This document shows positions 1 through 48,499 of a stretch of 48,499 nt of DNA, piece by piece (within the stretch, counting starts at the first letter, position 1; each line of letters begins with the position of its first letter). Under the pieces are notes generated by a model, which made no database searches, was not told the DNA's origin, and saw nothing but the letters and a program-made list of their open reading frames with translations. Position numbers and translations under genes: made by a program. Where the stretch lies: NCBI GenBank assembly GCA_043827025.1, contig JBDRPL010000030.1, forward strand, positions 1-48,499, written 5' to 3'. The stretch is from Candidatus Micrarchaeota archaeon. Its GTDB lineage: Archaea > Micrarchaeota > Micrarchaeia > Anstonellales > Bilamarchaeaceae.

Positions 1-117
1 AGATGATTTGTCTTTGAATTTTCTTATTTTTTTTCTTCTTTTTTTGTATTTTCTATAACATAATTTTTCGACGTATTTGTCAAGCTATTTAAATGTAATC
101 AAACAATTGAAAGAGTT

Positions 118-2211
118 ATGGCTAGTTCTCAAGTGACTGCAAGGCTCAAAAGCAAGATGATTCAAGCAAAGGCCGAAATAAAGAAGATTGTCAATGAATT
201 CGTTTTGTACATTCCAATGATGGAACAGAGCATAACTTTCTGTGACAAAAACGGAAACGAAGTCACATTATATGGAAAAGTCGCTTTTGGAAGCAGCTTT
301 GAAGATGCGATGAAACAAATTCTCGAACAGAATGGGGCAAGATATGGCATCAAGTATTATGAAAGTATTCATATGTCTGGAGTAGACTGGATACAAATAT
401 GCATCGCACAAAATGGACTCGATGCAGTCGTATTAGAATTGCATAATATTCAAGGATATGTCGATGGAGGAATGGCCTGCCAGACAGTACAGGACAAAAT
501 AAAACAGGATCAAAATCTTAAATGGCTTAATTTACAAGAAACTCCGGTACCAAAAGATGGATCAAAACAATTAGTAATAAAAGATGATAGTGGAATGATA
601 AGTGAACTTCCCAATAACACGAAAGACCTTGCCAAAATAAAACCACTAGATGGCAAATGTGTACCGTGTGCAGGCAGTTCGACAGTTCCAGATGCTGATG
701 GAAAATCAGGAGACATAATGATATGTAATATGGGTAATGGAGAGCTAAGCCCATATGCTCAATCAAAAGAAGAAACACAATTCAAAGAAAACGAACTCAA
801 ACTTCAAGACCTAAAAATGGCACCGACCTATCTAGATGCAGGAGATAACTTCCGTCCAACATGTTCTCTGAACCTTCAGCCATCTTTCTGCATAGCAAAC
901 ATGGACACTTCGGCACATGAAGAGTTCCACTTCGTCCCTATTGAAAGCCCGAACTCAGCTCTCCAGAACACGATAAACGTGACTGTGAATGTTCCGCAAT
1001 CTGTGATTGAAGGGGATGCTGGAAAAAAACATTCTGACCATGTTGGGAAAACATCAAAACCTTCCAAGACGTATGTTGTCTATCCTTATACTTACGAAGA
1101 CATACTTGCTTCTCCGCAGCTCAGGAAAATGTATGGTCATCTTATCGGGCTTGTTGATACTGAAGGACAAATAAGCGCAAGACAGAATGGGAAGCCTAAG
1201 GAAACAAACCGAAATGAAGGAACTGCAAAGAAAAACGAAAAAAGGCAAAAACAGACCTCTGCAAAAAAAGCAGAGATTATAGTGCCAAATGAAAGACAGG
1301 GTGCCAAAATATTGCCTTTCCCAAATATGAATAGTTCTAAGAAAGAACCTGACAAAAAAGCAGAAGCTGCCAAAAAAGAAAAAGAAGATACTGTGGAAGA
1401 AATGAAAAAGAAGAAACAGACTACTATAGTGGCTGGAACAAAAGGCCAAGTCATCAAATATACTACAAAGGAAAGAGTCATTGAAAGACTGCGAGAAATG
1501 CAGAACAAACAGATTCTCGAAAGAAAAGAAATCCTCAGAAACGCGCTCAACAAACTGCTGGAAAAGCTCAAAGGAGCGAAAACAGATATGGAAAGGCAAA
1601 ACCTGCAGAGAAGGATAGATGGGATCAAATGGGCGCTTCTCAGGCTGAAGAGGCGACTTCCTGAGCCAAAGCTGAAGAAAGAGCCTACTGAAATTGAAAA
1701 GAAAGAAGAGAAGAAAAAGGCTGTTGTTGGAAAGGCGGTGGCAAAGAAGCCAACTATCAAGACTCCAAAGATAGTAAAGCAAAAACCTGAAAAACAGCAA
1801 AAAGCAAAGGCAACTGAAATTAAAAGGGAAACCAAAGCAGAAAAGAAAAAGAGTGGGAGAATCCAGCAAAAGGCAGAGCAACAAAAGGTCGAGCAGCAAC
1901 AAGTGAAGAAAGCTGTTAAAGCCCAGAGGATAAAGGTCGCTAAGGAGAAAAAGGCGCAAATTAAAAAGAAGGCTAAAAAGCAAAAGATTACCAGGGATGA
2001 AGGATTGAAACGCGCAAAGAAGCATGGGCCGACGGTCCAGCTAGTGAAAGAATCCCAAGCAGAAAAGGTTCCTGATAAAATCGCAGAGATAAAAAAGAAA
2101 CTGAGGGAAAATCTGGAAGACACGGAATTCGGAAGCCCTTTTGAAGCGAACAACCTCAGCTATGTTCTTGGTGCAATTGAAAGCAACCCGAAAAAGAAAA
2201 GGGCAAAATAA
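118..2211 (+). CDS. Hypothetical protein with a very Lys/Glu/Gln-rich, probably disordered or coiled-coil C-terminal half
   Basis: 697-aa ORF; no recognisable family motif. Confidence 0.7.
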   Translation: MASSQVTARLKSKMIQAKAEIKKIVNEFVLYIPMMEQSITFCDKNGNEVTLYGKVAFGSSFEDAMKQILEQNGARYGIKYYESIHMSGVDWIQICIAQNGLDAVVLELHNIQGYVDGGMACQTVQDKIKQDQNLKWLNLQETPVPKDGSKQLVIKDDSGMISELPNNTKDLAKIKPLDGKCVPCAGSSTVPDADGKSGDIMICNMGNGELSPYAQSKEETQFKENELKLQDLKMAPTYLDAGDNFRPTCSLNLQPSFCIANMDTSAHEEFHFVPIESPNSALQNTINVTVNVPQSVIEGDAGKKHSDHVGKTSKPSKTYVVYPYTYEDILASPQLRKMYGHLIGLVDTEGQISARQNGKPKETNRNEGTAKKNEKRQKQTSAKKAEIIVPNERQGAKILPFPNMNSSKKEPDKKAEAAKKEKEDTVEEMKKKKQTTIVAGTKGQVIKYTTKERVIERLREMQNKQILERKEILRNALNKLLEKLKGAKTDMERQNLQRRIDGIKWALLRLKRRLPEPKLKKEPTEIEKKEEKKKAVVGKAVAKKPTIKTPKIVKQKPEKQQKAKATEIKRETKAEKKKSGRIQQKAEQQKVEQQQVKKAVKAQRIKVAKEKKAQIKKKAKKQKITRDEGLKRAKKHGPTVQLVKESQAEKVPDKIAEIKKKLRENLEDTEFGSPFEANNLSYVLGAIESNPKKKRAK

Positions 2212-2214
2212 AGG

Positions 2215-2838
2215 CTACTTTAGTATCTTGCCTGTTTTCATATACCACAAGTAAAGATCTAGTTCTGCCTGGCTTAGGTTTGTCTGAATGCATAGGTCTG
2301 ATAAAAGTTTCTCTAACCTAAGATAATTCTTTGGGCTTAGATTAGGAATCGAATCTATGCTGCCGGATTCCAGCAGGACTTTGAGTATATGCCTGTCAAG
2401 TATGGCCACATTCGCATAACCTACGTTCCTGAGAAAATGTGATGACTCCTTCATCCCAAGGCCAGTTACATTCATTACCAGCCATTCCCTTGCGTTGAAT
2501 TCGTTATTTGGAAGTACGTCTTTTATGTTATGAAATTTTCGTGCATGAACAATATATTTTGCTTTTGTATTATGGAAACGATGCTTGTGCTCCTTTATGG
2601 TTTTCGCAAGCTCGTGCTCTGTCAATGAAACAAACCCCGAATAGCCAAGCTGAGCCTGGATGTTCATTGCCGTCTGCGCCTTTGAATTCGCAGTGAGTAT
2701 GCAAAAACATAACTCGGAAAACCATAATTCATTTCCTTTATAGTGCAAATCTTCGAATAAAGAAATGCAGTGGTTGACCTGTTCAGAAACCTGGGGATTT
2801 TGCTTGAGGCATAGGATTCTATCTAACAGGTCTTGCAT
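2215..2838 (-). CDS. ogg: N-glycosylase/DNA lyase (8-oxoguanine DNA glycosylase, Ogg2 type)
   Basis: SELCFCILTANS, HhH GLGMKESSHFLRNVG, AILDRHI, C-terminal LDLYLWYMKTGKILK. Confidence 0.9.
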   Translation of the reverse strand: MQDLLDRILCLKQNPQVSEQVNHCISLFEDLHYKGNELWFSELCFCILTANSKAQTAMNIQAQLGYSGFVSLTEHELAKTIKEHKHRFHNTKAKYIVHARKFHNIKDVLPNNEFNAREWLVMNVTGLGMKESSHFLRNVGYANVAILDRHILKVLLESGSIDSIPNLSPKNYLRLEKLLSDLCIQTNLSQAELDLYLWYMKTGKILK

Positions 2839-2887
2839 GAGTCAGAATTATAAAACAAAAAAAATAAAAGGTAAATACTAACCAGGA

Positions 2888-3130
2888 TTATGCATAACCG
2901 CCGCATCTTGCGCAGTTGTCCTTTTTGGTCCCAAACCCACAGTCATCGCATAGGCTTGCAGGATGCTTGACAGCTCCTACAAATTTGTGGCATTTTACAC
3001 ATTCATCTGCATTGCAATTGCCGCATATTTTTGCAGGTGACCCCAATGATCCAACCCATTTTCCACACTTTGCGCAGTTGTCCTTTCCCGAACCGAACCC
3101 GCAATCATTACACAAACTTCCTTCTACCAT
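2888..3130 (-). CDS. Small triple zinc-finger protein, PHF5/Rds3-like
   Basis: 80 aa with six CxxC pairs in a 3-fold internal repeat; strong SD (AGGAGGT) upstream of the ATG. Confidence 0.75.
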   Translation of the reverse strand: MVEGSLCNDCGFGSGKDNCAKCGKWVGSLGSPAKICGNCNADECVKCHKFVGAVKHPASLCDDCGFGTKKDNCARCGGYA

Positions 3131-3157
3131 ACAAAAACCTCCTTGTTATTATAAAAT

Positions 3158-3880
3158 CTACTGAAAATTCCTTATCCCACTCTGCGCCTCTTTTGCAACG
3201 CTTTCAACCTTATCCTTTGCAAGGGCCTGGAGCCAAGGAAGATATCTCTTGTCCAATCTTCCGCAGGATGCCTTCGACGCCAGCGTATTTGCAATGCCGT
3301 ACCTGACATCATCATCCTTGTCCTTCAATGCATTCTCGACAGTTTTCCTTGCAGCACCATCACTAAGGAAATTAACCAACGCACAGGCACAACTACGACG
3401 AACCGAAGAATATTGAACAGGTGCATCATCATATGCCTTGGTCAAGGCACCAACAATTGCACGCTCAGCCTTGAAACCTGAAAATCCAAGTGCAAATGCA
3501 ATATTTGCCTTTGAGCCCTCAGGCTCGTCCTTTGCAACCAGCCTCTTCACAAAATAATCCAAGACTTCTTTTCTTTTCTGAACAACTCCACCGAGCTTGA
3601 GTGAAAGGTTGGTCTTTAAGTCTGGATGGCAATCAGGATCCGTGAAAAGCCCGAAATAGAAATCATAGAGTGCCGGGTTGGAACTAAATTGCAATATGCT
3701 CAGAGCAGCCTCTCTTACAGAAACATCCTCTTTAGTGTCCTTGGCAATTACCATAAGATTCTTCTGAATGTCTGGCTGGTCAAATGGCTTCTTATTGTAA
3801 TCCCCAAACTTGTTCAGCTCTTCTATCTTCTGTTCCCTACTCAATTTCCCAAATTTATCAAAAATAGATGTAATTACCAT
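3158..3880 (-). CDS. HEAT-repeat (PBS-lyase/HEAT_2-like) protein
   Basis: VREAALSIL, SKANIAFALG, VRRSCACALV, LKDKDDDVRYGIANTL, LAKDKVESVAKEA; first ATG chosen as start (ORF open to 3919). Confidence 0.75.
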   Translation of the reverse strand: MVITSIFDKFGKLSREQKIEELNKFGDYNKKPFDQPDIQKNLMVIAKDTKEDVSVREAALSILQFSSNPALYDFYFGLFTDPDCHPDLKTNLSLKLGGVVQKRKEVLDYFVKRLVAKDEPEGSKANIAFALGFSGFKAERAIVGALTKAYDDAPVQYSSVRRSCACALVNFLSDGAARKTVENALKDKDDDVRYGIANTLASKASCGRLDKRYLPWLQALAKDKVESVAKEAQSGIRNFQ

Positions 3881-3924
3881 AACCTTAGAATAACAGGTAA
3901 AGCTTAAATAAATTAACAAAATAG

Positions 3925-3975
3925 AAAAACGGGCCTACCCAGAACTTTGTTCAAGTAGGCCGTTTTGTTACAAAA
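3925..3975 (-). repeat. tRNA-Lys 3' trailer element (hairpin, inverted and direct copy of the tRNA 3' end)
   Basis: TTTTGTAACAAAA-CGGCCTAC-TTGAACAAAGTTCTGG-GTAGGCCCG-TTTTT; GGCCCGTTTT duplicated. Confidence 0.7.
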
Positions 3976-4127
3976 CGGGCCCAGCGTGATTTGAACGCGC
4001 GACCTGCGGATTTCACCAACCCCTTGTCTTTCCAAAAGAAAAGAGAGGTAAGAGTCCGACGCTCTACCATATCAGAATGCAAAGCTTCTTGAAAAACAAG
4101 CTTCACATTTAGCTGAGCTATGGGCCC
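3976..4127 (-). tRNA. tRNA-Lys(CUU) with two introns: D-loop (4070-4110, 41 nt) and canonical 37/38 (4012-4048, 37 nt)
   Basis: Spliced form GGGCCCATAGCTCAGCTTGGTAGAGCGTCGGACTCTTAATCCGCAGGTCGCGCGTTCAAATCACGCTGGGCCCG folds as a cloverleaf; BHB helix TCAG/CTGA at the D-loop intron. Confidence 0.9.
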
Positions 4128-4259
4128 AAAAATACAGATGGCACAGAGTGATGCCAAGCTAATTATTGAAGATTTTATATGTACTATATGGATTTTTTAA
4201 ACATTAGGTTGACCCAACATTAGGAAAATTCCGCTGATTTAAAAAAATAACCAAACAAA

Positions 4260-6914
4260 GTGGAATGCATGGATGTTGACAAAAACCAGCTCAGAAAGGA
4301 CTTTGCAAAAGAATGGGAAAAACACTACAAGCTAAAGACCCTCATAGAAAAAGGTTTCAAGAGGCAGAAATGCAAGAAATGTTCAAGAAATTTCTGGAGT
4401 ATGACTGACCGCGAGCTGTGCGGTGATCCGGGGTGCATAGGCTACCAATTCATAGGAAACACCCCTGTAAAGAAAAAACTAAGCTACATTGACACTTGGA
4501 AAACAATTGAAGATTATTTCACCAAACACGGCCATGGACTTGTTAAATCATATCCAACAGTTGCAAGGTGGAGGGATGATCTATATTTCACAATCGCATC
4601 CATAAGCGACTTTCAGCCATATGTCGTTAACGGGGAAATAGATCCTCCTCATAACCCGCTGATAATACCTCAGCACTGCATACGATTCCCCGATATCTCA
4701 AATGTAGGTGTTTCAGGAAGGCACCACACAAATTTCGTCATGATAGGCCAGCATGCATTCAACACAGATAAAACAGGATTGTTCTACTGGAAAGAAGAGG
4801 CACTTGGCCATGATATAGAATGCATGAAAAGGCTTGGTATTCCACAGGAAGAAATCGTATTCATAGAAGATGTCTGGGCAGGGGGAGGGAATTTCGGCCC
4901 TAGCATAGAATACTTTGTCAGAGGGTTGGAACTTGGCAATTGCGTATTCATGCAGTATGAGGTCACCAAAACAGGAAACCGTGAACTGAAAACAAAGGTG
5001 ATAGACATGGGCGCAGGCCTTGAGAGGTTCGCATGGATGACCACTGGCGATCCGACAGGCTATGAAGTCGTCTTCGGACCAGTAATAAAAAACCTGAAGA
5101 AGCACACTGGCATTAAGATAGATGAAAAATTATTCCTGAAATATGCAAAAATATCAGGAAGCCTGAACGAAGATGAAGTGGATGATTTGGAAAAAGAGAA
5201 GGAGATGGTTGCGCAAAAACTGGGCGTATCAAAAAAAGAGCTGTTCGATTCCCTAGAGCCATTGCAGGCATTGTATGCAACCTGCGATCATGTACTCACA
5301 TTGCTTTCAGCAGTGACTGATGGCCTTCTGCCAAGCAATGCCGGCGGAGGTTATAATTTAAGAATGATCACAAGAAGGGTTTTTGGATTCGACGAAGAAT
5401 TCGGATTCAACCTGGATTATGCAAAAATAGTTGAAGACCATGCAAAGCATCTGGAATATCTTTTCCCTGAATTGAAATCAGGCGTAAAGACGACGATAGA
5501 TGTAATAGAAGAGGAAAAGAGAAAATACAAAAACACCAAAGAGAACGCTGCTGGAAAGGTGGCAAGCCTAATAAAGCGAGGCAACAAGGTACACAAGGAA
5601 GAACTCATGAGTATGTACAAGAGCCATGGGATACAGCCTGAATATGTTATTGAAATCGCAAAAAAGAGCAATGTGGAAGTTGAAATGCCTGGCAATTTTT
5701 ACAACCTGGTTAGGGAAAAAGAAAAAGATGAGGTGAAGGAAGAATCTGTGGATATTTCAGAAATGCAGAAGACCCAAGGACATTTTTATACCGAAAAAGA
5801 AAAGTTTGAGGCAAAAATTATAGGAATACTCGGGAAGTACTTGGTGCTTGACCAGACTGCTTTCTACCCAGAAGGTGGTGGCCAGGTAGGGGATTTAGGA
5901 GAAATCAATGGCCAAAAGATCAAGAGTGTAACGAAAAAAGGAGGTGTCATATTGCACGAAGTCGAGGACATCTCAAAATTCAAGAAAGGCCAGACGGTAA
6001 ATGCAATGGTTGATTTGGAAAGAAGAAAAACAATAACAAGGCACCATACTTGTGCCCATATCCTGAATGCAGCTGCAAGAACAGTGCTTGGGCCGCATGT
6101 TTGGCAAGGTGGATCGCATAAGGACGATGACAAGGCGCATTTGGACATTACGCATTACAAAAAGATAACTGCTGAAGAATTGAATCGAATCGAGGTTAAT
6201 GTCAATGAATATATTATTCAAAACCTTCCCATCAAGACAGAAGTACTTGCAAGGGATGTGGCTGAGAAAAGATATGGTTTCAGGCTTTATCAAGGCGGCG
6301 CAGTTCCTGGAAAGGAATTGAGAATAGTGAGCGTAGGCAACATAGATTATGAAGCTTGCGGTGGAACCCACCAAATGCTTAAAACAACTGGAGAGATAGG
6401 TTGCTTCAAGATTGTCAAACGGGAAAGTATACAAGATGGACTTGAACGCATAGTATACAAAGCAGGCATTCCAGCCATCAGATATATTCAAGAGCGTGAA
6501 TCACTTATTACATCCGCATCCTCAATGTTAAGTGTTTCAGAAACAGAGCTTCCTAAGGCAGTTGAAAGGTTCTTCAACGAATGGAAAGAGCAAAGAAAGA
6601 AAATTGAGAGGTTCTCAAAAGGACTTGTCGAAGAGGAAACGAAGATGCTGATCAAAGAAGGAAAGGATAAACCAGTCACAAAGGTGCTGGATTTGGATGC
6701 TGAAACTCTCCGAGAAGTCGCGAAGAAAGTAGCTGAAAGCGAGGCCTCATCCGCAGTCTTGATAAACAAGGCAGGAAATATATTCTGCGCTGTTGGAAAG
6801 AAATCAAAATATAATGCAAATGAACTTCTTAAAGACGCTGTGAAGAAATTCGGTGGAAACGGCGGAGGAAATGAGCAGATTGCAAGCGGAAAGGTTCTGA
6901 AAGTGCCCGAATAG
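4260..6914 (+). CDS. alaS: Alanine--tRNA ligase (archaeal type)
   Basis: YPTVARWRDDLYFTIASISDFQP, GRHHTNFVMIGQHAF, IDMGAGLER, editing domain HHTCAH...ACGGTH; start may be ATG 4269. Confidence 0.97.
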   Translation: MECMDVDKNQLRKDFAKEWEKHYKLKTLIEKGFKRQKCKKCSRNFWSMTDRELCGDPGCIGYQFIGNTPVKKKLSYIDTWKTIEDYFTKHGHGLVKSYPTVARWRDDLYFTIASISDFQPYVVNGEIDPPHNPLIIPQHCIRFPDISNVGVSGRHHTNFVMIGQHAFNTDKTGLFYWKEEALGHDIECMKRLGIPQEEIVFIEDVWAGGGNFGPSIEYFVRGLELGNCVFMQYEVTKTGNRELKTKVIDMGAGLERFAWMTTGDPTGYEVVFGPVIKNLKKHTGIKIDEKLFLKYAKISGSLNEDEVDDLEKEKEMVAQKLGVSKKELFDSLEPLQALYATCDHVLTLLSAVTDGLLPSNAGGGYNLRMITRRVFGFDEEFGFNLDYAKIVEDHAKHLEYLFPELKSGVKTTIDVIEEEKRKYKNTKENAAGKVASLIKRGNKVHKEELMSMYKSHGIQPEYVIEIAKKSNVEVEMPGNFYNLVREKEKDEVKEESVDISEMQKTQGHFYTEKEKFEAKIIGILGKYLVLDQTAFYPEGGGQVGDLGEINGQKIKSVTKKGGVILHEVEDISKFKKGQTVNAMVDLERRKTITRHHTCAHILNAAARTVLGPHVWQGGSHKDDDKAHLDITHYKKITAEELNRIEVNVNEYIIQNLPIKTEVLARDVAEKRYGFRLYQGGAVPGKELRIVSVGNIDYEACGGTHQMLKTTGEIGCFKIVKRESIQDGLERIVYKAGIPAIRYIQERESLITSASSMLSVSETELPKAVERFFNEWKEQRKKIERFSKGLVEEETKMLIKEGKDKPVTKVLDLDAETLREVAKKVAESEASSAVLINKAGNIFCAVGKKSKYNANELLKDAVKKFGGNGGGNEQIASGKVLKVPE

Positions 6915-6953
6915 AAAGAAAAATAAAAAAAAGACACTCGAGCTTCCGGATAT

Positions 6954-7358
6954 TTAGAATTTTATTTCAGCAACATCAAAGAACTTCTGGACCAAAAGTT
7001 TTCCGACTTCTTTATTCTTGAACTCAGGCCTCATTGCTGCAAACTTGTCAGTAAGCTCTGTCCTGGATATCTGCTCTGGTTTGTTCTTCAAATCGTCTAT
7101 GTACTGCGGAGTAATGTTCTGCACCAGTCTGTTGTCAAAATAAACATCAATTCCTTTGCCATCCTTTCTCACGAAAAAAGTGGTCTTATCCGAGATTGCC
7201 TTTGGATTCAGCCCGGCATAGGTATTCGGATTCATTGCCTTGTTCGCAGCATTTCTTGCAGTCGTATTTGCTGCATTTGTTGCGGCAGAAGAGACTGCAC
7301 CAGTCGCACTGTTTGTCGCACCCTTTAAAAGATTGTCCAAAAATCCCATTAAAATCAC
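6954..7358 (-). CDS. Hypothetical protein with Ala/Thr/Asn-rich N-terminus
   Basis: 134-aa ORF in the same-strand run with pgi. Confidence 0.6.
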   Translation of the reverse strand: MILMGFLDNLLKGATNSATGAVSSAATNAANTTARNAANKAMNPNTYAGLNPKAISDKTTFFVRKDGKGIDVYFDNRLVQNITPQYIDDLKNKPEQISRTELTDKFAAMRPEFKNKEVGKLLVQKFFDVAEIKF

Positions 7359-7379
7359 CGTTTAAATTAGGAAGTCAAA

Positions 7380-8093
7380 TTATTTAAAGAGCAGGCTTGG
7401 ATTTTCAAGGAACCTAAACGTATCTGGATTATTATAGAATTCGACCAAGACATCTGAGCACGAAAAATTGTAAAGTTTGTTGAATTTTTCAGGGGTCGCC
7501 TTATTGAATGATTTTACAAGGTACGAAGTGTTCTGCACCAACCCTTCTTTTGTGATGTAATATGCAGCACCTTTCATAGTCTTGAAATCCACATAGACTG
7601 AATCAAACTTGTCACACACTACATTGGAAAGTATTAGCTTTTCATTCCCAGTATTTACAGTCGCATGCCCATAATTTGAAGGAATCAGGAGAACATCCCC
7701 TTTTTTGGCATTGATTATAATGACATCAACTGACCCAGTCATATCCTTTCTTTGAAGCACAAAAGATGCTGAACCATTCAGAACCTGATATATCTCAGGA
7801 TAAGTAAGATTTTTTTCTGCAATAGGATGGTAATGGCCATATGTTTTCACATACTCCCCATTTATAGCCCGGGGAGGAATTAATGTTATGTCAAAGCGCA
7901 TGCCTGAAGCGGAATAAACGCTCCGATACATATAATAAAGGTCAAGATCATTCGCCTCCCCGCTGGAATCCAAAAAGATGGAGCGCATCTCTTTCATATG
8001 CCTAACGGTGTGAGGAATGCTTTTACCATTTACAAGAAGTTCTGTACCTAAGAGTTCGACCTTAATAGGCAATTCATACAAAATCATGTCCAT
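7380..8093 (-). CDS. pgi: Cupin-type glucose-6-phosphate isomerase
   Basis: YVKTYGHYH, YPEIYQVLNG, IPSNYGHATVNTG, KGAAYY; start uncertain (ORF open to 8153). Confidence 0.85.
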   Translation of the reverse strand: MDMILYELPIKVELLGTELLVNGKSIPHTVRHMKEMRSIFLDSSGEANDLDLYYMYRSVYSASGMRFDITLIPPRAINGEYVKTYGHYHPIAEKNLTYPEIYQVLNGSASFVLQRKDMTGSVDVIIINAKKGDVLLIPSNYGHATVNTGNEKLILSNVVCDKFDSVYVDFKTMKGAAYYITKEGLVQNTSYLVKSFNKATPEKFNKLYNFSCSDVLVEFYNNPDTFRFLENPSLLFK

Positions 8094-8475
8094 TCTCCGA
8101 TATAAATTTAAGTTTTCCAAATTCCTTGACCCTTTCAAAGGGCTTGTCAACATATAGCTTTTCCTTTCTTATTTTGTTTGTCAATGCTTTTAAAAAGATA
8201 AGGAAGTCGGATCTTTTGACCTTATTCTTCTCAAATGCATGTTCCAACTTTTTTATAGTCTTGTTTAGATTGACGAAAAACACTGCATTGAGGTATTGAC
8301 TTGATACTGAATTAGTGGAAAGATGCCCATGAATTACTCTTTTGAGGATGTCTACTTCCTTCTTGATCTTCCTCGTTTGATGATCATCCTTCTCGAATTC
8401 AACTGAGAAAACCAGTGCCAGATGAGCAAGAGATTCCCAGGTCTCTCTTTCTAGCAGGTCATAAGAAGAATTCAT
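8074..8475 (-). CDS. Hypothetical protein
   Basis: 133-aa ORF overlapping the pgi start. Confidence 0.6.
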   Translation of the reverse strand: MNSSYDLLERETWESLAHLALVFSVEFEKDDHQTRKIKKEVDILKRVIHGHLSTNSVSSQYLNAVFFVNLNKTIKKLEHAFEKNKVKRSDFLIFLKALTNKIRKEKLYVDKPFERVKEFGKLKFISENGHDFV

Positions 8476-8538
8476 GGGGTCTAATATGAGCAGAAGAGTA
8501 TAAAAATATGACCACGGAGATACACAAAGAATCGCTTT

Positions 8539-9093
8539 CTATATCATTGCTGAACCAATGAACACTTCGGCAATATTCGTTGTTGCATATGCGCCAGTTC
8601 CTCGGACAACCAACTTGACTTCCTCGTATTCTGATTTTTCGTGGATATCCAGGACAAGAAGGCCTGCTTTCACAAGATCCATTTCAACAGGAAAACATTG
8701 GGGGCAAGAAATGTTAACAACACATGCATCGGCAAAAATAGTCAGAACAGGCAGATCATAGCCGTTCCGAAAATCCGGTATTTGCTCATTGCGCAAATAT
8801 GCTACGGCTTGTTTTGCCAAACCAATTAACATACGCATATTAATAACCAAAAGAGAATCTGCATATATCTCAGAAACTCTGGCAAGCGCAGGTTCTAATC
8901 TGTCAGCATATTCTGCAAATCTTGATGAGTTTCCAAGACCATCCTCACCAAAACATGCAATTTGAACTGAAGCTAAACTCGGAATCTCAGGAAAATACTC
9001 TGCCAATTCAGCATCAATTCCCAATCCGCGATCTTTCATTACATGCCTAAAAAGAGCATCCATGGCTCTTCTACGCATTGGACTTTCTTCCAT
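8539..9093 (-). CDS. Hypothetical protein
   Basis: 184-aa ORF, no recognised motif. Confidence 0.55.
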   Translation of the reverse strand: MEESPMRRRAMDALFRHVMKDRGLGIDAELAEYFPEIPSLASVQIACFGEDGLGNSSRFAEYADRLEPALARVSEIYADSLLVINMRMLIGLAKQAVAYLRNEQIPDFRNGYDLPVLTIFADACVVNISCPQCFPVEMDLVKAGLLVLDIHEKSEYEEVKLVVRGTGAYATTNIAEVFIGSAMI

Positions 9094-9180
9094 AGGTTTA
9101 GCTGGAAGAGCCGGATGGCGGCATGAAAAGAATCGAGTCCGTAAGCGCTGTATAAAATCACCAAGATAAATGAAAAAAGA

Positions 9181-9382
9181 TAGCCCTAACCGGATTTCCA
9201 GTTTTCTTTGGTGCGCCTAGCTTTCTTTTTTAAAAGAAAGGTGGGCATTCGAACCGATGTCCTGGGGACCAGAACCCCATATCCTTGACCATTGTCCAAG
9301 CAGGCGAAGAACTCGACTGCCTTTTGATTAAACTTTTGGCATGGTAAATCCAGAAGCCAAAAGTTTACTAGACGATAGGGCT
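9181..9382 (-). tRNA. tRNA-Gln(CUG) with two non-canonical introns: about 15/16 (9292-9367, 76 nt) and 59/60 (9195-9247, 53 nt)
   Basis: Spliced form AGCCCTATCGTCTAGTGGTCAAGGATATGGGGTTCTGGTCCCCAGGACATCGGTTCGAATCCGGTTAGGGCTA; BHB-like helices GTCT/GGAC and TTCG/TGGA. Confidence 0.88.
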
Positions 9383-9496
9383 ATCAACCTGAACCTATTG
9401 AGTCCAAGCTTTAACAAGCCACAATTTGGCCTGCCATCTGGAAAGAGAATATAGCACAGAAAGAAATAAAAGCTTAGATTCTTTGATACTAGTCGT

Positions 9497-9883
9497 ATGC
9501 AAATAGAAAAACTGAAGCTAGACGAAAAAGGGCGCATTGTGCTTCCCGCGAAATACAGGGATTACCTTGGGTTGGAATCTGGCGATTCTTTATTTGCGTC
9601 TCTTGATGAAAAAAATAAAAGTATAATCCTATCGATACATTCAGATTCTGATACCTATCTTTTGAGCATAGGGATGGGAGATGCGCCAGGAACGCTTGCA
9701 AAACTTGCAAAGGTTCTGGTAGACAATGAAGTTGATCTGATATCAACAGAATCCCATTCTACCAACAGAACAAAAAGCGCAGTCTGGAGAGTCATATGCA
9801 AACTTGATAAAAAGAAAATAACAAAGATAGAAAAGGAATTGAAGAAAGAAGGGGCTGTTTCTGTAGAGGTTAGGGCGGATTAA
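9497..9883 (+). CDS. AbrB/MraZ-like DNA-binding domain fused to an ACT domain (putative amino-acid-responsive regulator)
   Basis: KLDEKGRIVLPAKYRDYLGLESGD followed by DAPGTLAKLAKVL...VDLIS. Confidence 0.8.
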   Translation: MQIEKLKLDEKGRIVLPAKYRDYLGLESGDSLFASLDEKNKSIILSIHSDSDTYLLSIGMGDAPGTLAKLAKVLVDNEVDLISTESHSTNRTKSAVWRVICKLDKKKITKIEKELKKEGAVSVEVRAD

Positions 9884-10551
9884 CCTTCAAACCTCAGATC
9901 AGCATGTGATGGGACAATGATTATGTTTGACCAAGTTGCCCATTCCTCCATTTTTCTCAATTTAGAATCTGTTTTATGGTCCCGTACAGCCGTGCAGTCT
10001 TCTGGAATTATCAATCCATAATTAGCTTGAGATAAGGTCATAACTGCCCCCTTGAAGCAATTGTCAGTCGTGAATCCAACAAGAAGAATTCGGCTTCCAT
10101 CCCCTAACCATTGAATCAAGCCATTCGGTTTTCCACCGAAATGCCCTGTATGTTCTGAGGTGTCTTTCTTGAAAATTGGCTCACCACCATGTGGAATGTC
10201 TTCATAGATCTGCACGCGCCAATCAGGAGACGCACTGCCTGACTTTGGATTTGTTACAGAAGAATCAATAACACAAAGCAATGGATCAGGATAATCTGTA
10301 AACTGCCCTTTGGAATAATTTGCCGCAATCCAGCAAATAGGAACATTGTTTGTTCTAAGAGTGTCAACAAGCACAGATATGTTACCCGAAGCTTTCTGGA
10401 TACTGGCGATTCCACGTGTTGGATCGTTCTTCGCAGTATTTCCAAAGGAACCGTCAGGATGACAAAAGTCATTCTGTTTATCCACTACAACCGCACGAAT
10501 TCCCCTTTTGGATAAAGTTAGTGATGTATGTTTCATATTAAACACCTTCAA
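9880..10551 (-). CDS. Isochorismatase/cysteine hydrolase family protein
   Basis: VVVDKQNDFCHPDGS, IFKK, VGFTTDNC, IPEDCTA. Confidence 0.8.
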   Translation of the reverse strand: MKVFNMKHTSLTLSKRGIRAVVVDKQNDFCHPDGSFGNTAKNDPTRGIASIQKASGNISVLVDTLRTNNVPICWIAANYSKGQFTDYPDPLLCVIDSSVTNPKSGSASPDWRVQIYEDIPHGGEPIFKKDTSEHTGHFGGKPNGLIQWLGDGSRILLVGFTTDNCFKGAVMTLSQANYGLIIPEDCTAVRDHKTDSKLRKMEEWATWSNIIIVPSHADLRFEG

Positions 10552-10707
10552 TTATATTGCCACACATTAAGCTCTAGTGGGAATAATGTGGGAATAGGTT
10601 TAAAAACATTTCCATGCGTAATAGAAACAGCGCAAAACTAACAAAACGCTAGACTCAAGACCCGAAAGCCGGGACTAAAAACCGAAAACTGATTGGAGGT
10701 GTGCTAA

Positions 10708-10785
10708 ATGACAGAAACAAAAAATGCAAACGGAAGGGATTTACTTCATCAACCTAACCACACCCATAACACAGAAAAATGCTAG
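10708..10785 (+). promoter_or_regulatory. Putative his leader uORF (MTETKNANGRDLLHQPNHTHNTEKC) overlapping the 5' end of hisD
   Basis: GGAGGTG SD at 10695-10701, 6 nt before ATG 10708; three His codons; TAG at 10783-10785; the hisD frame is +1 relative to it. Confidence 0.5.
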
Positions 10786-12079
10786 GATATATTGCGGCGA
10801 AGAAGCAGAGCTTATTTTCCAAAGACTGAATGCAAGGTCAAATATAGATGTTTCAAAACCAGTGGGCGAACTTCTTGCAGAATTGGATTTGAAAGGATTC
10901 AGGGCAGTTGTTGAACTAACTAAAAAATTCGATAAATTCGATCTTAATCCTGAAAATATTCGAATTGGCAAAGAAGAGATTGCAGAACAAGCCGCTAAAA
11001 TTACTAAGAAACAAAAGGAATCGATTGACGAATCATTTGAACGAGTGTATTCATTCCAAAAAAAGGTTGCCGAATCTATAATACCGATTTGTGAAGAGAA
11101 GGATAGGCGAAACACAAAACTCGTTCCAAGGCCAATCGAGCGAGTCGGAATTTGGATACCTGGAGGATTAGCACCTTTACCCTCATCCTTACTTATGGCA
11201 GGAGCAACTGCAAGAGCTGCTGGAGTCAAGAGCCTAATTGGCATAACTCCCCCAAGAACCGAATTGAATCCTGCCGTTGCTTATATTCTACAAAAACTCG
11301 AAATCAAAGACATGTTCCGGATGGGTGGTGTTCCAGCAATATGGGCAATGGCAAATGGACTTGCGCCATATTTTGAAAAAGTAGATATGGTATGCGGTCC
11401 CGGAAATATGTATGTTGCAGAAGCAAAACGGCAGGTACGCGGACAGGGGAAAGTTGGGATTGATTTAGATGCTGGGCCTAGCGAAGTATTGATTCTGGCA
11501 GATGAAACCGCTAACTCCACATACGTGGCAGCAGACATGCTTGCACAGGCAGAGCACGGACCAACATCCCCAGGAATTCTGATAACTGATTCGGAAAGAA
11601 TTGCCAAAGAAACTCAAGAAGAAATAGGGATACAGCTGACAATGCTGAAAAGAGGGATGGAAACTGAAATTGCAATACAAGAATACGGTGGAATCCTACT
11701 TGTAAGGGATTTTGCCGAAGCGCTAAACTTGGCAAACCAATATGCTTCAGAGCACTTGGAGATATTCTGCTCAGATGAAACGCTTGAAAAAATACGTGGA
11801 TCACTTCCACCTGCAGGAGCTGTTTTCATAAGAACTGGCGAGGCATTCGCAGACTATGGATTCACAGGTGGAAACCACATACTTCCAACAGGAGGAAGTG
11901 CAAGATTCTCATCAGGGCTTTCTGCGCTTAGCTTCATCACTTGGCAATACCAGGAAGAAATGTCAGAGGGTGAGCAGAAAAAAGCAGCAGAAGGAACAGG
12001 CATTTTTGCAGATATAGAAGGATTGGAAGCACACGCAAATGCTGCAAGGATAAGGGATATTGAAAGTAAAGACAAATAG
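10724..12079 (+). CDS. hisD: Histidinol dehydrogenase
   Basis: VGIWIPGG, GPGNMYVAEAK, GIDLDAGPSE, DMLAQAEH, YASEHLE, GGNHILPTGGSARFSSGL, EGLEAHA. Confidence 0.95.
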   Translation: MQTEGIYFINLTTPITQKNARIYCGEEAELIFQRLNARSNIDVSKPVGELLAELDLKGFRAVVELTKKFDKFDLNPENIRIGKEEIAEQAAKITKKQKESIDESFERVYSFQKKVAESIIPICEEKDRRNTKLVPRPIERVGIWIPGGLAPLPSSLLMAGATARAAGVKSLIGITPPRTELNPAVAYILQKLEIKDMFRMGGVPAIWAMANGLAPYFEKVDMVCGPGNMYVAEAKRQVRGQGKVGIDLDAGPSEVLILADETANSTYVAADMLAQAEHGPTSPGILITDSERIAKETQEEIGIQLTMLKRGMETEIAIQEYGGILLVRDFAEALNLANQYASEHLEIFCSDETLEKIRGSLPPAGAVFIRTGEAFADYGFTGGNHILPTGGSARFSSGLSALSFITWQYQEEMSEGEQKKAAEGTGIFADIEGLEAHANAARIRDIESKDK

Positions 12080-12088
12080 GTGGAAAGA

Positions 12089-13795
12089 ATGGATAAAATA
12101 GCAAATAGCATTAGAAAAGAGATTCAAGAAATGTCGCCATATGCTGGCGGAGAAGTCATTGATATAGAAGTAAAACTGAACCAAAACGAATCCCCGTTCA
12201 ATCTACCAAAGAAGATAATTGAAAAGATAAAGCAGAAGATGGATTCAATAAAATTCAATAGATATAACGAAGGGTCCTTGAAAAGGCTCAGGGAACTGAC
12301 TGCCAAGAAGTTCAATGTTGATGCAAACCAGATAATCTATGGCTGCGGAATAGATGAATTGCTTTATTATCTAACAATGGCTGTTGTAGACAAGGGCAAC
12401 AAGATAGTTCGGCCAGTGCCAAGCTTTGGAATGTACAGGATATGCTCAAAGGTTTTTGGAGCAAACGACACACCAGTAATGCTGGACAAGAATTTTGAAT
12501 TGACTGAAGAATTCGTAAAAGAAAGCAAGGATGCGAAGCTGACATTCATCTGCAGGCCGAACAGCCAGACTGCAAACTCCTGGGACAAGAAAACTATTGA
12601 AAAGATAGTGAAAGAAACTTCGGGGATAGTTTGCATTGACGAGGCATACGCAGAATTTGCAAATGATGACTGCATGGATCTTCTGAAATACGACAATGTA
12701 GTGATAATGAGGACCTTCTCAAAGGCATATCTTGCAGCAGGGTTACGGCTTGGTTATGCAATTGGAAACAAAAGAATGATAGAGTTAATGAATAGGGTCA
12801 GATTGCCTTGGAATGTGAATGTTGTTTCACAGGCAATTGGGGAGATAATACTTGAAAACGAAGAAATATTCCAGGAAAGATTGGATAGGATAAAGGAGAA
12901 TAGAAGCAAACTAATTGAAGAAATGAAGAAAATTGTGAAAGTACTGCCAACTGAAACAAATTTCATTTCTTTTGAAGTTAAAAATCCAAAACAGATATGT
13001 GCTGAATTGAAAACAAGAGGAGTTCTGATACGAGACATAAGTAAGTATCCAATGCTTGAGAATTTCCTACGGGTGAATGTAGGCACAAATGAAGAAAACA
13101 AAAAGTTCATTGAAACATTAAAATCAATATTAGCTGGAAGAAATACCAAACTTAATGCAATAATCTTCGACATAGATGGTGTCCTAGTAGATGTTTCCAA
13201 ATCTTACAGGGAAGCAATAAAGTTGACTGTTGAAAAGTTCAGCGGAAGAAAGCCAAGCGATGAAGAGATTGAAGCTGTGAAGAAAAAACCAAACTCAAAC
13301 AACGATTGGGTTGTTACCTATGCACTTGCAACAGATTTCAAGAGAGACCTTTCGAAGATAGATAGAAATGATGGCGAATATTTGAAGATGAAGGCGCAAT
13401 TCCAGGAATACTATTTGGGCGGATTGATTGATAATGAGGAACTGTTGATTAAGCCCGAGAGTTTCAAAAAACTGGAAGCAAGAGGAATCAGAGTTGGAGT
13501 TGTGACCTCACGTCCAAGATACGAAGCACTCTATGTTTTGAAAAGAATTGGAAAATTCAATGAAGAAATATTTGATGAAGAGCTTGTGGTTGCGCAGGAA
13601 GACTGCGATGAGGAAAAACCATCGCCAAAGCCAATCAGAAAAGTGCTTGAAAGAATGAAGATCAAAGCTGGAGATGCAACATATATTGGAGACACCATCA
13701 ACGACAAACTGGCTGCCAACATGGCAGAAGTAATGTACGAAGAAGTAAACTCAGAACAAAATGTGAATGACATTCTAAGGAGGTTGTTGAAATGA
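12089..13795 (+). CDS. hisC: Histidinol-phosphate aminotransferase fused to a C-terminal HAD phosphatase (putative histidinol-phosphatase)
   Basis: KLNQNESPF, IDEAYAEF, RTFSKAY.AAGLRLGY; then IIFDIDGVLVDVSKSY, VTSRP, KPSP, YIGDTINDK. Confidence 0.92.
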   Translation: MDKIANSIRKEIQEMSPYAGGEVIDIEVKLNQNESPFNLPKKIIEKIKQKMDSIKFNRYNEGSLKRLRELTAKKFNVDANQIIYGCGIDELLYYLTMAVVDKGNKIVRPVPSFGMYRICSKVFGANDTPVMLDKNFELTEEFVKESKDAKLTFICRPNSQTANSWDKKTIEKIVKETSGIVCIDEAYAEFANDDCMDLLKYDNVVIMRTFSKAYLAAGLRLGYAIGNKRMIELMNRVRLPWNVNVVSQAIGEIILENEEIFQERLDRIKENRSKLIEEMKKIVKVLPTETNFISFEVKNPKQICAELKTRGVLIRDISKYPMLENFLRVNVGTNEENKKFIETLKSILAGRNTKLNAIIFDIDGVLVDVSKSYREAIKLTVEKFSGRKPSDEEIEAVKKKPNSNNDWVVTYALATDFKRDLSKIDRNDGEYLKMKAQFQEYYLGGLIDNEELLIKPESFKKLEARGIRVGVVTSRPRYEALYVLKRIGKFNEEIFDEELVVAQEDCDEEKPSPKPIRKVLERMKIKAGDATYIGDTINDKLAANMAEVMYEEVNSEQNVNDILRRLLK

Positions 13796-14415
13796 GAAAG
13801 GCTACTGAAAAAAGAGAGACAAGGGAAACGCAGATTACTGTGGAAATTGACCTTGACGGAACAGGAAAATCCGGAATAAATACAGGGATCGGATTCTTTG
13901 ACCACATGCTCACTGCGCTTTCCAGGTATTCCATGATTGACATGAAAATAGATGCAAAAGGCGATCTTGAAACAGGAACACATCACACCATTGAGGATGT
14001 TGGCATAGTACTAGGAAGCGCAATTGCAAAGGCACTTGGCGAGAAAAGAGGCATTAATCGTGCTGGATTCTTCGAATTTAAGTACATGATGGACGATGCT
14101 ATAGCTGAATCCATGATCGACCTTTCCGGAAGGGGAAGGCTGATATTCGAAGACAAGAATGGCGACCCGCTCAAGTACAGCTGTGAAGTCGTTGGAGCGC
14201 CAAACGGAGGATTTGCATCTGAAGACGTGAAGGAGTTCTTCTGGGCAATGGCAAGCAACATGAAAGCTAATATTGCAATTCGATTGACAACGGCAGGAAA
14301 TAGCCACCACGAAGTCGAAGCAACTTTCAAAGCATTCGGAAAGGCATTGCGCATGGCCTGTGAATACGATTCAAAATCAAAGGGCGAGGTGCCAAGCACA
14401 AAGGGAGTAATCTAA
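13792..14415 (+). CDS. hisB: Imidazoleglycerol-phosphate dehydratase
   Basis: RETRETQI, TGIGFFDHML, HHTIEDVGI, NSHHEVEATFKAFG, VPSTKG. Confidence 0.96.
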   Translation: MRKATEKRETRETQITVEIDLDGTGKSGINTGIGFFDHMLTALSRYSMIDMKIDAKGDLETGTHHTIEDVGIVLGSAIAKALGEKRGINRAGFFEFKYMMDDAIAESMIDLSGRGRLIFEDKNGDPLKYSCEVVGAPNGGFASEDVKEFFWAMASNMKANIAIRLTTAGNSHHEVEATFKAFGKALRMACEYDSKSKGEVPSTKGVI

Positions 14416-14443
14416 AGAGAAACGAAATTTACAGGTGATAAAT

Positions 14444-15250
14444 ATGAAAATAGCGATACCAAACAAGGGAAGATTATACGATAAGACAGTTGAACTGCTG
14501 GAATTGACTGGAATCAAAGTGCCAAAAAATGAAAGGAAATTGATTGCAAGCACGAACATCGAAGATATCAAGATAATATTTGCAAGGGCTTTGGACATTC
14601 CTTGGTATGTTGAAAGCAAGGCGGCTGATGTAGGCATAACCGGCGAGGACATGATAATGGAAAGCGGGGCAGATGTTGAAAAGCTGTTGAAACTGAATTT
14701 TGGAAGCTGCAGGATTGCACTTGCAAGCCAGAATGGAAAGAAAGATAGAATTGCAACAAAGCTTCCGAATATTGCGAAAAAATACTTTCCAAATGCCACA
14801 ATCATCAATATGAATGGAGGATGTGAAGCTGCACCAAAGCTGGGAATCTCAGATGCAATAGTGGATCAAGTAAGTAGCGGAGATACACTTAACGCGAATA
14901 ATCTGAATATTGATCGAATACTGTTCGAATCATCAATTTATTTGATCGGAAATTCGCAGAGCAAAGATGATGAAAAAGTCGAAGAATTGAAGCTGGGATT
15001 GGAAGGTGTGCTAACTGCAGAGGAAAAGAGATACATAATGTACAATGTCACAAGCGACAAGGACCTGAAAACAGCTGTGAAAGTCACGCCGGCAATGGAA
15101 AGCCCAACTGTTCTGAAACTGGCAAAGGAAGGCGAATATTCTGTGCATTCTGTTGTTGATGTGAAAGAATTGATGCCTGCAATCCGAAAGATCAAGGAGG
15201 CTGGAGGAAAGGACATACTTGTATTAAACATGTCTCGAGTAGTGTCCTGA
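14444..15250 (+). CDS. hisG: ATP phosphoribosyltransferase (long form)
   Basis: KIAIPNKGRL, ARALDIP, DVGITGED, DAIVDQVSSGDTL, C-terminal regulatory domain SPTV. Confidence 0.95.
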   Translation: MKIAIPNKGRLYDKTVELLELTGIKVPKNERKLIASTNIEDIKIIFARALDIPWYVESKAADVGITGEDMIMESGADVEKLLKLNFGSCRIALASQNGKKDRIATKLPNIAKKYFPNATIINMNGGCEAAPKLGISDAIVDQVSSGDTLNANNLNIDRILFESSIYLIGNSQSKDDEKVEELKLGLEGVLTAEEKRYIMYNVTSDKDLKTAVKVTPAMESPTVLKLAKEGEYSVHSVVDVKELMPAIRKIKEAGGKDILVLNMSRVVS

Positions 15251-15273
15251 CGAAATCTAGATCAGAATTTGAT

Positions 15274-15864
15274 GTGATGAAAATGATAGGGATCATTGAT
15301 TACGGAGCTGGGAATGCTGCAAGTGTAAAAAACGCGCTTGACAAGCTTGGTGTTGGATCAGTGATAACCAGCAACATAGAAAAAATGGAAAAATGCGATT
15401 CACTAATATTACCAGGGGTCGGAGCTTTTGGGAATGCTATGGATTCGTTGAAGGGCAAAATCCAAATGATAAATGATTGGAAGAAACCATTTCTTGGCAT
15501 ATGTCTTGGGATGCAGGTACTATTTGAAAGAAGCGATGAGAATCCAGAAGCAGAAGGACTGGGCATCATTAAGGGAAGCGTGAGGAAATTCAATGGAATT
15601 CGGACTCCGCAAATAGGTTGGAACAAAATCGAAAATGTAAAAGGACAGTTATTCGACAAAGAAGGTTTCGTGTATTTCGTCAACTCATATTATTGCAAAC
15701 CGGATGCAAACGAAAATGTAACGACCAGCACAACAAATTACGGAATTGAATTCGTTTCATCTGTGCGGAAGAACAATTTCTATGGTGTGCAGTTCCACCC
15801 TGAAAAGAGCAGTGAGTTCGGTTTGAAGATTCTTGAAAGATTTGCGAGGTTGTCCAAATGCTAG
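15274..15864 (+). CDS. hisH: Imidazole glycerol phosphate synthase glutaminase subunit
   Basis: IDYGAGN, LPGVGAF, LGICLGMQ, GVQFHPEKS. Confidence 0.96.
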   Translation: MMKMIGIIDYGAGNAASVKNALDKLGVGSVITSNIEKMEKCDSLILPGVGAFGNAMDSLKGKIQMINDWKKPFLGICLGMQVLFERSDENPEAEGLGIIKGSVRKFNGIRTPQIGWNKIENVKGQLFDKEGFVYFVNSYYCKPDANENVTTSTTNYGIEFVSSVRKNNFYGVQFHPEKSSEFGLKILERFARLSKC

Positions 15865-16526
15865 TGATACCTGCAATCGACCTGCTTGACGGCAAATGCG
15901 TGCGCCTTGTGCAAGGCAAAAGAGAGCTGTGCACCGTTTACTCTGATGATCCAATCAAAACAATTGAACAGTTCAAGAAAGACGGTGCAAAACTAGTCCA
16001 CGTTGTTGATCTTAATGGGGCGTTCGAAGGCAGCATGAAGAACTTCGAAATTATTGCAAAACTAGCTGCAATTGTTGAGATAGAGGTGGGTGGAGGAGTG
16101 CGAACAAAGGAAAGGATTGACCAGCTAAAGAGTATTGGAGTAAACAGAATAATCGTTGGGACAAACCTGGATGAACTGAAAAAATACGGAGTTATCGGAG
16201 GATTGGATTTCAAAGACGGAAAGCTTGCAACAAATGGATGGATAAAGAACAAAGAAATCGAAATTGGCGAACTGCTTGAAGGAATGAAAGAGGTCATTGT
16301 CACAGATGTTAAAACAGATGGCATGTTACAAGGACCAAATCTGGAACTCATCAAACAAATCAAATCATTTGGAATTGAAGTAATTGCATCAGGTGGGATC
16401 CGAAGCCTGGATGATCTAATGGAACTGAAAAAAATAGGGGTTAATGGCACCATAATCGGAAAGGCGATTTACGAAGGAAAAATAAACCTGAAGGAGGCGA
16501 TTCAAAAGTGTTGGCTAAGCGCATAA
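15858..16526 (+). CDS. hisA: ProFAR isomerase
   Basis: IPAIDLLDGKCVRLVQG, HVVDLNGA, EVGGGVR, DGMLQGPN, IASGGI. Confidence 0.95.
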   Translation: MLVIPAIDLLDGKCVRLVQGKRELCTVYSDDPIKTIEQFKKDGAKLVHVVDLNGAFEGSMKNFEIIAKLAAIVEIEVGGGVRTKERIDQLKSIGVNRIIVGTNLDELKKYGVIGGLDFKDGKLATNGWIKNKEIEIGELLEGMKEVIVTDVKTDGMLQGPNLELIKQIKSFGIEVIASGGIRSLDDLMELKKIGVNGTIIGKAIYEGKINLKEAIQKCWLSA

Positions 16527-17263
16527 TTCCTTGCCTGGACATGGCAGATGGGCGAGTGGTAAAAGGAACTAACTTCATCGACCTAAGGGATGCCGGAGAT
16601 GCAGTTGAACTTGCCAAATATTATTATGAAAATGGTGCGGATGAACTTTGCTTCCTAGACATAACAGCAACAGTTGAAACCCGAGAACCAATCTATGAGA
16701 TGATCAAAAAGGTTGCAAAGGAGATATTCATTCCATTTTCAGTAGGCGGAGGCATAAAAACAGTTGAAGATGCTGAAAGGATATTGAAGTGCGGGGCTGA
16801 GAAAATTGTAATCGGAAGTGCTGCAGTAAGGAATCCGAATCTGATACAAAAGCTAGCAAATAAGTTTGGAAGCCAGGCAGTTGTAATATCTATTGACGCC
16901 AAAAGAAATGGAATGGGGTGGAACCAATTCATAAACGGTGGGAGAGTTAATAGTGAAATAGATACGATTGAATTCGCCAAGACGATGGAGCAGTTTGGCG
17001 CAGGCGAGATATTGCTCAATTCGATTGACAAGGATGGAACCAAAAAAGGGTTTGATATTGAATTGTGCAATGCAGTATGCAAAGCAGTTAATATTCCAGT
17101 GATTGCCTCAAGCGGAGCCAAAAACGTTGGCAGTTTCGTGGAAGTTTTCCAGAAGACGGATGTTAATGCCGCATTGGCAGCAAGCATATTCCACTTCGGA
17201 GAAGTACGAATTGGAGATTTGAAAAATAAACTAAAGGAAAAAGGAGTTGAGATACGTGATTAG
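16508..17263 (+). CDS. hisF: Imidazole glycerol phosphate synthase cyclase subunit
   Basis: LAKRIIPCLD, VVKGTNF, GADELCFLDIT, GAGEILLNSIDKDGT, AALAASIFH. Confidence 0.97.
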   Translation: MLAKRIIPCLDMADGRVVKGTNFIDLRDAGDAVELAKYYYENGADELCFLDITATVETREPIYEMIKKVAKEIFIPFSVGGGIKTVEDAERILKCGAEKIVIGSAAVRNPNLIQKLANKFGSQAVVISIDAKRNGMGWNQFINGGRVNSEIDTIEFAKTMEQFGAGEILLNSIDKDGTKKGFDIELCNAVCKAVNIPVIASSGAKNVGSFVEVFQKTDVNAALAASIFHFGEVRIGDLKNKLKEKGVEIRD

Positions 17264-17831
17264 ATTCAACAAAAATGGCCTTGTGCCAATAATAATTCAG
17301 GATGCGAATACAAAACAAGTACTTTCATTGTTCTATGCGAACGAAGCATCAATCCAAAAAATGAAAGAAACTGGGTTTGTCTATAGATATTCCAGAAGCA
17401 AGGGAAAAGTAATGAAAAAGGGGGGGGAATCAGGAAACGTGCAGAAAGTAGTTGAAATAATTGAGGATTGTGATTCTGACGCACTGCTTGTCTTGGTTGA
17501 GCCAAGAGGGCCCGCTTGCCACAAGAATACTACCTCCTGTTTTGAGGATTCGGTTTTCGCATCGCCAATTTTGGAAAGACTAGGACAAATAATTGAAGAA
17601 AGAAAAAAGAATCCAAAAGAGGGCAGCTACACTTGCAAGTTGCTTGCCGATAACGAATTACTTAAATCAAAGCTAATGGAAGAGCTAGACGAACTGATAA
17701 ACTTCAAAGACAAAGATAATCTAGCCTGGGAAGCTGCAGATTTGATATATTTCATCATGGTTTTTATTAAGAAGAACAATAGAAATATCAAGGATGTTGA
17801 AAAAGAGCTTGAAAAGAGAATGCTGAAGTAG
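17256..17831 (+). CDS. hisIE: Bifunctional phosphoribosyl-AMP cyclohydrolase / phosphoribosyl-ATP pyrophosphatase
   Basis: GLVPIIIQD, KGGESGN, DCDSDALL, GPACH...SCF; then GSYT, EE...E, WEAADLIY. Confidence 0.93.
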   Translation: MIRFNKNGLVPIIIQDANTKQVLSLFYANEASIQKMKETGFVYRYSRSKGKVMKKGGESGNVQKVVEIIEDCDSDALLVLVEPRGPACHKNTTSCFEDSVFASPILERLGQIIEERKKNPKEGSYTCKLLADNELLKSKLMEELDELINFKDKDNLAWEAADLIYFIMVFIKKNNRNIKDVEKELEKRMLK

Positions 17832-17862
17832 ATTATTTAATTTTACATGCCATCATTCTGCT

Positions 17863-18243
17863 ATGAAAATCGAAAAGATAGTACACAATTCCAAGGAATA
17901 TGATGGAGACTATAATTCGGATCCGAGACGCGTACAGCTCATAATCACTCCTGAAAGCATGAAATATAACATCACAGAAAAAAACGGTGAAAAAAATAAT
18001 AAAACAAAGAAGACACCTGAAAAAGGGTTCGAAGAACTAGTTAAAGTTATAGAAAGGAGCAAGTTCTTCTCCTGGAAAGTGAAGGATGAATTTGATTGTG
18101 ACCGGCCGCAGGATGAAGAAACATTGTACATACTTACGGATTCCAAGAAAAAATCGATTTCTTTATCCGTAAGTGTAATATCTGATGCCATAGGCAAGAT
18201 AGTGAAAAAGATGTATGGAGTTTGGAGAAACACAATAAAGTGA
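17863..18243 (+). CDS. Hypothetical protein
   Basis: 126-aa ORF. Confidence 0.6.
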   Translation: MKIEKIVHNSKEYDGDYNSDPRRVQLIITPESMKYNITEKNGEKNNKTKKTPEKGFEELVKVIERSKFFSWKVKDEFDCDRPQDEETLYILTDSKKKSISLSVSVISDAIGKIVKKMYGVWRNTIK

Positions 18244-18282
18244 ATGGTTTAATTACCCAGCCTGCAATAATCCGAAATACGT

Positions 18283-19194
18283 GTGACTATGTTGCGTGAA
18301 ATTTCATTGGAAGAGGCGAAACCCATCTGGGATAAATTTGTTCCTGAAAAAGAAGTTTGGACAGACAACTGGGACATTAGAATAGAATTGTGCAAAGTAT
18401 ACAACTACAAACCCCTTATATTTTACGATGGAAAGAATTTCTTCCCTTTGCAGTATGATCCTGATTCTAGAATACATTCAATTATCGGAGGGGAATCTGT
18501 GGAGAAGAATTATTTGACATTTGACCCTGAAGTCATAAAAACAGCAAAAGAACTCCCGGAAGACATACTCTTTGATTTTATGGATGAGAAATTCGAAGGC
18601 TGTGTGGAAAGTTTGTGCCCACAATTCTTCATTGATCTGACCAAAGTAAACAGCATAGAAGATTTTATGCAGCGATTCTCAGGCAAGCAGAAGAAGAATT
18701 TCAGGATGTCCCTTGAGAAATTCGGGGAATATGAATTCAGGAAACAGGGGAATATGGAGGAATTAGCAAAACTGAATATAGGTATGTTCGGCCAGGATTC
18801 TGACTTTTTGACTGAAGGCAGGGTGTGCTATGAAATACTTGACCGCGATCCTCGTACCGAGTACTGGTCGATTCTGAAGAATGGAGAAACAGTTGTGATA
18901 ACCCAATATTTTTTTTATGGCACCACTATGTCAGTGTCCGTCTGGGGCGTGCATGAGAACTACAAGGACACTCTTAAAGTGGCGATTAAAGAGGCCATAA
19001 ACCTTGCAAAAAGCAAAGGATGTGCGCGGATAGACTATGCTCCAACATATTCAAGCTGGAAATTTCTGTACAAATTGGATACTGCGCCTTTGTGGAGATA
19101 TAAAAAAGGGAATGTCCCTGATTCAATTGAAACCCCTGGCTACCATATTCCTGAAGAGGAGAGAGCACGGCTTAAATCCGAAGGAAAGCTATAA
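18283..19194 (+). CDS. GNAT-fold (FemAB/Acetyltransf_6-like) protein
   Basis: FFIDL...IEDFMQRFSGKQKKNFR and AINLAKSKGCARIDY patterns. Confidence 0.6.
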   Translation: MTMLREISLEEAKPIWDKFVPEKEVWTDNWDIRIELCKVYNYKPLIFYDGKNFFPLQYDPDSRIHSIIGGESVEKNYLTFDPEVIKTAKELPEDILFDFMDEKFEGCVESLCPQFFIDLTKVNSIEDFMQRFSGKQKKNFRMSLEKFGEYEFRKQGNMEELAKLNIGMFGQDSDFLTEGRVCYEILDRDPRTEYWSILKNGETVVITQYFFYGTTMSVSVWGVHENYKDTLKVAIKEAINLAKSKGCARIDYAPTYSSWKFLYKLDTAPLWRYKKGNVPDSIETPGYHIPEEERARLKSEGKL

Positions 19195-19198
19195 CCAA

Positions 19199-20161
19199 TC
19201 ATCTTAACGGATTCAACATCCTTTCTTCCACAACAGAAATGAAATGGTGCTTCCCTATCACATGGCCGAATTTTGTCTTTATGTCCTTGGTGAATTGATG
19301 AAGTTCTGAGTTATTCCTTACGATTATGTCAAGCTCTATGTCCCAACTTCCAATGGCCTTGTTAAGAAAAATAACGTCATCATGCTCCTTGCAGAAGTCA
19401 AGGAATTTGCTTTCATCGCCCGGGTTTATGTTCCTAAGCCCTATGAGCAATTTATAGTAATTGAAGCCAAGTTTCTTTGCATCATACCATGCAGTGTACC
19501 CCAGGATATAGTTTTGCTTCACCAGATTCTTGATCCTGTATTGGACAGAATCCGAAGTCAATCCGACTTTCTTGGCAATGTTAACAGTGCTTTCCCTTGC
19601 ATTTTGATATAAACAAGAAAGTATGTGTATATCTAATTTATCAGGAAGCTCAATTTCTGCAACCCTTTCAATAGGCAGTTCTGGATGACGAGGAGCATCA
19701 AGAGCCTTGTTCCAGGAAAGATAGGTTTGATAGCTTGTTGAGATGACTGTTTTCTCAACGATTTTCTTTCCGAAATTCTGGAGCACCAGTGCCAGCGCTT
19801 TTTCTACTTCAATTTCATCCTTTGCGATTATTCTCCAAAGCACATCATATTCCCCTTCACAGATTACGCCCCACACTGTCCTCGAATAGGATTCAAACAA
19901 CTCCAGAACTTCCCTTTCTGTTTTATCATCCATGACATCAAATTTGAAATAAAGGCGATAGGGTTTGAGGCCAAGTTTTGCAAAATTAACGTCTGCAAAC
20001 AACAATACAACAACACCGTCTGCCTGAAGCCTTCTCAATCTCCGTTCAACAGCACTGCTGCTGAGCTTGAGCTTCTTTCCCATCTCGGTGAAACTCGTTC
20101 TCGAATCAAGATAAATGAGCATAAGTAGCTCCTTGTCTTTCTTGTCCACCTTAATAGTCAT
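19199..20161 (-). CDS. Tandem (double) Lrp/AsnC family transcriptional regulator
   Basis: Two HTH-RAM units: DKKDKELL...DSRTSFTEMGKKLKLS and DKLDIHIL...NARESTVNIAKKVGLT; GEYDV and GSWDI. Confidence 0.9.
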   Translation of the reverse strand: MTIKVDKKDKELLMLIYLDSRTSFTEMGKKLKLSSSAVERRLRRLQADGVVVLLFADVNFAKLGLKPYRLYFKFDVMDDKTEREVLELFESYSRTVWGVICEGEYDVLWRIIAKDEIEVEKALALVLQNFGKKIVEKTVISTSYQTYLSWNKALDAPRHPELPIERVAEIELPDKLDIHILSCLYQNARESTVNIAKKVGLTSDSVQYRIKNLVKQNYILGYTAWYDAKKLGFNYYKLLIGLRNINPGDESKFLDFCKEHDDVIFLNKAIGSWDIELDIIVRNNSELHQFTKDIKTKFGHVIGKHHFISVVEERMLNPLR

Positions 20162-20265
20162 ATTGCTAATTTACCAAATAATACTTATATATATTTCGGT
20201 TTTCTTGCGTTTTTTATTGAAAGATATTAAGTATTCTGTATGAGGAGTTATAGTTGGTGGGGAAT

Positions 20266-20856
20266 ATGGTAGAAGAAAACGATGAAAACAGAGATGCAAT
20301 CCATAGAATTGCAGAAAAAAAGATGGAAGAAATATTGAACCGAGGAGAACATGACCTGAAGTTGGATGTGGAAAAGATATTGTCGCATCTGGCGAATGAA
20401 AGAATCGAACTCCCGTACGAAGTACAACAGTTCCTATTACTCAAGAGAATTGAAGGATATGTTGGTGAGCTTAGACAAGGAGCTGTATCTAGGATATTCA
20501 ATTCTGGACAAAGCAAGGAAGTGAGGGATGCTACAATAGAAGCGATCAGAATAATTGCAAGAGGCCAACTTGAAGGACTGGAAGGAGATAAATTCGAAGA
20601 AATGGCCAGATTCTTGGAATGGGATGTTTTAGATGGCGCAATACCTCGATACTCCCAGAATTTTCACGATAAAAAGAAGCATCTGCTTGAAGAAGGGGGC
20701 ACAGATTTGAGCCGAACAGTTAGGGATATTGCACAGGAGTTACGCAATAACAGAAACCCTCTTGCAAAGGATGGTGAGCTTCTGGATGGAAACCCAAGGA
20801 CACCTGCAGCTCCTGCTATACAAAACGGAAAATCAGTTCAGAAAACAATAAGATGA
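20266..20856 (+). CDS. Hypothetical helical protein with an RNPLAKDGE C-terminal motif
   Basis: About 196-aa ORF divergent from the Lrp gene; tail shared with 34550-36412. Confidence 0.7.
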   Translation: MVEENDENRDAIHRIAEKKMEEILNRGEHDLKLDVEKILSHLANERIELPYEVQQFLLLKRIEGYVGELRQGAVSRIFNSGQSKEVRDATIEAIRIIARGQLEGLEGDKFEEMARFLEWDVLDGAIPRYSQNFHDKKKHLLEEGGTDLSRTVRDIAQELRNNRNPLAKDGELLDGNPRTPAAPAIQNGKSVQKTIR

Positions 20857-20857
20857 A

Positions 20858-21550
20858 ATGGTGATAACCATGGTACAAAAACTAAAAAGAAATGATCGGA
20901 AATTTGGAGAAAGGGTTAGAGGAGTTGCAAGACGAATCGCAGTTAGTGCAATGATAATTGGAGCTGTATTCTTACTGCCCGGAAAGGCAAGTGCTGGGGG
21001 ATCTATTGAATTAATGGCAGGAAAGAAAACTGCAACTACAGATGTCAAGGCATCGGCACAGATTACTGATAAGATTGGCTTGTTCGCAAGAGGTCGGACA
21101 ACTACAGATTTGGCTGCACACAATTTGTCCACATTCGGATTGGTTGACCTAAGTTTAAATTTGGCTGGCCCTGTGGAAATGGTGATGGAAACGCAAATGG
21201 CAAGCGGAACAGCTACTCCTAGATTCGGTTTGCAATACTTCGGAGTTTTGGGAGATTTCTCAATCTACACATTGCTTACAGCAAGCCATGGAGCAACTCC
21301 AGATATAGAGTCTTTGACCTCAATAATGTTCACACCTACTCTGACAGAGGGTGTCAAACTGCTTGCACAAATCGAGAACATAACCAATGGCACATTAGAC
21401 GCACACTCATTCAGCATACAGCGAATTAGAATGGGTTTAAGCACACTGGATGGCAAACTTGTATTCGGACCTGCATTGGATTTGCTTGAAGTCGGAAAAG
21501 ATGGAACCACAACTCAAAATGTCGGTGGATTTGTTTCTGGGAAATTTTAA
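20858..21550 (+). CDS. Secreted beta-strand-rich protein, outer-membrane beta-barrel-like
   Basis: Basic n-region, hydrophobic h-region and ASA cleavage site; about 12 amphipathic strands; ends NVGGFVSGKF. Confidence 0.6.
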   Translation: MVITMVQKLKRNDRKFGERVRGVARRIAVSAMIIGAVFLLPGKASAGGSIELMAGKKTATTDVKASAQITDKIGLFARGRTTTDLAAHNLSTFGLVDLSLNLAGPVEMVMETQMASGTATPRFGLQYFGVLGDFSIYTLLTASHGATPDIESLTSIMFTPTLTEGVKLLAQIENITNGTLDAHSFSIQRIRMGLSTLDGKLVFGPALDLLEVGKDGTTTQNVGGFVSGKF

Positions 21551-21571
21551 TCTTTCTTATTTTTCTTCAAT

Positions 21572-22321
21572 TTACGCGACCCTGGCAAATGCCTCAAGCA
21601 AACCTGCATAGATCTGCACGACATACGAACCAATCCTGTCAAGTGTTTCCCGTATGTGCGGAATCTGTCCAAGACACTCATTTCCGACATTTACAAAATA
21701 ATTAGCTTCAGCACATGAAGGCAAGTTGCCAGCTATAGGAACGCGAATCAAATCAAACTCAGGAATCCGTTCAACCAAACCTCCAATGTCCACGCGAGAT
21801 ATTCTTAAACCAAGATCCCAGATAAGAAGTGCAGCTTCGACTAAAAGCAAACCCTCACTTAAAATCCATTCTTTTTTCGCAGGGAATCCGGGGAATACAT
21901 CGCAATCCACAGTAACTCCAACCTCACCATCGGCAAATTCCAAGCCCCTGTTTACAGCCCTAATTCTTTCCTCAGTAGATTTTATCGGAGTTATAATCTC
22001 TATTTTTTGGTTATCCCTTGTAAACGCCATATGGCTACGAGCAGAGACGTATCCGTCTGAGCCACAATCCGCGTGAGCATCAATATTAAGCTTAAGCCTT
22101 ATGCCTGTGCGAGTAAAAAAGTAGGATTCGCAATGCTGATAACCGTCACCCCAAAGAAAGGCAGCCTTTCCTTCAATCTTCAAAAGTTGTTCTACCCTCC
22201 TCTCCTGATCCTGATGCAAACCAATAAACTCACACTGCCCCAGTCTTTCCAGCAAACGCAGTTTTGAAACTATAACCTGGTTTGCCTGGGTTGGCGAATA
22301 ATATACTATAAGCTTCTGCAT
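21572..22321 (-). CDS. Divergent arginase/ureohydrolase-fold protein
   Basis: GDG..H, LNIDAHADC, VTVDCDVF metal-ligand motifs. Confidence 0.6.
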   Translation of the reverse strand: MQKLIVYYSPTQANQVIVSKLRLLERLGQCEFIGLHQDQERRVEQLLKIEGKAAFLWGDGYQHCESYFFTRTGIRLKLNIDAHADCGSDGYVSARSHMAFTRDNQKIEIITPIKSTEERIRAVNRGLEFADGEVGVTVDCDVFPGFPAKKEWILSEGLLLVEAALLIWDLGLRISRVDIGGLVERIPEFDLIRVPIAGNLPSCAEANYFVNVGNECLGQIPHIRETLDRIGSYVVQIYAGLLEAFARVA

Positions 22322-22357
22322 GGATAAATAGTGTTAGCAAATGATTTAAAATGCATA

Positions 22358-23005
22358 TTATAAAAGAACCCTTCCCAATCTAATCATATCACTTCCTTCT
22401 TTTATCGCTATTTGGTAGTCTTCACTCATACCCATTGATGTTTTGAGCTTGTATTTGTCAGCCAGTTTCTTGACTTCTACGAAAACCTGCTTCTTATTTT
22501 CCCCTAAAGTACCCATTGACATCAAACCAATCAATTTGATGTTTGGAAGTGTTCTGACAAATTGAACAAGATCACCGACTTCCTTTGGAGACACTCCCGC
22601 CTGATCCTTGTTATAATCGGCATTCACCTGAATATACACATCGACATTCAGCTTCTCCTCAACCGCAACCTTCGAAATCTTTTCCGCCAGTTTCCTAGAA
22701 TCAACAGTTTGTATTGTCCCAAATAATTTAACCGCATCACGGACCTTATTGCTCTGGAGATGGCCGATGAAATGATAGCGTTCCCTTGGAACTTTTGTCC
22801 AGCGCTTCAGTGCATCCTGTAGATAATTCTCACCGAAAACAAGCTCATTGAATCTAATCAGGTCTGCAACGTGTTCATTATGTGCGTATTTACATGCGAA
22901 CAGAATTTGCACGTGATTCGGAATCAAACGCGAGATTTCAGCATACCTTATCACGTGTTTGGGAAAGAAATTCGCGATTTCTTCGGGTCTTTGTGGAGCG
23001 GGCAT
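22358..23005 (-). CDS. yggS: YggS/PLPBP pyridoxal phosphate homeostasis protein
   Basis: FGENYLQD, HFIGHLQSNKV, IQVN, GLMSM, SMGMSEDYQIAIKEGSDMIRLG. Confidence 0.93.
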   Translation of the reverse strand: MPAPQRPEEIANFFPKHVIRYAEISRLIPNHVQILFACKYAHNEHVADLIRFNELVFGENYLQDALKRWTKVPRERYHFIGHLQSNKVRDAVKLFGTIQTVDSRKLAEKISKVAVEEKLNVDVYIQVNADYNKDQAGVSPKEVGDLVQFVRTLPNIKLIGLMSMGTLGENKKQVFVEVKKLADKYKLKTSMGMSEDYQIAIKEGSDMIRLGRVLL

Positions 23006-23046
23006 AGCAATTTATATATAAGGCAAAACAAATAAAACCGAGTCTG

Positions 23047-23652
23047 ATGAAAACAACAAACTGGCAGAAGATTAGCATTGTGGCCAAGGTACTTTGCCTC
23101 ATAGGTATTGCACTTACCCTTGAGCAGCTTGCAGCAGCCACTTTCTCCTATTTCATAGTCACAGAAATAAGCCTGTTTTCCGGAGAAAGTGATATGGCGC
23201 TTGCGACCATCATGGTAATTGCAACCACAATACCAATGTTCATGATATGCGGGTTCTTTTCACTGGTGCTGGTCGCATTCAGCAGAATGGCCCTGGGAGT
23301 GAAGTTTGAAAACCTGCTGAAGCCACCTGAAGAAAAAGAAGCATCGAAATGGGCTTTGGTATATTTATGGTGCTTTGTTGTGGCTGTAGAAATAGCTCTG
23401 GTGACTTCTGAATACCTGAAAACAGCGGATGCACAAGCAAGAAGTGTAGGGGTAGACCCTTTATTTATCAACATATTAGTCATAATCTGGTTCCTTGTGC
23501 TGGCGAAATATTTTGAGTATGCTAATAAAGAAGTGAAAAAAATGAAAACAAGATATGCTAAAAAGCTCAAAGAGAATCATAAACCTTCTTCAGAACAACT
23601 GCATCCGACTCAAGCACAGGCGATTCACAAACAACGCAACCGCAAACCTTGA
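23047..23652 (+). CDS. Hypothetical membrane protein (about 4 TM helices)
   Basis: Four hydrophobic segments; 3' end overlaps the convergent nfo gene. Confidence 0.6.
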   Translation: MKTTNWQKISIVAKVLCLIGIALTLEQLAAATFSYFIVTEISLFSGESDMALATIMVIATTIPMFMICGFFSLVLVAFSRMALGVKFENLLKPPEEKEASKWALVYLWCFVVAVEIALVTSEYLKTADAQARSVGVDPLFINILVIIWFLVLAKYFEYANKEVKKMKTRYAKKLKENHKPSSEQLHPTQAQAIHKQRNRKP

Positions 23653-24400
23653 ATTCCTTTAATGCTTTCATTAAATTCTTATAGTCCCATTTTGGATCAT
23701 CTGCCATTGAAAGGTGATTCTTCTCTCCCTTTTCACTGTAAGCAATTCCTTGTGCGTGAATATGCATGTTCTTCAAAGCTTCCTTTCCAAGTCCTTTTTC
23801 TATCTGCTCCAAGACACTTGAGTAATCTTCGTAAGAATTCATCTTTCCATTCAAACAGGCTCGCAGATGGGAAAAATCAATGCATGGTAAGACTTGATCG
23901 AATTCCTGCGACAATTTAATAAGTTCTTCAAGGTTTCCAAACTGAGACAGTTTGCCAGCAGTCTCTGGCCTTATCCAAACCTTCAAACTATGAGATCTCA
24001 CTTCTTCCATCAATTTGGCAAATTGTTTCTTGACATTGTTATAAACATGATCCTTTGGAGCGCCCATGCGGTAGGCAGGATGAAAGCAAACTGAATAACC
24101 ACCACATAACTCAAGTATCCTTGCCGCCTGAAGGACTCTAGATCGAGACGCACCTGCTTTCGCAGGTTCAGAAGCATTGAAATTTATGAAATAGGAGCCG
24201 TGGGCAGTCAATTTTATGTGCGATTCATCTGCAACCTTCTTCACACCTGGCGCCTTTTCCTTTGAAATATTGACATTCCTGACAAACTCCAATTCCATCC
24301 CAGTCAAGCCAAGCTCATGCGCTCTTTTGATCCCATTCTCAGTAGTGCGATCCTCCGTGGAAAGAGGAATGCCTGCTGTTCCGAAATGAAGTTTGTCCAT
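23567..24400 (-). CDS. nfo: Endonuclease IV (archaeal AP endonuclease 2 family)
   Basis: FGTAGIP, MELEFVR, LTAHGSYFIN, FHPAY, RPETAGK, CIDFSH, HIH, GEKNH, VCESP. Confidence 0.9.
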   Translation of the reverse strand: MDKLHFGTAGIPLSTEDRTTENGIKRAHELGLTGMELEFVRNVNISKEKAPGVKKVADESHIKLTAHGSYFINFNASEPAKAGASRSRVLQAARILELCGGYSVCFHPAYRMGAPKDHVYNNVKKQFAKLMEEVRSHSLKVWIRPETAGKLSQFGNLEELIKLSQEFDQVLPCIDFSHLRACLNGKMNSYEDYSSVLEQIEKGLGKEALKNMHIHAQGIAYSEKGEKNHLSMADDPKWDYKNLMKALKEFKVCGCVVCESPVLESDAVVLKKVYDSL

Positions 24401-24470
24401 ACAAAAAATAAAAAGGCAAAGAATTTAAGCATTAGCTGTAAATTTCATGCAAAACAAGAGGTGTTTGAAT

Positions 24471-24713
24471 ATGGGAAGCGGATTTGTATGTACGTCTTGC
24501 AACAAAAAATGGCCTTTGAAATTCGAGGCTGGACAATTGCCTGCAGGCTGTGCAAAGTGCAAGATGATGTATGCTGCAAAGGGAAACCTGAACGATGATT
24601 TCACCATGACACTTACTGAAAAGAAGTGTAAGAAATGCAAGGGTGATTTAGAGCCATTTGCAGGAAAATGCCCAAACTGCGGGAAAATGTCAGTAAGCAT
24701 GGCAGAGATGTAG
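24471..24713 (+). CDS. Small multi-CxxC zinc-ribbon protein
   Basis: CTSC, CAKC, CKKC, CPNC. Confidence 0.65.
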   Translation: MGSGFVCTSCNKKWPLKFEAGQLPAGCAKCKMMYAAKGNLNDDFTMTLTEKKCKKCKGDLEPFAGKCPNCGKMSVSMAEM

Positions 24714-24814
24714 AATTTTATTATTTTTTTTATTTATTTTTTAAACCCCCTCTTCATATTCTTCAGCCAACGCTGGAACAATAGCTCTTTTAATCTCACC
24801 ATACAATCTAAGAT

Positions 24815-25141
24815 ATGGCACGAATAGGAAAATATTTCCAGGAACGCACAGTAAGCAAACCTGTGACACTAAGATTCTATCTTGTAATTGAGAAGAAAGG
24901 GAAGGTACTTTTGAAGCCGATGAAAGAATTGGATACAAAGGCGCCGATGCAGATAATAAAGGGCGTTCTTGAAAATACCATAACTGAAAACTTCTACGCC
25001 CAGCTCATAAATGATTTGAAAAACAGAGGGGTAAAACAAGGTTCCAAAATCCAGGTAAGGGCTGTGTTCGATGAAGAGCATAAGCAGATAAGCCCTGATT
25101 TCAAAGGAATGATAAAACTCTGCGAAGTGGAGATAAAGTAA
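24815..25141 (+). CDS. Hypothetical protein
   Basis: 108-aa ORF upstream of the deaminase. Confidence 0.6.
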   Translation: MARIGKYFQERTVSKPVTLRFYLVIEKKGKVLLKPMKELDTKAPMQIIKGVLENTITENFYAQLINDLKNRGVKQGSKIQVRAVFDEEHKQISPDFKGMIKLCEVEIK

Positions 25142-25159
25142 TATAATTAAAAAGACCGG

Positions 25160-25648
25160 GTGAGGATCACAGACATGGACAAAAACGAATTTTTCATGAA
25201 AAAGGCGATTGAAAAGGCAAAACAGGCGATGAGGTCTGGCCAGACGCCTTTTGGTGCTTGTATTACCAGCAAAGAAGGAAAAATAATAAGCTGCGAGCAT
25301 AATGTAGTCTGGAAGACTACTGATATTACAGCGCATGGTGAGATTCATGCGATAAGAGTTGCATGCAAGAAGATCAAAAACATAAAACTCACTGGCTGCA
25401 CTATTTACTCAACAACAGAACCTTGCCCAATGTGCTTCAGCGCAATCCACTGGGCAGGAATCAAGAAAATAGTTTATGGGGCAAGCATAACAGATGCCCA
25501 AAAGGCAGGATTTAGTGAATTAACAATTTCAAACAAAGAAATGAAAAGAATCGGAAAGTCACCTGTCGGGATCCAAAGCGGATTTATGAGAACGGAGAAT
25601 GTGGAGCTTTTTGAGGAGTTTAGAAGGAAGAAAGGGAAGACATACTAA
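25160..25648 (+). CDS. Nucleoside/guanine deaminase (cytidine deaminase-like Zn fold)
   Basis: PFGACI, DITAHGEIHAIR, EPCPMCFSAIHWA. Confidence 0.88.
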   Translation: MRITDMDKNEFFMKKAIEKAKQAMRSGQTPFGACITSKEGKIISCEHNVVWKTTDITAHGEIHAIRVACKKIKNIKLTGCTIYSTTEPCPMCFSAIHWAGIKKIVYGASITDAQKAGFSELTISNKEMKRIGKSPVGIQSGFMRTENVELFEEFRRKKGKTY

Positions 25649-25691
25649 AAACAAATATTCATAAGCTCTTTTTTCCTAGTATTCGATAGAA

Positions 25692-26960
25692 GTGATACTG
25701 ATGAAACTTACACCCAAAGGAATGAGGGACTTTCTCCCAGATGATATGATACTTCGTGAACAGGTTATCGAGACCATCAAGATGATTTATAGGAAGTATG
25801 GTTTCGTTCCACTGGAAACCCCTGTGATGGAATATCTTAATACTCTTAAGTCAAAGGCAGGGGAAGAAGTCGAAAAGCAGATCTTCGTTCTCGAAGGTAG
25901 AGAGTATGGCCTGAGATTCGACTTAACGGTTCCGCTTGCACGAGTAGCTGCAACAAATGCATTCACAAAACCATTCAAGAGATATTGCATCTCAAGAGTA
26001 TGGAGGCACGAAGAACCTCAAAAAGGAAGATTCAGGGAATTCTGGCAGAGTGATATTGACACAATTGGAAGTGAATCCATGAAGGCTGATGCCGAAATTC
26101 TAAGGTGTGCACATGAGGTTGTGACAACCCTTGGGTTCGACAAGCCAAGGATACTCATAAACAACAGGAAGATAATGAATGGCCTTGCCAAGAAACTCGG
26201 AGTAGGAGAAAAGATTGATGAACTATTGAGGATATTGGACAAAATGGATAAGGTCGGCAAGGAAGGGGTAAAGAAACATCTTGCAGAGCACTTTGACGAG
26301 AAAAGGATAAACGAAGTGTTCTCGCTCATAAGCCTAACTGGAACTAATAAGCAGAAAATCGAATCAGCAAAAAGGCTAAGTGAAGATGGGGCAAAGGAAC
26401 TTGAAGAAATAATCGCACTTTTGCCAGATGTTCCAGTTGAAATAGATCTTTCGCTCGTAAGAGGTTTAGGATATTACACTGGCCCAGTATTTGAAATAAA
26501 ACTAAGCGATGAAATTGGTTCAGTTGCAGGCGGAGGGAGATATGATCATCTGCTTGAGAAATACGGCCAAAAGGATTGTGCTACAGGCATTTCAATAGGA
26601 ATAGAACGGATATTATACCTATTGAATGAAAGGATAAAGAAAAGGGGAAAACAATCAAAAAAGACGTTTACTCAAGTGTTTGTTGCATGCGTGAAACCTG
26701 AATTTTATGATGAAGTTGTAAAGATAGCTAATGAAATACGCAAAGGAAATGTCGATGTGGAAACAGACTTGAACAACAGAAACCTCAGAAAGCAATTGGA
26801 ATATGTGAATGTAATGGGTATTCCCTATGTAATTGTGGTTGGGGAAAAGGAAGTGAAATCAAAGAAAGGGAAAATTAGGAATATGGAAAGCGGCGAAGAA
26901 AGAGAAGTCGAGCTTTACACCCACTTGATGATGCCCAAGGGAAACAAGAATGATGATTAG
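25692..26960 (+). CDS. hisS: Histidine--tRNA ligase
   Basis: PKGMRDF, LRFDLTVPLAR, GRFREFWQSD, LVRGLGYYTG, GGGRYD, GISIGIER. Confidence 0.97.
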   Translation: MILMKLTPKGMRDFLPDDMILREQVIETIKMIYRKYGFVPLETPVMEYLNTLKSKAGEEVEKQIFVLEGREYGLRFDLTVPLARVAATNAFTKPFKRYCISRVWRHEEPQKGRFREFWQSDIDTIGSESMKADAEILRCAHEVVTTLGFDKPRILINNRKIMNGLAKKLGVGEKIDELLRILDKMDKVGKEGVKKHLAEHFDEKRINEVFSLISLTGTNKQKIESAKRLSEDGAKELEEIIALLPDVPVEIDLSLVRGLGYYTGPVFEIKLSDEIGSVAGGGRYDHLLEKYGQKDCATGISIGIERILYLLNERIKKRGKQSKKTFTQVFVACVKPEFYDEVVKIANEIRKGNVDVETDLNNRNLRKQLEYVNVMGIPYVIVVGEKEVKSKKGKIRNMESGEEREVELYTHLMMPKGNKNDD

Positions 26961-26971
26961 AGGATTGGATC

Positions 26972-27355
26972 ATGAAAAAAGAATTGCAATTAATTGCACT
27001 TATATGTGTGATCCTGCTTTTCGCAGGATGCACAAGCCAAACGGATGAAAAAAAGGAAGTGAATGACATGAAAAATAATACTAAAAAGAATGAAACGATG
27101 AACTCTGTAACAGTTCAAGAAACCACAGTCGGCCAAGTTGGACCTTACAGTGTAGGTGTTGGAAATATTTACCAAGATAGCAGTGATAAAAAAGTCAGGG
27201 CAACACTTGCATTCTTCAGAGACGAACCAAAGGAAGAGAAGACATTTCGAGCCATGCAAGGCGAAACTGTAAAAATAGGCAACTTGACAGTGATTGTGGA
27301 TCAAATTGAAATCGAAACCAACGGAGACAGCTGGGTAGTGCTAAGGTGGAAATAA
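26972..27355 (+). CDS. Putative lipoprotein
   Basis: MKK, hydrophobic stretch, LFAGC lipobox. Confidence 0.7.
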   Translation: MKKELQLIALICVILLFAGCTSQTDEKKEVNDMKNNTKKNETMNSVTVQETTVGQVGPYSVGVGNIYQDSSDKKVRATLAFFRDEPKEEKTFRAMQGETVKIGNLTVIVDQIEIETNGDSWVVLRWK

Positions 27356-28726
27356 ATGCACAGCCACATCAAAAAAATAACCAAAAGAGTGTTTCCGCTT
27401 GCACCAGTAGCATTATTCTTGATGTTCATAATACTTTTGTTTTCGATAGTTAGGGTCAGCATTTTCGGAGAAGTGCCTGAAGAAAAACACGTCTTTTTCG
27501 AGATAAGCCTGCTTCTTTTGCTTGCAGTGCTGGCTGAGTTGACTGTCGTTTACCTCAGACAACCTACTGTGATAATCTTAATGCTACTAGGGGCTGCAAT
27601 GAGCCCAAGCGTAATCGGAATAGATATATTCAGAGATGAAAAGGTCATTGAAATATTCGCACAGCTAGGTGCCATTTTCCTTTTGTTCAGGGTAGGCCTG
27701 CACAGCGAAGTCAAGAAGATATTCTCAAAAGAAAATGCAGTTGTTGCAACACTCGGAATAATTGTCCCATTCATAGCAGGTATTGCATATGCAATGTACA
27801 CAGGAGGAAATTTCATTTTCTCTATGTTTCTTGGAACTGCGCTCACCGCAACCAGTGTAGGAGTATCTGTTGCAATATTGAAAGAAGCCAAGCTATTGAA
27901 AGAGAAATTCGCAGAAGTATTGATAGGTGCAGCAGTTATTGATGATGTACTTGGACTTCTTATACTTTCTTTTGTTTTGGGAGTACCTGCAGGATATGAC
28001 TTCCAACAGATAATGGTACAGGTGCCTCTCGAAATATCGTCAATAGTTACAAGCATAGTTTCGCTCAAATTGCCTGACCCCGCGTCAATTCCAATCCTAG
28101 ACCCTATAATAAAGGTCACAGCTGCCACGGTGATATTGATAGGTGGAGGAATAATGGCTGGAAAATGGTTCGTCAGAAAGTTTATGGATAAAGAATCATT
28201 AGGCGGAAACCTCATACTCATTGTAGTTGCATTTTTGCTTGTATATGCTTACATCGCAGAATACATAGGGCTTTCTTCGATAGTGGGAGCATTCGTCGCA
28301 GGACTCATAATTTCAAGGTCAAAGCACTTGCACGACATAGAGACTCAAGTCTACCCTGTAGAAGCAATCTTTACTCCGATATTCTTCATATCTCTTGGCC
28401 TTCTTGTAGATGTTAAGATGATTGGCGAATTCCTTGTTCCGATAATCGTGATAAGCATAATTGCAGTCCTTGCAAAATTGATCGGATGTGGAATTGGAGC
28501 ATTGGCATCAGGGATCAGCAAACTGGAATCAGCCATAATTGGTTTCGGAATGTCCCCAAGAGGAGAGGTTGCGCTTATTGTTGCATTGATAGGGTTGACA
28601 AAAGGAGTGCTCAATGCATCAGAATATGCAATAATAGCCTCAATGGCAATTGTAACTACGTTATTCCCGCCATTGGTTATGAATTACCTGATTGCAAAAA
28701 GAGAGAAAAATAAAAAAATTCAGTAG
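27356..28726 (+). CDS. Cation:proton antiporter (CPA2, Kef/NapA-like)
   Basis: LTATSVGV, GAAVIDDVLG, VGAFVAG, PIFFISLG, GMSPRGEV. Confidence 0.9.
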   Translation: MHSHIKKITKRVFPLAPVALFLMFIILLFSIVRVSIFGEVPEEKHVFFEISLLLLLAVLAELTVVYLRQPTVIILMLLGAAMSPSVIGIDIFRDEKVIEIFAQLGAIFLLFRVGLHSEVKKIFSKENAVVATLGIIVPFIAGIAYAMYTGGNFIFSMFLGTALTATSVGVSVAILKEAKLLKEKFAEVLIGAAVIDDVLGLLILSFVLGVPAGYDFQQIMVQVPLEISSIVTSIVSLKLPDPASIPILDPIIKVTAATVILIGGGIMAGKWFVRKFMDKESLGGNLILIVVAFLLVYAYIAEYIGLSSIVGAFVAGLIISRSKHLHDIETQVYPVEAIFTPIFFISLGLLVDVKMIGEFLVPIIVISIIAVLAKLIGCGIGALASGISKLESAIIGFGMSPRGEVALIVALIGLTKGVLNASEYAIIASMAIVTTLFPPLVMNYLIAKREKNKKIQ

Positions 28727-29157
28727 CTCTGTGAAAGCTGCTGAGCCATGTAATCCATAAATGGACCTTTGCACCTTGTGAAAAGCTCTGTGTTCGAGAG
28801 GCTTCCAATATATACCTTGTAATCTGTGAGGCTCATAGGTACTGTACAGGTCCAATCCTTGCCAGTAATCTCAGGAATACTTGAGGTTGTGTAAACGAAC
28901 TTTAACACACATTCTGTTCCTGTGGTTCCTTCAACGGAGACAGAAAGCGTTCCAGTTGGATCAGAGGTATCAAGAACCTTAGCCTTTGAACAATATGCGA
29001 CATTCTGATTGAAGCAAACCAAGTCATAACTACAGTCAACCACAGTAACCACAGGTGGTACAGGAACGTTGTTTACTGGAGGAGTAGTCGTAGTTCCGCC
29101 AGTGCATCCAAACAGCATAAATCCAAATGCCAATAGCACTAATATCATTTTCTTCAT
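28720..29157 (-). CDS. Putative lipoprotein with Cys-containing extracellular domain
   Basis: MKKMILVLLAFGFMLFGC lipobox, Thr/Pro linker, VDCSYDLVCF. Confidence 0.7.
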   Translation of the reverse strand: MKKMILVLLAFGFMLFGCTGGTTTTPPVNNVPVPPVVTVVDCSYDLVCFNQNVAYCSKAKVLDTSDPTGTLSVSVEGTTGTECVLKFVYTTSSIPEITGKDWTCTVPMSLTDYKVYIGSLSNTELFTRCKGPFMDYMAQQLSQSY

Positions 29158-29219
29158 GAATTCACCTGCTGACTAATCGACAAGATCATTTAATAAGTTA
29201 TTCTTCAGTTAGTTAATCG

Positions 29220-29750
29220 ATGGCAAAAGACAAAGAAGAGATTCATGAAAAGGCGCTCAAAATACCTGTCATGTATGTAAAGGACAAGCAGGCATTCACA
29301 ATGAGAAGAGAGGTATTGAAACTGATAGGAAAACCAATAGATCTTGCAAAGAAAATGAAGGAAGATGGCGTCAAATTGATACACATCATTGATTTGGATG
29401 CTGAAAAAGGAAATACAACTAATTTTGATATGTATAATAAAATTACTTACTTCTTGAACATCGAAATAGAAACCAACAATGAAAAGGCAATACATCAGCT
29501 CCTTGGAATAAGGTGCAGGATAGTTGTCAAATTGCCAAGCAAATTAGATTTAGGTAAATTGGAGAAACGGCTCCTTGTTGGAAGAGTGGATTCGAAAGAC
29601 ATTGACACCCGCAAGGTCTATGACGTTATAGTAAATAAAGAAGAACTTATTGGAAGATTCAAGAACAGAACAATATTCGACGGTAAATTGGATGAAAAAT
29701 CAGAAAAAAATATACAAAACAAATTATTCGGAATTCTGGTTCGGGATTAG
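29220..29750 (+). CDS. Truncated or degenerate HisA/HisF-like protein
   Basis: IPVMYVKD, PIDLAKKMKEDGVKLIHIIDLDA...NF match the HisA N-terminal half; 176 aa only. Confidence 0.6.
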   Translation: MAKDKEEIHEKALKIPVMYVKDKQAFTMRREVLKLIGKPIDLAKKMKEDGVKLIHIIDLDAEKGNTTNFDMYNKITYFLNIEIETNNEKAIHQLLGIRCRIVVKLPSKLDLGKLEKRLLVGRVDSKDIDTRKVYDVIVNKEELIGRFKNRTIFDGKLDEKSEKNIQNKLFGILVRD

Positions 29751-29762
29751 CGATTCGATCAG

Positions 29763-30461
29763 TCAGTCCAACATCTTAAACCCATCATCAGTTATCTTTG
29801 CATTATGTATCCTTGTAGAATGCTTGACGCCCTTCATCTTCAGGACTTCGATTGCCCGTGACCTGCATTTCGCCTTCATAGAATAGAGATAATAAATATG
29901 CATCCACCCCTCGCACATGGTTTCAATGCCATATCTTGTTGAAGGAAGAACGTCCTGTGTGGATGCGGGAGTGTCCTCTGCAACCACCATAGTAGTAGTA
30001 TTCCATTTCCGTATGTTGGCCATGAGCTTCAGGAACCCTTTCTTCCGTTCATCCTCATCCTTGAAATAAACTGCAATAGGCATAATCGAGTCTACCACTA
30101 CCCTTTTGATCCCCATCGCATTTATGATTTCCAGGACTGCACTGTTCTGGTTCAGGAACTGATCTATCTCGAATATAGGATAATCCAAAAACATGAGTTT
30201 CTTGCTCTTTTCAAGGTCTTCGATTTTCCACGAATATCCGCTCATGCTGAAAAACAATGATGCCTTGCTGTCTTCGATTGAGATGTAAAGGCCTGGCTCT
30301 GAGTATTTTTGTGCGCCATTAACGAGGAACTGCATCGCCAGGGTGCTTTTTCCAGAACCAGTGGGTCCGCTCAAAGTCACTGTTGATCCCTTAAGAAAGC
30401 CCCCTCCAAGAACCTCGTCCAATCCAGAAATGCCTGTTTTGATGAATTCCCTGCTTATCAT
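29763..30461 (-). CDS. KaiC-like RecA-superfamily ATPase
   Basis: KTGISGLDEVLGGG, GPTGSGKST, RVVVDS, RAIEVLKMKG. Confidence 0.9.
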   Translation of the reverse strand: MISREFIKTGISGLDEVLGGGFLKGSTVTLSGPTGSGKSTLAMQFLVNGAQKYSEPGLYISIEDSKASLFFSMSGYSWKIEDLEKSKKLMFLDYPIFEIDQFLNQNSAVLEIINAMGIKRVVVDSIMPIAVYFKDEDERKKGFLKLMANIRKWNTTTMVVAEDTPASTQDVLPSTRYGIETMCEGWMHIYYLYSMKAKCRSRAIEVLKMKGVKHSTRIHNAKITDDGFKMLD

Positions 30462-30949
30462 TTCTTTTCACCTTTTTGAAACAACTTCTTGCCCATTTCG
30501 AGCTTGTTTGCAAGGGCGCTCCTATATCCTTCCAGCTCTTCAGGGCTTGATAGCTTTTCGATGATGTGCTTTTTATATTCAAAGGTAGTTGTTGAGATAT
30601 TCATGAGAAGCTCCTGCGCCGAATCTATAGTGAAAACCAGCTTATCCGGCTTGAGTATCTCCAGTGAAAATGGGCTGTATTTCTCGCAGAGGTTGGTTAT
30701 CGAAAGGAAAGACTTGCATAACACCTTAAGCTGCAATGAAGTAGAAAACATATCGTTTCTTTCTTCAGGCTCGTTTATCTCGCCCAGGGCAAAAACTACT
30801 CCAGGCTCCTTCAATACTTGATTAACAAAACCTACGCCAAGTTCAGAAAGCTTGCTTTTGTCCTTGCCATGCAGATCAAAGTAGAGCAATGCCAGCACTC
30901 CGCCCTTCTCTACAGTCTCCTTTGTGACCTTTTCCACTTCATTAGCCAT
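30458..30949 (-). CDS. Hypothetical protein, translationally coupled to the KaiC-like ATPase
   Basis: 163-aa ORF with ATGA stop/start overlap. Confidence 0.7.
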   Translation of the reverse strand: MANEVEKVTKETVEKGGVLALLYFDLHGKDKSKLSELGVGFVNQVLKEPGVVFALGEINEPEERNDMFSTSLQLKVLCKSFLSITNLCEKYSPFSLEILKPDKLVFTIDSAQELLMNISTTTFEYKKHIIEKLSSPEELEGYRSALANKLEMGKKLFQKGEKK

Positions 30950-31002
30950 GGTTATGTTGTCGTTGCATAAACTTTTAATTACCTTCTGTAAACAATGAAA
31001 GC

Positions 31003-31845
31003 ATGGACAAAGGCAATAAACGTTTCAAATTCATGAAGAAATCGCGTGAGAAGGTAAAGGACGCACTGAAAAGCAGGGATATGGTAATTGGAACCACTTC
31101 TAAAACTATAGGAGAACTTGACGCAATCATCAACTCGCTTGGGGAGAAACTTGAGGATTGGTATGCCATATATTTTCCAGAGCTCAAATGCGACACCAAA
31201 GTAAAATATGCAAGGGCAATAGTTTTCATTGACAAGAAAAACATAAACATAAGCCCATTAGCAAAACTCGTTGGCGCAGCATCAGCTGACAGCATCTCCA
31301 AAAGAGCGCTGACAAGCCTTGGCGCAGACCTTCCTGAGAAAGACTTGCAAAAGATAAAGGATTGTGCAAATATGATACTTGAACTGGATGATTTAAGGGC
31401 TAAGTATCAACAATATGAAAATGAGCTGGCTGATGAGATCTGTCCGAACATCAAATACCTTATTGGGTCTGAAATCGCAGCTAAATTGATTGCACATGCA
31501 GGCTCTATGAGACGACTCGCACTAATGCCCGCAAGTACTATCCAAGTAATAGGTGCTGAAAAGGCGTTGTTCAAGCATTTGAAGAACAAACGGATAAATC
31601 CTCCAAAACACGGCATTATATTTCAATATGCAAAGATTTCCGCGTCTCCAAAAGCAGTTCGTGGAAAAATTGCACGAGTGCTTGCAAACAACATCTGCAC
31701 AGCCGCAAAGGCAGATGCATTCACAAAGAATGACATCTCCAAACCTTTGAAAGAGAAGATGGATGGCAAAATAAAGGCAATACTTGACGAATGGGAAAGG
31801 AAAAGAGCAAAGAATCCTGAACTAGCAAAGGAGAATGAAGAATGA
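31003..31845 (+). CDS. nop5: Nop5 (Nop56/58) box C/D sRNP protein, short form
   Basis: EDWYAIYFPEL, CPNI, LIAHAGS...LALMPASTIQVIGAEKALF, PKHGIIF, RGKIAR. Confidence 0.92.
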   Translation: MDKGNKRFKFMKKSREKVKDALKSRDMVIGTTSKTIGELDAIINSLGEKLEDWYAIYFPELKCDTKVKYARAIVFIDKKNINISPLAKLVGAASADSISKRALTSLGADLPEKDLQKIKDCANMILELDDLRAKYQQYENELADEICPNIKYLIGSEIAAKLIAHAGSMRRLALMPASTIQVIGAEKALFKHLKNKRINPPKHGIIFQYAKISASPKAVRGKIARVLANNICTAAKADAFTKNDISKPLKEKMDGKIKAILDEWERKRAKNPELAKENEE

Positions 31846-32594
31846 GAGTATTGGCAATTTCGGACATCCATGATGACGAAGTCTGTCTAGAGAAAGTAAA
31901 GGCATTCTGCAACAAAAACGAATTTGATCATATTTTGATTGCAGGAGATATCACAAAACACTCCATTTCATTTCTTGAAGAGGTGCTTGAGGCGCTTCCT
32001 AATTCTTTCATCATACCTGGCAATAATGAGGATGCGAAAGTATTGGCTAAAATGAAAAAATACGATGGATATCTTCATGAAAAGATTGGATTCCTAAGAA
32101 ACGTTTTGGCTGAGCGCACATCTACTATCGATGAAAAGGGAAATAGATATGAAGAACATGAAATGGCAGACACTTATCCAATAGTTGGTTTTGGATTCTC
32201 GAACATAACTCCATTTGGGACACCTGGTGAGCTCACGGAAGACGAGATTTACGAAAGGATGAGCAAACTACCGATAGATGAGAAAACGATATTGCTCTGC
32301 CATTGCCCACCTTATGGCTATTTTGACACTACACCAAATGGCGAACATGTTGGAAGTAAAAGCATCTGGAAGATAATTCTTGAGAAAAGGCCTCTTATGG
32401 CATTGTTTGGGCACATCCATGAATTAGAGGGTGTTAATGAAGTAAAATTTCCCAATTCACTTGGACAGACGCTTCTTGTGAAGATACCTGCTGCGCCAAG
32501 CGGAAGGGCTGTGGTTATTAATCCTAATGCAGAAGAAACTCCAAAGGTTGCTTTTGTGAAGTTGTGGGACAATGGAAATCAGGATAATAAGTGA
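31842..32594 (+). CDS. Calcineurin-like metallophosphoesterase
   Basis: ISDIH, AGD, PGNNE, HCPP, HVGS, GHIHE. Confidence 0.88.
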   Translation: MRVLAISDIHDDEVCLEKVKAFCNKNEFDHILIAGDITKHSISFLEEVLEALPNSFIIPGNNEDAKVLAKMKKYDGYLHEKIGFLRNVLAERTSTIDEKGNRYEEHEMADTYPIVGFGFSNITPFGTPGELTEDEIYERMSKLPIDEKTILLCHCPPYGYFDTTPNGEHVGSKSIWKIILEKRPLMALFGHIHELEGVNEVKFPNSLGQTLLVKIPAAPSGRAVVINPNAEETPKVAFVKLWDNGNQDNK

Positions 32595-32955
32595 AACCGA
32601 GATATTGGATGTTTTGAAATTAATTGCAAAACTGTTCCCAAAGGCCTACCCTGTTTTGAAAGAGAATGACCAGATATATGTGGCAATTGAAGGGGAAAAA
32701 ATCATAGGATTCCTCCACATGACTGAGAAGGAAGACAAAATACTTTTGAATGGAATCGGGATTGTTGAAGAATATAGAGGAAAACACGTTGGCACAAAGC
32801 TCATGGGGCACCTTATTGACGAAGCCAAAGACAGGCCGATTTACCTAAAAGTCACTGAGAAGAACTTTATCGCACAAGCACTTTATGAAAAATTCGGGTT
32901 TGTTCCGAAGAGATATGGAAGGAGATATGTGTTGGTCAAGAGTCCTGAGAATTAG
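32572..32955 (+). CDS. GNAT (RimI-like) acetyltransferase
   Basis: IGIVEEYRGKHVGTKL, LKV...N..AQALYEKFGF. Confidence 0.85.
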   Translation: MEIRIISETEILDVLKLIAKLFPKAYPVLKENDQIYVAIEGEKIIGFLHMTEKEDKILLNGIGIVEEYRGKHVGTKLMGHLIDEAKDRPIYLKVTEKNFIAQALYEKFGFVPKRYGRRYVLVKSPEN

Positions 32956-32997
32956 GAAGTTTTATAATCTCTTTTGTGGTGAAATAAACCTACAAAT

Positions 32998-33264
32998 GGG
33001 GTCGTGAGGTAAAGCTTTGAACGGTTCGTTCAAAATTTGTGCACCGTTCGAGGCGCACAACCTGGTTATCCGGCTGGCTTTGGGAGCCTGTTATCTGTGA
33101 AAACTTTTGGGAAAAATTCGGTCATGAAACCTTCCGGTTTCATGGGCGTACGTGAACAAAGTTCACGAACGTTATCAAAACCTAGATTCCAAAAAGTTTC
33201 AGAAATTCAAATGCTTCCAAGACCCGAAACGCGGGACTGGAAACTGATAATCACGGCGACCCCA
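32998..33264 (+). tRNA. tRNA-Pro(UGG) with three non-canonical introns: D-loop (about 33013-33060, 48 nt), 53/54 (33100-33205, 106 nt), 59/60 (33212-33250, 39 nt)
   Basis: Spliced form GGGGTCGTGAGGTAACCTGGTTATCCGGCTGGCTTTGGGAGCCTGTTATCTGTGTTCAAATCACGGCGACCCCA (74 nt); anticodon at 33081-33083; BHB helix TCTG/CAGA at intron 2; D-loop boundaries ambiguous by 1-2 nt. Confidence 0.82.
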
Positions 33265-33452
33265 TTTTGTTTACAAAATGGTGGGGGAAGCGAACTCTGT
33301 TCGCAACGACCCCATTTAAACTTTCTTTCTTGTAAGAAAGAAACTTCAACCATGAACCAAAAGTTCATGGGCGTACGTGAACAAAGTTCACGAACATAAT
33401 GAAAGAAAGAACCTGTTGAGGAAGTGAACAGCAGTTCACAACTATCCCATTT
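33265..33452 (+). repeat. Palindrome-rich tRNA-Pro 3' trailer with duplicated tRNA 3' end and a copy of intron sequence
   Basis: CGACCCCATTT repeated at 33307-33317; 32-bp copy of intron 2 at 33364-33395; several GAAC-n-GTTC and CTTTC-n-GAAAG hairpins. Confidence 0.75.
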
Positions 33453-33461
33453 ATTCTATTT

Positions 33462-34445
33462 TTAAACGATCGTCGATGGGAAATAACTTGCAAGTATTTC
33501 ATCTGAAACAAGAAGAACATCCTTTCTCTTTATTATGTCGCTGAAATTAGCCTTGAGCCTCTTGGCAAAGAATTGAAATTCCCTGACAGATGGAATTTCA
33601 AGTTCTACGGAAAAATCATAGTAACCGATTGTTTGGGTTGCCCAAAGAACATGAGGCTCAAAGCTCAGGAATGAATATAGCTTTTTCCAATTCTCCTTGT
33701 TCATGTTCCTTAGGTTGAACCATATCTTGTAATAGGAATGGCCAAGATTGGCGAAATTAGTGAAGATTCTAAAGCCCTGGAGTATTTGGTTCTTTTTTAG
33801 TCTTCGCATCATTTCAATTGTTGTTGGCACTGAAACTCCAGCATCCTTTGCCAATAAAGAAATCTGCTTTCTTGCATCCAAAGAGATTGAACGCAGGAAT
33901 TTCGCTTCTTCGCTTGACACTTCAAGAGTCTCCGTGGTTTCACCACTTTTGATAATTGATCTTCGGGATTCTCCAAAACCAAAGTTCCTCTTGAAATAAT
34001 TGAACTGCAATGTATGCATGAGTTGTTTTTCCAATATGTAATCGCCGAATCTCATGTCAAATTCTTCAAGGAAAACCGAGACCTCGGTGGCATTCTTCAC
34101 CCTTGGCGCAATATTGAGGTCCCAGCTTCCATCACACCAGGCCGCCCAGCCGATGTTCTCTGATTTTTTTATGAAGCTTGTCATCTCTTTCTCAATTTTT
34201 TCAGGGAGCTCTTCGAATTTGAAGAGAATTGGGTACATTCTGAAGCCAAGTTTGTAGAGGTCCATCTCTGTTATGTATCCTTTGATCAGTCCTGAATTCT
34301 CCAGATTCTTGACCCTATATAGAACTACTTCCTTGCTCATGCCTGTTTTCTTAGCAATTTCATTATAACTCTGGCGTGCATCCCTCTCCAGCTCGTAAAG
34401 TATCTTCAGATCTTTCTTGTCCAATGCATTTCGTGTCAGTTCCAT
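33462..34445 (-). CDS. Tandem (double) Lrp/AsnC family transcriptional regulator
   Basis: LDKKDLKILYELERDARQSYNEIAKKTGMS; second HTH DARKQISLLAKDAGVS; GSWDL and GYYDF. Confidence 0.9.
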   Translation of the reverse strand: MELTRNALDKKDLKILYELERDARQSYNEIAKKTGMSKEVVLYRVKNLENSGLIKGYITEMDLYKLGFRMYPILFKFEELPEKIEKEMTSFIKKSENIGWAAWCDGSWDLNIAPRVKNATEVSVFLEEFDMRFGDYILEKQLMHTLQFNYFKRNFGFGESRRSIIKSGETTETLEVSSEEAKFLRSISLDARKQISLLAKDAGVSVPTTIEMMRRLKKNQILQGFRIFTNFANLGHSYYKIWFNLRNMNKENWKKLYSFLSFEPHVLWATQTIGYYDFSVELEIPSVREFQFFAKRLKANFSDIIKRKDVLLVSDEILASYFPSTIV

Positions 34446-34549
34446 TTTTTACCTTAATTCAATTTTTTCTCTAATAATTTAATGAATGATAAGAAATTTA
34501 AGGCTAATCTTTATTATTTATGAAATATAAGTTATAGTTGGTGTTAATT

Positions 34550-36412
34550 ATGAGTGATAAACCAGATGTTCCAATCGAAGTCATAAGATTGCTTTCAAGC
34601 CCTGACACGTCAGTCAGAATAGCTACGCTTGAAACACTAGATAATACGGCAGTAATACATCTAGCAAAACACGCACAGGATAAGGAGTTGAGGATGGCTG
34701 CAATAAGAAAGGCAAAGGAAAAAGGCATTGTCATCTACGAAAAAAGTTTGAGCGTTTATGACGAGGACGAGCTTTTGCTGCTGGCCAGTTTTGCAAATAA
34801 AAATGTCCTTATTGACATGGCTACGCAGGAGTGGCTTCCGATTAAAGCAAGGCTTGCTGCAATAGAAAGGCTCAAGGCTGACCAGGAGGCGCTGCTTGCA
34901 ATTCAAGAGAAGGTTGCAAAAATAGCAGGGGATAAAAACGGAGAGATTTTGGAGGAATGTGCAAGGTCACTCCTACAGGTAGGCGTAGAAGATGGGCAAA
35001 CAAGCACCCAACACTCATATATTGCCGCTTATTCGAAAGATACGCGCGAGAGCCTTGAACGCATTGAACAGATAGGTGATGAAAATAAGCTTCAATCAAT
35101 TGGAATGGAAAGCAAGGATCCAATTGTTCGCAAGGCTGCATTTGGAAAAATGACAGATGAAAGGCTGATTGCAAAGGCAATATCCCTCTATTTGGGAAGA
35201 TTTGTCATGGGAATGGCAGGGCCAGTTGATGAATTCCGATTGTCAAAAGGCTGGCGCGAAGCCATAGACAGACTCGTGGAATTGGATAAAAAAGATGCAG
35301 CAGTGGAAGCAATACGCCAACTCAGAAATGGAAATTACTATGATTGTGCAGAAAAATATCCTGAAAGGGTTCGCGTAGCGATAACCTATCTGCTTGAAAA
35401 AGCATGGGAACCCAAAGACGAGAAAGAGGTTTACTTGGTTGTTGATCAATTGTCTGATCCCAAGATCCTGGAGAAATACCTTCCAAGGCTAGGAGCTAAA
35501 AGACTGATTGAACTAGCAGGGAGTTCTAGGCTAAAAGCAACTCGAATAGCTGAAATGACAGAAGATCAAAAGGTATTGCTTGGGATTGCATTACGCTGGC
35601 GAAAGGGAGAAAGAATTTACTGGCAGGCGGAATTCCTCGGATATGATAAAGATGGAAAATCAGTCGAACGCCCAAGACATGCTGTGTCAGAACCAGCAAA
35701 AAAAGCAATAGCCAAGATGGATGCACAGAGACTCTATGAAATCATAATCAAATTATCGAATATGGGAGAAAACTGGGAAGAAGTATGGGACACCGCAGAG
35801 TATGCAACGCAAAGAGTGCTTGGAATGAGGCATAGCCTTGACCCTGCAAAAGAAGACGAAGCAATGCTTCTTTTCCTTGTAACAATCCATTCGAAAGACC
35901 CACTCTCAAGAGAAAATGCATTTGAAAGGATAAAGGATTTGCCAGGATTTGCAGAAGCTGTGCTGGTGCATCGCTGTTCGTTTTGCAGTGTAAATGATTG
36001 GGTTGTGGCAAAAGACAAAACTCCGGACAAGACATTAGTTGCTGCACTTGAAGTGCTTCGTTCAACAGACATGGATGGATTTGTCAGGGTCCTTGCAACA
36101 AGAGAGGACATTATGGCAGGGATACGGGCAGATTATCAGAAAGTGAGATTTGCGAAGAATGCAGTCATACAGAGGATAAATGATCCCATGCTGTTGCTTA
36201 GGATAATCCAGGCAAAACCTTATAGAAAAACGCTTGTTGAGTGCGAAGAACAGTTAAGAAAGCTTGGATTTGACCCACAATTGCTGAGAGAAATGGCAAG
36301 AAACCCTCTTGCTCGTGATGGTGAAAGTGTTGACGCACCAAAGCTTGGACGGCCTGTTCCCACAGCATGCGGAGGCTGTCCTTTTGCAGTGAAAAGAGTT
36401 ACTAGGGAGTAG
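34550..36412 (+). CDS. Hypothetical alpha-helical repeat protein with an RNPLARDGE C-terminal motif
   Basis: HEAT-like units (DTSVRIATLETL, DKELRMAAIRK, DPIVRKAAFGKM, DPLSRENAFERI). Confidence 0.7.
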   Translation: MSDKPDVPIEVIRLLSSPDTSVRIATLETLDNTAVIHLAKHAQDKELRMAAIRKAKEKGIVIYEKSLSVYDEDELLLLASFANKNVLIDMATQEWLPIKARLAAIERLKADQEALLAIQEKVAKIAGDKNGEILEECARSLLQVGVEDGQTSTQHSYIAAYSKDTRESLERIEQIGDENKLQSIGMESKDPIVRKAAFGKMTDERLIAKAISLYLGRFVMGMAGPVDEFRLSKGWREAIDRLVELDKKDAAVEAIRQLRNGNYYDCAEKYPERVRVAITYLLEKAWEPKDEKEVYLVVDQLSDPKILEKYLPRLGAKRLIELAGSSRLKATRIAEMTEDQKVLLGIALRWRKGERIYWQAEFLGYDKDGKSVERPRHAVSEPAKKAIAKMDAQRLYEIIIKLSNMGENWEEVWDTAEYATQRVLGMRHSLDPAKEDEAMLLFLVTIHSKDPLSRENAFERIKDLPGFAEAVLVHRCSFCSVNDWVVAKDKTPDKTLVAALEVLRSTDMDGFVRVLATREDIMAGIRADYQKVRFAKNAVIQRINDPMLLLRIIQAKPYRKTLVECEEQLRKLGFDPQLLREMARNPLARDGESVDAPKLGRPVPTACGGCPFAVKRVTRE

Positions 36413-36419
36413 TTGACTT

Positions 36420-37355
36420 ATGAAAAAATTAGTTCAGACCCAAAGTGTCAAAATTCGTCAGAGCCCTGCGAAAAAATCAAAATGGCAAAAATTCAAGGAC
36501 AATGCAGACGGCCATTTTCTGATGACAAGGCCCTATTCGCTTGCAGAATATCCGTTAACCACGATGGTAGCAAAAACAAACATTACTCCAACGCTCGAAC
36601 CGTCCTTGTTGGATGGCGCGAGTTTAGCTGCAACAACTCTGCAATGGGCAGCACTTTGCTGGAACTTGGAATCGGTGCACAAGCATGCCAATCGTCCGGA
36701 AATAAGCAAAAAAGTTGCGAATGTCGCGTTCGGAGTTGCTGTAACTATTGGAGCAATTGTTAATCCAATGACATTGGCATTTTCAGCAATGCATTACTTG
36801 ACCTGCAGATCATACGCCAAGAAGGAGGGCGAATCAAATTTGCTGGGGGCTGCAAGTTTCTTGATACGTGGTGCTGGTCAAACAGCACTTTACTTTTTTT
36901 CTCAATGTTTTTACACAAGCACTCTATCTACCAAAAGCCTATTGGTTGGAGGGGCAGTGGGACTGGCGATTGCAGCCAGAAACCTGATTGGCGACCTAAG
37001 AGATATAAAATACGACAAAAAAACATTTCCAATTGTCTTCGGAGAAACAACTTCAATGGTAACTGCAAGTCTTCTGAAAATTGGGGCATGTGGATTATTG
37101 TATGCAACATTTGGATCAGTGTTGATGGGTGCACCATTGCTAATCGAAAGTGCAATAGGAGTGTTCTACAAACACCATCAGAACATGCACAGGATTTCAG
37201 TCGTAGGGTTTAGCGCTACCTTGGCCAATATTGTACTCGCAAATTTAGGCATTATGGAAGCAACGATATTGGTCAACCTGGTTTACTTGTCTTCCCTTGT
37301 TGGAACTGTTTTCTACAACAAGGTGGCAAGGGCCAGTAATCAAGATTACGAATAA
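36420..37355 (+). CDS. UbiA-superfamily prenyltransferase-like membrane protein (divergent)
   Basis: LMTRPYS, multiple TM helices, RNLIGDLRDIKYD..TFPIVFG. Confidence 0.65.
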   Translation: MKKLVQTQSVKIRQSPAKKSKWQKFKDNADGHFLMTRPYSLAEYPLTTMVAKTNITPTLEPSLLDGASLAATTLQWAALCWNLESVHKHANRPEISKKVANVAFGVAVTIGAIVNPMTLAFSAMHYLTCRSYAKKEGESNLLGAASFLIRGAGQTALYFFSQCFYTSTLSTKSLLVGGAVGLAIAARNLIGDLRDIKYDKKTFPIVFGETTSMVTASLLKIGACGLLYATFGSVLMGAPLLIESAIGVFYKHHQNMHRISVVGFSATLANIVLANLGIMEATILVNLVYLSSLVGTVFYNKVARASNQDYE

Positions 37356-37374
37356 ATTAGTTAAGAATAGCTAA

Positions 37375-37446
37375 AGCCCCTGACGAGAGTTGAACTCGCG
37401 GCCTCAGGTTTACGAAACCCGCGCTCTACCACTGAGCTACAAGGGC
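37375..37446 (-). tRNA. tRNA-Thr(CGU), intronless
   Basis: GCCCTTGTAGCTCAGTGGTAGAGCGCGGGTTTCGTAAACCTGAGGCCGCGAGTTCAACTCTCGTCAGGGGCT cloverleaf. Confidence 0.95.
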
Positions 37447-37491
37447 ATTATAAACGAGAAATAAGCTAAAAAGGGATTAAAAGGTTAATGA

Positions 37492-38763
37492 CTAGCCAGA
37501 CTCGTGCGTTGCAAATATTTGTTCACCAGGCCTTACCTTACGAGCATAGCATATCCTGTCCTTTCCAGTGTCTTTTGCATAGTACATTGCCTGGTCTGCA
37601 AGAGATACCATAACCATGATTAGTTGTTTTGCCTCTGAAACATGGTCAAAATCAGGATTCGAGTCGCGAATCTTATTAAGGTCTACCTGTCTGCTATCCA
37701 TAAGATGTTTGGCTGTCCTGGCATCAACAACTCCAAAACTCGCAGTAATGTCTGTTTTATCTTTGATGTTCCTTCGAACCCTGGAAATTGCGCTCAAGGC
37801 ATTTCCTTGGTCACAACCAAGAAGAACCATGTTTTCTTCGCCACCATATCTGCCAACCAGATCACGGGAACCTTTTCTTTCCCTGACAGTTGCACGTGTG
37901 ACTAAAGCAACTTTCCTCAAAACACGATCACCTTCAGGATGACCGTATTTTTCATTAAAGTTTCTAAAGTAATCAATATCGCTCATTCCAAATGAAAAAT
38001 TGAGCTCTTCCGCAGGGGTAGATATATACCTATCTGCATATGAGATGAGACTAGTAAAGAATATGTCTCTTGTAAGCAGTTTTGTAAGAGGGTCGAGCTG
38101 CCTTGCAACCAGGGCATAAAGATTTCGTGCTGCAGAAGCAAGAAATGCCATACTGGAAAGCATGAAGAACTTCCCCTTTAATCTCAGATCCTTTCCTTTA
38201 AGGATTATGCAACCTATCAATCTATCCGAATCACTTGCTTTTAGAGGTATAATGATTTTTTGACCCTCACCACTCTCAGAATTAAAACTTACCCTACCCA
38301 GGACAAAATCACCAACTTCCAATGAAAATGAATCTATCCTCCTTCTTTTTTTGTCTACGAAAAAACCCAAAGTTCCATTGTTTGTGGCAATACACCTTCC
38401 AACCAAACTTGATTCTGTTAAACTGATGTCGGGAAGATCATGGTTTGGCTTGAGCCCATACTTTGCAGTAGTATCTAAAGACACGTAGTGCTCCAGGGTC
38501 AAAGGATCTGATTCTGAACATAGGTACAATGAAACCCCCTTAACATATCTCAATTGATCTGAAACAGTACTAAGAAAAGCGGTAACGCTGAAAGAATCCT
38601 CTGAATTCATTATGCCTGAAAGGTGATAAAGCTGAGGTCCGATTGCTGTTGGACGAGCCACAAATCTTGCAAAAAGACTGTTTCTTCTTCTTAGTTGAAG
38701 CTGTTCTAACTGAGGCAGAGCCAAGCTGGTGGATCTTCTTCCAGAGACTAATAGTTTTGTCAT
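37492..38763 (-). CDS. GGDEF-domain (diguanylate cyclase-like) protein with a possible GAF-like N-terminal domain
   Basis: DPLTKL, SDIDYFRNFNEKYGHPEGDRVL, VGRYGGEEN, TASFGV, ADQAMYYAKDTGKDRI. Confidence 0.88.
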   Translation of the reverse strand: MTKLLVSGRRSTSLALPQLEQLQLRRRNSLFARFVARPTAIGPQLYHLSGIMNSEDSFSVTAFLSTVSDQLRYVKGVSLYLCSESDPLTLEHYVSLDTTAKYGLKPNHDLPDISLTESSLVGRCIATNNGTLGFFVDKKRRRIDSFSLEVGDFVLGRVSFNSESGEGQKIIIPLKASDSDRLIGCIILKGKDLRLKGKFFMLSSMAFLASAARNLYALVARQLDPLTKLLTRDIFFTSLISYADRYISTPAEELNFSFGMSDIDYFRNFNEKYGHPEGDRVLRKVALVTRATVRERKGSRDLVGRYGGEENMVLLGCDQGNALSAISRVRRNIKDKTDITASFGVVDARTAKHLMDSRQVDLNKIRDSNPDFDHVSEAKQLIMVMVSLADQAMYYAKDTGKDRICYARKVRPGEQIFATHESG

Positions 38764-38807
38764 ATAAATATATTTTATACAACAAATACTTTAAAAGGAT
38801 ATGTTTA

Positions 38808-38898
38808 TAGCAAATAAGCAAAATATTCGGACATTTATTGCTTATTTGCTAGCTAGCAAGTTGCAAATAAAAAGTTCGATTATTTTTGCAACTTGCTA
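38808..38898. repeat. Two adjacent related inverted repeats
   Basis: TAGCAAATAAGCA...TGCTTATTTGCTA (38808-38851) and TAGCAAGTTGCAAA...TTTGCAACTTGCTA (38854-38898). Confidence 0.8.
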
Positions 38899-38916
38899 TT
38901 AGAGCAAAAATAAGAG

Positions 38917-38971
38917 AAAAACGCCAGCAGGCCTGAACTGCAGTTCAGGAGCTAGCATTTTGTAAACAAAA
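38917..38971 (-). repeat. tRNA-Ser 3' trailer element
   Basis: TTTTGTTTACAAAA-TGCTAGC-T-CCTGAACTGCAGTTCAGG-CCT-GCTGGCG-TTTTT; CTGGCGTTTT duplicated. Confidence 0.7.
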
Positions 38972-39151
38972 CGCCAGGAGCAGGATTTGAACCTACAATC
39001 CTTTCGGACTCGCTAACTCTTTTTGATTACCGATTGAAACCCGAATGGGTTCAATGGTCCATTGAACGCTTTGCGTTCAATCGGAAACTTTTTAGGTTAA
39101 CCGAAAAAGTTTATTCGAGGCGAGCGCACTACCGGATTATGCGACCCTGGC
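38972..39151 (-). tRNA. tRNA-Ser(CGA) with a 99-nt canonical 37/38 intron (39015-39113)
   Basis: Spliced form GCCAGGGTCGCATAATCCGGTAGTGCGCTCGCCTCGAAAGCGAGTCCGAAAGGATTGTAGGTTCAAATCCTGCTCCTGGCG, with long variable arm. Confidence 0.9.
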
Positions 39152-39211
39152 AAACGAATGTTAAAGATTAGAACCCAAGAGAATAAAAAATATGCGCTAG
39201 ACAATAATAGC

Positions 39212-39877
39212 ATGATAGTCCTTAATCTCAAAACATATCAGGAGAGCATTGAGAAAACAATGCAGTTTGTAGAAATTGCTGAAGAAGTGGCGATAAAAAC
39301 AAAGGTCAGGATAATTGTCTGCCCACCTGTAACGTCACTCGCAAACGCTGCATGGCATTATGCAGGATTCAGATGCTCTGAAACCTATGCGCAACATGTT
39401 GATCATACAGGGCTTGGAGCACATACAGGTTCAATTCCTGCAGAAGCACTCAAATACCTAAAGGTCAAGGGCTCGCTTGTAAACCATTCTGAGAAGAGAA
39501 TCGGAATGGAAAATATAGCAAAAACCATTGAATCACTCCACAAGAACGGCCTTGAAAGCTTAGTGTGTGCAGAAAGCCCAAAGGAAGCTGAAACAATAGC
39601 AAAACTCAATCCAAAATACATTGCAATAGAGCCTCCTGAATTGATTGGAAGTGGAATAAGCGTTTCCAATGCAAAGCCTGAAGTTGTTACGAATACAGTC
39701 AAACTAATCGAAAAGGCCAATCCAAAAGTAATTGTATTGTGCGGCGCAGGAGTCAGCAACAAGGAAGACACAAAGAAGGCATTGCAGCTCGGTGCAAAGG
39801 GAGTTCTATTGGCAAGTGCATTCGTAAAGGCCAAGAACCCTAAGAAATTCCTTGAAGAACTGGTGAGTGTGTTCTAA
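39212..39877 (+). CDS. tpiA: Triosephosphate isomerase (archaeal type)
   Basis: VLNLKTY, AQHVD, GAHTG, LVNHSEKR, AIEPPELIGSG, LCGAGV, GVLLAS. Confidence 0.95.
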   Translation: MIVLNLKTYQESIEKTMQFVEIAEEVAIKTKVRIIVCPPVTSLANAAWHYAGFRCSETYAQHVDHTGLGAHTGSIPAEALKYLKVKGSLVNHSEKRIGMENIAKTIESLHKNGLESLVCAESPKEAETIAKLNPKYIAIEPPELIGSGISVSNAKPEVVTNTVKLIEKANPKVIVLCGAGVSNKEDTKKALQLGAKGVLLASAFVKAKNPKKFLEELVSVF

Positions 39878-39892
39878 TAAAAAGAAATTGAA

Positions 39893-40008
39893 TGCGATGG
39901 CCGAGATTGACAGCTCTGCTGGCAAAAAGAAAAGCGCCAGCTTTTCAGCTTTTGAACTCGGGTCACAGGCTTGGAAAGCCCAGATCCTGACCACTAGACT
40001 ACCATCGC
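39893..40008 (-). tRNA. tRNA-Gly(UCC) with a 44-nt T-loop intron (about 59/60; 39907-39950)
   Basis: Spliced form GCGATGGTAGTCTAGTGGTCAGGATCTGGGCTTTCCAAGCCTGTGACCCGAGTTCAAATCTCGGCCATCGCA; intron hairpin GCTGGC/GCCAGC. Confidence 0.9.
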
Positions 40009-40153
40009 ATAAACCTCTTTTGGTTAACCAAAGAAATTTAATCAAGAAATTTTTGTGGGGCAAATATTTTATAAAACTGAGCTTATGGACCTTGTGAAGA
40101 GTAAATATGGTTTGTAAACAAAAGTTTAAATTAAACGTCCCCCTAGTATTTCC

Positions 40154-41332
40154 ATGTATCCAAACTCTTTTCTGAAGCCAAACTGGATTTTGATTGCAGG
40201 TATGCTCCTTATTTTCATGTTCGCAGGATGCACTTCGAATAACGATATTGAGCCAACTATTCAAGAACCTGTAAAAAAGGTTGAGACTCCGAAGAATGAG
40301 GTGCCTGTGGAAAAACCAGAAGTCGAACAGCAGATAATCAAAAACGAAAGCAAAGCAATTGAAGAGAACAAAACCACTGCGGCTCCAGTAAAGGAAGAGC
40401 CAATAATCGAAAGAGGAACTATTGATCCTGATTTTGAAGTTGTAACATATAATTGGGAAAAAACAGAATTCGGCACAACCATCTTTGGAGACAACCACAT
40501 ATCTGGAAAACCAAGAATTATTGAAGTGAATATGCTTGGGGAAATAGTCTGGAAATATGACCTGCCTTCTGAATGGAGCCAATATACCAATCCAGGGTTT
40601 GATGTTGAAGTCCTAAAATCAAATAACATACTTTTCGTACTCCCGAGGAAAGGAGTGTTTGAGATAGACAGAAGCGGAAAAATAGTTTGGTCATATCTTG
40701 ATTCGAAGATATCGCATGATGCAGATAGACTGGAGAATGGGAATACAATATTTGCATTTGGAGCATATGATGAGCAAAACGATGTGCAGGTCAAGGAAGT
40801 GGATAAGAACGGAAAAATAGTTTGGTCCTGGTCTGCAAAAAGCGCATTCATAGATGAGCAATACAAAAGCATCTCAGACCAAGGCTGGACCCATACGAAT
40901 GCAGTCATAAGGCTGGACAATGGAAATACATTGTTAAGCATGAGGAATTTCAACCTCCTTGCAGAAATAGATCCTTCTGGAAGGCTTGTGAGGACTATTG
41001 AAAACGATAAATTCTATTATCAGCATGATCCAGAAGTAGAGGGCAATGGAACGATATTGATGGCAAACCATGTTACTCCTAATGAGGTTATTGAGATAGA
41101 CAAGGAAGGAAACATCCTGTGGAAATACATAATTCGAGAAAAAGAATCGTGGCCTGTAAGGGATGCTGATAGGCTGGCTAATGGAAATATCCTAGTTACA
41201 GGAACAGACAGAATAACTGAAATAACCCGGGATAGAGAGATTGTTTGGGATTTCAGGATTCGCAATGCACAGTTCACAAAGGAAACTGCTGCAGCAAGAG
41301 GATTCTATAAGGCTGAAAGGATAGCAAAATAG
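40154..41332 (+). CDS. Lipoprotein, arylsulfotransferase (ASST)-like beta-propeller
   Basis: FAGC lipobox; repeated EID..G.IVW.Y blades; ISHDAD, WTHTNAV, QHDP. Confidence 0.75.
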   Translation: MYPNSFLKPNWILIAGMLLIFMFAGCTSNNDIEPTIQEPVKKVETPKNEVPVEKPEVEQQIIKNESKAIEENKTTAAPVKEEPIIERGTIDPDFEVVTYNWEKTEFGTTIFGDNHISGKPRIIEVNMLGEIVWKYDLPSEWSQYTNPGFDVEVLKSNNILFVLPRKGVFEIDRSGKIVWSYLDSKISHDADRLENGNTIFAFGAYDEQNDVQVKEVDKNGKIVWSWSAKSAFIDEQYKSISDQGWTHTNAVIRLDNGNTLLSMRNFNLLAEIDPSGRLVRTIENDKFYYQHDPEVEGNGTILMANHVTPNEVIEIDKEGNILWKYIIREKESWPVRDADRLANGNILVTGTDRITEITRDREIVWDFRIRNAQFTKETAAARGFYKAERIAK

Positions 41333-41336
41333 ATTC

Positions 41337-41912
41337 TTAGAGCTCGGATTTTTTATTTTTCTTTGACCGTACCACCACTTCAGAAATCCTCCTATTTCTG
41401 GTTTCATCAGTCTTCGCACCAATGACCCAGCCGACATATATGTTCTTCTGGCTGTTGCTCAATTTGTTGAAGTTTTCAAATGCTTTCTTATGCTTTGACA
41501 AAGCCCTCCTGAGGTCCATGGGAACATCAATTAGTATTTTGGATGTATATGCCTTATCCCACTCGCCGTTTTTCTTAGCTTCTTCAATTGTCCTAAGACC
41601 TTCTGCAGTCATTCTGCCTTCATCAATCATCTTCCTGGCCTTGTTTTTGTTTATCAACGACCAGACACTCCCTTTCTTCCTAGGAGTGAAACGAGTCACG
41701 TGCCGTTCATGGTCAATCCTTTTTAATATGCAATCTATCCATCCGAAGCAAATCGCTTCATCCACAGCATCCTTGTACTCCAGCCAACCCTTGTTGGTGT
41801 GCTTTTTATGGAATCCGAGCCAAAGCTCTTTCTTTGTTTTGTGGTTTTTCAAAAGCCAGTCTCTGAATTCTTTTCGGGACTTGAAATATATTGTTTCGCC
41901 GATCTCGACCAT
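41337..41912 (-). CDS. YdeI/OmpD-associated family protein
   Basis: FRDWL, AVDEAICFGWID, FTPRKKGSVWS.IN, GRMTAEG, AKTDETRNRRI. Confidence 0.88.
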   Translation of the reverse strand: MVEIGETIYFKSRKEFRDWLLKNHKTKKELWLGFHKKHTNKGWLEYKDAVDEAICFGWIDCILKRIDHERHVTRFTPRKKGSVWSLINKNKARKMIDEGRMTAEGLRTIEEAKKNGEWDKAYTSKILIDVPMDLRRALSKHKKAFENFNKLSNSQKNIYVGWVIGAKTDETRNRRISEVVVRSKKNKKSEL

Positions 41913-42040
41913 AATTCAAGGATAACTGCATCAGGATTAATAATCATTGGCTTGGACTTGGCTTCCGCACCCGGAAGTCTACTGTTCCGAAAACCTAATT
42001 AACAACCAAAAACAGAATCTACTTAGAAATCATATTAAAG

Positions 42041-42517
42041 GTGAAATGTATGGAAGTCCAGGAAGTAGAAATGAAACCGCAATTGGTTCTGGGAATGATA
42101 AAGAAGGGAAGCTATAAGGAAATACCAAAAATGATTGAAAAGCTGTGCAAGCACGCTGTGAAGAAAGGGACACAGATGGCTGGCGCTCCGATATTCGTTT
42201 GCCATGAGATGAGCAAGGATGAAGTGGTAGAGCTAAATAAACAGGGCTGTGCAAATGTCGAGGTTGTGGTACCTGTCGCTTCAAAGATTAAGGGAACCAA
42301 GGACATCGAATGCTATGAAATGTCAGGAGGAAAGATGGCAAAGGTGATTAATAAGGGTCCTTATGACAAATGCGATTCCGCATACAATGCGCTGTTCGAA
42401 TGGATTGGCAAAAATGGGAAGGCAATAAGAGGGCATTGTAGGGAAGTTTATCTGAATGACCCTAAGACCGTCGAAAAGGAAGAAATATTGACTGAGATCT
42501 ATGCGCCCATAAACTAG
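42041..42517 (+). CDS. GyrI-like small-molecule-binding domain protein
   Basis: KGPYDKCDSAYNALFEWI, REVYLNDP...TEIYAPI. Confidence 0.85.
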   Translation: MKCMEVQEVEMKPQLVLGMIKKGSYKEIPKMIEKLCKHAVKKGTQMAGAPIFVCHEMSKDEVVELNKQGCANVEVVVPVASKIKGTKDIECYEMSGGKMAKVINKGPYDKCDSAYNALFEWIGKNGKAIRGHCREVYLNDPKTVEKEEILTEIYAPIN

Positions 42518-42550
42518 TTTTGCCAAATTAGGTGACCAAAACGCTTGTTT

Positions 42551-43234
42551 TTATTTTTTACCTTTCAGCCTATTCTGAACAGCCCCGCTTTCCAACTCCC
42601 TCAATGCATCTTTTGCAATCCATTTTGCACATTTGGAATCGACCTGCTCAATTTCCTTTGCCGTGCGGATTGCTGTAATATTCAAAATTTTGTTCTTCTT
42701 TCCAATCTGCCTAAGCGCCCAGTTCACTGCCTTCTTGACGAAGTTACGTTCATCCTTGGATTCCCTTCGGATTATTGGCATGTATCCAAGGAATTGCTTG
42801 TCTTCTGCGTTCTTATTATGGAGAACCAGGCAAGCCATAAGCACAAAACCTGCGCGCTTCACGAATTCGCTCTTTCTCGAAGCCCATTCAAGGGCTTTCT
42901 TATGAGCAAACGGAGTCTTGGCAAATACACTGTTGCAAACCTGGTCGCAGATATCCCAGGAATCAAAATCATTGACCCATCTTTCCATCTGGAATTCTGT
43001 AACTTGATTATAGTCCTCGACAAAGGCTGCTAAAATCCTTGCCTCATGAATTCCTGATTCCCAAAGTTTCAAAGCAAGATCATGGCCCTTTCCAATTTCT
43101 TTTCCGATTGCCCTTAGGTCATAGACAGAAATTCCAAGAGTATTCTTTGGATTTATACCAAAACGAACCATCCCATCAACATTCTTTTCATTGGCCATGG
43201 ACTTCAGTTTCTGGATCAATTGCCTTATCTCCAT
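42551..43234 (-). CDS. DNA alkylation repair protein (AlkD-like HEAT-repeat glycosylase)
   Basis: LWESGIHEAR, DFDSWDICD, EFVKRAGF, DERNFVKKAVNWALRQIGK. Confidence 0.88.
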   Translation of the reverse strand: MEIRQLIQKLKSMANEKNVDGMVRFGINPKNTLGISVYDLRAIGKEIGKGHDLALKLWESGIHEARILAAFVEDYNQVTEFQMERWVNDFDSWDICDQVCNSVFAKTPFAHKKALEWASRKSEFVKRAGFVLMACLVLHNKNAEDKQFLGYMPIIRRESKDERNFVKKAVNWALRQIGKKNKILNITAIRTAKEIEQVDSKCAKWIAKDALRELESGAVQNRLKGKK

Positions 43235-43239
43235 CAGAA

Positions 43240-43605
43240 TCACAGTTTGAGTTTTTTCAATGCATCCAAAATCAAAAGCGCGCATTTCAACCTAGTTGGA
43301 TTTTTTGTAAGATCGACACCAAGAAGCTCGATGACCTTTTCCTTATTTACTTTCTTAGCCTCATCAATTGACTTGCCTTTCAGGTACTCAGTGACAAGCG
43401 AGGAAGATGCCGTGCAAATGGCGCAGGACTGTCCCTTGAATTTTATATCTGTTATTCTGCCATTGCTAGCTTTCTTGATATAAAGGTCAACTTCGTCTCC
43501 ACAGCTGACATTGGACACTTGTGACTTCAAGTCAGCATCCTTTAACTCCCCAAAATTAAGAGGATTCTTATAAAGCCGGATCAACCGCTCACGATATACA
43601 TCCAT
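43240..43605 (-). CDS. sufU: IscU/SufU (NifU-N) Fe-S scaffold
   Basis: NP.NFG, NVSCGDEV, GQSCAICTASSS, PTRLKCALL. Confidence 0.88.
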   Translation of the reverse strand: MDVYRERLIRLYKNPLNFGELKDADLKSQVSNVSCGDEVDLYIKKASNGRITDIKFKGQSCAICTASSSLVTEYLKGKSIDEAKKVNKEKVIELLGVDLTKNPTRLKCALLILDALKKLKL

Positions 43606-44341
43606 TGCAACCCTCACATTTAGCACAGCACTGGCTCTCCATGCATTTGAAACCATTCTTATCTATCTCATCAATTACCTCATTTCCGCCATGGCCAAAC
43701 AATTTGCCTTCCTTCATCAGGAAAACCCTATCAGGTGAAAGGCATTTCAATAATCGGGTTTGATGGGTTATGACCAATATTGTAGCTCCTTGCGCCTTCA
43801 ACTTTAATAAGATACGGACAAGCACTTTGAATCCATCCACATCCAGGCCAGAATCTATCTCATCAAGAAGAACAAGTTTCGGATTTGAATGGAGGAGCTG
43901 AAGCAGTTCTGATCGTTTCTTCTCCCCTCCTGAAAAACCAACATTCACAGATCTGTCAACGGAACCTTCACCCAGGCCAAGCTCTTTGGCATCGCAAACA
44001 ACCTTATTCTTTAGGAGGATGAGGTCTGATCCACTATTCATCTTTGAGATGATATTCATCAAATTAACCCCATCAACTGGCGGAGGCTCCTGGAAAGTCA
44101 TAAACATGCCAAGCTTTGCACGCTCAGAAGTATTCATCTTTGAGATATCCATGTTATCAAACAGAATCTTTCCTTTGGTGGAATAATCTGGATGGCCCAT
44201 TATTGCCTTGCATAATGTACTTTTACCTGAACCGTTCGGGCCCATTATCACAGAAATATGGCCTGACTGCAATCTCAGCGAAATCGAATCTATTAGAACC
44301 TTGTTCCTGAATGAAACTGTCAGTTTGTCAAGTGTAAACAT
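43589..44341 (-). CDS. sufC: Fe-S cluster assembly ATPase SufC with a Cys-rich C-terminal tail
   Basis: MGPNGSGKSTL...GHPDY, FQEP, NVGFSGGEKKRSE, LDEIDSGLDVD, ITH; start at MFTLDK chosen. Confidence 0.93.
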   Translation of the reverse strand: MFTLDKLTVSFRNKVLIDSISLRLQSGHISVIMGPNGSGKSTLCKAIMGHPDYSTKGKILFDNMDISKMNTSERAKLGMFMTFQEPPPVDGVNLMNIISKMNSGSDLILLKNKVVCDAKELGLGEGSVDRSVNVGFSGGEKKRSELLQLLHSNPKLVLLDEIDSGLDVDGFKVLVRILLKLKAQGATILVITHQTRLLKCLSPDRVFLMKEGKLFGHGGNEVIDEIDKNGFKCMESQCCAKCEGCNGCIS

Positions 44342-44432
44342 GTATGGTATTTTAGTTAGTGGTTTTTTTAATGCTTGACTCACCAAGAGGTAAGCGCTAA
44401 CTTTTAAACTGGTAATCTGGAAAACCAGGAAT

Positions 44433-45782
44433 ATGGAGAATCTGGAGAAGAAAAAGGCAAGAGAACTAGTCATGAAAATATCCAAGGAAAAGAAAGACCC
44501 AAAATGGATGCTTGACTTGAGATTAGAAGCTCTTGAGATTTTCTTCAAGAAAACCCTGCCAAAATGGATGCCTGATATTAGCGGACTTGACCTGAAAAAA
44601 CTCACCTATTATCTCAAGCCTTTTGATAAGGCAGTGCAGGATTGGAACAAGGTCCCTAAGGAAATAAAAAAGCAGTTCGATGACCTTGGCATTCCTGAGG
44701 CTGAAAAACAACATCTTGCAGGCTCAGGAGCGCAATATGAATCAGAAGTAATTTACCATAAAATAAAAGAACAGTGGGAAAGGCAAGGTGTCATATTCAA
44801 GGATATGGGTTCAGCAGTAAAGGAGAATCCTGAAATTGTGAAAAAATATTTCGGAAAGTTGGTGCCTGCAAGCGACAACCTATTCGCTGCATTGAATACT
44901 GCATTCTGGAGCGGAGGCTCATTTGTCTTTGTTCCAAAAGGCGTGAAAGTCGAGATACCCATACAAATGTATTTTAAGATAAATTCCGCGAGATTCGGCC
45001 AGTTCGAAAGGACGCTGATAATCGGCGAGGAGGGCAGTGAATTCCAATATGTGGAAGGATGTACTGCACCATCTCATAGCACTGCTTCGCTCCATGCCGC
45101 AGTAGTTGAAGTATTCGTTCACAAGGATTCTCATGCCAAATACACAACAATCCAGAACTGGTCTTCAAACATCTACAATCTTGTAACAAAACGAGCAATT
45201 GCATACGAAAACGCTTATGTAGAATGGGTGGACGGAAACATTGGTTCAAAAGTCACTTGCAAATACCCCTCAATAATCTTAAAAGGAAGGGGCGCAAGGG
45301 CTGAAATACTAAGTGTAGCTTATGCGAAGAAAGGACAAATACAGGATACTGGCGCAAAGGCCATTCACCTGGCTCCTGACACTTCTTCAAAGATAATATC
45401 AAAAGGAATTTGCAAAGAAGGCGGAAAACAGGTGTTCCGGGGCCTCATAAAGGTTGCAAAGGGCGCAATAGGAACCAAAGCCAACATGGTCTGCGACAGC
45501 CTCATAGTTGACAATAATAATTCAACAGCTGATGCAATGCCTGAACTCAGAATAAACGAACAGGATGTAAGCGTATCGCACGAGGCAAAAGTCGGAAAAA
45601 TAGGCGAGGACCAATTATTTTATTTAATGACAAGAGGCCTTACAGAAGCTGAGGCTATATCAACGATAGTCCTTGGATTCGTAGAGCCTTTTGCAAAAGA
45701 ACTACCAATGGAATACGCTGTTGAATTGAACAGGCTGATACAATCTGATATGAGACAGGTCCCTGCTCATGGCGGAAAATAG
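44433..45782 (+). CDS. sufB: Fe-S cluster assembly protein SufB
   Basis: LGIPEAE, GAQYESE, ALNTAFWSGGSF, GQFERTLI, YVEGCTAP, LHAAVVE, YTTIQNWS, HEAKVGKI, LPMEYAVE. Confidence 0.96.
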   Translation: MENLEKKKARELVMKISKEKKDPKWMLDLRLEALEIFFKKTLPKWMPDISGLDLKKLTYYLKPFDKAVQDWNKVPKEIKKQFDDLGIPEAEKQHLAGSGAQYESEVIYHKIKEQWERQGVIFKDMGSAVKENPEIVKKYFGKLVPASDNLFAALNTAFWSGGSFVFVPKGVKVEIPIQMYFKINSARFGQFERTLIIGEEGSEFQYVEGCTAPSHSTASLHAAVVEVFVHKDSHAKYTTIQNWSSNIYNLVTKRAIAYENAYVEWVDGNIGSKVTCKYPSIILKGRGARAEILSVAYAKKGQIQDTGAKAIHLAPDTSSKIISKGICKEGGKQVFRGLIKVAKGAIGTKANMVCDSLIVDNNNSTADAMPELRINEQDVSVSHEAKVGKIGEDQLFYLMTRGLTEAEAISTIVLGFVEPFAKELPMEYAVELNRLIQSDMRQVPAHGGK

Positions 45783-45839
45783 ATTTACATAAACACTAAT
45801 ATTTTTAAGCTTGGAATTTGATAGTATACTGGTGTTGAA

Positions 45840-46109
45840 ATGCAAAATTATTGTCCCAAGTGCAAGAAATGGATGGCTTTTGGAAAGGTAGATAAAACAG
45901 GGATAATCCAAAAAGAGCTTAGAACGAAGGGCATAGAAAAAAGCCGAGAGGAGATATACTACCAAATTGAACAAAAAGATCCAAAAGAAGCGCAGAAACT
46001 CATTAGAGGATACTATAATAGAAATAAACTTATCCCTGCAGACGATGATTGGAATGGCGTCTGCCCAAAATGCAAAACCAAATGCATTGGAAAAGATGAA
46101 ACTGAATAA
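45840..46109 (+). CDS. Small zinc-binding protein
   Basis: YCPKCKKW.AFG ... CPKC. Confidence 0.65.
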   Translation: MQNYCPKCKKWMAFGKVDKTGIIQKELRTKGIEKSREEIYYQIEQKDPKEAQKLIRGYYNRNKLIPADDDWNGVCPKCKTKCIGKDETE

Positions 46110-46122
46110 AAAAGGTGAAGAT

Positions 46123-46383
46123 ATGGTACGACCAACATACTGTTCGAAATGCAAAAAATGGAATTTGTTTGGAGATCTTGACGTATCTTTTTTTGTCAAA
46201 AAACAGATGAAAAAAGAAAAGACAAAGGAAAGTGTTGATGAGATATATGCAAAAAAGAAATACCTGGATTTTTTTCACAGATACTTAAAAGAAAATAACT
46301 TCCTAGAGGCAGGCTGTTGCGTAAGTCCGAATTGCGTGAAATGCGGTACTAACTTGATTGTGAAGGCAAATAAAAAGAAGTAG
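46123..46383 (+). CDS. Small zinc-binding protein, paralog of 45840-46109
   Basis: AGGTGA SD before ATG 46123; YCSKCKKW.LFG ... CVKC. Confidence 0.65.
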   Translation: MVRPTYCSKCKKWNLFGDLDVSFFVKKQMKKEKTKESVDEIYAKKKYLDFFHRYLKENNFLEAGCCVSPNCVKCGTNLIVKANKKK

Positions 46384-46395
46384 ATAAAAAGTCCC

Positions 46396-47142
46396 TCAAG
46401 CAAAATAATTTCCTGCCCAGCTACCTACAACATAACCTATAAATGCAGATGCAAGCCCTATAAGCACCATCTCGATTCCAGTCTTCCACAAGCTCCCAGA
46501 GGTTGTTTTGCCTTTGTAAGCCCCTGCGACAAACAATGCAATGCCTGAAATCACCAAAGAGGGAAATATGGCAGATTGAACATCCATAAAAAAGAATGGG
46601 GCAAGTGGGATAAGGGAGCCAACCATTGCTGAAGCACCAACAACGAACGCTTCATTCATAGGGTGAATGTTCTTACTTTCAGTAAGGCTCAACTCCTCAG
46701 TCATCATTACGTCAAGCCACATCCTCTCATTACTGCATATCTTGTCAACAATACCTGCAAGCTGTTTTCTTCTGAAGCCTTTCTTCATATAGATGACTTT
46801 CACTTCCTCGCGCTCAATTTCCGGGAATTTCTTTATCTCCATCTTTTCCCTGGCCAATTCGCTGTAATAGAAGTCGCGCTGGGCTTTTGCAGAGGTGTAG
46901 GCAACTGCTGCCATTGAAATGCTTTCTGCAAATGTTGCTGCCAAACCACCAATCAAAACAGCACTGGGACCTATAGAAGAATTAACGCTAACAGCAGCTG
47001 CAAGACCAAGTATTATGCCAAGCACGTTCACAAGGCCGTCCTGGCCTCCTAGAATTATCTGCCTAAGAGTTGAGCCTGCGCTTACACTTGAATGAGGCTC
47101 AACCGGAACTGGCTCTTTAGACGGCTTCTCTTTCAGTTTCAT
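46396..47142 (-). CDS. VIT1/CCC1 family iron/manganese transporter
   Basis: LRQIILGGQDGLV, GLAATFAESISMA, E...PEIEREE...IY..KG, GSLIPLAPF. Confidence 0.9.
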   Translation of the reverse strand: MKLKEKPSKEPVPVEPHSSVSAGSTLRQIILGGQDGLVNVLGIILGLAAAVSVNSSIGPSAVLIGGLAATFAESISMAAVAYTSAKAQRDFYYSELAREKMEIKKFPEIEREEVKVIYMKKGFRRKQLAGIVDKICSNERMWLDVMMTEELSLTESKNIHPMNEAFVVGASAMVGSLIPLAPFFFMDVQSAIFPSLVISGIALFVAGAYKGKTTSGSLWKTGIEMVLIGLASAFIGYVVGSWAGNYFA

Positions 47143-47195
47143 GAATACAATAGCGGAAATAAGTAATAAAAAGCTGTGCAAACCACTGAAAGGCA

Positions 47196-48218
47196 TCACT
47201 GCATAAGGCAGGAATAATCATCGCTTGAAAACTCATTTCCGAAAAGCGCAAGCTCATTGAATTTGTCGAAATCAATCCACGTGTGCCACTTGCCATCTTT
47301 CCTGAATTTCTTTTTTGCAAACATCACTACTCGCGATGGAATGTGCTCTGAAATGATTTCATAATCTGGCAGATATTTTACCAGTTCCTTTGAGAATTCA
47401 ACAATTTCTAGATGGAGAGGCATGTTTTCTCGTTTAAGCCTTTGTTGCGAAGGGCCTACATGCATATATGACTTGGCTTCTATGAAATCAGGCTTGCCTT
47501 TCATTATCATTTTCGCATAGTTCTCATGATCATTCATATTAACGTAGCGAATAAGTGTAAGGCGAATGCAAGTTCTTTGCTTCTTTTGAGCCAAATGTTC
47601 GAGACTTTGATTCAATCTCTCCCAATAGTCTAAAAAAAGAGGGACATCGATTTCCTTGAGAAGTTCCTTAGTCGGAGCATCCAAACTGAGATAAAATTGA
47701 GTTACTGGTTTCAGATTTTTGATGTAATCAGGGTATTGCCCTTTTGTAACCAAAAAGGTGGAGATTTTTCTTATGTGGAACTCATCTATAATTTCATTGA
47801 TCTTTGGGTAAACAATGGGTTCGCCTGTAAGAGAAAGTGCAACATGCTTCACAGTTCGCGATTCTTCATAAATCGGCATGTCAATATGCTTACAGCCCTT
47901 GAAGCCCATAAGCAAGGATTTCTGCGCCTTAAGGCTTTGGTCAATAATGAAATTCGGGCCATCAACGCCCCATTTCCAATCTGTTGAAACTGGCGCTTTA
48001 TAGCCCCTCCAGCAGAACATGCAACGATTGGCACAACTTATGCTTGTTGTCATTTGAAGGCATTGATTGCTTCTTATTCCATAGAATTTATGCTTATAGC
48101 AGCTTCCACGCTTGCGAAGCATGTTCTTTGTCCAACCACATATCTTAACCGCACTATGATTACCCACAACTCGATAGTGCTGACGTTCAAGGTCTGCCTT
48201 TACATCTGGACTGAGCAT
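47196..48218 (-). CDS. taw1: 4-demethylwyosine synthase (radical SAM)
   Basis: HSAVKICGWTK, CYKHKFYGI.S..C.QM, CANRCMFCWR, HVALSLTGEP, FIEAKSYMHVG. Confidence 0.95.
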   Translation of the reverse strand: MLSPDVKADLERQHYRVVGNHSAVKICGWTKNMLRKRGSCYKHKFYGIRSNQCLQMTTSISCANRCMFCWRGYKAPVSTDWKWGVDGPNFIIDQSLKAQKSLLMGFKGCKHIDMPIYEESRTVKHVALSLTGEPIVYPKINEIIDEFHIRKISTFLVTKGQYPDYIKNLKPVTQFYLSLDAPTKELLKEIDVPLFLDYWERLNQSLEHLAQKKQRTCIRLTLIRYVNMNDHENYAKMIMKGKPDFIEAKSYMHVGPSQQRLKRENMPLHLEIVEFSKELVKYLPDYEIISEHIPSRVVMFAKKKFRKDGKWHTWIDFDKFNELALFGNEFSSDDYSCLMQ

Positions 48219-48274
48219 ATAAAATTAAGTTGATAAGAAAGGTGTAAAAGCTTATTTGCTCCTGGTTTTGCTGA

Positions 48275-48488
48275 TCAATGTGACCGAAGGGACCCCACAG
48301 CAAGCTGATAGGGTATGCCCCATTCGGTCACAGCTTGTCGTGACCTTGAGGTCACGAACATGATCGTGAATACAAAACATTCGCGACATTGAAAAACTGG
48401 GTTTCGCTGCACAAGCTTGTTGCAATGCAACAAGATGCCCATTGTTGCGCTACGCAACAATCGGGAGTAGCGGGGTATGGACCCAGTT
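48275..48488. other. Densely self-complementary non-coding region (structured RNA or palindrome cluster)
   Basis: At least seven stems of 7-10 bp, e.g. TGTGACCGAA/TTCGGTCACA, CTTGTTGCA/TGCAACAAG, AACTGGGT/ACCCAGTT. Confidence 0.55.
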
Positions 48489-48499
48489 CATCAAATCAA

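What the first reader, a model, noticed from the sequence alone, without database searches (positions are those of the whole stretch)
9292..39113. tRNA introns at unrelated positions are built from a shared kit of palindromic modules
Seen: the Gln D-loop intron (TAAACTTTTGGC...GCCAAAAGTTT-AATCAAAA), the Ser 37/38 intron (TAAACTTTTT...AAAAAGTTT-[insert]-TAATCAAAA) and the Pro 53/54 intron (AAAACTTTTGG...CCAAAAAGTTT, with an internal TATCAAAA) all open with the same AAACTTTT/AAAAGTTT stem. GAAC-n-GTTC hairpins occur in the Pro and Ser introns and in trailers; CTTTCTT-n-AAGAAAG hairpins occur in the Gln T-loop intron and the Pro trailer. Inference: non-autonomous REP/MITE-like hairpins use BHB-spliced introns as a neutral refuge, or create new introns. 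This offers a concrete route to intron gain: 9 introns in 6 tRNAs here.
Basis: partly seen in the sequence, partly recalled or inferred. Interest (0 to 1): 0.75.

Follow-up and report, generated by a model that had tools for sequence, protein, structure and literature searches.

The report
Triplex-patterned repeat builds archaeal tRNA introns
Many tRNA introns of this tiny archaeon begin with the same short DNA repeat, a hairpin plus a mirror-image tail whose changes follow the rules of a three-stranded helix, and these introns differ between close relatives, which offers a testable clue to how archaeal tRNA genes gain introns.

Summary
Observation confirmed: six tRNA genes, nine introns, all motifs where stated. 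The genome is a Micrarchaeota-like archaeon (40 tRNA genes found, 57 introns, epsilon2-type splicing endonuclease). The 'kit' is mostly one element. AAACTTTT/AAAAGTTT, AATCAAAA and CTTTCTT/AAGAAAG are parts or variants of cassette A: a pyrimidine-purine hairpin, a 3-base linker, then a mirror copy of the purine arm. The three tracts co-vary (third base G at 42 of 45 C-G pairs, A at 559 of 560 T-A pairs), the signature of a triple helix, as in bacterial BoxC/TMECO repeats. GAAC-n-GTTC belongs partly to a second module nested inside A. A lies in 12-14 of 57 introns (shuffled 0.08), mostly flush with the 5' splice site, and at tRNA ends, but not in other intergenic DNA. Intron sets differ in 16 of 22 tRNAs shared with a congener; one contig of a close relative lacks the Pro 53/54 intron exactly. 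The same motif occurs in viral and non-tRNA metagenome contigs. REP/MITE membership failed; no mobilising enzyme was found; the fold is untested. This scan noted the cassette and its triplex pattern before, on other DNA.

The parts
3976..4127 (-). tRNA-Lys(CTT) with introns at 17/17a (4070-4110) and 37/38 (4012-4048); no clear cassette A
3925..3975 (-). Lys trailer: hairpin, GAAC-AAA-GTTC hairpin and a 6-nt copy of the tRNA 3' end
9181..9382 (-). tRNA-Gln(CTG) with two introns
9292..9367 (-). Gln 15/16 intron (76 nt); cassette A at 9320-9367 starts at intron base 1; the tail can also pair 4 bases with the loop
9195..9247 (-). Gln 59/60 intron (53 nt); cassette A variant at 9202-9245 (tracts TTTCTTTT / AAAAGAAA / mirror AAAGAAAA); assigned by eye, the detectors miss it
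32998..33264 (+). tRNA-Pro(TGG) with three introns: D-arm 48 nt (33007-33054 or 33013-33060), 53/54, 59/60 (33212-33250)
33100..33205 (+). Pro 53/54 intron (106 nt): degenerate cassette A whose 5' arm makes the 8-bp intron helix of the BHB; double-hairpin module B at 33119-33171; exactly absent in one contig of a close relative
33265..33316 (+). Pro trailer: hairpin, GAAC-TCT-GTTC hairpin and an 8-nt copy of the tRNA 3' end
33317..33411 (+). Free cassette A with a 10-base mirror tract and module B nested at 33347-33396 (41 nt are 93% identical to the Pro intron copy)
37375..37446 (-). tRNA-Thr(CGT), no intron
38917..38971 (-). Ser trailer: hairpin, GAAC-n-GTTC hairpin and a 6-nt copy of the tRNA 3' end
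38972..39151 (-). tRNA-Ser(CGA) with a 99-nt 37/38 intron (39015-39113): cassette A at 39019-39113 with module B (39029-39084) inserted between the hairpin foot and the ATC linker
39893..40008 (-). tRNA-Gly(TCC) with a 44-nt 59/60 intron (39907-39950)
40010..40049 (+).

Best explanation
Cassette A is a 30-55 base, structure-defined DNA repeat of the intrastrand-triplex design: 5-bp lower stem, pyrimidine tract, loop, purine tract, 3-base linker, mirror purine tract. It spreads between loci and lands with its hairpin foot flush against a boundary: a splice site, a tRNA end or a stop codon. In this archaeon copies persist almost only where they cost nothing, namely in or as BHB introns removed by the broad-specificity epsilon2 endonuclease, and beside tRNA genes. 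Where no exon helix exists (15/16, 53/54, 58/59) a second copy of the cassette's 3' arm near the intron end often gives the intron-side helix that splicing needs, so the cassette can seed an intron as well as enter an old one. A second double-hairpin module nests inside it. Shown: sequence, enrichment, three-way covariation, flush placement, turnover. Inferred: the triple helix, mobility, splicing. Unknown: the enzyme, and whether the folding strand is DNA or RNA.
For: 136 matches in 46 of 176 genomes of the order, 0 for the backwards pattern. Third base G at 15/17 and 27/28 C-G pairs, A at 270/271 and 289/289 T-A pairs; asymmetric tracts: mirror 23, direct 0, neither 6. The lower stem changes compensatorily and the linker follows it (third base equals the 3'-arm base in 62 of 66 distinct copies). 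Starts at intron base 1-2 in 30 of 36 copies. Both orientations occur: inverted at tRNA 5' ends and in a few introns. A 40-nt stretch is identical between the Gly(CCC) intron and the leader of Arg(CCT). G070 has 22 copies while 18 of 23 genomes of its genus have none; 13 of 16 fetched loci lie in tRNA introns. Exact empty site for Pro 53/54 in run X5. Same motif in 63 viral stretches (control 0) and in non-tRNA metagenome contexts (98 of 123 loci). Intron helix of 6 or more bp in 12/18 introns at non-37/38, non-59/60 sites against 5/39.
Against: No mobilising enzyme tracks with it. Orientation inside introns is strongly sense (12/12 in G000; 22/23 in the order set), which fits an RNA role as well. 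Copies are not independent, so the counts overstate. The empty site rests on one contig of depth 4.1 laid at 85% likeness, and gain versus loss is not polarised. Five intron-rich relatives carry detectable A in only 2 of 27 sampled introns, so it is not the general source of introns. 43 of 57 introns of G000 lack a detectable A. The related TMECO triplex formed in vitro but was not detected in vivo (PMC4666352).
Confidence: 0.55

Rival explanations
1. The cassette is a host-selected RNA module (a hairpin with a docked third strand or an H-type pseudoknot) that helps fold, pace or protect pre-tRNA or recruits a protein, and is copied among stable-RNA genes by gene conversion.
For: Confined to tRNA loci and, in decayed form, an apparent 16S intron in G000; sense bias in introns; in several long-loop copies the tail pairs 3-5 bases with the loop, with co-varying sequence (seen by eye); the opposite strand has pyrimidine-motif geometry like the telomerase pseudoknot (triples described in PMC13541005).
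Against: Most introns and many relatives lack it; the loop-tail pairing is significant only at one position in the archaeal set (36 against 23) and absent in the metagenome set; purine-motif triplexes are said not to form in RNA (PMC4666352, citing its ref. 43); same motif in viral and other non-tRNA DNA, in tandem arrays.
Confidence: 0.2
2. It is a true REP/MITE: a non-autonomous end moved by the IS200-type Y1 transposases of these genomes.
For: G000 has three TnpA genes; one lies just downstream of a cassette-bearing tRNA, and DNA upstream of two of them shares a non-A module with the Val(CAC) and Ser(GGA) introns; insertion without duplication fits Y1 chemistry.
Against: No GTAG/GTGG foot; TnpA in 14/46 cassette-positive against 30/130 negative genomes (p = 0.33); G070, the genome with the burst, has no TnpA match; the five-copy repeat that matches an IS200 end in G000 has a different sequence.
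Confidence: 0.12
3. Whole introns transposed between tRNA genes, as proposed for Thermoproteales, and the cassette is what survives of an old intron family.
For: 13 of 57 introns fall in cross-isotype families at 70% whole-intron identity; the G000 Thr(GGT) intron resembles the G001 Ala(CGC) intron.
Against: 0 of 57 at 80% identity against 28.3% reported for Thermoproteales (bioRxiv 10.64898/2026.10.13.758758); free copies outside introns, inverted copies, nested and tandem copies; presence in viral contigs.
Confidence: 0.09
4. The motif arises again and again by fold-back or slippage replication in A/T runs, without common descent.
For: Stems are low-complexity; copies of tRNA ends lie in the flanks of 16 of 40 genes (11 upstream, 5 downstream, one gene counted twice), which suggests local template switching.
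Against: Fold-back makes inverted, not mirror, repeats (inference); fixed spacer of 8, shared loop sequences across families; the backwards pattern is not found.
Confidence: 0.04

Closest known systems
BoxC / PIT / TMECO intrastrand triplex repeats of bacteria (Holder et al. 2015, PMC4666352; passages and section 16 read)
   Same: Order pyrimidine tract - loop - purine tract - 3-base linker - second purine tract; about 30-40 bases; dispersed, patchy between close relatives; no known mobilising enzyme.
   Different: A/T-rich 4-10-base tracts on a 5-bp lower stem instead of 9-base G/C-rich tracts; inside tRNA introns and flush with gene ends rather than only intergenic ('tRNA' does not occur in that paper); carries nested modules; archaeal.
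tRNA intron transposition in Thermoproteales (Fujishima et al. 2010; not read, seen as summarised in PMC4090602 and bioRxiv 10.64898/2026.10.13.758758)
   Same: [quoted passage not shown]
   Different: There whole introns are alike (28.3% in cross-isotype families at 80%); here 0 of 57. The shared unit is a sub-intron cassette that also exists outside introns.
Multi-intron tRNAs and epsilon2 EndA of Ca. Micrarchaeum acidiphilum ARMAN-2 (PMC3239211; passages read)
   Same: Introns at 53/54 and 59/60, relaxed BHB motifs, full-length endonuclease homologue (best PDB hit 4FZ2, 442 bits).
   Different: The introns tested there are 13 and 25 nt; no repeat is mentioned in the passages read.
GTAG- and CGTC-tagged REPs with RAYT transposases (PMC3733652, PMC6006769; passages and two sections read)
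   Same: Short hairpins, nesting and tandem arrays, lineage-specific bursts; a few copies have CGTC or CCTC next to the stem.
   Different: No GTAG foot; tag mostly CATC/AATC/CACC; loop 2-30 bases; mirror tail; not dispersed in intergenic DNA here; no REPtron.

Membership tests
BHB-spliced archaeal tRNA introns | 4-bp central helix between exon end and intron end, flanked by bulges | tested here: met
   3 or 4 of 4 pairs in 55 of 57 introns; boundaries were chosen partly on this score, so the test is partly circular
BHB-spliced archaeal tRNA introns | Removal restores a normal cloverleaf | tested here: met
   40 of 40 spliced products found by ARAGORN
BHB-spliced archaeal tRNA introns | Broad-specificity endonuclease encoded | tested here: met
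   392-aa gene, full-length match to 4FZ2; that 4FZ2 is the ARMAN-2 epsilon2 enzyme is recalled
BHB-spliced archaeal tRNA introns | Spliced RNA observed | not testable with these tools
   no RNA holder listed
Intrastrand triplex repeats (BoxC/PIT/TMECO design) | Y tract, complementary R tract, short linker, mirror R tract | tested here: met
Intrastrand triplex repeats (BoxC/PIT/TMECO design) | TMECO G/C-rich consensus, intergenic only | tested here: not met
   A/T-rich tracts, mostly intronic; same design, not the same family
Intrastrand triplex repeats (BoxC/PIT/TMECO design) | Triplex forms in vitro | not testable with these tools
   needs CD, NMR or melting
REP / REPIN | GTAG or GTGG tetranucleotide 5' of the hairpin foot | tested here: not met
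   feet and linkers listed; definition from PMC6006769
REP / REPIN | CGTC-type tag, 8-9 bp stem, 4-5 base loop | tested here: inconclusive
   CGTC or CCTC in 3 of 36 copies, CATC/AATC/CACC in 25; loops 2-30; the paper's figures could not be seen
REP / REPIN | Many copies in intergenic DNA | tested here: not met
   8 hits away from tRNA loci against 9 in the reversed genome
REP / REPIN | Cognate Y1 transposase flanked by the repeat | tested here: not met
   no genome-level association; introns matched cassette A near only a few of 31 TnpA loci
MITE | Terminal inverted repeats and fixed target duplication | tested here: not met
   exons are intact at intron copies; only the three leader copies follow an 11-nt copy of the tRNA 5' end
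Thermoproteales-type intron transposition | Whole introns at least 80% identical across isotypes | tested here: not met
   0 of 57 (my alignment scoring, not the preprint's code)

The most novel reading that the evidence does not exclude
A triplex-folding DNA element shared by small archaea, bacteria and giant viruses inserts at gene and stem boundaries by a mechanism of its own and, in Micrarchaeota, creates new spliceable tRNA introns because its arms supply the intron-side helix of the BHB: a concrete route of archaeal intron gain that whole-intron clustering cannot detect.
Probability: 0.3. Interest if true: 0.88.

Novelty: new variant of a known kind. Interest (0 to 1): 0.72.

Why it matters
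How DNA enters archaeal tRNA genes as introns is called open in a 2026 census of Asgard tRNAs, whose copying test clustered whole introns. Here whole-intron clustering at 80% finds nothing across isotypes while half to two thirds of the introns share sub-intron modules, so that test can miss a real route. The cassette has a defined end, an empty site in a close relative and a burst genome, which makes insertion testable. Its three-way covariation is also evolutionary evidence that an intrastrand triple helix is under selection, something not shown in vivo for the bacterial BoxC/TMECO repeats.

Tried and rejected
Rfam finds no family for the modules (window; 20 cassette loci). Link to IS200 TnpA: no association. 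TnpB domain: none in G000. Reverse transcriptase in 1 of 5 cassette-rich genomes, split over two ORFs in G000; IS110 in 1 of 5; tyrosine integrase in 2 of 5: none tracks with the cassette. Pseudoknot pairing of tail and loop as a general feature: not supported. DNA-type GNA triloops as evidence for a DNA fold: loop spectrum inconclusive. Kink-turn reading: no tandem G-A pattern seen on the sense strand by eye; not tested formally. Orthologue of Pro(TGG) in five relatives: not retrieved usefully; one search was an unspecific pattern and gave nothing. Expression: no RNA holder listed. The X5 joint at 38998-39114 (31 letters on the short side) was set aside as probably another organism's tRNA; the joint 33303-33439 is marked 'between: not known' and is used only as a hint. 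Literature searches that returned no description of a triplex or mirror repeat in archaeal tRNA introns: (listings only; open-access library only).
Full report
Setting. The window is contig C30 of a 1.33-Mb, 92% complete genome. Its triosephosphate isomerase is 57-59% identical to those of two records titled Candidatus Micrarchaeota, so I treat it as Micrarchaeota-like. It encodes a 392-aa splicing endonuclease that matches PDB 4FZ2 over its whole length. The ARMAN-2 epsilon2 enzyme cuts both strict and relaxed BHB motifs, and that organism has introns at 53/54 and 59/60 (PMC3239211, passages).

Census. Standard tools see one tRNA in the window. I built a profile from 41 intron-free tRNAs of relatives, allowed intron jumps, and refined boundaries; seven genes were seeded by hand. 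Result: 40 tRNA genes, 34 with introns, 57 introns (24 at 37/38, 15 at 59/60, 18 elsewhere). Some isoacceptors were not found. The central BHB helix has 3-4 of 4 pairs in 55 of 57 introns (partly circular). At positions other than 37/38 and 59/60, where the exon-side helix is mostly missing, 12 of 18 introns have an intron-side helix of 6 or more pairs, against 5 of 39 (p = 0.0008; the refinement gave some weight to that helix). This is what selection for splicing predicts.

The modules are real. Against dinucleotide-shuffled introns the AAACTT(T/C)T stem is in 10 of 57 (0.035 expected), GAAC-n-GTTC in 8 (0.73), the ATCAAAA-type word in 10 (0.93). Local alignment puts 28-38 of 57 introns in families at the two lower thresholds and 21 at the highest (0-2 shuffled); whole-intron clustering finds 13 of 57 in cross-isotype families at 70% and 0 at 80%. 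A preprint on Asgard tRNAs reports 28.3% for Thermoproteales and 1.5% for Asgard at 80% and leaves the route of arrival open (10.64898/2026.10.13.758758; first seventh and passages read).

One element, cassette A. Its layout is: 5-bp lower stem (often GAAAC or TAAAC), pyrimidine tract, loop of 2-30 bases, purine tract, lower stem, 3-base linker (ATC, ACC), and a second purine tract. A pattern that does not require complementarity found 136 copies in 46 of 176 genomes of the order and none when read backwards. A C at place k of the pyrimidine tract goes with a G at place k of both purine tracts, for k = 1 to 5. In the 60 archaeal copies that I held as sequence (of 136), C-G pairs had third base G in 15 of 17 and T-A pairs had A in 270 of 271; 12 cells were not Watson-Crick. 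Of 29 asymmetric purine tracts the third tract was the mirror in 23, a direct copy in 0, neither in 6. The lower stem varies compensatorily, and the linker base next to the last C equals the 3'-arm base in 62 of 66 distinct copies. A mirror tract cannot pair in Watson-Crick fashion in register; a triple helix explains it (inference). On the tRNA strand it would be a purine-motif triplex (A.A-T, G.G-C), on the other strand a pyrimidine-motif one (T.A-T, C.G-C; classes as in PMC13541005, passages). The copies are related, so counts are not independent events.

Module B and end copies. In the Ser intron, the Pro trailer and leaders of G001, a double hairpin with GAAC-n-GTTC cores sits exactly between the hairpin foot and the linker of A, without duplication. 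Other GAAC-n-GTTC hairpins lie in trailers and leaders that also repeat a tRNA end: a 5' copy of 7 or more bases upstream in 11 of 40 genes (control 2), a 3' copy downstream in 5 (control 2).

Where A lies. A strict generic detector found 24 hits in G000: 12 in introns, 4 at tRNA flanks (three of them under spurious ORFs in my mask) and 8 elsewhere, against 9 in the reversed genome. So it is not spread through ordinary intergenic DNA here. A relaxed detector finds it in 14 of 57 introns of G000 and 22 of 39 of the congener G001, starting at intron base 1-2 in 30 of 36. Inverted copies sit flush against tRNA position 1 (window Gly; Ala(TGC); several in G001) and sense copies flush behind the 3' end in G155. 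A decayed copy lies in an apparent 16S rRNA intron. Of 30 order-wide loci, 22 were in tRNA introns in sense, 1 in antisense, 7 elsewhere, among them a 23S rRNA insertion and two copies overlapping a stop codon. Of 123 metagenome loci 19 were in sense and 2 in antisense in tRNA introns, 4 at flanks and 98 not near a tRNA that my finder detects. 63 viral stretches hold it, several in contigs labelled giant-virus MAGs, often intergenic, tandem or just behind a stop codon; the backwards control gave 0.

Turnover. Of 23 tRNA genes recovered from part of G001 (74% complete), 22 have an orthologue in G000. After correcting mis-spliced calls by eye, intron position sets differ in 16, agree in 5, and 1 is ambiguous; only one shared-position intron reaches 80% identity. 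In run X5 a 409-nt DNA contig (depth 4.1) follows window 32829-33099 with 20 differences in 271 letters and then continues directly into the T-loop: the 106-nt Pro 53/54 intron is exactly absent and the 59/60 intron is divergent. G070, of another family, has 22 near-identical copies; 18 of the 23 genomes of its genus have none; 13 of 16 fetched loci are in tRNA introns. Against generality: five intron-rich relatives had A in 2 of 27 sampled introns, though by eye three G016 introns carry a variant with an open lower stem.

Refuge or origin. For refuge: relatives have minimal 14-nt and 17-nt introns at Gln 15/16 and 59/60, and the rest of the window's Gln 15/16 intron folds as a hairpin of its own. 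For origin: the whole Pro 53/54 intron, which begins with the cassette arm and uses it for its 8-bp intron helix, is absent in the relative. Direction is not polarised.

Mechanism. G000 has three IS200-type TnpA genes and a five-copy repeat matching the end of one of them, but cassette-positive genomes are not richer in TnpA (14 of 46 against 30 of 130, p = 0.33) and G070 has none. RT, IS110 and integrase genes do not track either. REPs are defined by a GTAG/GTGG foot and intergenic abundance (PMC6006769) or a CGTC tag with 8-9 bp stems (PMC3733652); A fails the first and fits the second poorly. Its design matches BoxC/PIT/TMECO, which folds as a triplex in vitro, varies between strains and has no known mobilising enzyme (PMC4666352). 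I rate a spreading triplex-type DNA repeat at 0.55, a host RNA module at 0.2, a TnpA-moved REP/MITE at 0.12, whole-intron transposition at 0.09, convergence at 0.04.

Novelty. Multi-intron tRNAs in this lineage, intron sharing in Thermoproteales and triplex repeats in bacteria are each known. I found no paper joining them (searches; Fujishima 2010 not read; bioRxiv supplements closed). Earlier notes of this scan describe shared cassettes and the triplex pattern in other DPANN and giant-virus DNA; I had noted the mirror pattern before seeing those on the triplex, and took the BoxC/TMECO lead from them. They are not counted as support.

Noticed in passing
G000 C24 about 22590-22640, minus strand: The 16S rRNA gene has a roughly 45-nt insertion that opens with the cassette's 5' arm and keeps the outer pairing while the inner arm has decayed; probably a BHB rRNA intron.
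   Followed up: partly
G000 C6:9100-11900 (L056, L053): The splicing endonuclease gene, an IS200 tnpA and tRNA-Arg(CCT) with a cassette in its leader lie within 3 kb.
   Followed up: partly
G000 C18:3408, C26:8792, C21:4987, C10:12804, C9:47790: Five copies of a short repeat matching the hairpin upstream of the C6 tnpA; one lies between tRNA-Met and tRNA-Phe. Looks like a non-autonomous IS200 derivative, separate from cassette A.
   Followed up: partly
G000 leaders of Leu(TAA, TAG, CAG), Ser(TGA, GGA), Val(TAC), Met, Phe: Leaders hold a mini-hairpin that copies both strands of the acceptor stem, in most followed by a TCAYWTTCRTTC-like spacer up to position 1; could compete with acceptor-stem folding.
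   Followed up: partly
window 10655-10695 and 33212-33250: The Pro 59/60 intron resembles a stretch upstream of the histidinol dehydrogenase gene (seen by eye) and belongs to a small family with the Ala(GGC) 37/38 and Leu(TAA) 59/60 introns.
   Followed up: partly
L102, L128, L133, L134, L171, L172: Cassette A with an AGGTG-like word in the loop and ATG directly after the third tract, as if placed over a translation start.
   Followed up: no
L061, L062, L073, L152: Cassette A inside a conserved non-coding-looking stretch of about 300 bases shared by several Micrarchaeota genomes; not identified.
   Followed up: no
L296 (G070 C10): Cassette A next to C- and D-box-like words, perhaps inside a C/D box small RNA.
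   Followed up: no
G000 C11:17188-18293: Reverse transcriptase gene split over two reading frames.
   Followed up: no
G000 C5, C6, C10, C19, C25 (T-loop introns): Leu(CAA), Leu(TAG) and Gln(TTG) share a 54-nt 59/60 intron family without cassette A; G001 has it in Ser(GGA). Lys and Ile share a 17/17a family.
   Followed up: partly
31 genomes: Rfam tRNA matches range from 2 to 63 per genome within the order, so intron load is very patchy; low counts in such genomes are an annotation artefact.
   Followed up: partly
window 10724-17831: A histidine biosynthesis gene cluster (hisD, hisC fused to a HAD domain, hisG), unusual for a DPANN genome in my recollection.
   Followed up: no

Follow-up and report, generated by a model that had tools for sequence, protein, structure and literature searches.

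The question raised by the his operon of a Candidatus Micrarchaeota archaeon is how ribosomes reach its head gene, hisD, given that the strong Shine-Dalgarno (SD) sequence upstream of this gene precedes an ATG placed in another reading frame. The operon lies in a stretch of 48,499 nucleotides (contig JBDRPL010000030.1, hereafter the window), where Pfam searches identified hisD as the first gene of a full set of his genes. It had been predicted from the letters of the window that histidine starvation shifts ribosomes by +1 at a CUU-CAU pair into the hisD frame (the original prediction); this proposal is strongly supported by conservation, from which we infer both the shift and its dependence on histidine. 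Our conclusion is that a programmed, histidine-responsive +1 ribosomal frameshift probably controls the operon, and that in this archaeon and in many of its relatives the head his gene seems to be reached mainly through a +1 slip at a histidine codon.

The leader ORF that starts at ATG 10708 encodes the peptide MTETKNANGRDLLHQPNHTHNTEKC and ends at a TAG codon (10783-10785), whereas the hisD frame is +1 relative to it and open from 10712. The SD, ATG 10708, the 25 codons, the stop, the A6 run at 10719-10724, ATG 10724 and the phase of hisD were all confirmed on the sequence as first described. For ATG 10708 the SD is predicted to pair with the anti-SD at −13.2 kcal/mol, versus −0.6 kcal/mol for ATG 10724; these energies were calculated with the 16S rRNA 3’ end of G048, a genome of the same order; this 3’ end was not found in the host genome and was recovered from 1 of 81 genomes of the order (G048). 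It had also been proposed that HisD-like sequence begins only near 10780, and in agreement with this the alignment with the HisD of the best relative begins at residue 18, i.e. near 10775-10780; the Pfam domain Histidinol_dh spans residues 39-444 (both numbered from ATG 10724), and the best-named HisD homologs belong to Ca. Micrarchaeota. In P0002, a homolog with 85% identity, the initial methionine was called at the place equivalent to ATG 10724, and this codon is a possible weak bypass route without a shift in this genome. The shifted HisD product has 456 residues, i.e. 443 preceded by 13 from the leader, so that leader codons 1-13 would supply its N-terminus. The features of the region are collected in Table 1.

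Table 1. Position of the features found in the his operon region of the window, with the evidence or remark that accompanies each one
Feature	Position	Strand	Evidence or remark
AbrB/MraZ-type DNA-binding domain plus ACT domain	9497..9883	+	Pfam MazE/MraZ/ACT, weak, E about 1e-6
Direct repeat of GTGGGAA with period 11, immediately 5’ of the TATA box	10577..10594	+	candidate operator
TATA-like box TTTAAAAA of the putative his operon promoter	10599..10606	+	sequence
Initiation SD GGAGGTG for ATG 10708	10695..10701	+	−13.2 kcal/mol versus anti-SD
Leader ORF, zero frame, 25 codons	10708..10785	+	sequence
In-frame ATG of the hisD frame, without usable SD	10724..10726	+	−0.6 kcal/mol
Internal SD-like stimulator AGGGAT, 3 nt 5’ of the P-site codon	10735..10740	+	prfB spacing
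E-site codon TTA	10741..10743	+	
Predicted shift site CTT CAT	10744..10749	+	conservation
hisD, +1 frame after the predicted shift	10748..12079	+	PF00815, E 1e-114
Two further zero-frame His codons	10759..10767	+	not conserved
Rest of operon: hisC-HAD fusion, hisB, hisG, hisH, hisA, hisF, hisIE	12080..17831	+	Pfam

The leader carries zero-frame histidine codons at 10747, 10759 and 10765, and the proposed sensor is a single site, AGG GAT TTA CTT CAT (10735-10749), that includes the first of them; the other two are probably incidental or a backup. At this site the peptidyl-tRNA-Leu would re-pair from CUU to UUC (10745-10747), and ATC (10748-10750) would then be the next codon. The gene for tRNA-Leu(GAG) was found in the host genome, and by base-pairing rules this tRNA meets UUC with one first-position G:U pair. 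A −2 slip was considered and dropped because the tRNA-Leu would then sit on UAC here. The predicted pairing of the internal SD is weak at this site (−3.8 to −5.4 kcal/mol with the 16S end from G048), and the internal SD is degenerate in some sites of the relatives. The spacing of 3 nt is that described for stimulators of +1 shifts in the cited part of PMC5009743; likewise, in the cited part of PMC2377451 hungry A-site codons favor +1 shifts, and the fast-release E-site codons of E. coli include UUA and UUG.

Among 81 sites selected by the motif, the P-site codon is CTT in 77 and GTT in 4, the A-site codon is CAT in 34 and CAC in 47, and the commonest E-site codons are TTA (31), CTG (10) and TTG (9). 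In these sites a G-rich consensus spans positions −9 to −4, with G at −8, −7 and −6 in 71, 63 and 74 cases, and it is conserved at the base level: the codon at −3 varies over R, G, K, E, S, W and Q, and arginine at this codon is encoded only by AGG (44) or CGG (4), which argues that the run is kept as bases and not as amino acids. At some sites GTT-CAY (Val) occurs in place of CTT-CAY (G240, G034, G106, G310, G065, G062, G054), where the slip is probably weaker. The 21 bases at 10729-10749 are also shared, in sequencing runs X1 and X3, by hisD-bearing contigs of other organisms of the same samples, where they lie 5’ of hisD.

A strict scan of the 1.3-Mb genome returned 5 matches to the site, and given that only the one described here has a histidine codon, the site is not attributable to chance. 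A loose scan (CTT followed by any codon starting with C or T) gave 149 matches that are mostly meaningless, and a codon-free scan for the same architecture over 1275 ORFs gave four ‘+1’ and five ‘−1’ candidates; neither the strict scan nor the codon-free scan revealed, in this genome, a convincing counterpart of the site for other amino acids. The pair CTT-His is only mildly scarce in the ORFs of the genome (145 of 563 Leu-His pairs, 0.258), that is, no scarcer than CTT-Gln (0.275), so the genome-wide avoidance is not specific for histidine.

The distribution of the element was analyzed in the Micrarchaeota. hisD was found in 16/61, 45/176 and 68/401 genomes of three overlapping samples, which gave 76 genomes for analysis. 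The site is carried by 60 of these, which represent 13 of 19 families, 33 of 46 genera and several orders, and is missing in the other 16. Most head his genes are preceded by an SD-led, out-of-frame leader that runs into the sequence xGG RRT NNN CTT CAY; relative to this leader, the gene lies in the +1 frame. To guard against circularity, a motif-free test was carried out in which the strongest SD-led ATG near each his gene was taken regardless of its frame. From 70 head genes of Micrarchaeota, 29 were in frame, 36 required a +1 change and 5 required a −1 change; an out-of-frame leader equivalent to that of the window was thus observed in 36 of 70 head genes. The first histidine codon follows CTT in all of the 36 leaders that need +1, and none of the 5 that need −1 has a histidine codon. 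For 340 internal his genes, 14 overlapping +1 leaders were detected, none with CTT-His. Within the his genes themselves, only 5 of 952 histidine codons are preceded by CTT, a codon that accounts for 28% of the leucine codons in these genes. The comparison outside the class consisted of 80 bacterial hisD loci only; [CG]TT-CAY was present in the +1-entry frame in 3 of them, and the G-rich AGG context in none.

The original prediction gave weight to three histidine codons in seven and to an analogy with the His-codon leaders of bacterial his operons. The three codons are present here, but the cluster is not conserved: within seven codons, the 41 sites that enter a his gene directly have three histidines in one case, two in 5 and a single one in 35. 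The cluster is thus incidental and peculiar to this genome, a His-rich leader is not what the orthologues share, and the analogy with the hisL attenuator turned out to be wrong. What is conserved is a single CTT-CAY preceded, at a distance of 3 nt, by an SD-like run. Its anatomy, the phase of the frames, their conservation and the identity of the codons were read directly from the sequences.

In some genomes an in-frame start is absent or distant. In the congener G001 the first 70 codons of the gene contain no in-frame start, and in G020 the first one appears only at codon 54; some in-frame start is available in many direct cases. The allele of G236 and G260 is in frame and one base shorter exactly at the site, and these two genomes are tree neighbours of the site-bearing genome G275. 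On a quick hisD tree, which omits the short sequences of G057 and G092, 7 changes are needed to explain the presence of the site, versus 14.6 with shuffled labels. The genomes are thus related, and site counts overstate independence; the pattern agrees better with a single ancient origin, followed by losses and rearrangements, than with multiple origins.

The element occurs in several arrangements, which are chained in many genomes. Direct entry was observed into hisD in 29 genomes, this one included, and into hisG in 15. In 16 genomes the arrangement is coupled only, i.e. the site leads into a spacer frame, and the his gene is provided with a start of its own. Spacers consist of a short AbrB-like ORF, of plain sequence or of a tRNA-His gene. 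The next start was defined independently for 30 spacer sites; the stop of the +1 frame lies no more than 11 nt from it in 28 of them, versus 0/30 and 1/30 for the other two frames. In six genomes (G216, G356, G352, G273, G281, G180) the +1 frame crosses a tRNA-His gene called by ARAGORN and ends on or near the next start. Tandem sites are 19, 25 or 28 nt apart, a spacing of 3n+1 in 13 of 13 pairs, which means that the second site is in frame only after a shift at the first. tRNA-His genes within or adjoining the head of a his operon were seen at L153, L154, L157, L167, L177, L180 and L182, and further site-like sequences in the +1-entry frame of hisF were noted in G103 (L325) and G072 (L187).

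The tandem arrangement was also searched for in metagenomes, with two sites 19 nt apart and both A-site codons left free. At least 121 matches in at least 119 loci were obtained. Among the matches listed, 21 are SD-led, and 15 of these have histidine at both positions, use CAT as well as CAC, and open, once both shifts are made, into a frame of 50 codons or more; in the remaining 6 SD-led matches listed this frame does not exceed 24 codons. Several matches are near-duplicates, some of the 15 included. Three of the 15 His+His loci listed reach hisD within the flank; several others are too short, or other genes come first. Glutamine occurs at both free positions in L221, L237, L252, L279, L280 and L300, which are not SD-led and have short frames; these recurrent matches probably represent a repeat, or a conserved gene read in antisense.

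The proposed mechanism can be described as follows. Initiation would occur at the strong SD and ATG 10708, and ribosomes would arrive at CUU-CAU, codons 13-14 of the leader. When charged tRNA-His is plentiful, CAU would be read and translation would end at 10783, so that a peptide of 25 aa is made instead of HisD. Under a shortage of His-tRNA, the A site would remain unoccupied at CAU; AGGGAU, 3 nt upstream, would pair with the 16S rRNA, tRNA-Leu(GAG) would slip from CUU to UUC, and translation would continue in the hisD frame. In the relatives, the portable cassette would enter hisD, hisG, or a spacer frame that ends on the next start codon, and two or three chained sites would sharpen the response. 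The downstream genes would follow through translational coupling and perhaps through polarity, by FttA-type termination on untranslated RNA. The cited part of PMC11616081 describes FttA termination on U-rich RNA, and presents only as a hypothesis the idea that a coupled ribosome excludes this factor. Slipping, its tracking of His-tRNA and the response of the downstream genes are what we infer from the conserved features. That the site is a functional +1 shift site is very probable, and it is likely that it reports the supply of histidine: any C or U after CUU would be enough for slippage, yet histidine is invariant and both of its synonyms are used, which points to histidine as the signal. For the Micrarchaeota in general, there is a good chance that a portable cassette (SD-ATG ... 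xGG RRT NNN CTT CAY) serves as histidine control by converting a shortage of the charged tRNA into a change of frame; two or three chained sites would act as a multiplicative switch, and the shifted ribosomes would cross spacer ORFs and even a tRNA-His gene, switching on the whole operon.

Other explanations of the same sequences have to be weighed. The simplest, already named in the original prediction, is a one-base assembly error in the A6 run that splits an ordinary hisD into two frames; the loss of one base there would indeed join ATG 10708 to hisD. The contigs of the probable source run cover 10468-12300 with no gap and no other letter, and no indel is listed in any of four runs; independent cover of the A6 run comes from one shallow contig of another study (250 nt, 10483-10732, depth 2), which has no gap and gives weak support, as it ends 8 nt past the run. 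Since the congener G001 and 36 head genes from several orders share this phase, and the contigs over the region have no gaps, this alternative is refuted for all practical purposes. A frame restored at the RNA level, by polymerase slippage or by editing that drops one base, could likewise make use of the A6 run of this genome, and we regard it as very improbable: the conserved site has no homopolymer, an A run is not common to the leaders, the site logo lacks the conserved long homopolymer at the frame junction that is typical of transcriptional slippage, and the SD spacing together with the constraints on the P- and A-site codons point to the ribosome.

It could also be thought that no shift takes place: as a uORF for pausing or attenuation (hisL-like, or acting through its nascent peptide), the leader would then control access to an in-frame start, for instance ATG 10724, or would control transcription. 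The in-frame ATG of the window and of P0002 and the fact that the leader peptide often contains R-D/G-L-L-H agree with this possibility, which is nonetheless quite unlikely because it leaves unexplained the fixed +1 phase, the invariant CTT in spite of the modest share of this codon among the leucine codons of these genes, the 3n+1 spacing of the tandem sites, the +1-specific coupling, and the genes without in-frame starts. In addition, the peptide varies while the G-rich bases stay, and the interval 10625-10800 is predicted to fold weakly (−22.4 kcal/mol for its 176 nt), no terminator/antiterminator pair being evident in it. Finally, the +1 shift could be real but constitutive, a fixed throttle on hisD or hisG in which histidine is present only because CAY is slow in these cells. 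This idea agrees with the site heading non-His genes in a few genomes; we consider it unlikely, given that re-pairing needs only C or U after CUU and yet histidine is found in 36 of 36 leaders and also in 15 of 15 SD-led long-frame tandem matches among those listed, with both CAT (34) and CAC (47) in use, and that the site heads the histidine pathway, whose proteins avoid histidine.

A histidine-responsive shift would have the operon translated under histidine shortage, and its codon usage is as expected for this. Including hisD, histidine represents 14 of 2363 codons (0.59%) versus 1.74% genome-wide, and CAC is used for 12 of these 14 codons versus 32% genome-wide. hisC is fused to a gene for a HAD-family hydrolase (12080-13795), and the resulting 571-aa protein has no histidine; the HAD part is a probable histidinol-phosphate phosphatase. 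This fusion also accounts for an apparent class of operons headed by hisB, which was discarded as an artefact of the HAD domain fused to hisC. The CAC share of the his genes is 92% in site-bearing and 84% in site-less genomes, and other NAC/NAT pairs are near 50%. On the same contig, hisS is located about 8 kb downstream (25689-26288), and the strict scan detected no site 5’ of it. A second hisC-like gene and a hisH/hisF-like pair were noted outside the operon on contig C29 of G000.

Upstream of the leader, the element at 10599..10606 resembles the archaeal promoter consensus, and we take it to be a candidate TATA box. The double-box GTGGGAA pattern next to it has a single match in the whole genome. 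Of 59 genomes with the site, 36 have a double box 5’ of the head his gene and 55 a single box, and none of 59 control windows inside hisD has a double box; the double box is also present in 5 of 13 genomes without the site. The product of the AbrB/MraZ-ACT gene is a candidate transcription regulator of the operon, from which it is separated by an isochorismatase-family gene on the opposite strand (9880-10551). Homologs were detected in 53 of 251 genomes of the class, and often adjoin the repeat and the site. Together, the repeat and this gene suggest a putative second layer of control, at the level of transcription. In G049, G055 and G059 an AbrB-ACT homolog and the repeat precede unrelated genes.

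The site is not restricted to his genes. In 5 of 15 regions around AbrB-ACT homologs (G251, G065, G062, G054, G234) it leads into a non-His ORF that no his cluster follows; in G023 the ORF that it enters is short and lies upstream of hisS. Two of the non-His ORFs entered from the site encode radical SAM proteins; for one captured ORF, the ESM Atlas provided only a weak lead (CDPS or DIT1-like). In some metagenome loci, non-His ORFs lie between the site and hisS or hisD. These ORFs imply that the cassette is either a relic there or not specific for the histidine pathway. Further loci with the site before non-His genes are L351, L358 and L262 (radical SAM), L201, L209 and L225 (an unknown protein and a racemase), and L360, L368, L371 and L269; hisS comes after in L209 and L269, and hisD in L201.

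With respect to known systems, the enterobacterial hisL leader is a ribosome-mediated attenuator in which histidine codons report the charging of tRNA-His for the his operon. The element described here differs in having one His codon instead of a run (a single one within seven codons in 35 of the 41 direct sites), and in its output, which would be a change of frame; alternative terminator and antiterminator hairpins were not found, only a weak single fold with no match to an Rfam His leader. The Rfam scan of 10300-11000 gave no family near its gathering score, only three sub-threshold chance matches, and no T-box riboswitch (Stem I specifier loop, T-box antiterminator) was matched in this interval. 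If the mechanism is correct, it would be an undescribed way of sensing amino-acid shortage, with a sensor of about 15 nt, and a third design beside attenuators and T-boxes. A prior description of the element was not found in the open-access literature, which was the scope of the search, and the main text of PMC3711429 does not mention hisD, hisG or histidine. With regard to useful starvation-specific proteins made by hungry-codon shifts, the cited part of a 2016 review states that ‘no examples are known’ (PMC5009743); the archaeal frameshifts listed in that part are −1 cases and one viral +1 case. The his leader would be such an example, as well as a cellular archaeal +1 recoding event and a case of anti-SD scanning by elongating archaeal ribosomes. 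It would also follow that many Micrarchaeota genomes have wrongly called N-termini for HisD and HisG.

Several +1 shifts share part of this logic, as described in the cited sections of PMC5009743. The yeast Ty1, ABP140 and EST3 sites (CUU_AGG_C, CUU_AGU_U) also involve slippage on CUU at a slow A-site sense codon; in contrast, their ratio is set by a rare tRNA, they have no SD stimulator, and amino-acid feedback is not described in those sections. In the antizyme a metabolite level, that of polyamines, tunes a +1 shift within a feedback circuit, but the system is eukaryotic, has a stop as its A-site codon along with other stimulators, senses polyamines, and makes an inhibitor. In the leader ORFs ermCL (ketolide) and pheL, ribosomes that shift continue into the spacer and the next gene is affected; ermCL responds to a drug, and the pheL shift is judged incidental to attenuation. 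The closest likeness is with prfB, the gene of bacterial release factor 2, whose shift signal is CTT_TGA_C with an upstream SD (PMC3711429, in the part cited). Common to both are CUU as the P-site codon together with first-position G:U re-pairing (cited parts of PMC5009743 and PMC3711429), here with CUU positioned for +1 re-pairing to UUY in 36 of 36 motif-free leaders; the SD-like run 3 nt 5’ of the shift codon, whose pairing is weak in our case; a short zero-frame product; the need of a shift for the full protein; and the feedback logic. The two differ in that prfB has an A-site stop codon and is autoregulated through the release factor, whereas here the A-site codon is CAT or CAC, a histidine sense codon, the gene is hisD and the signal would be charged tRNA-His; the his element is also found in an archaeal host, at the head of a biosynthetic operon, with tandem sites and coupling through spacer frames. 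The chemistry of the proposed slip is prfB-like, and its novelty is the use as feedback control of an amino-acid pathway.
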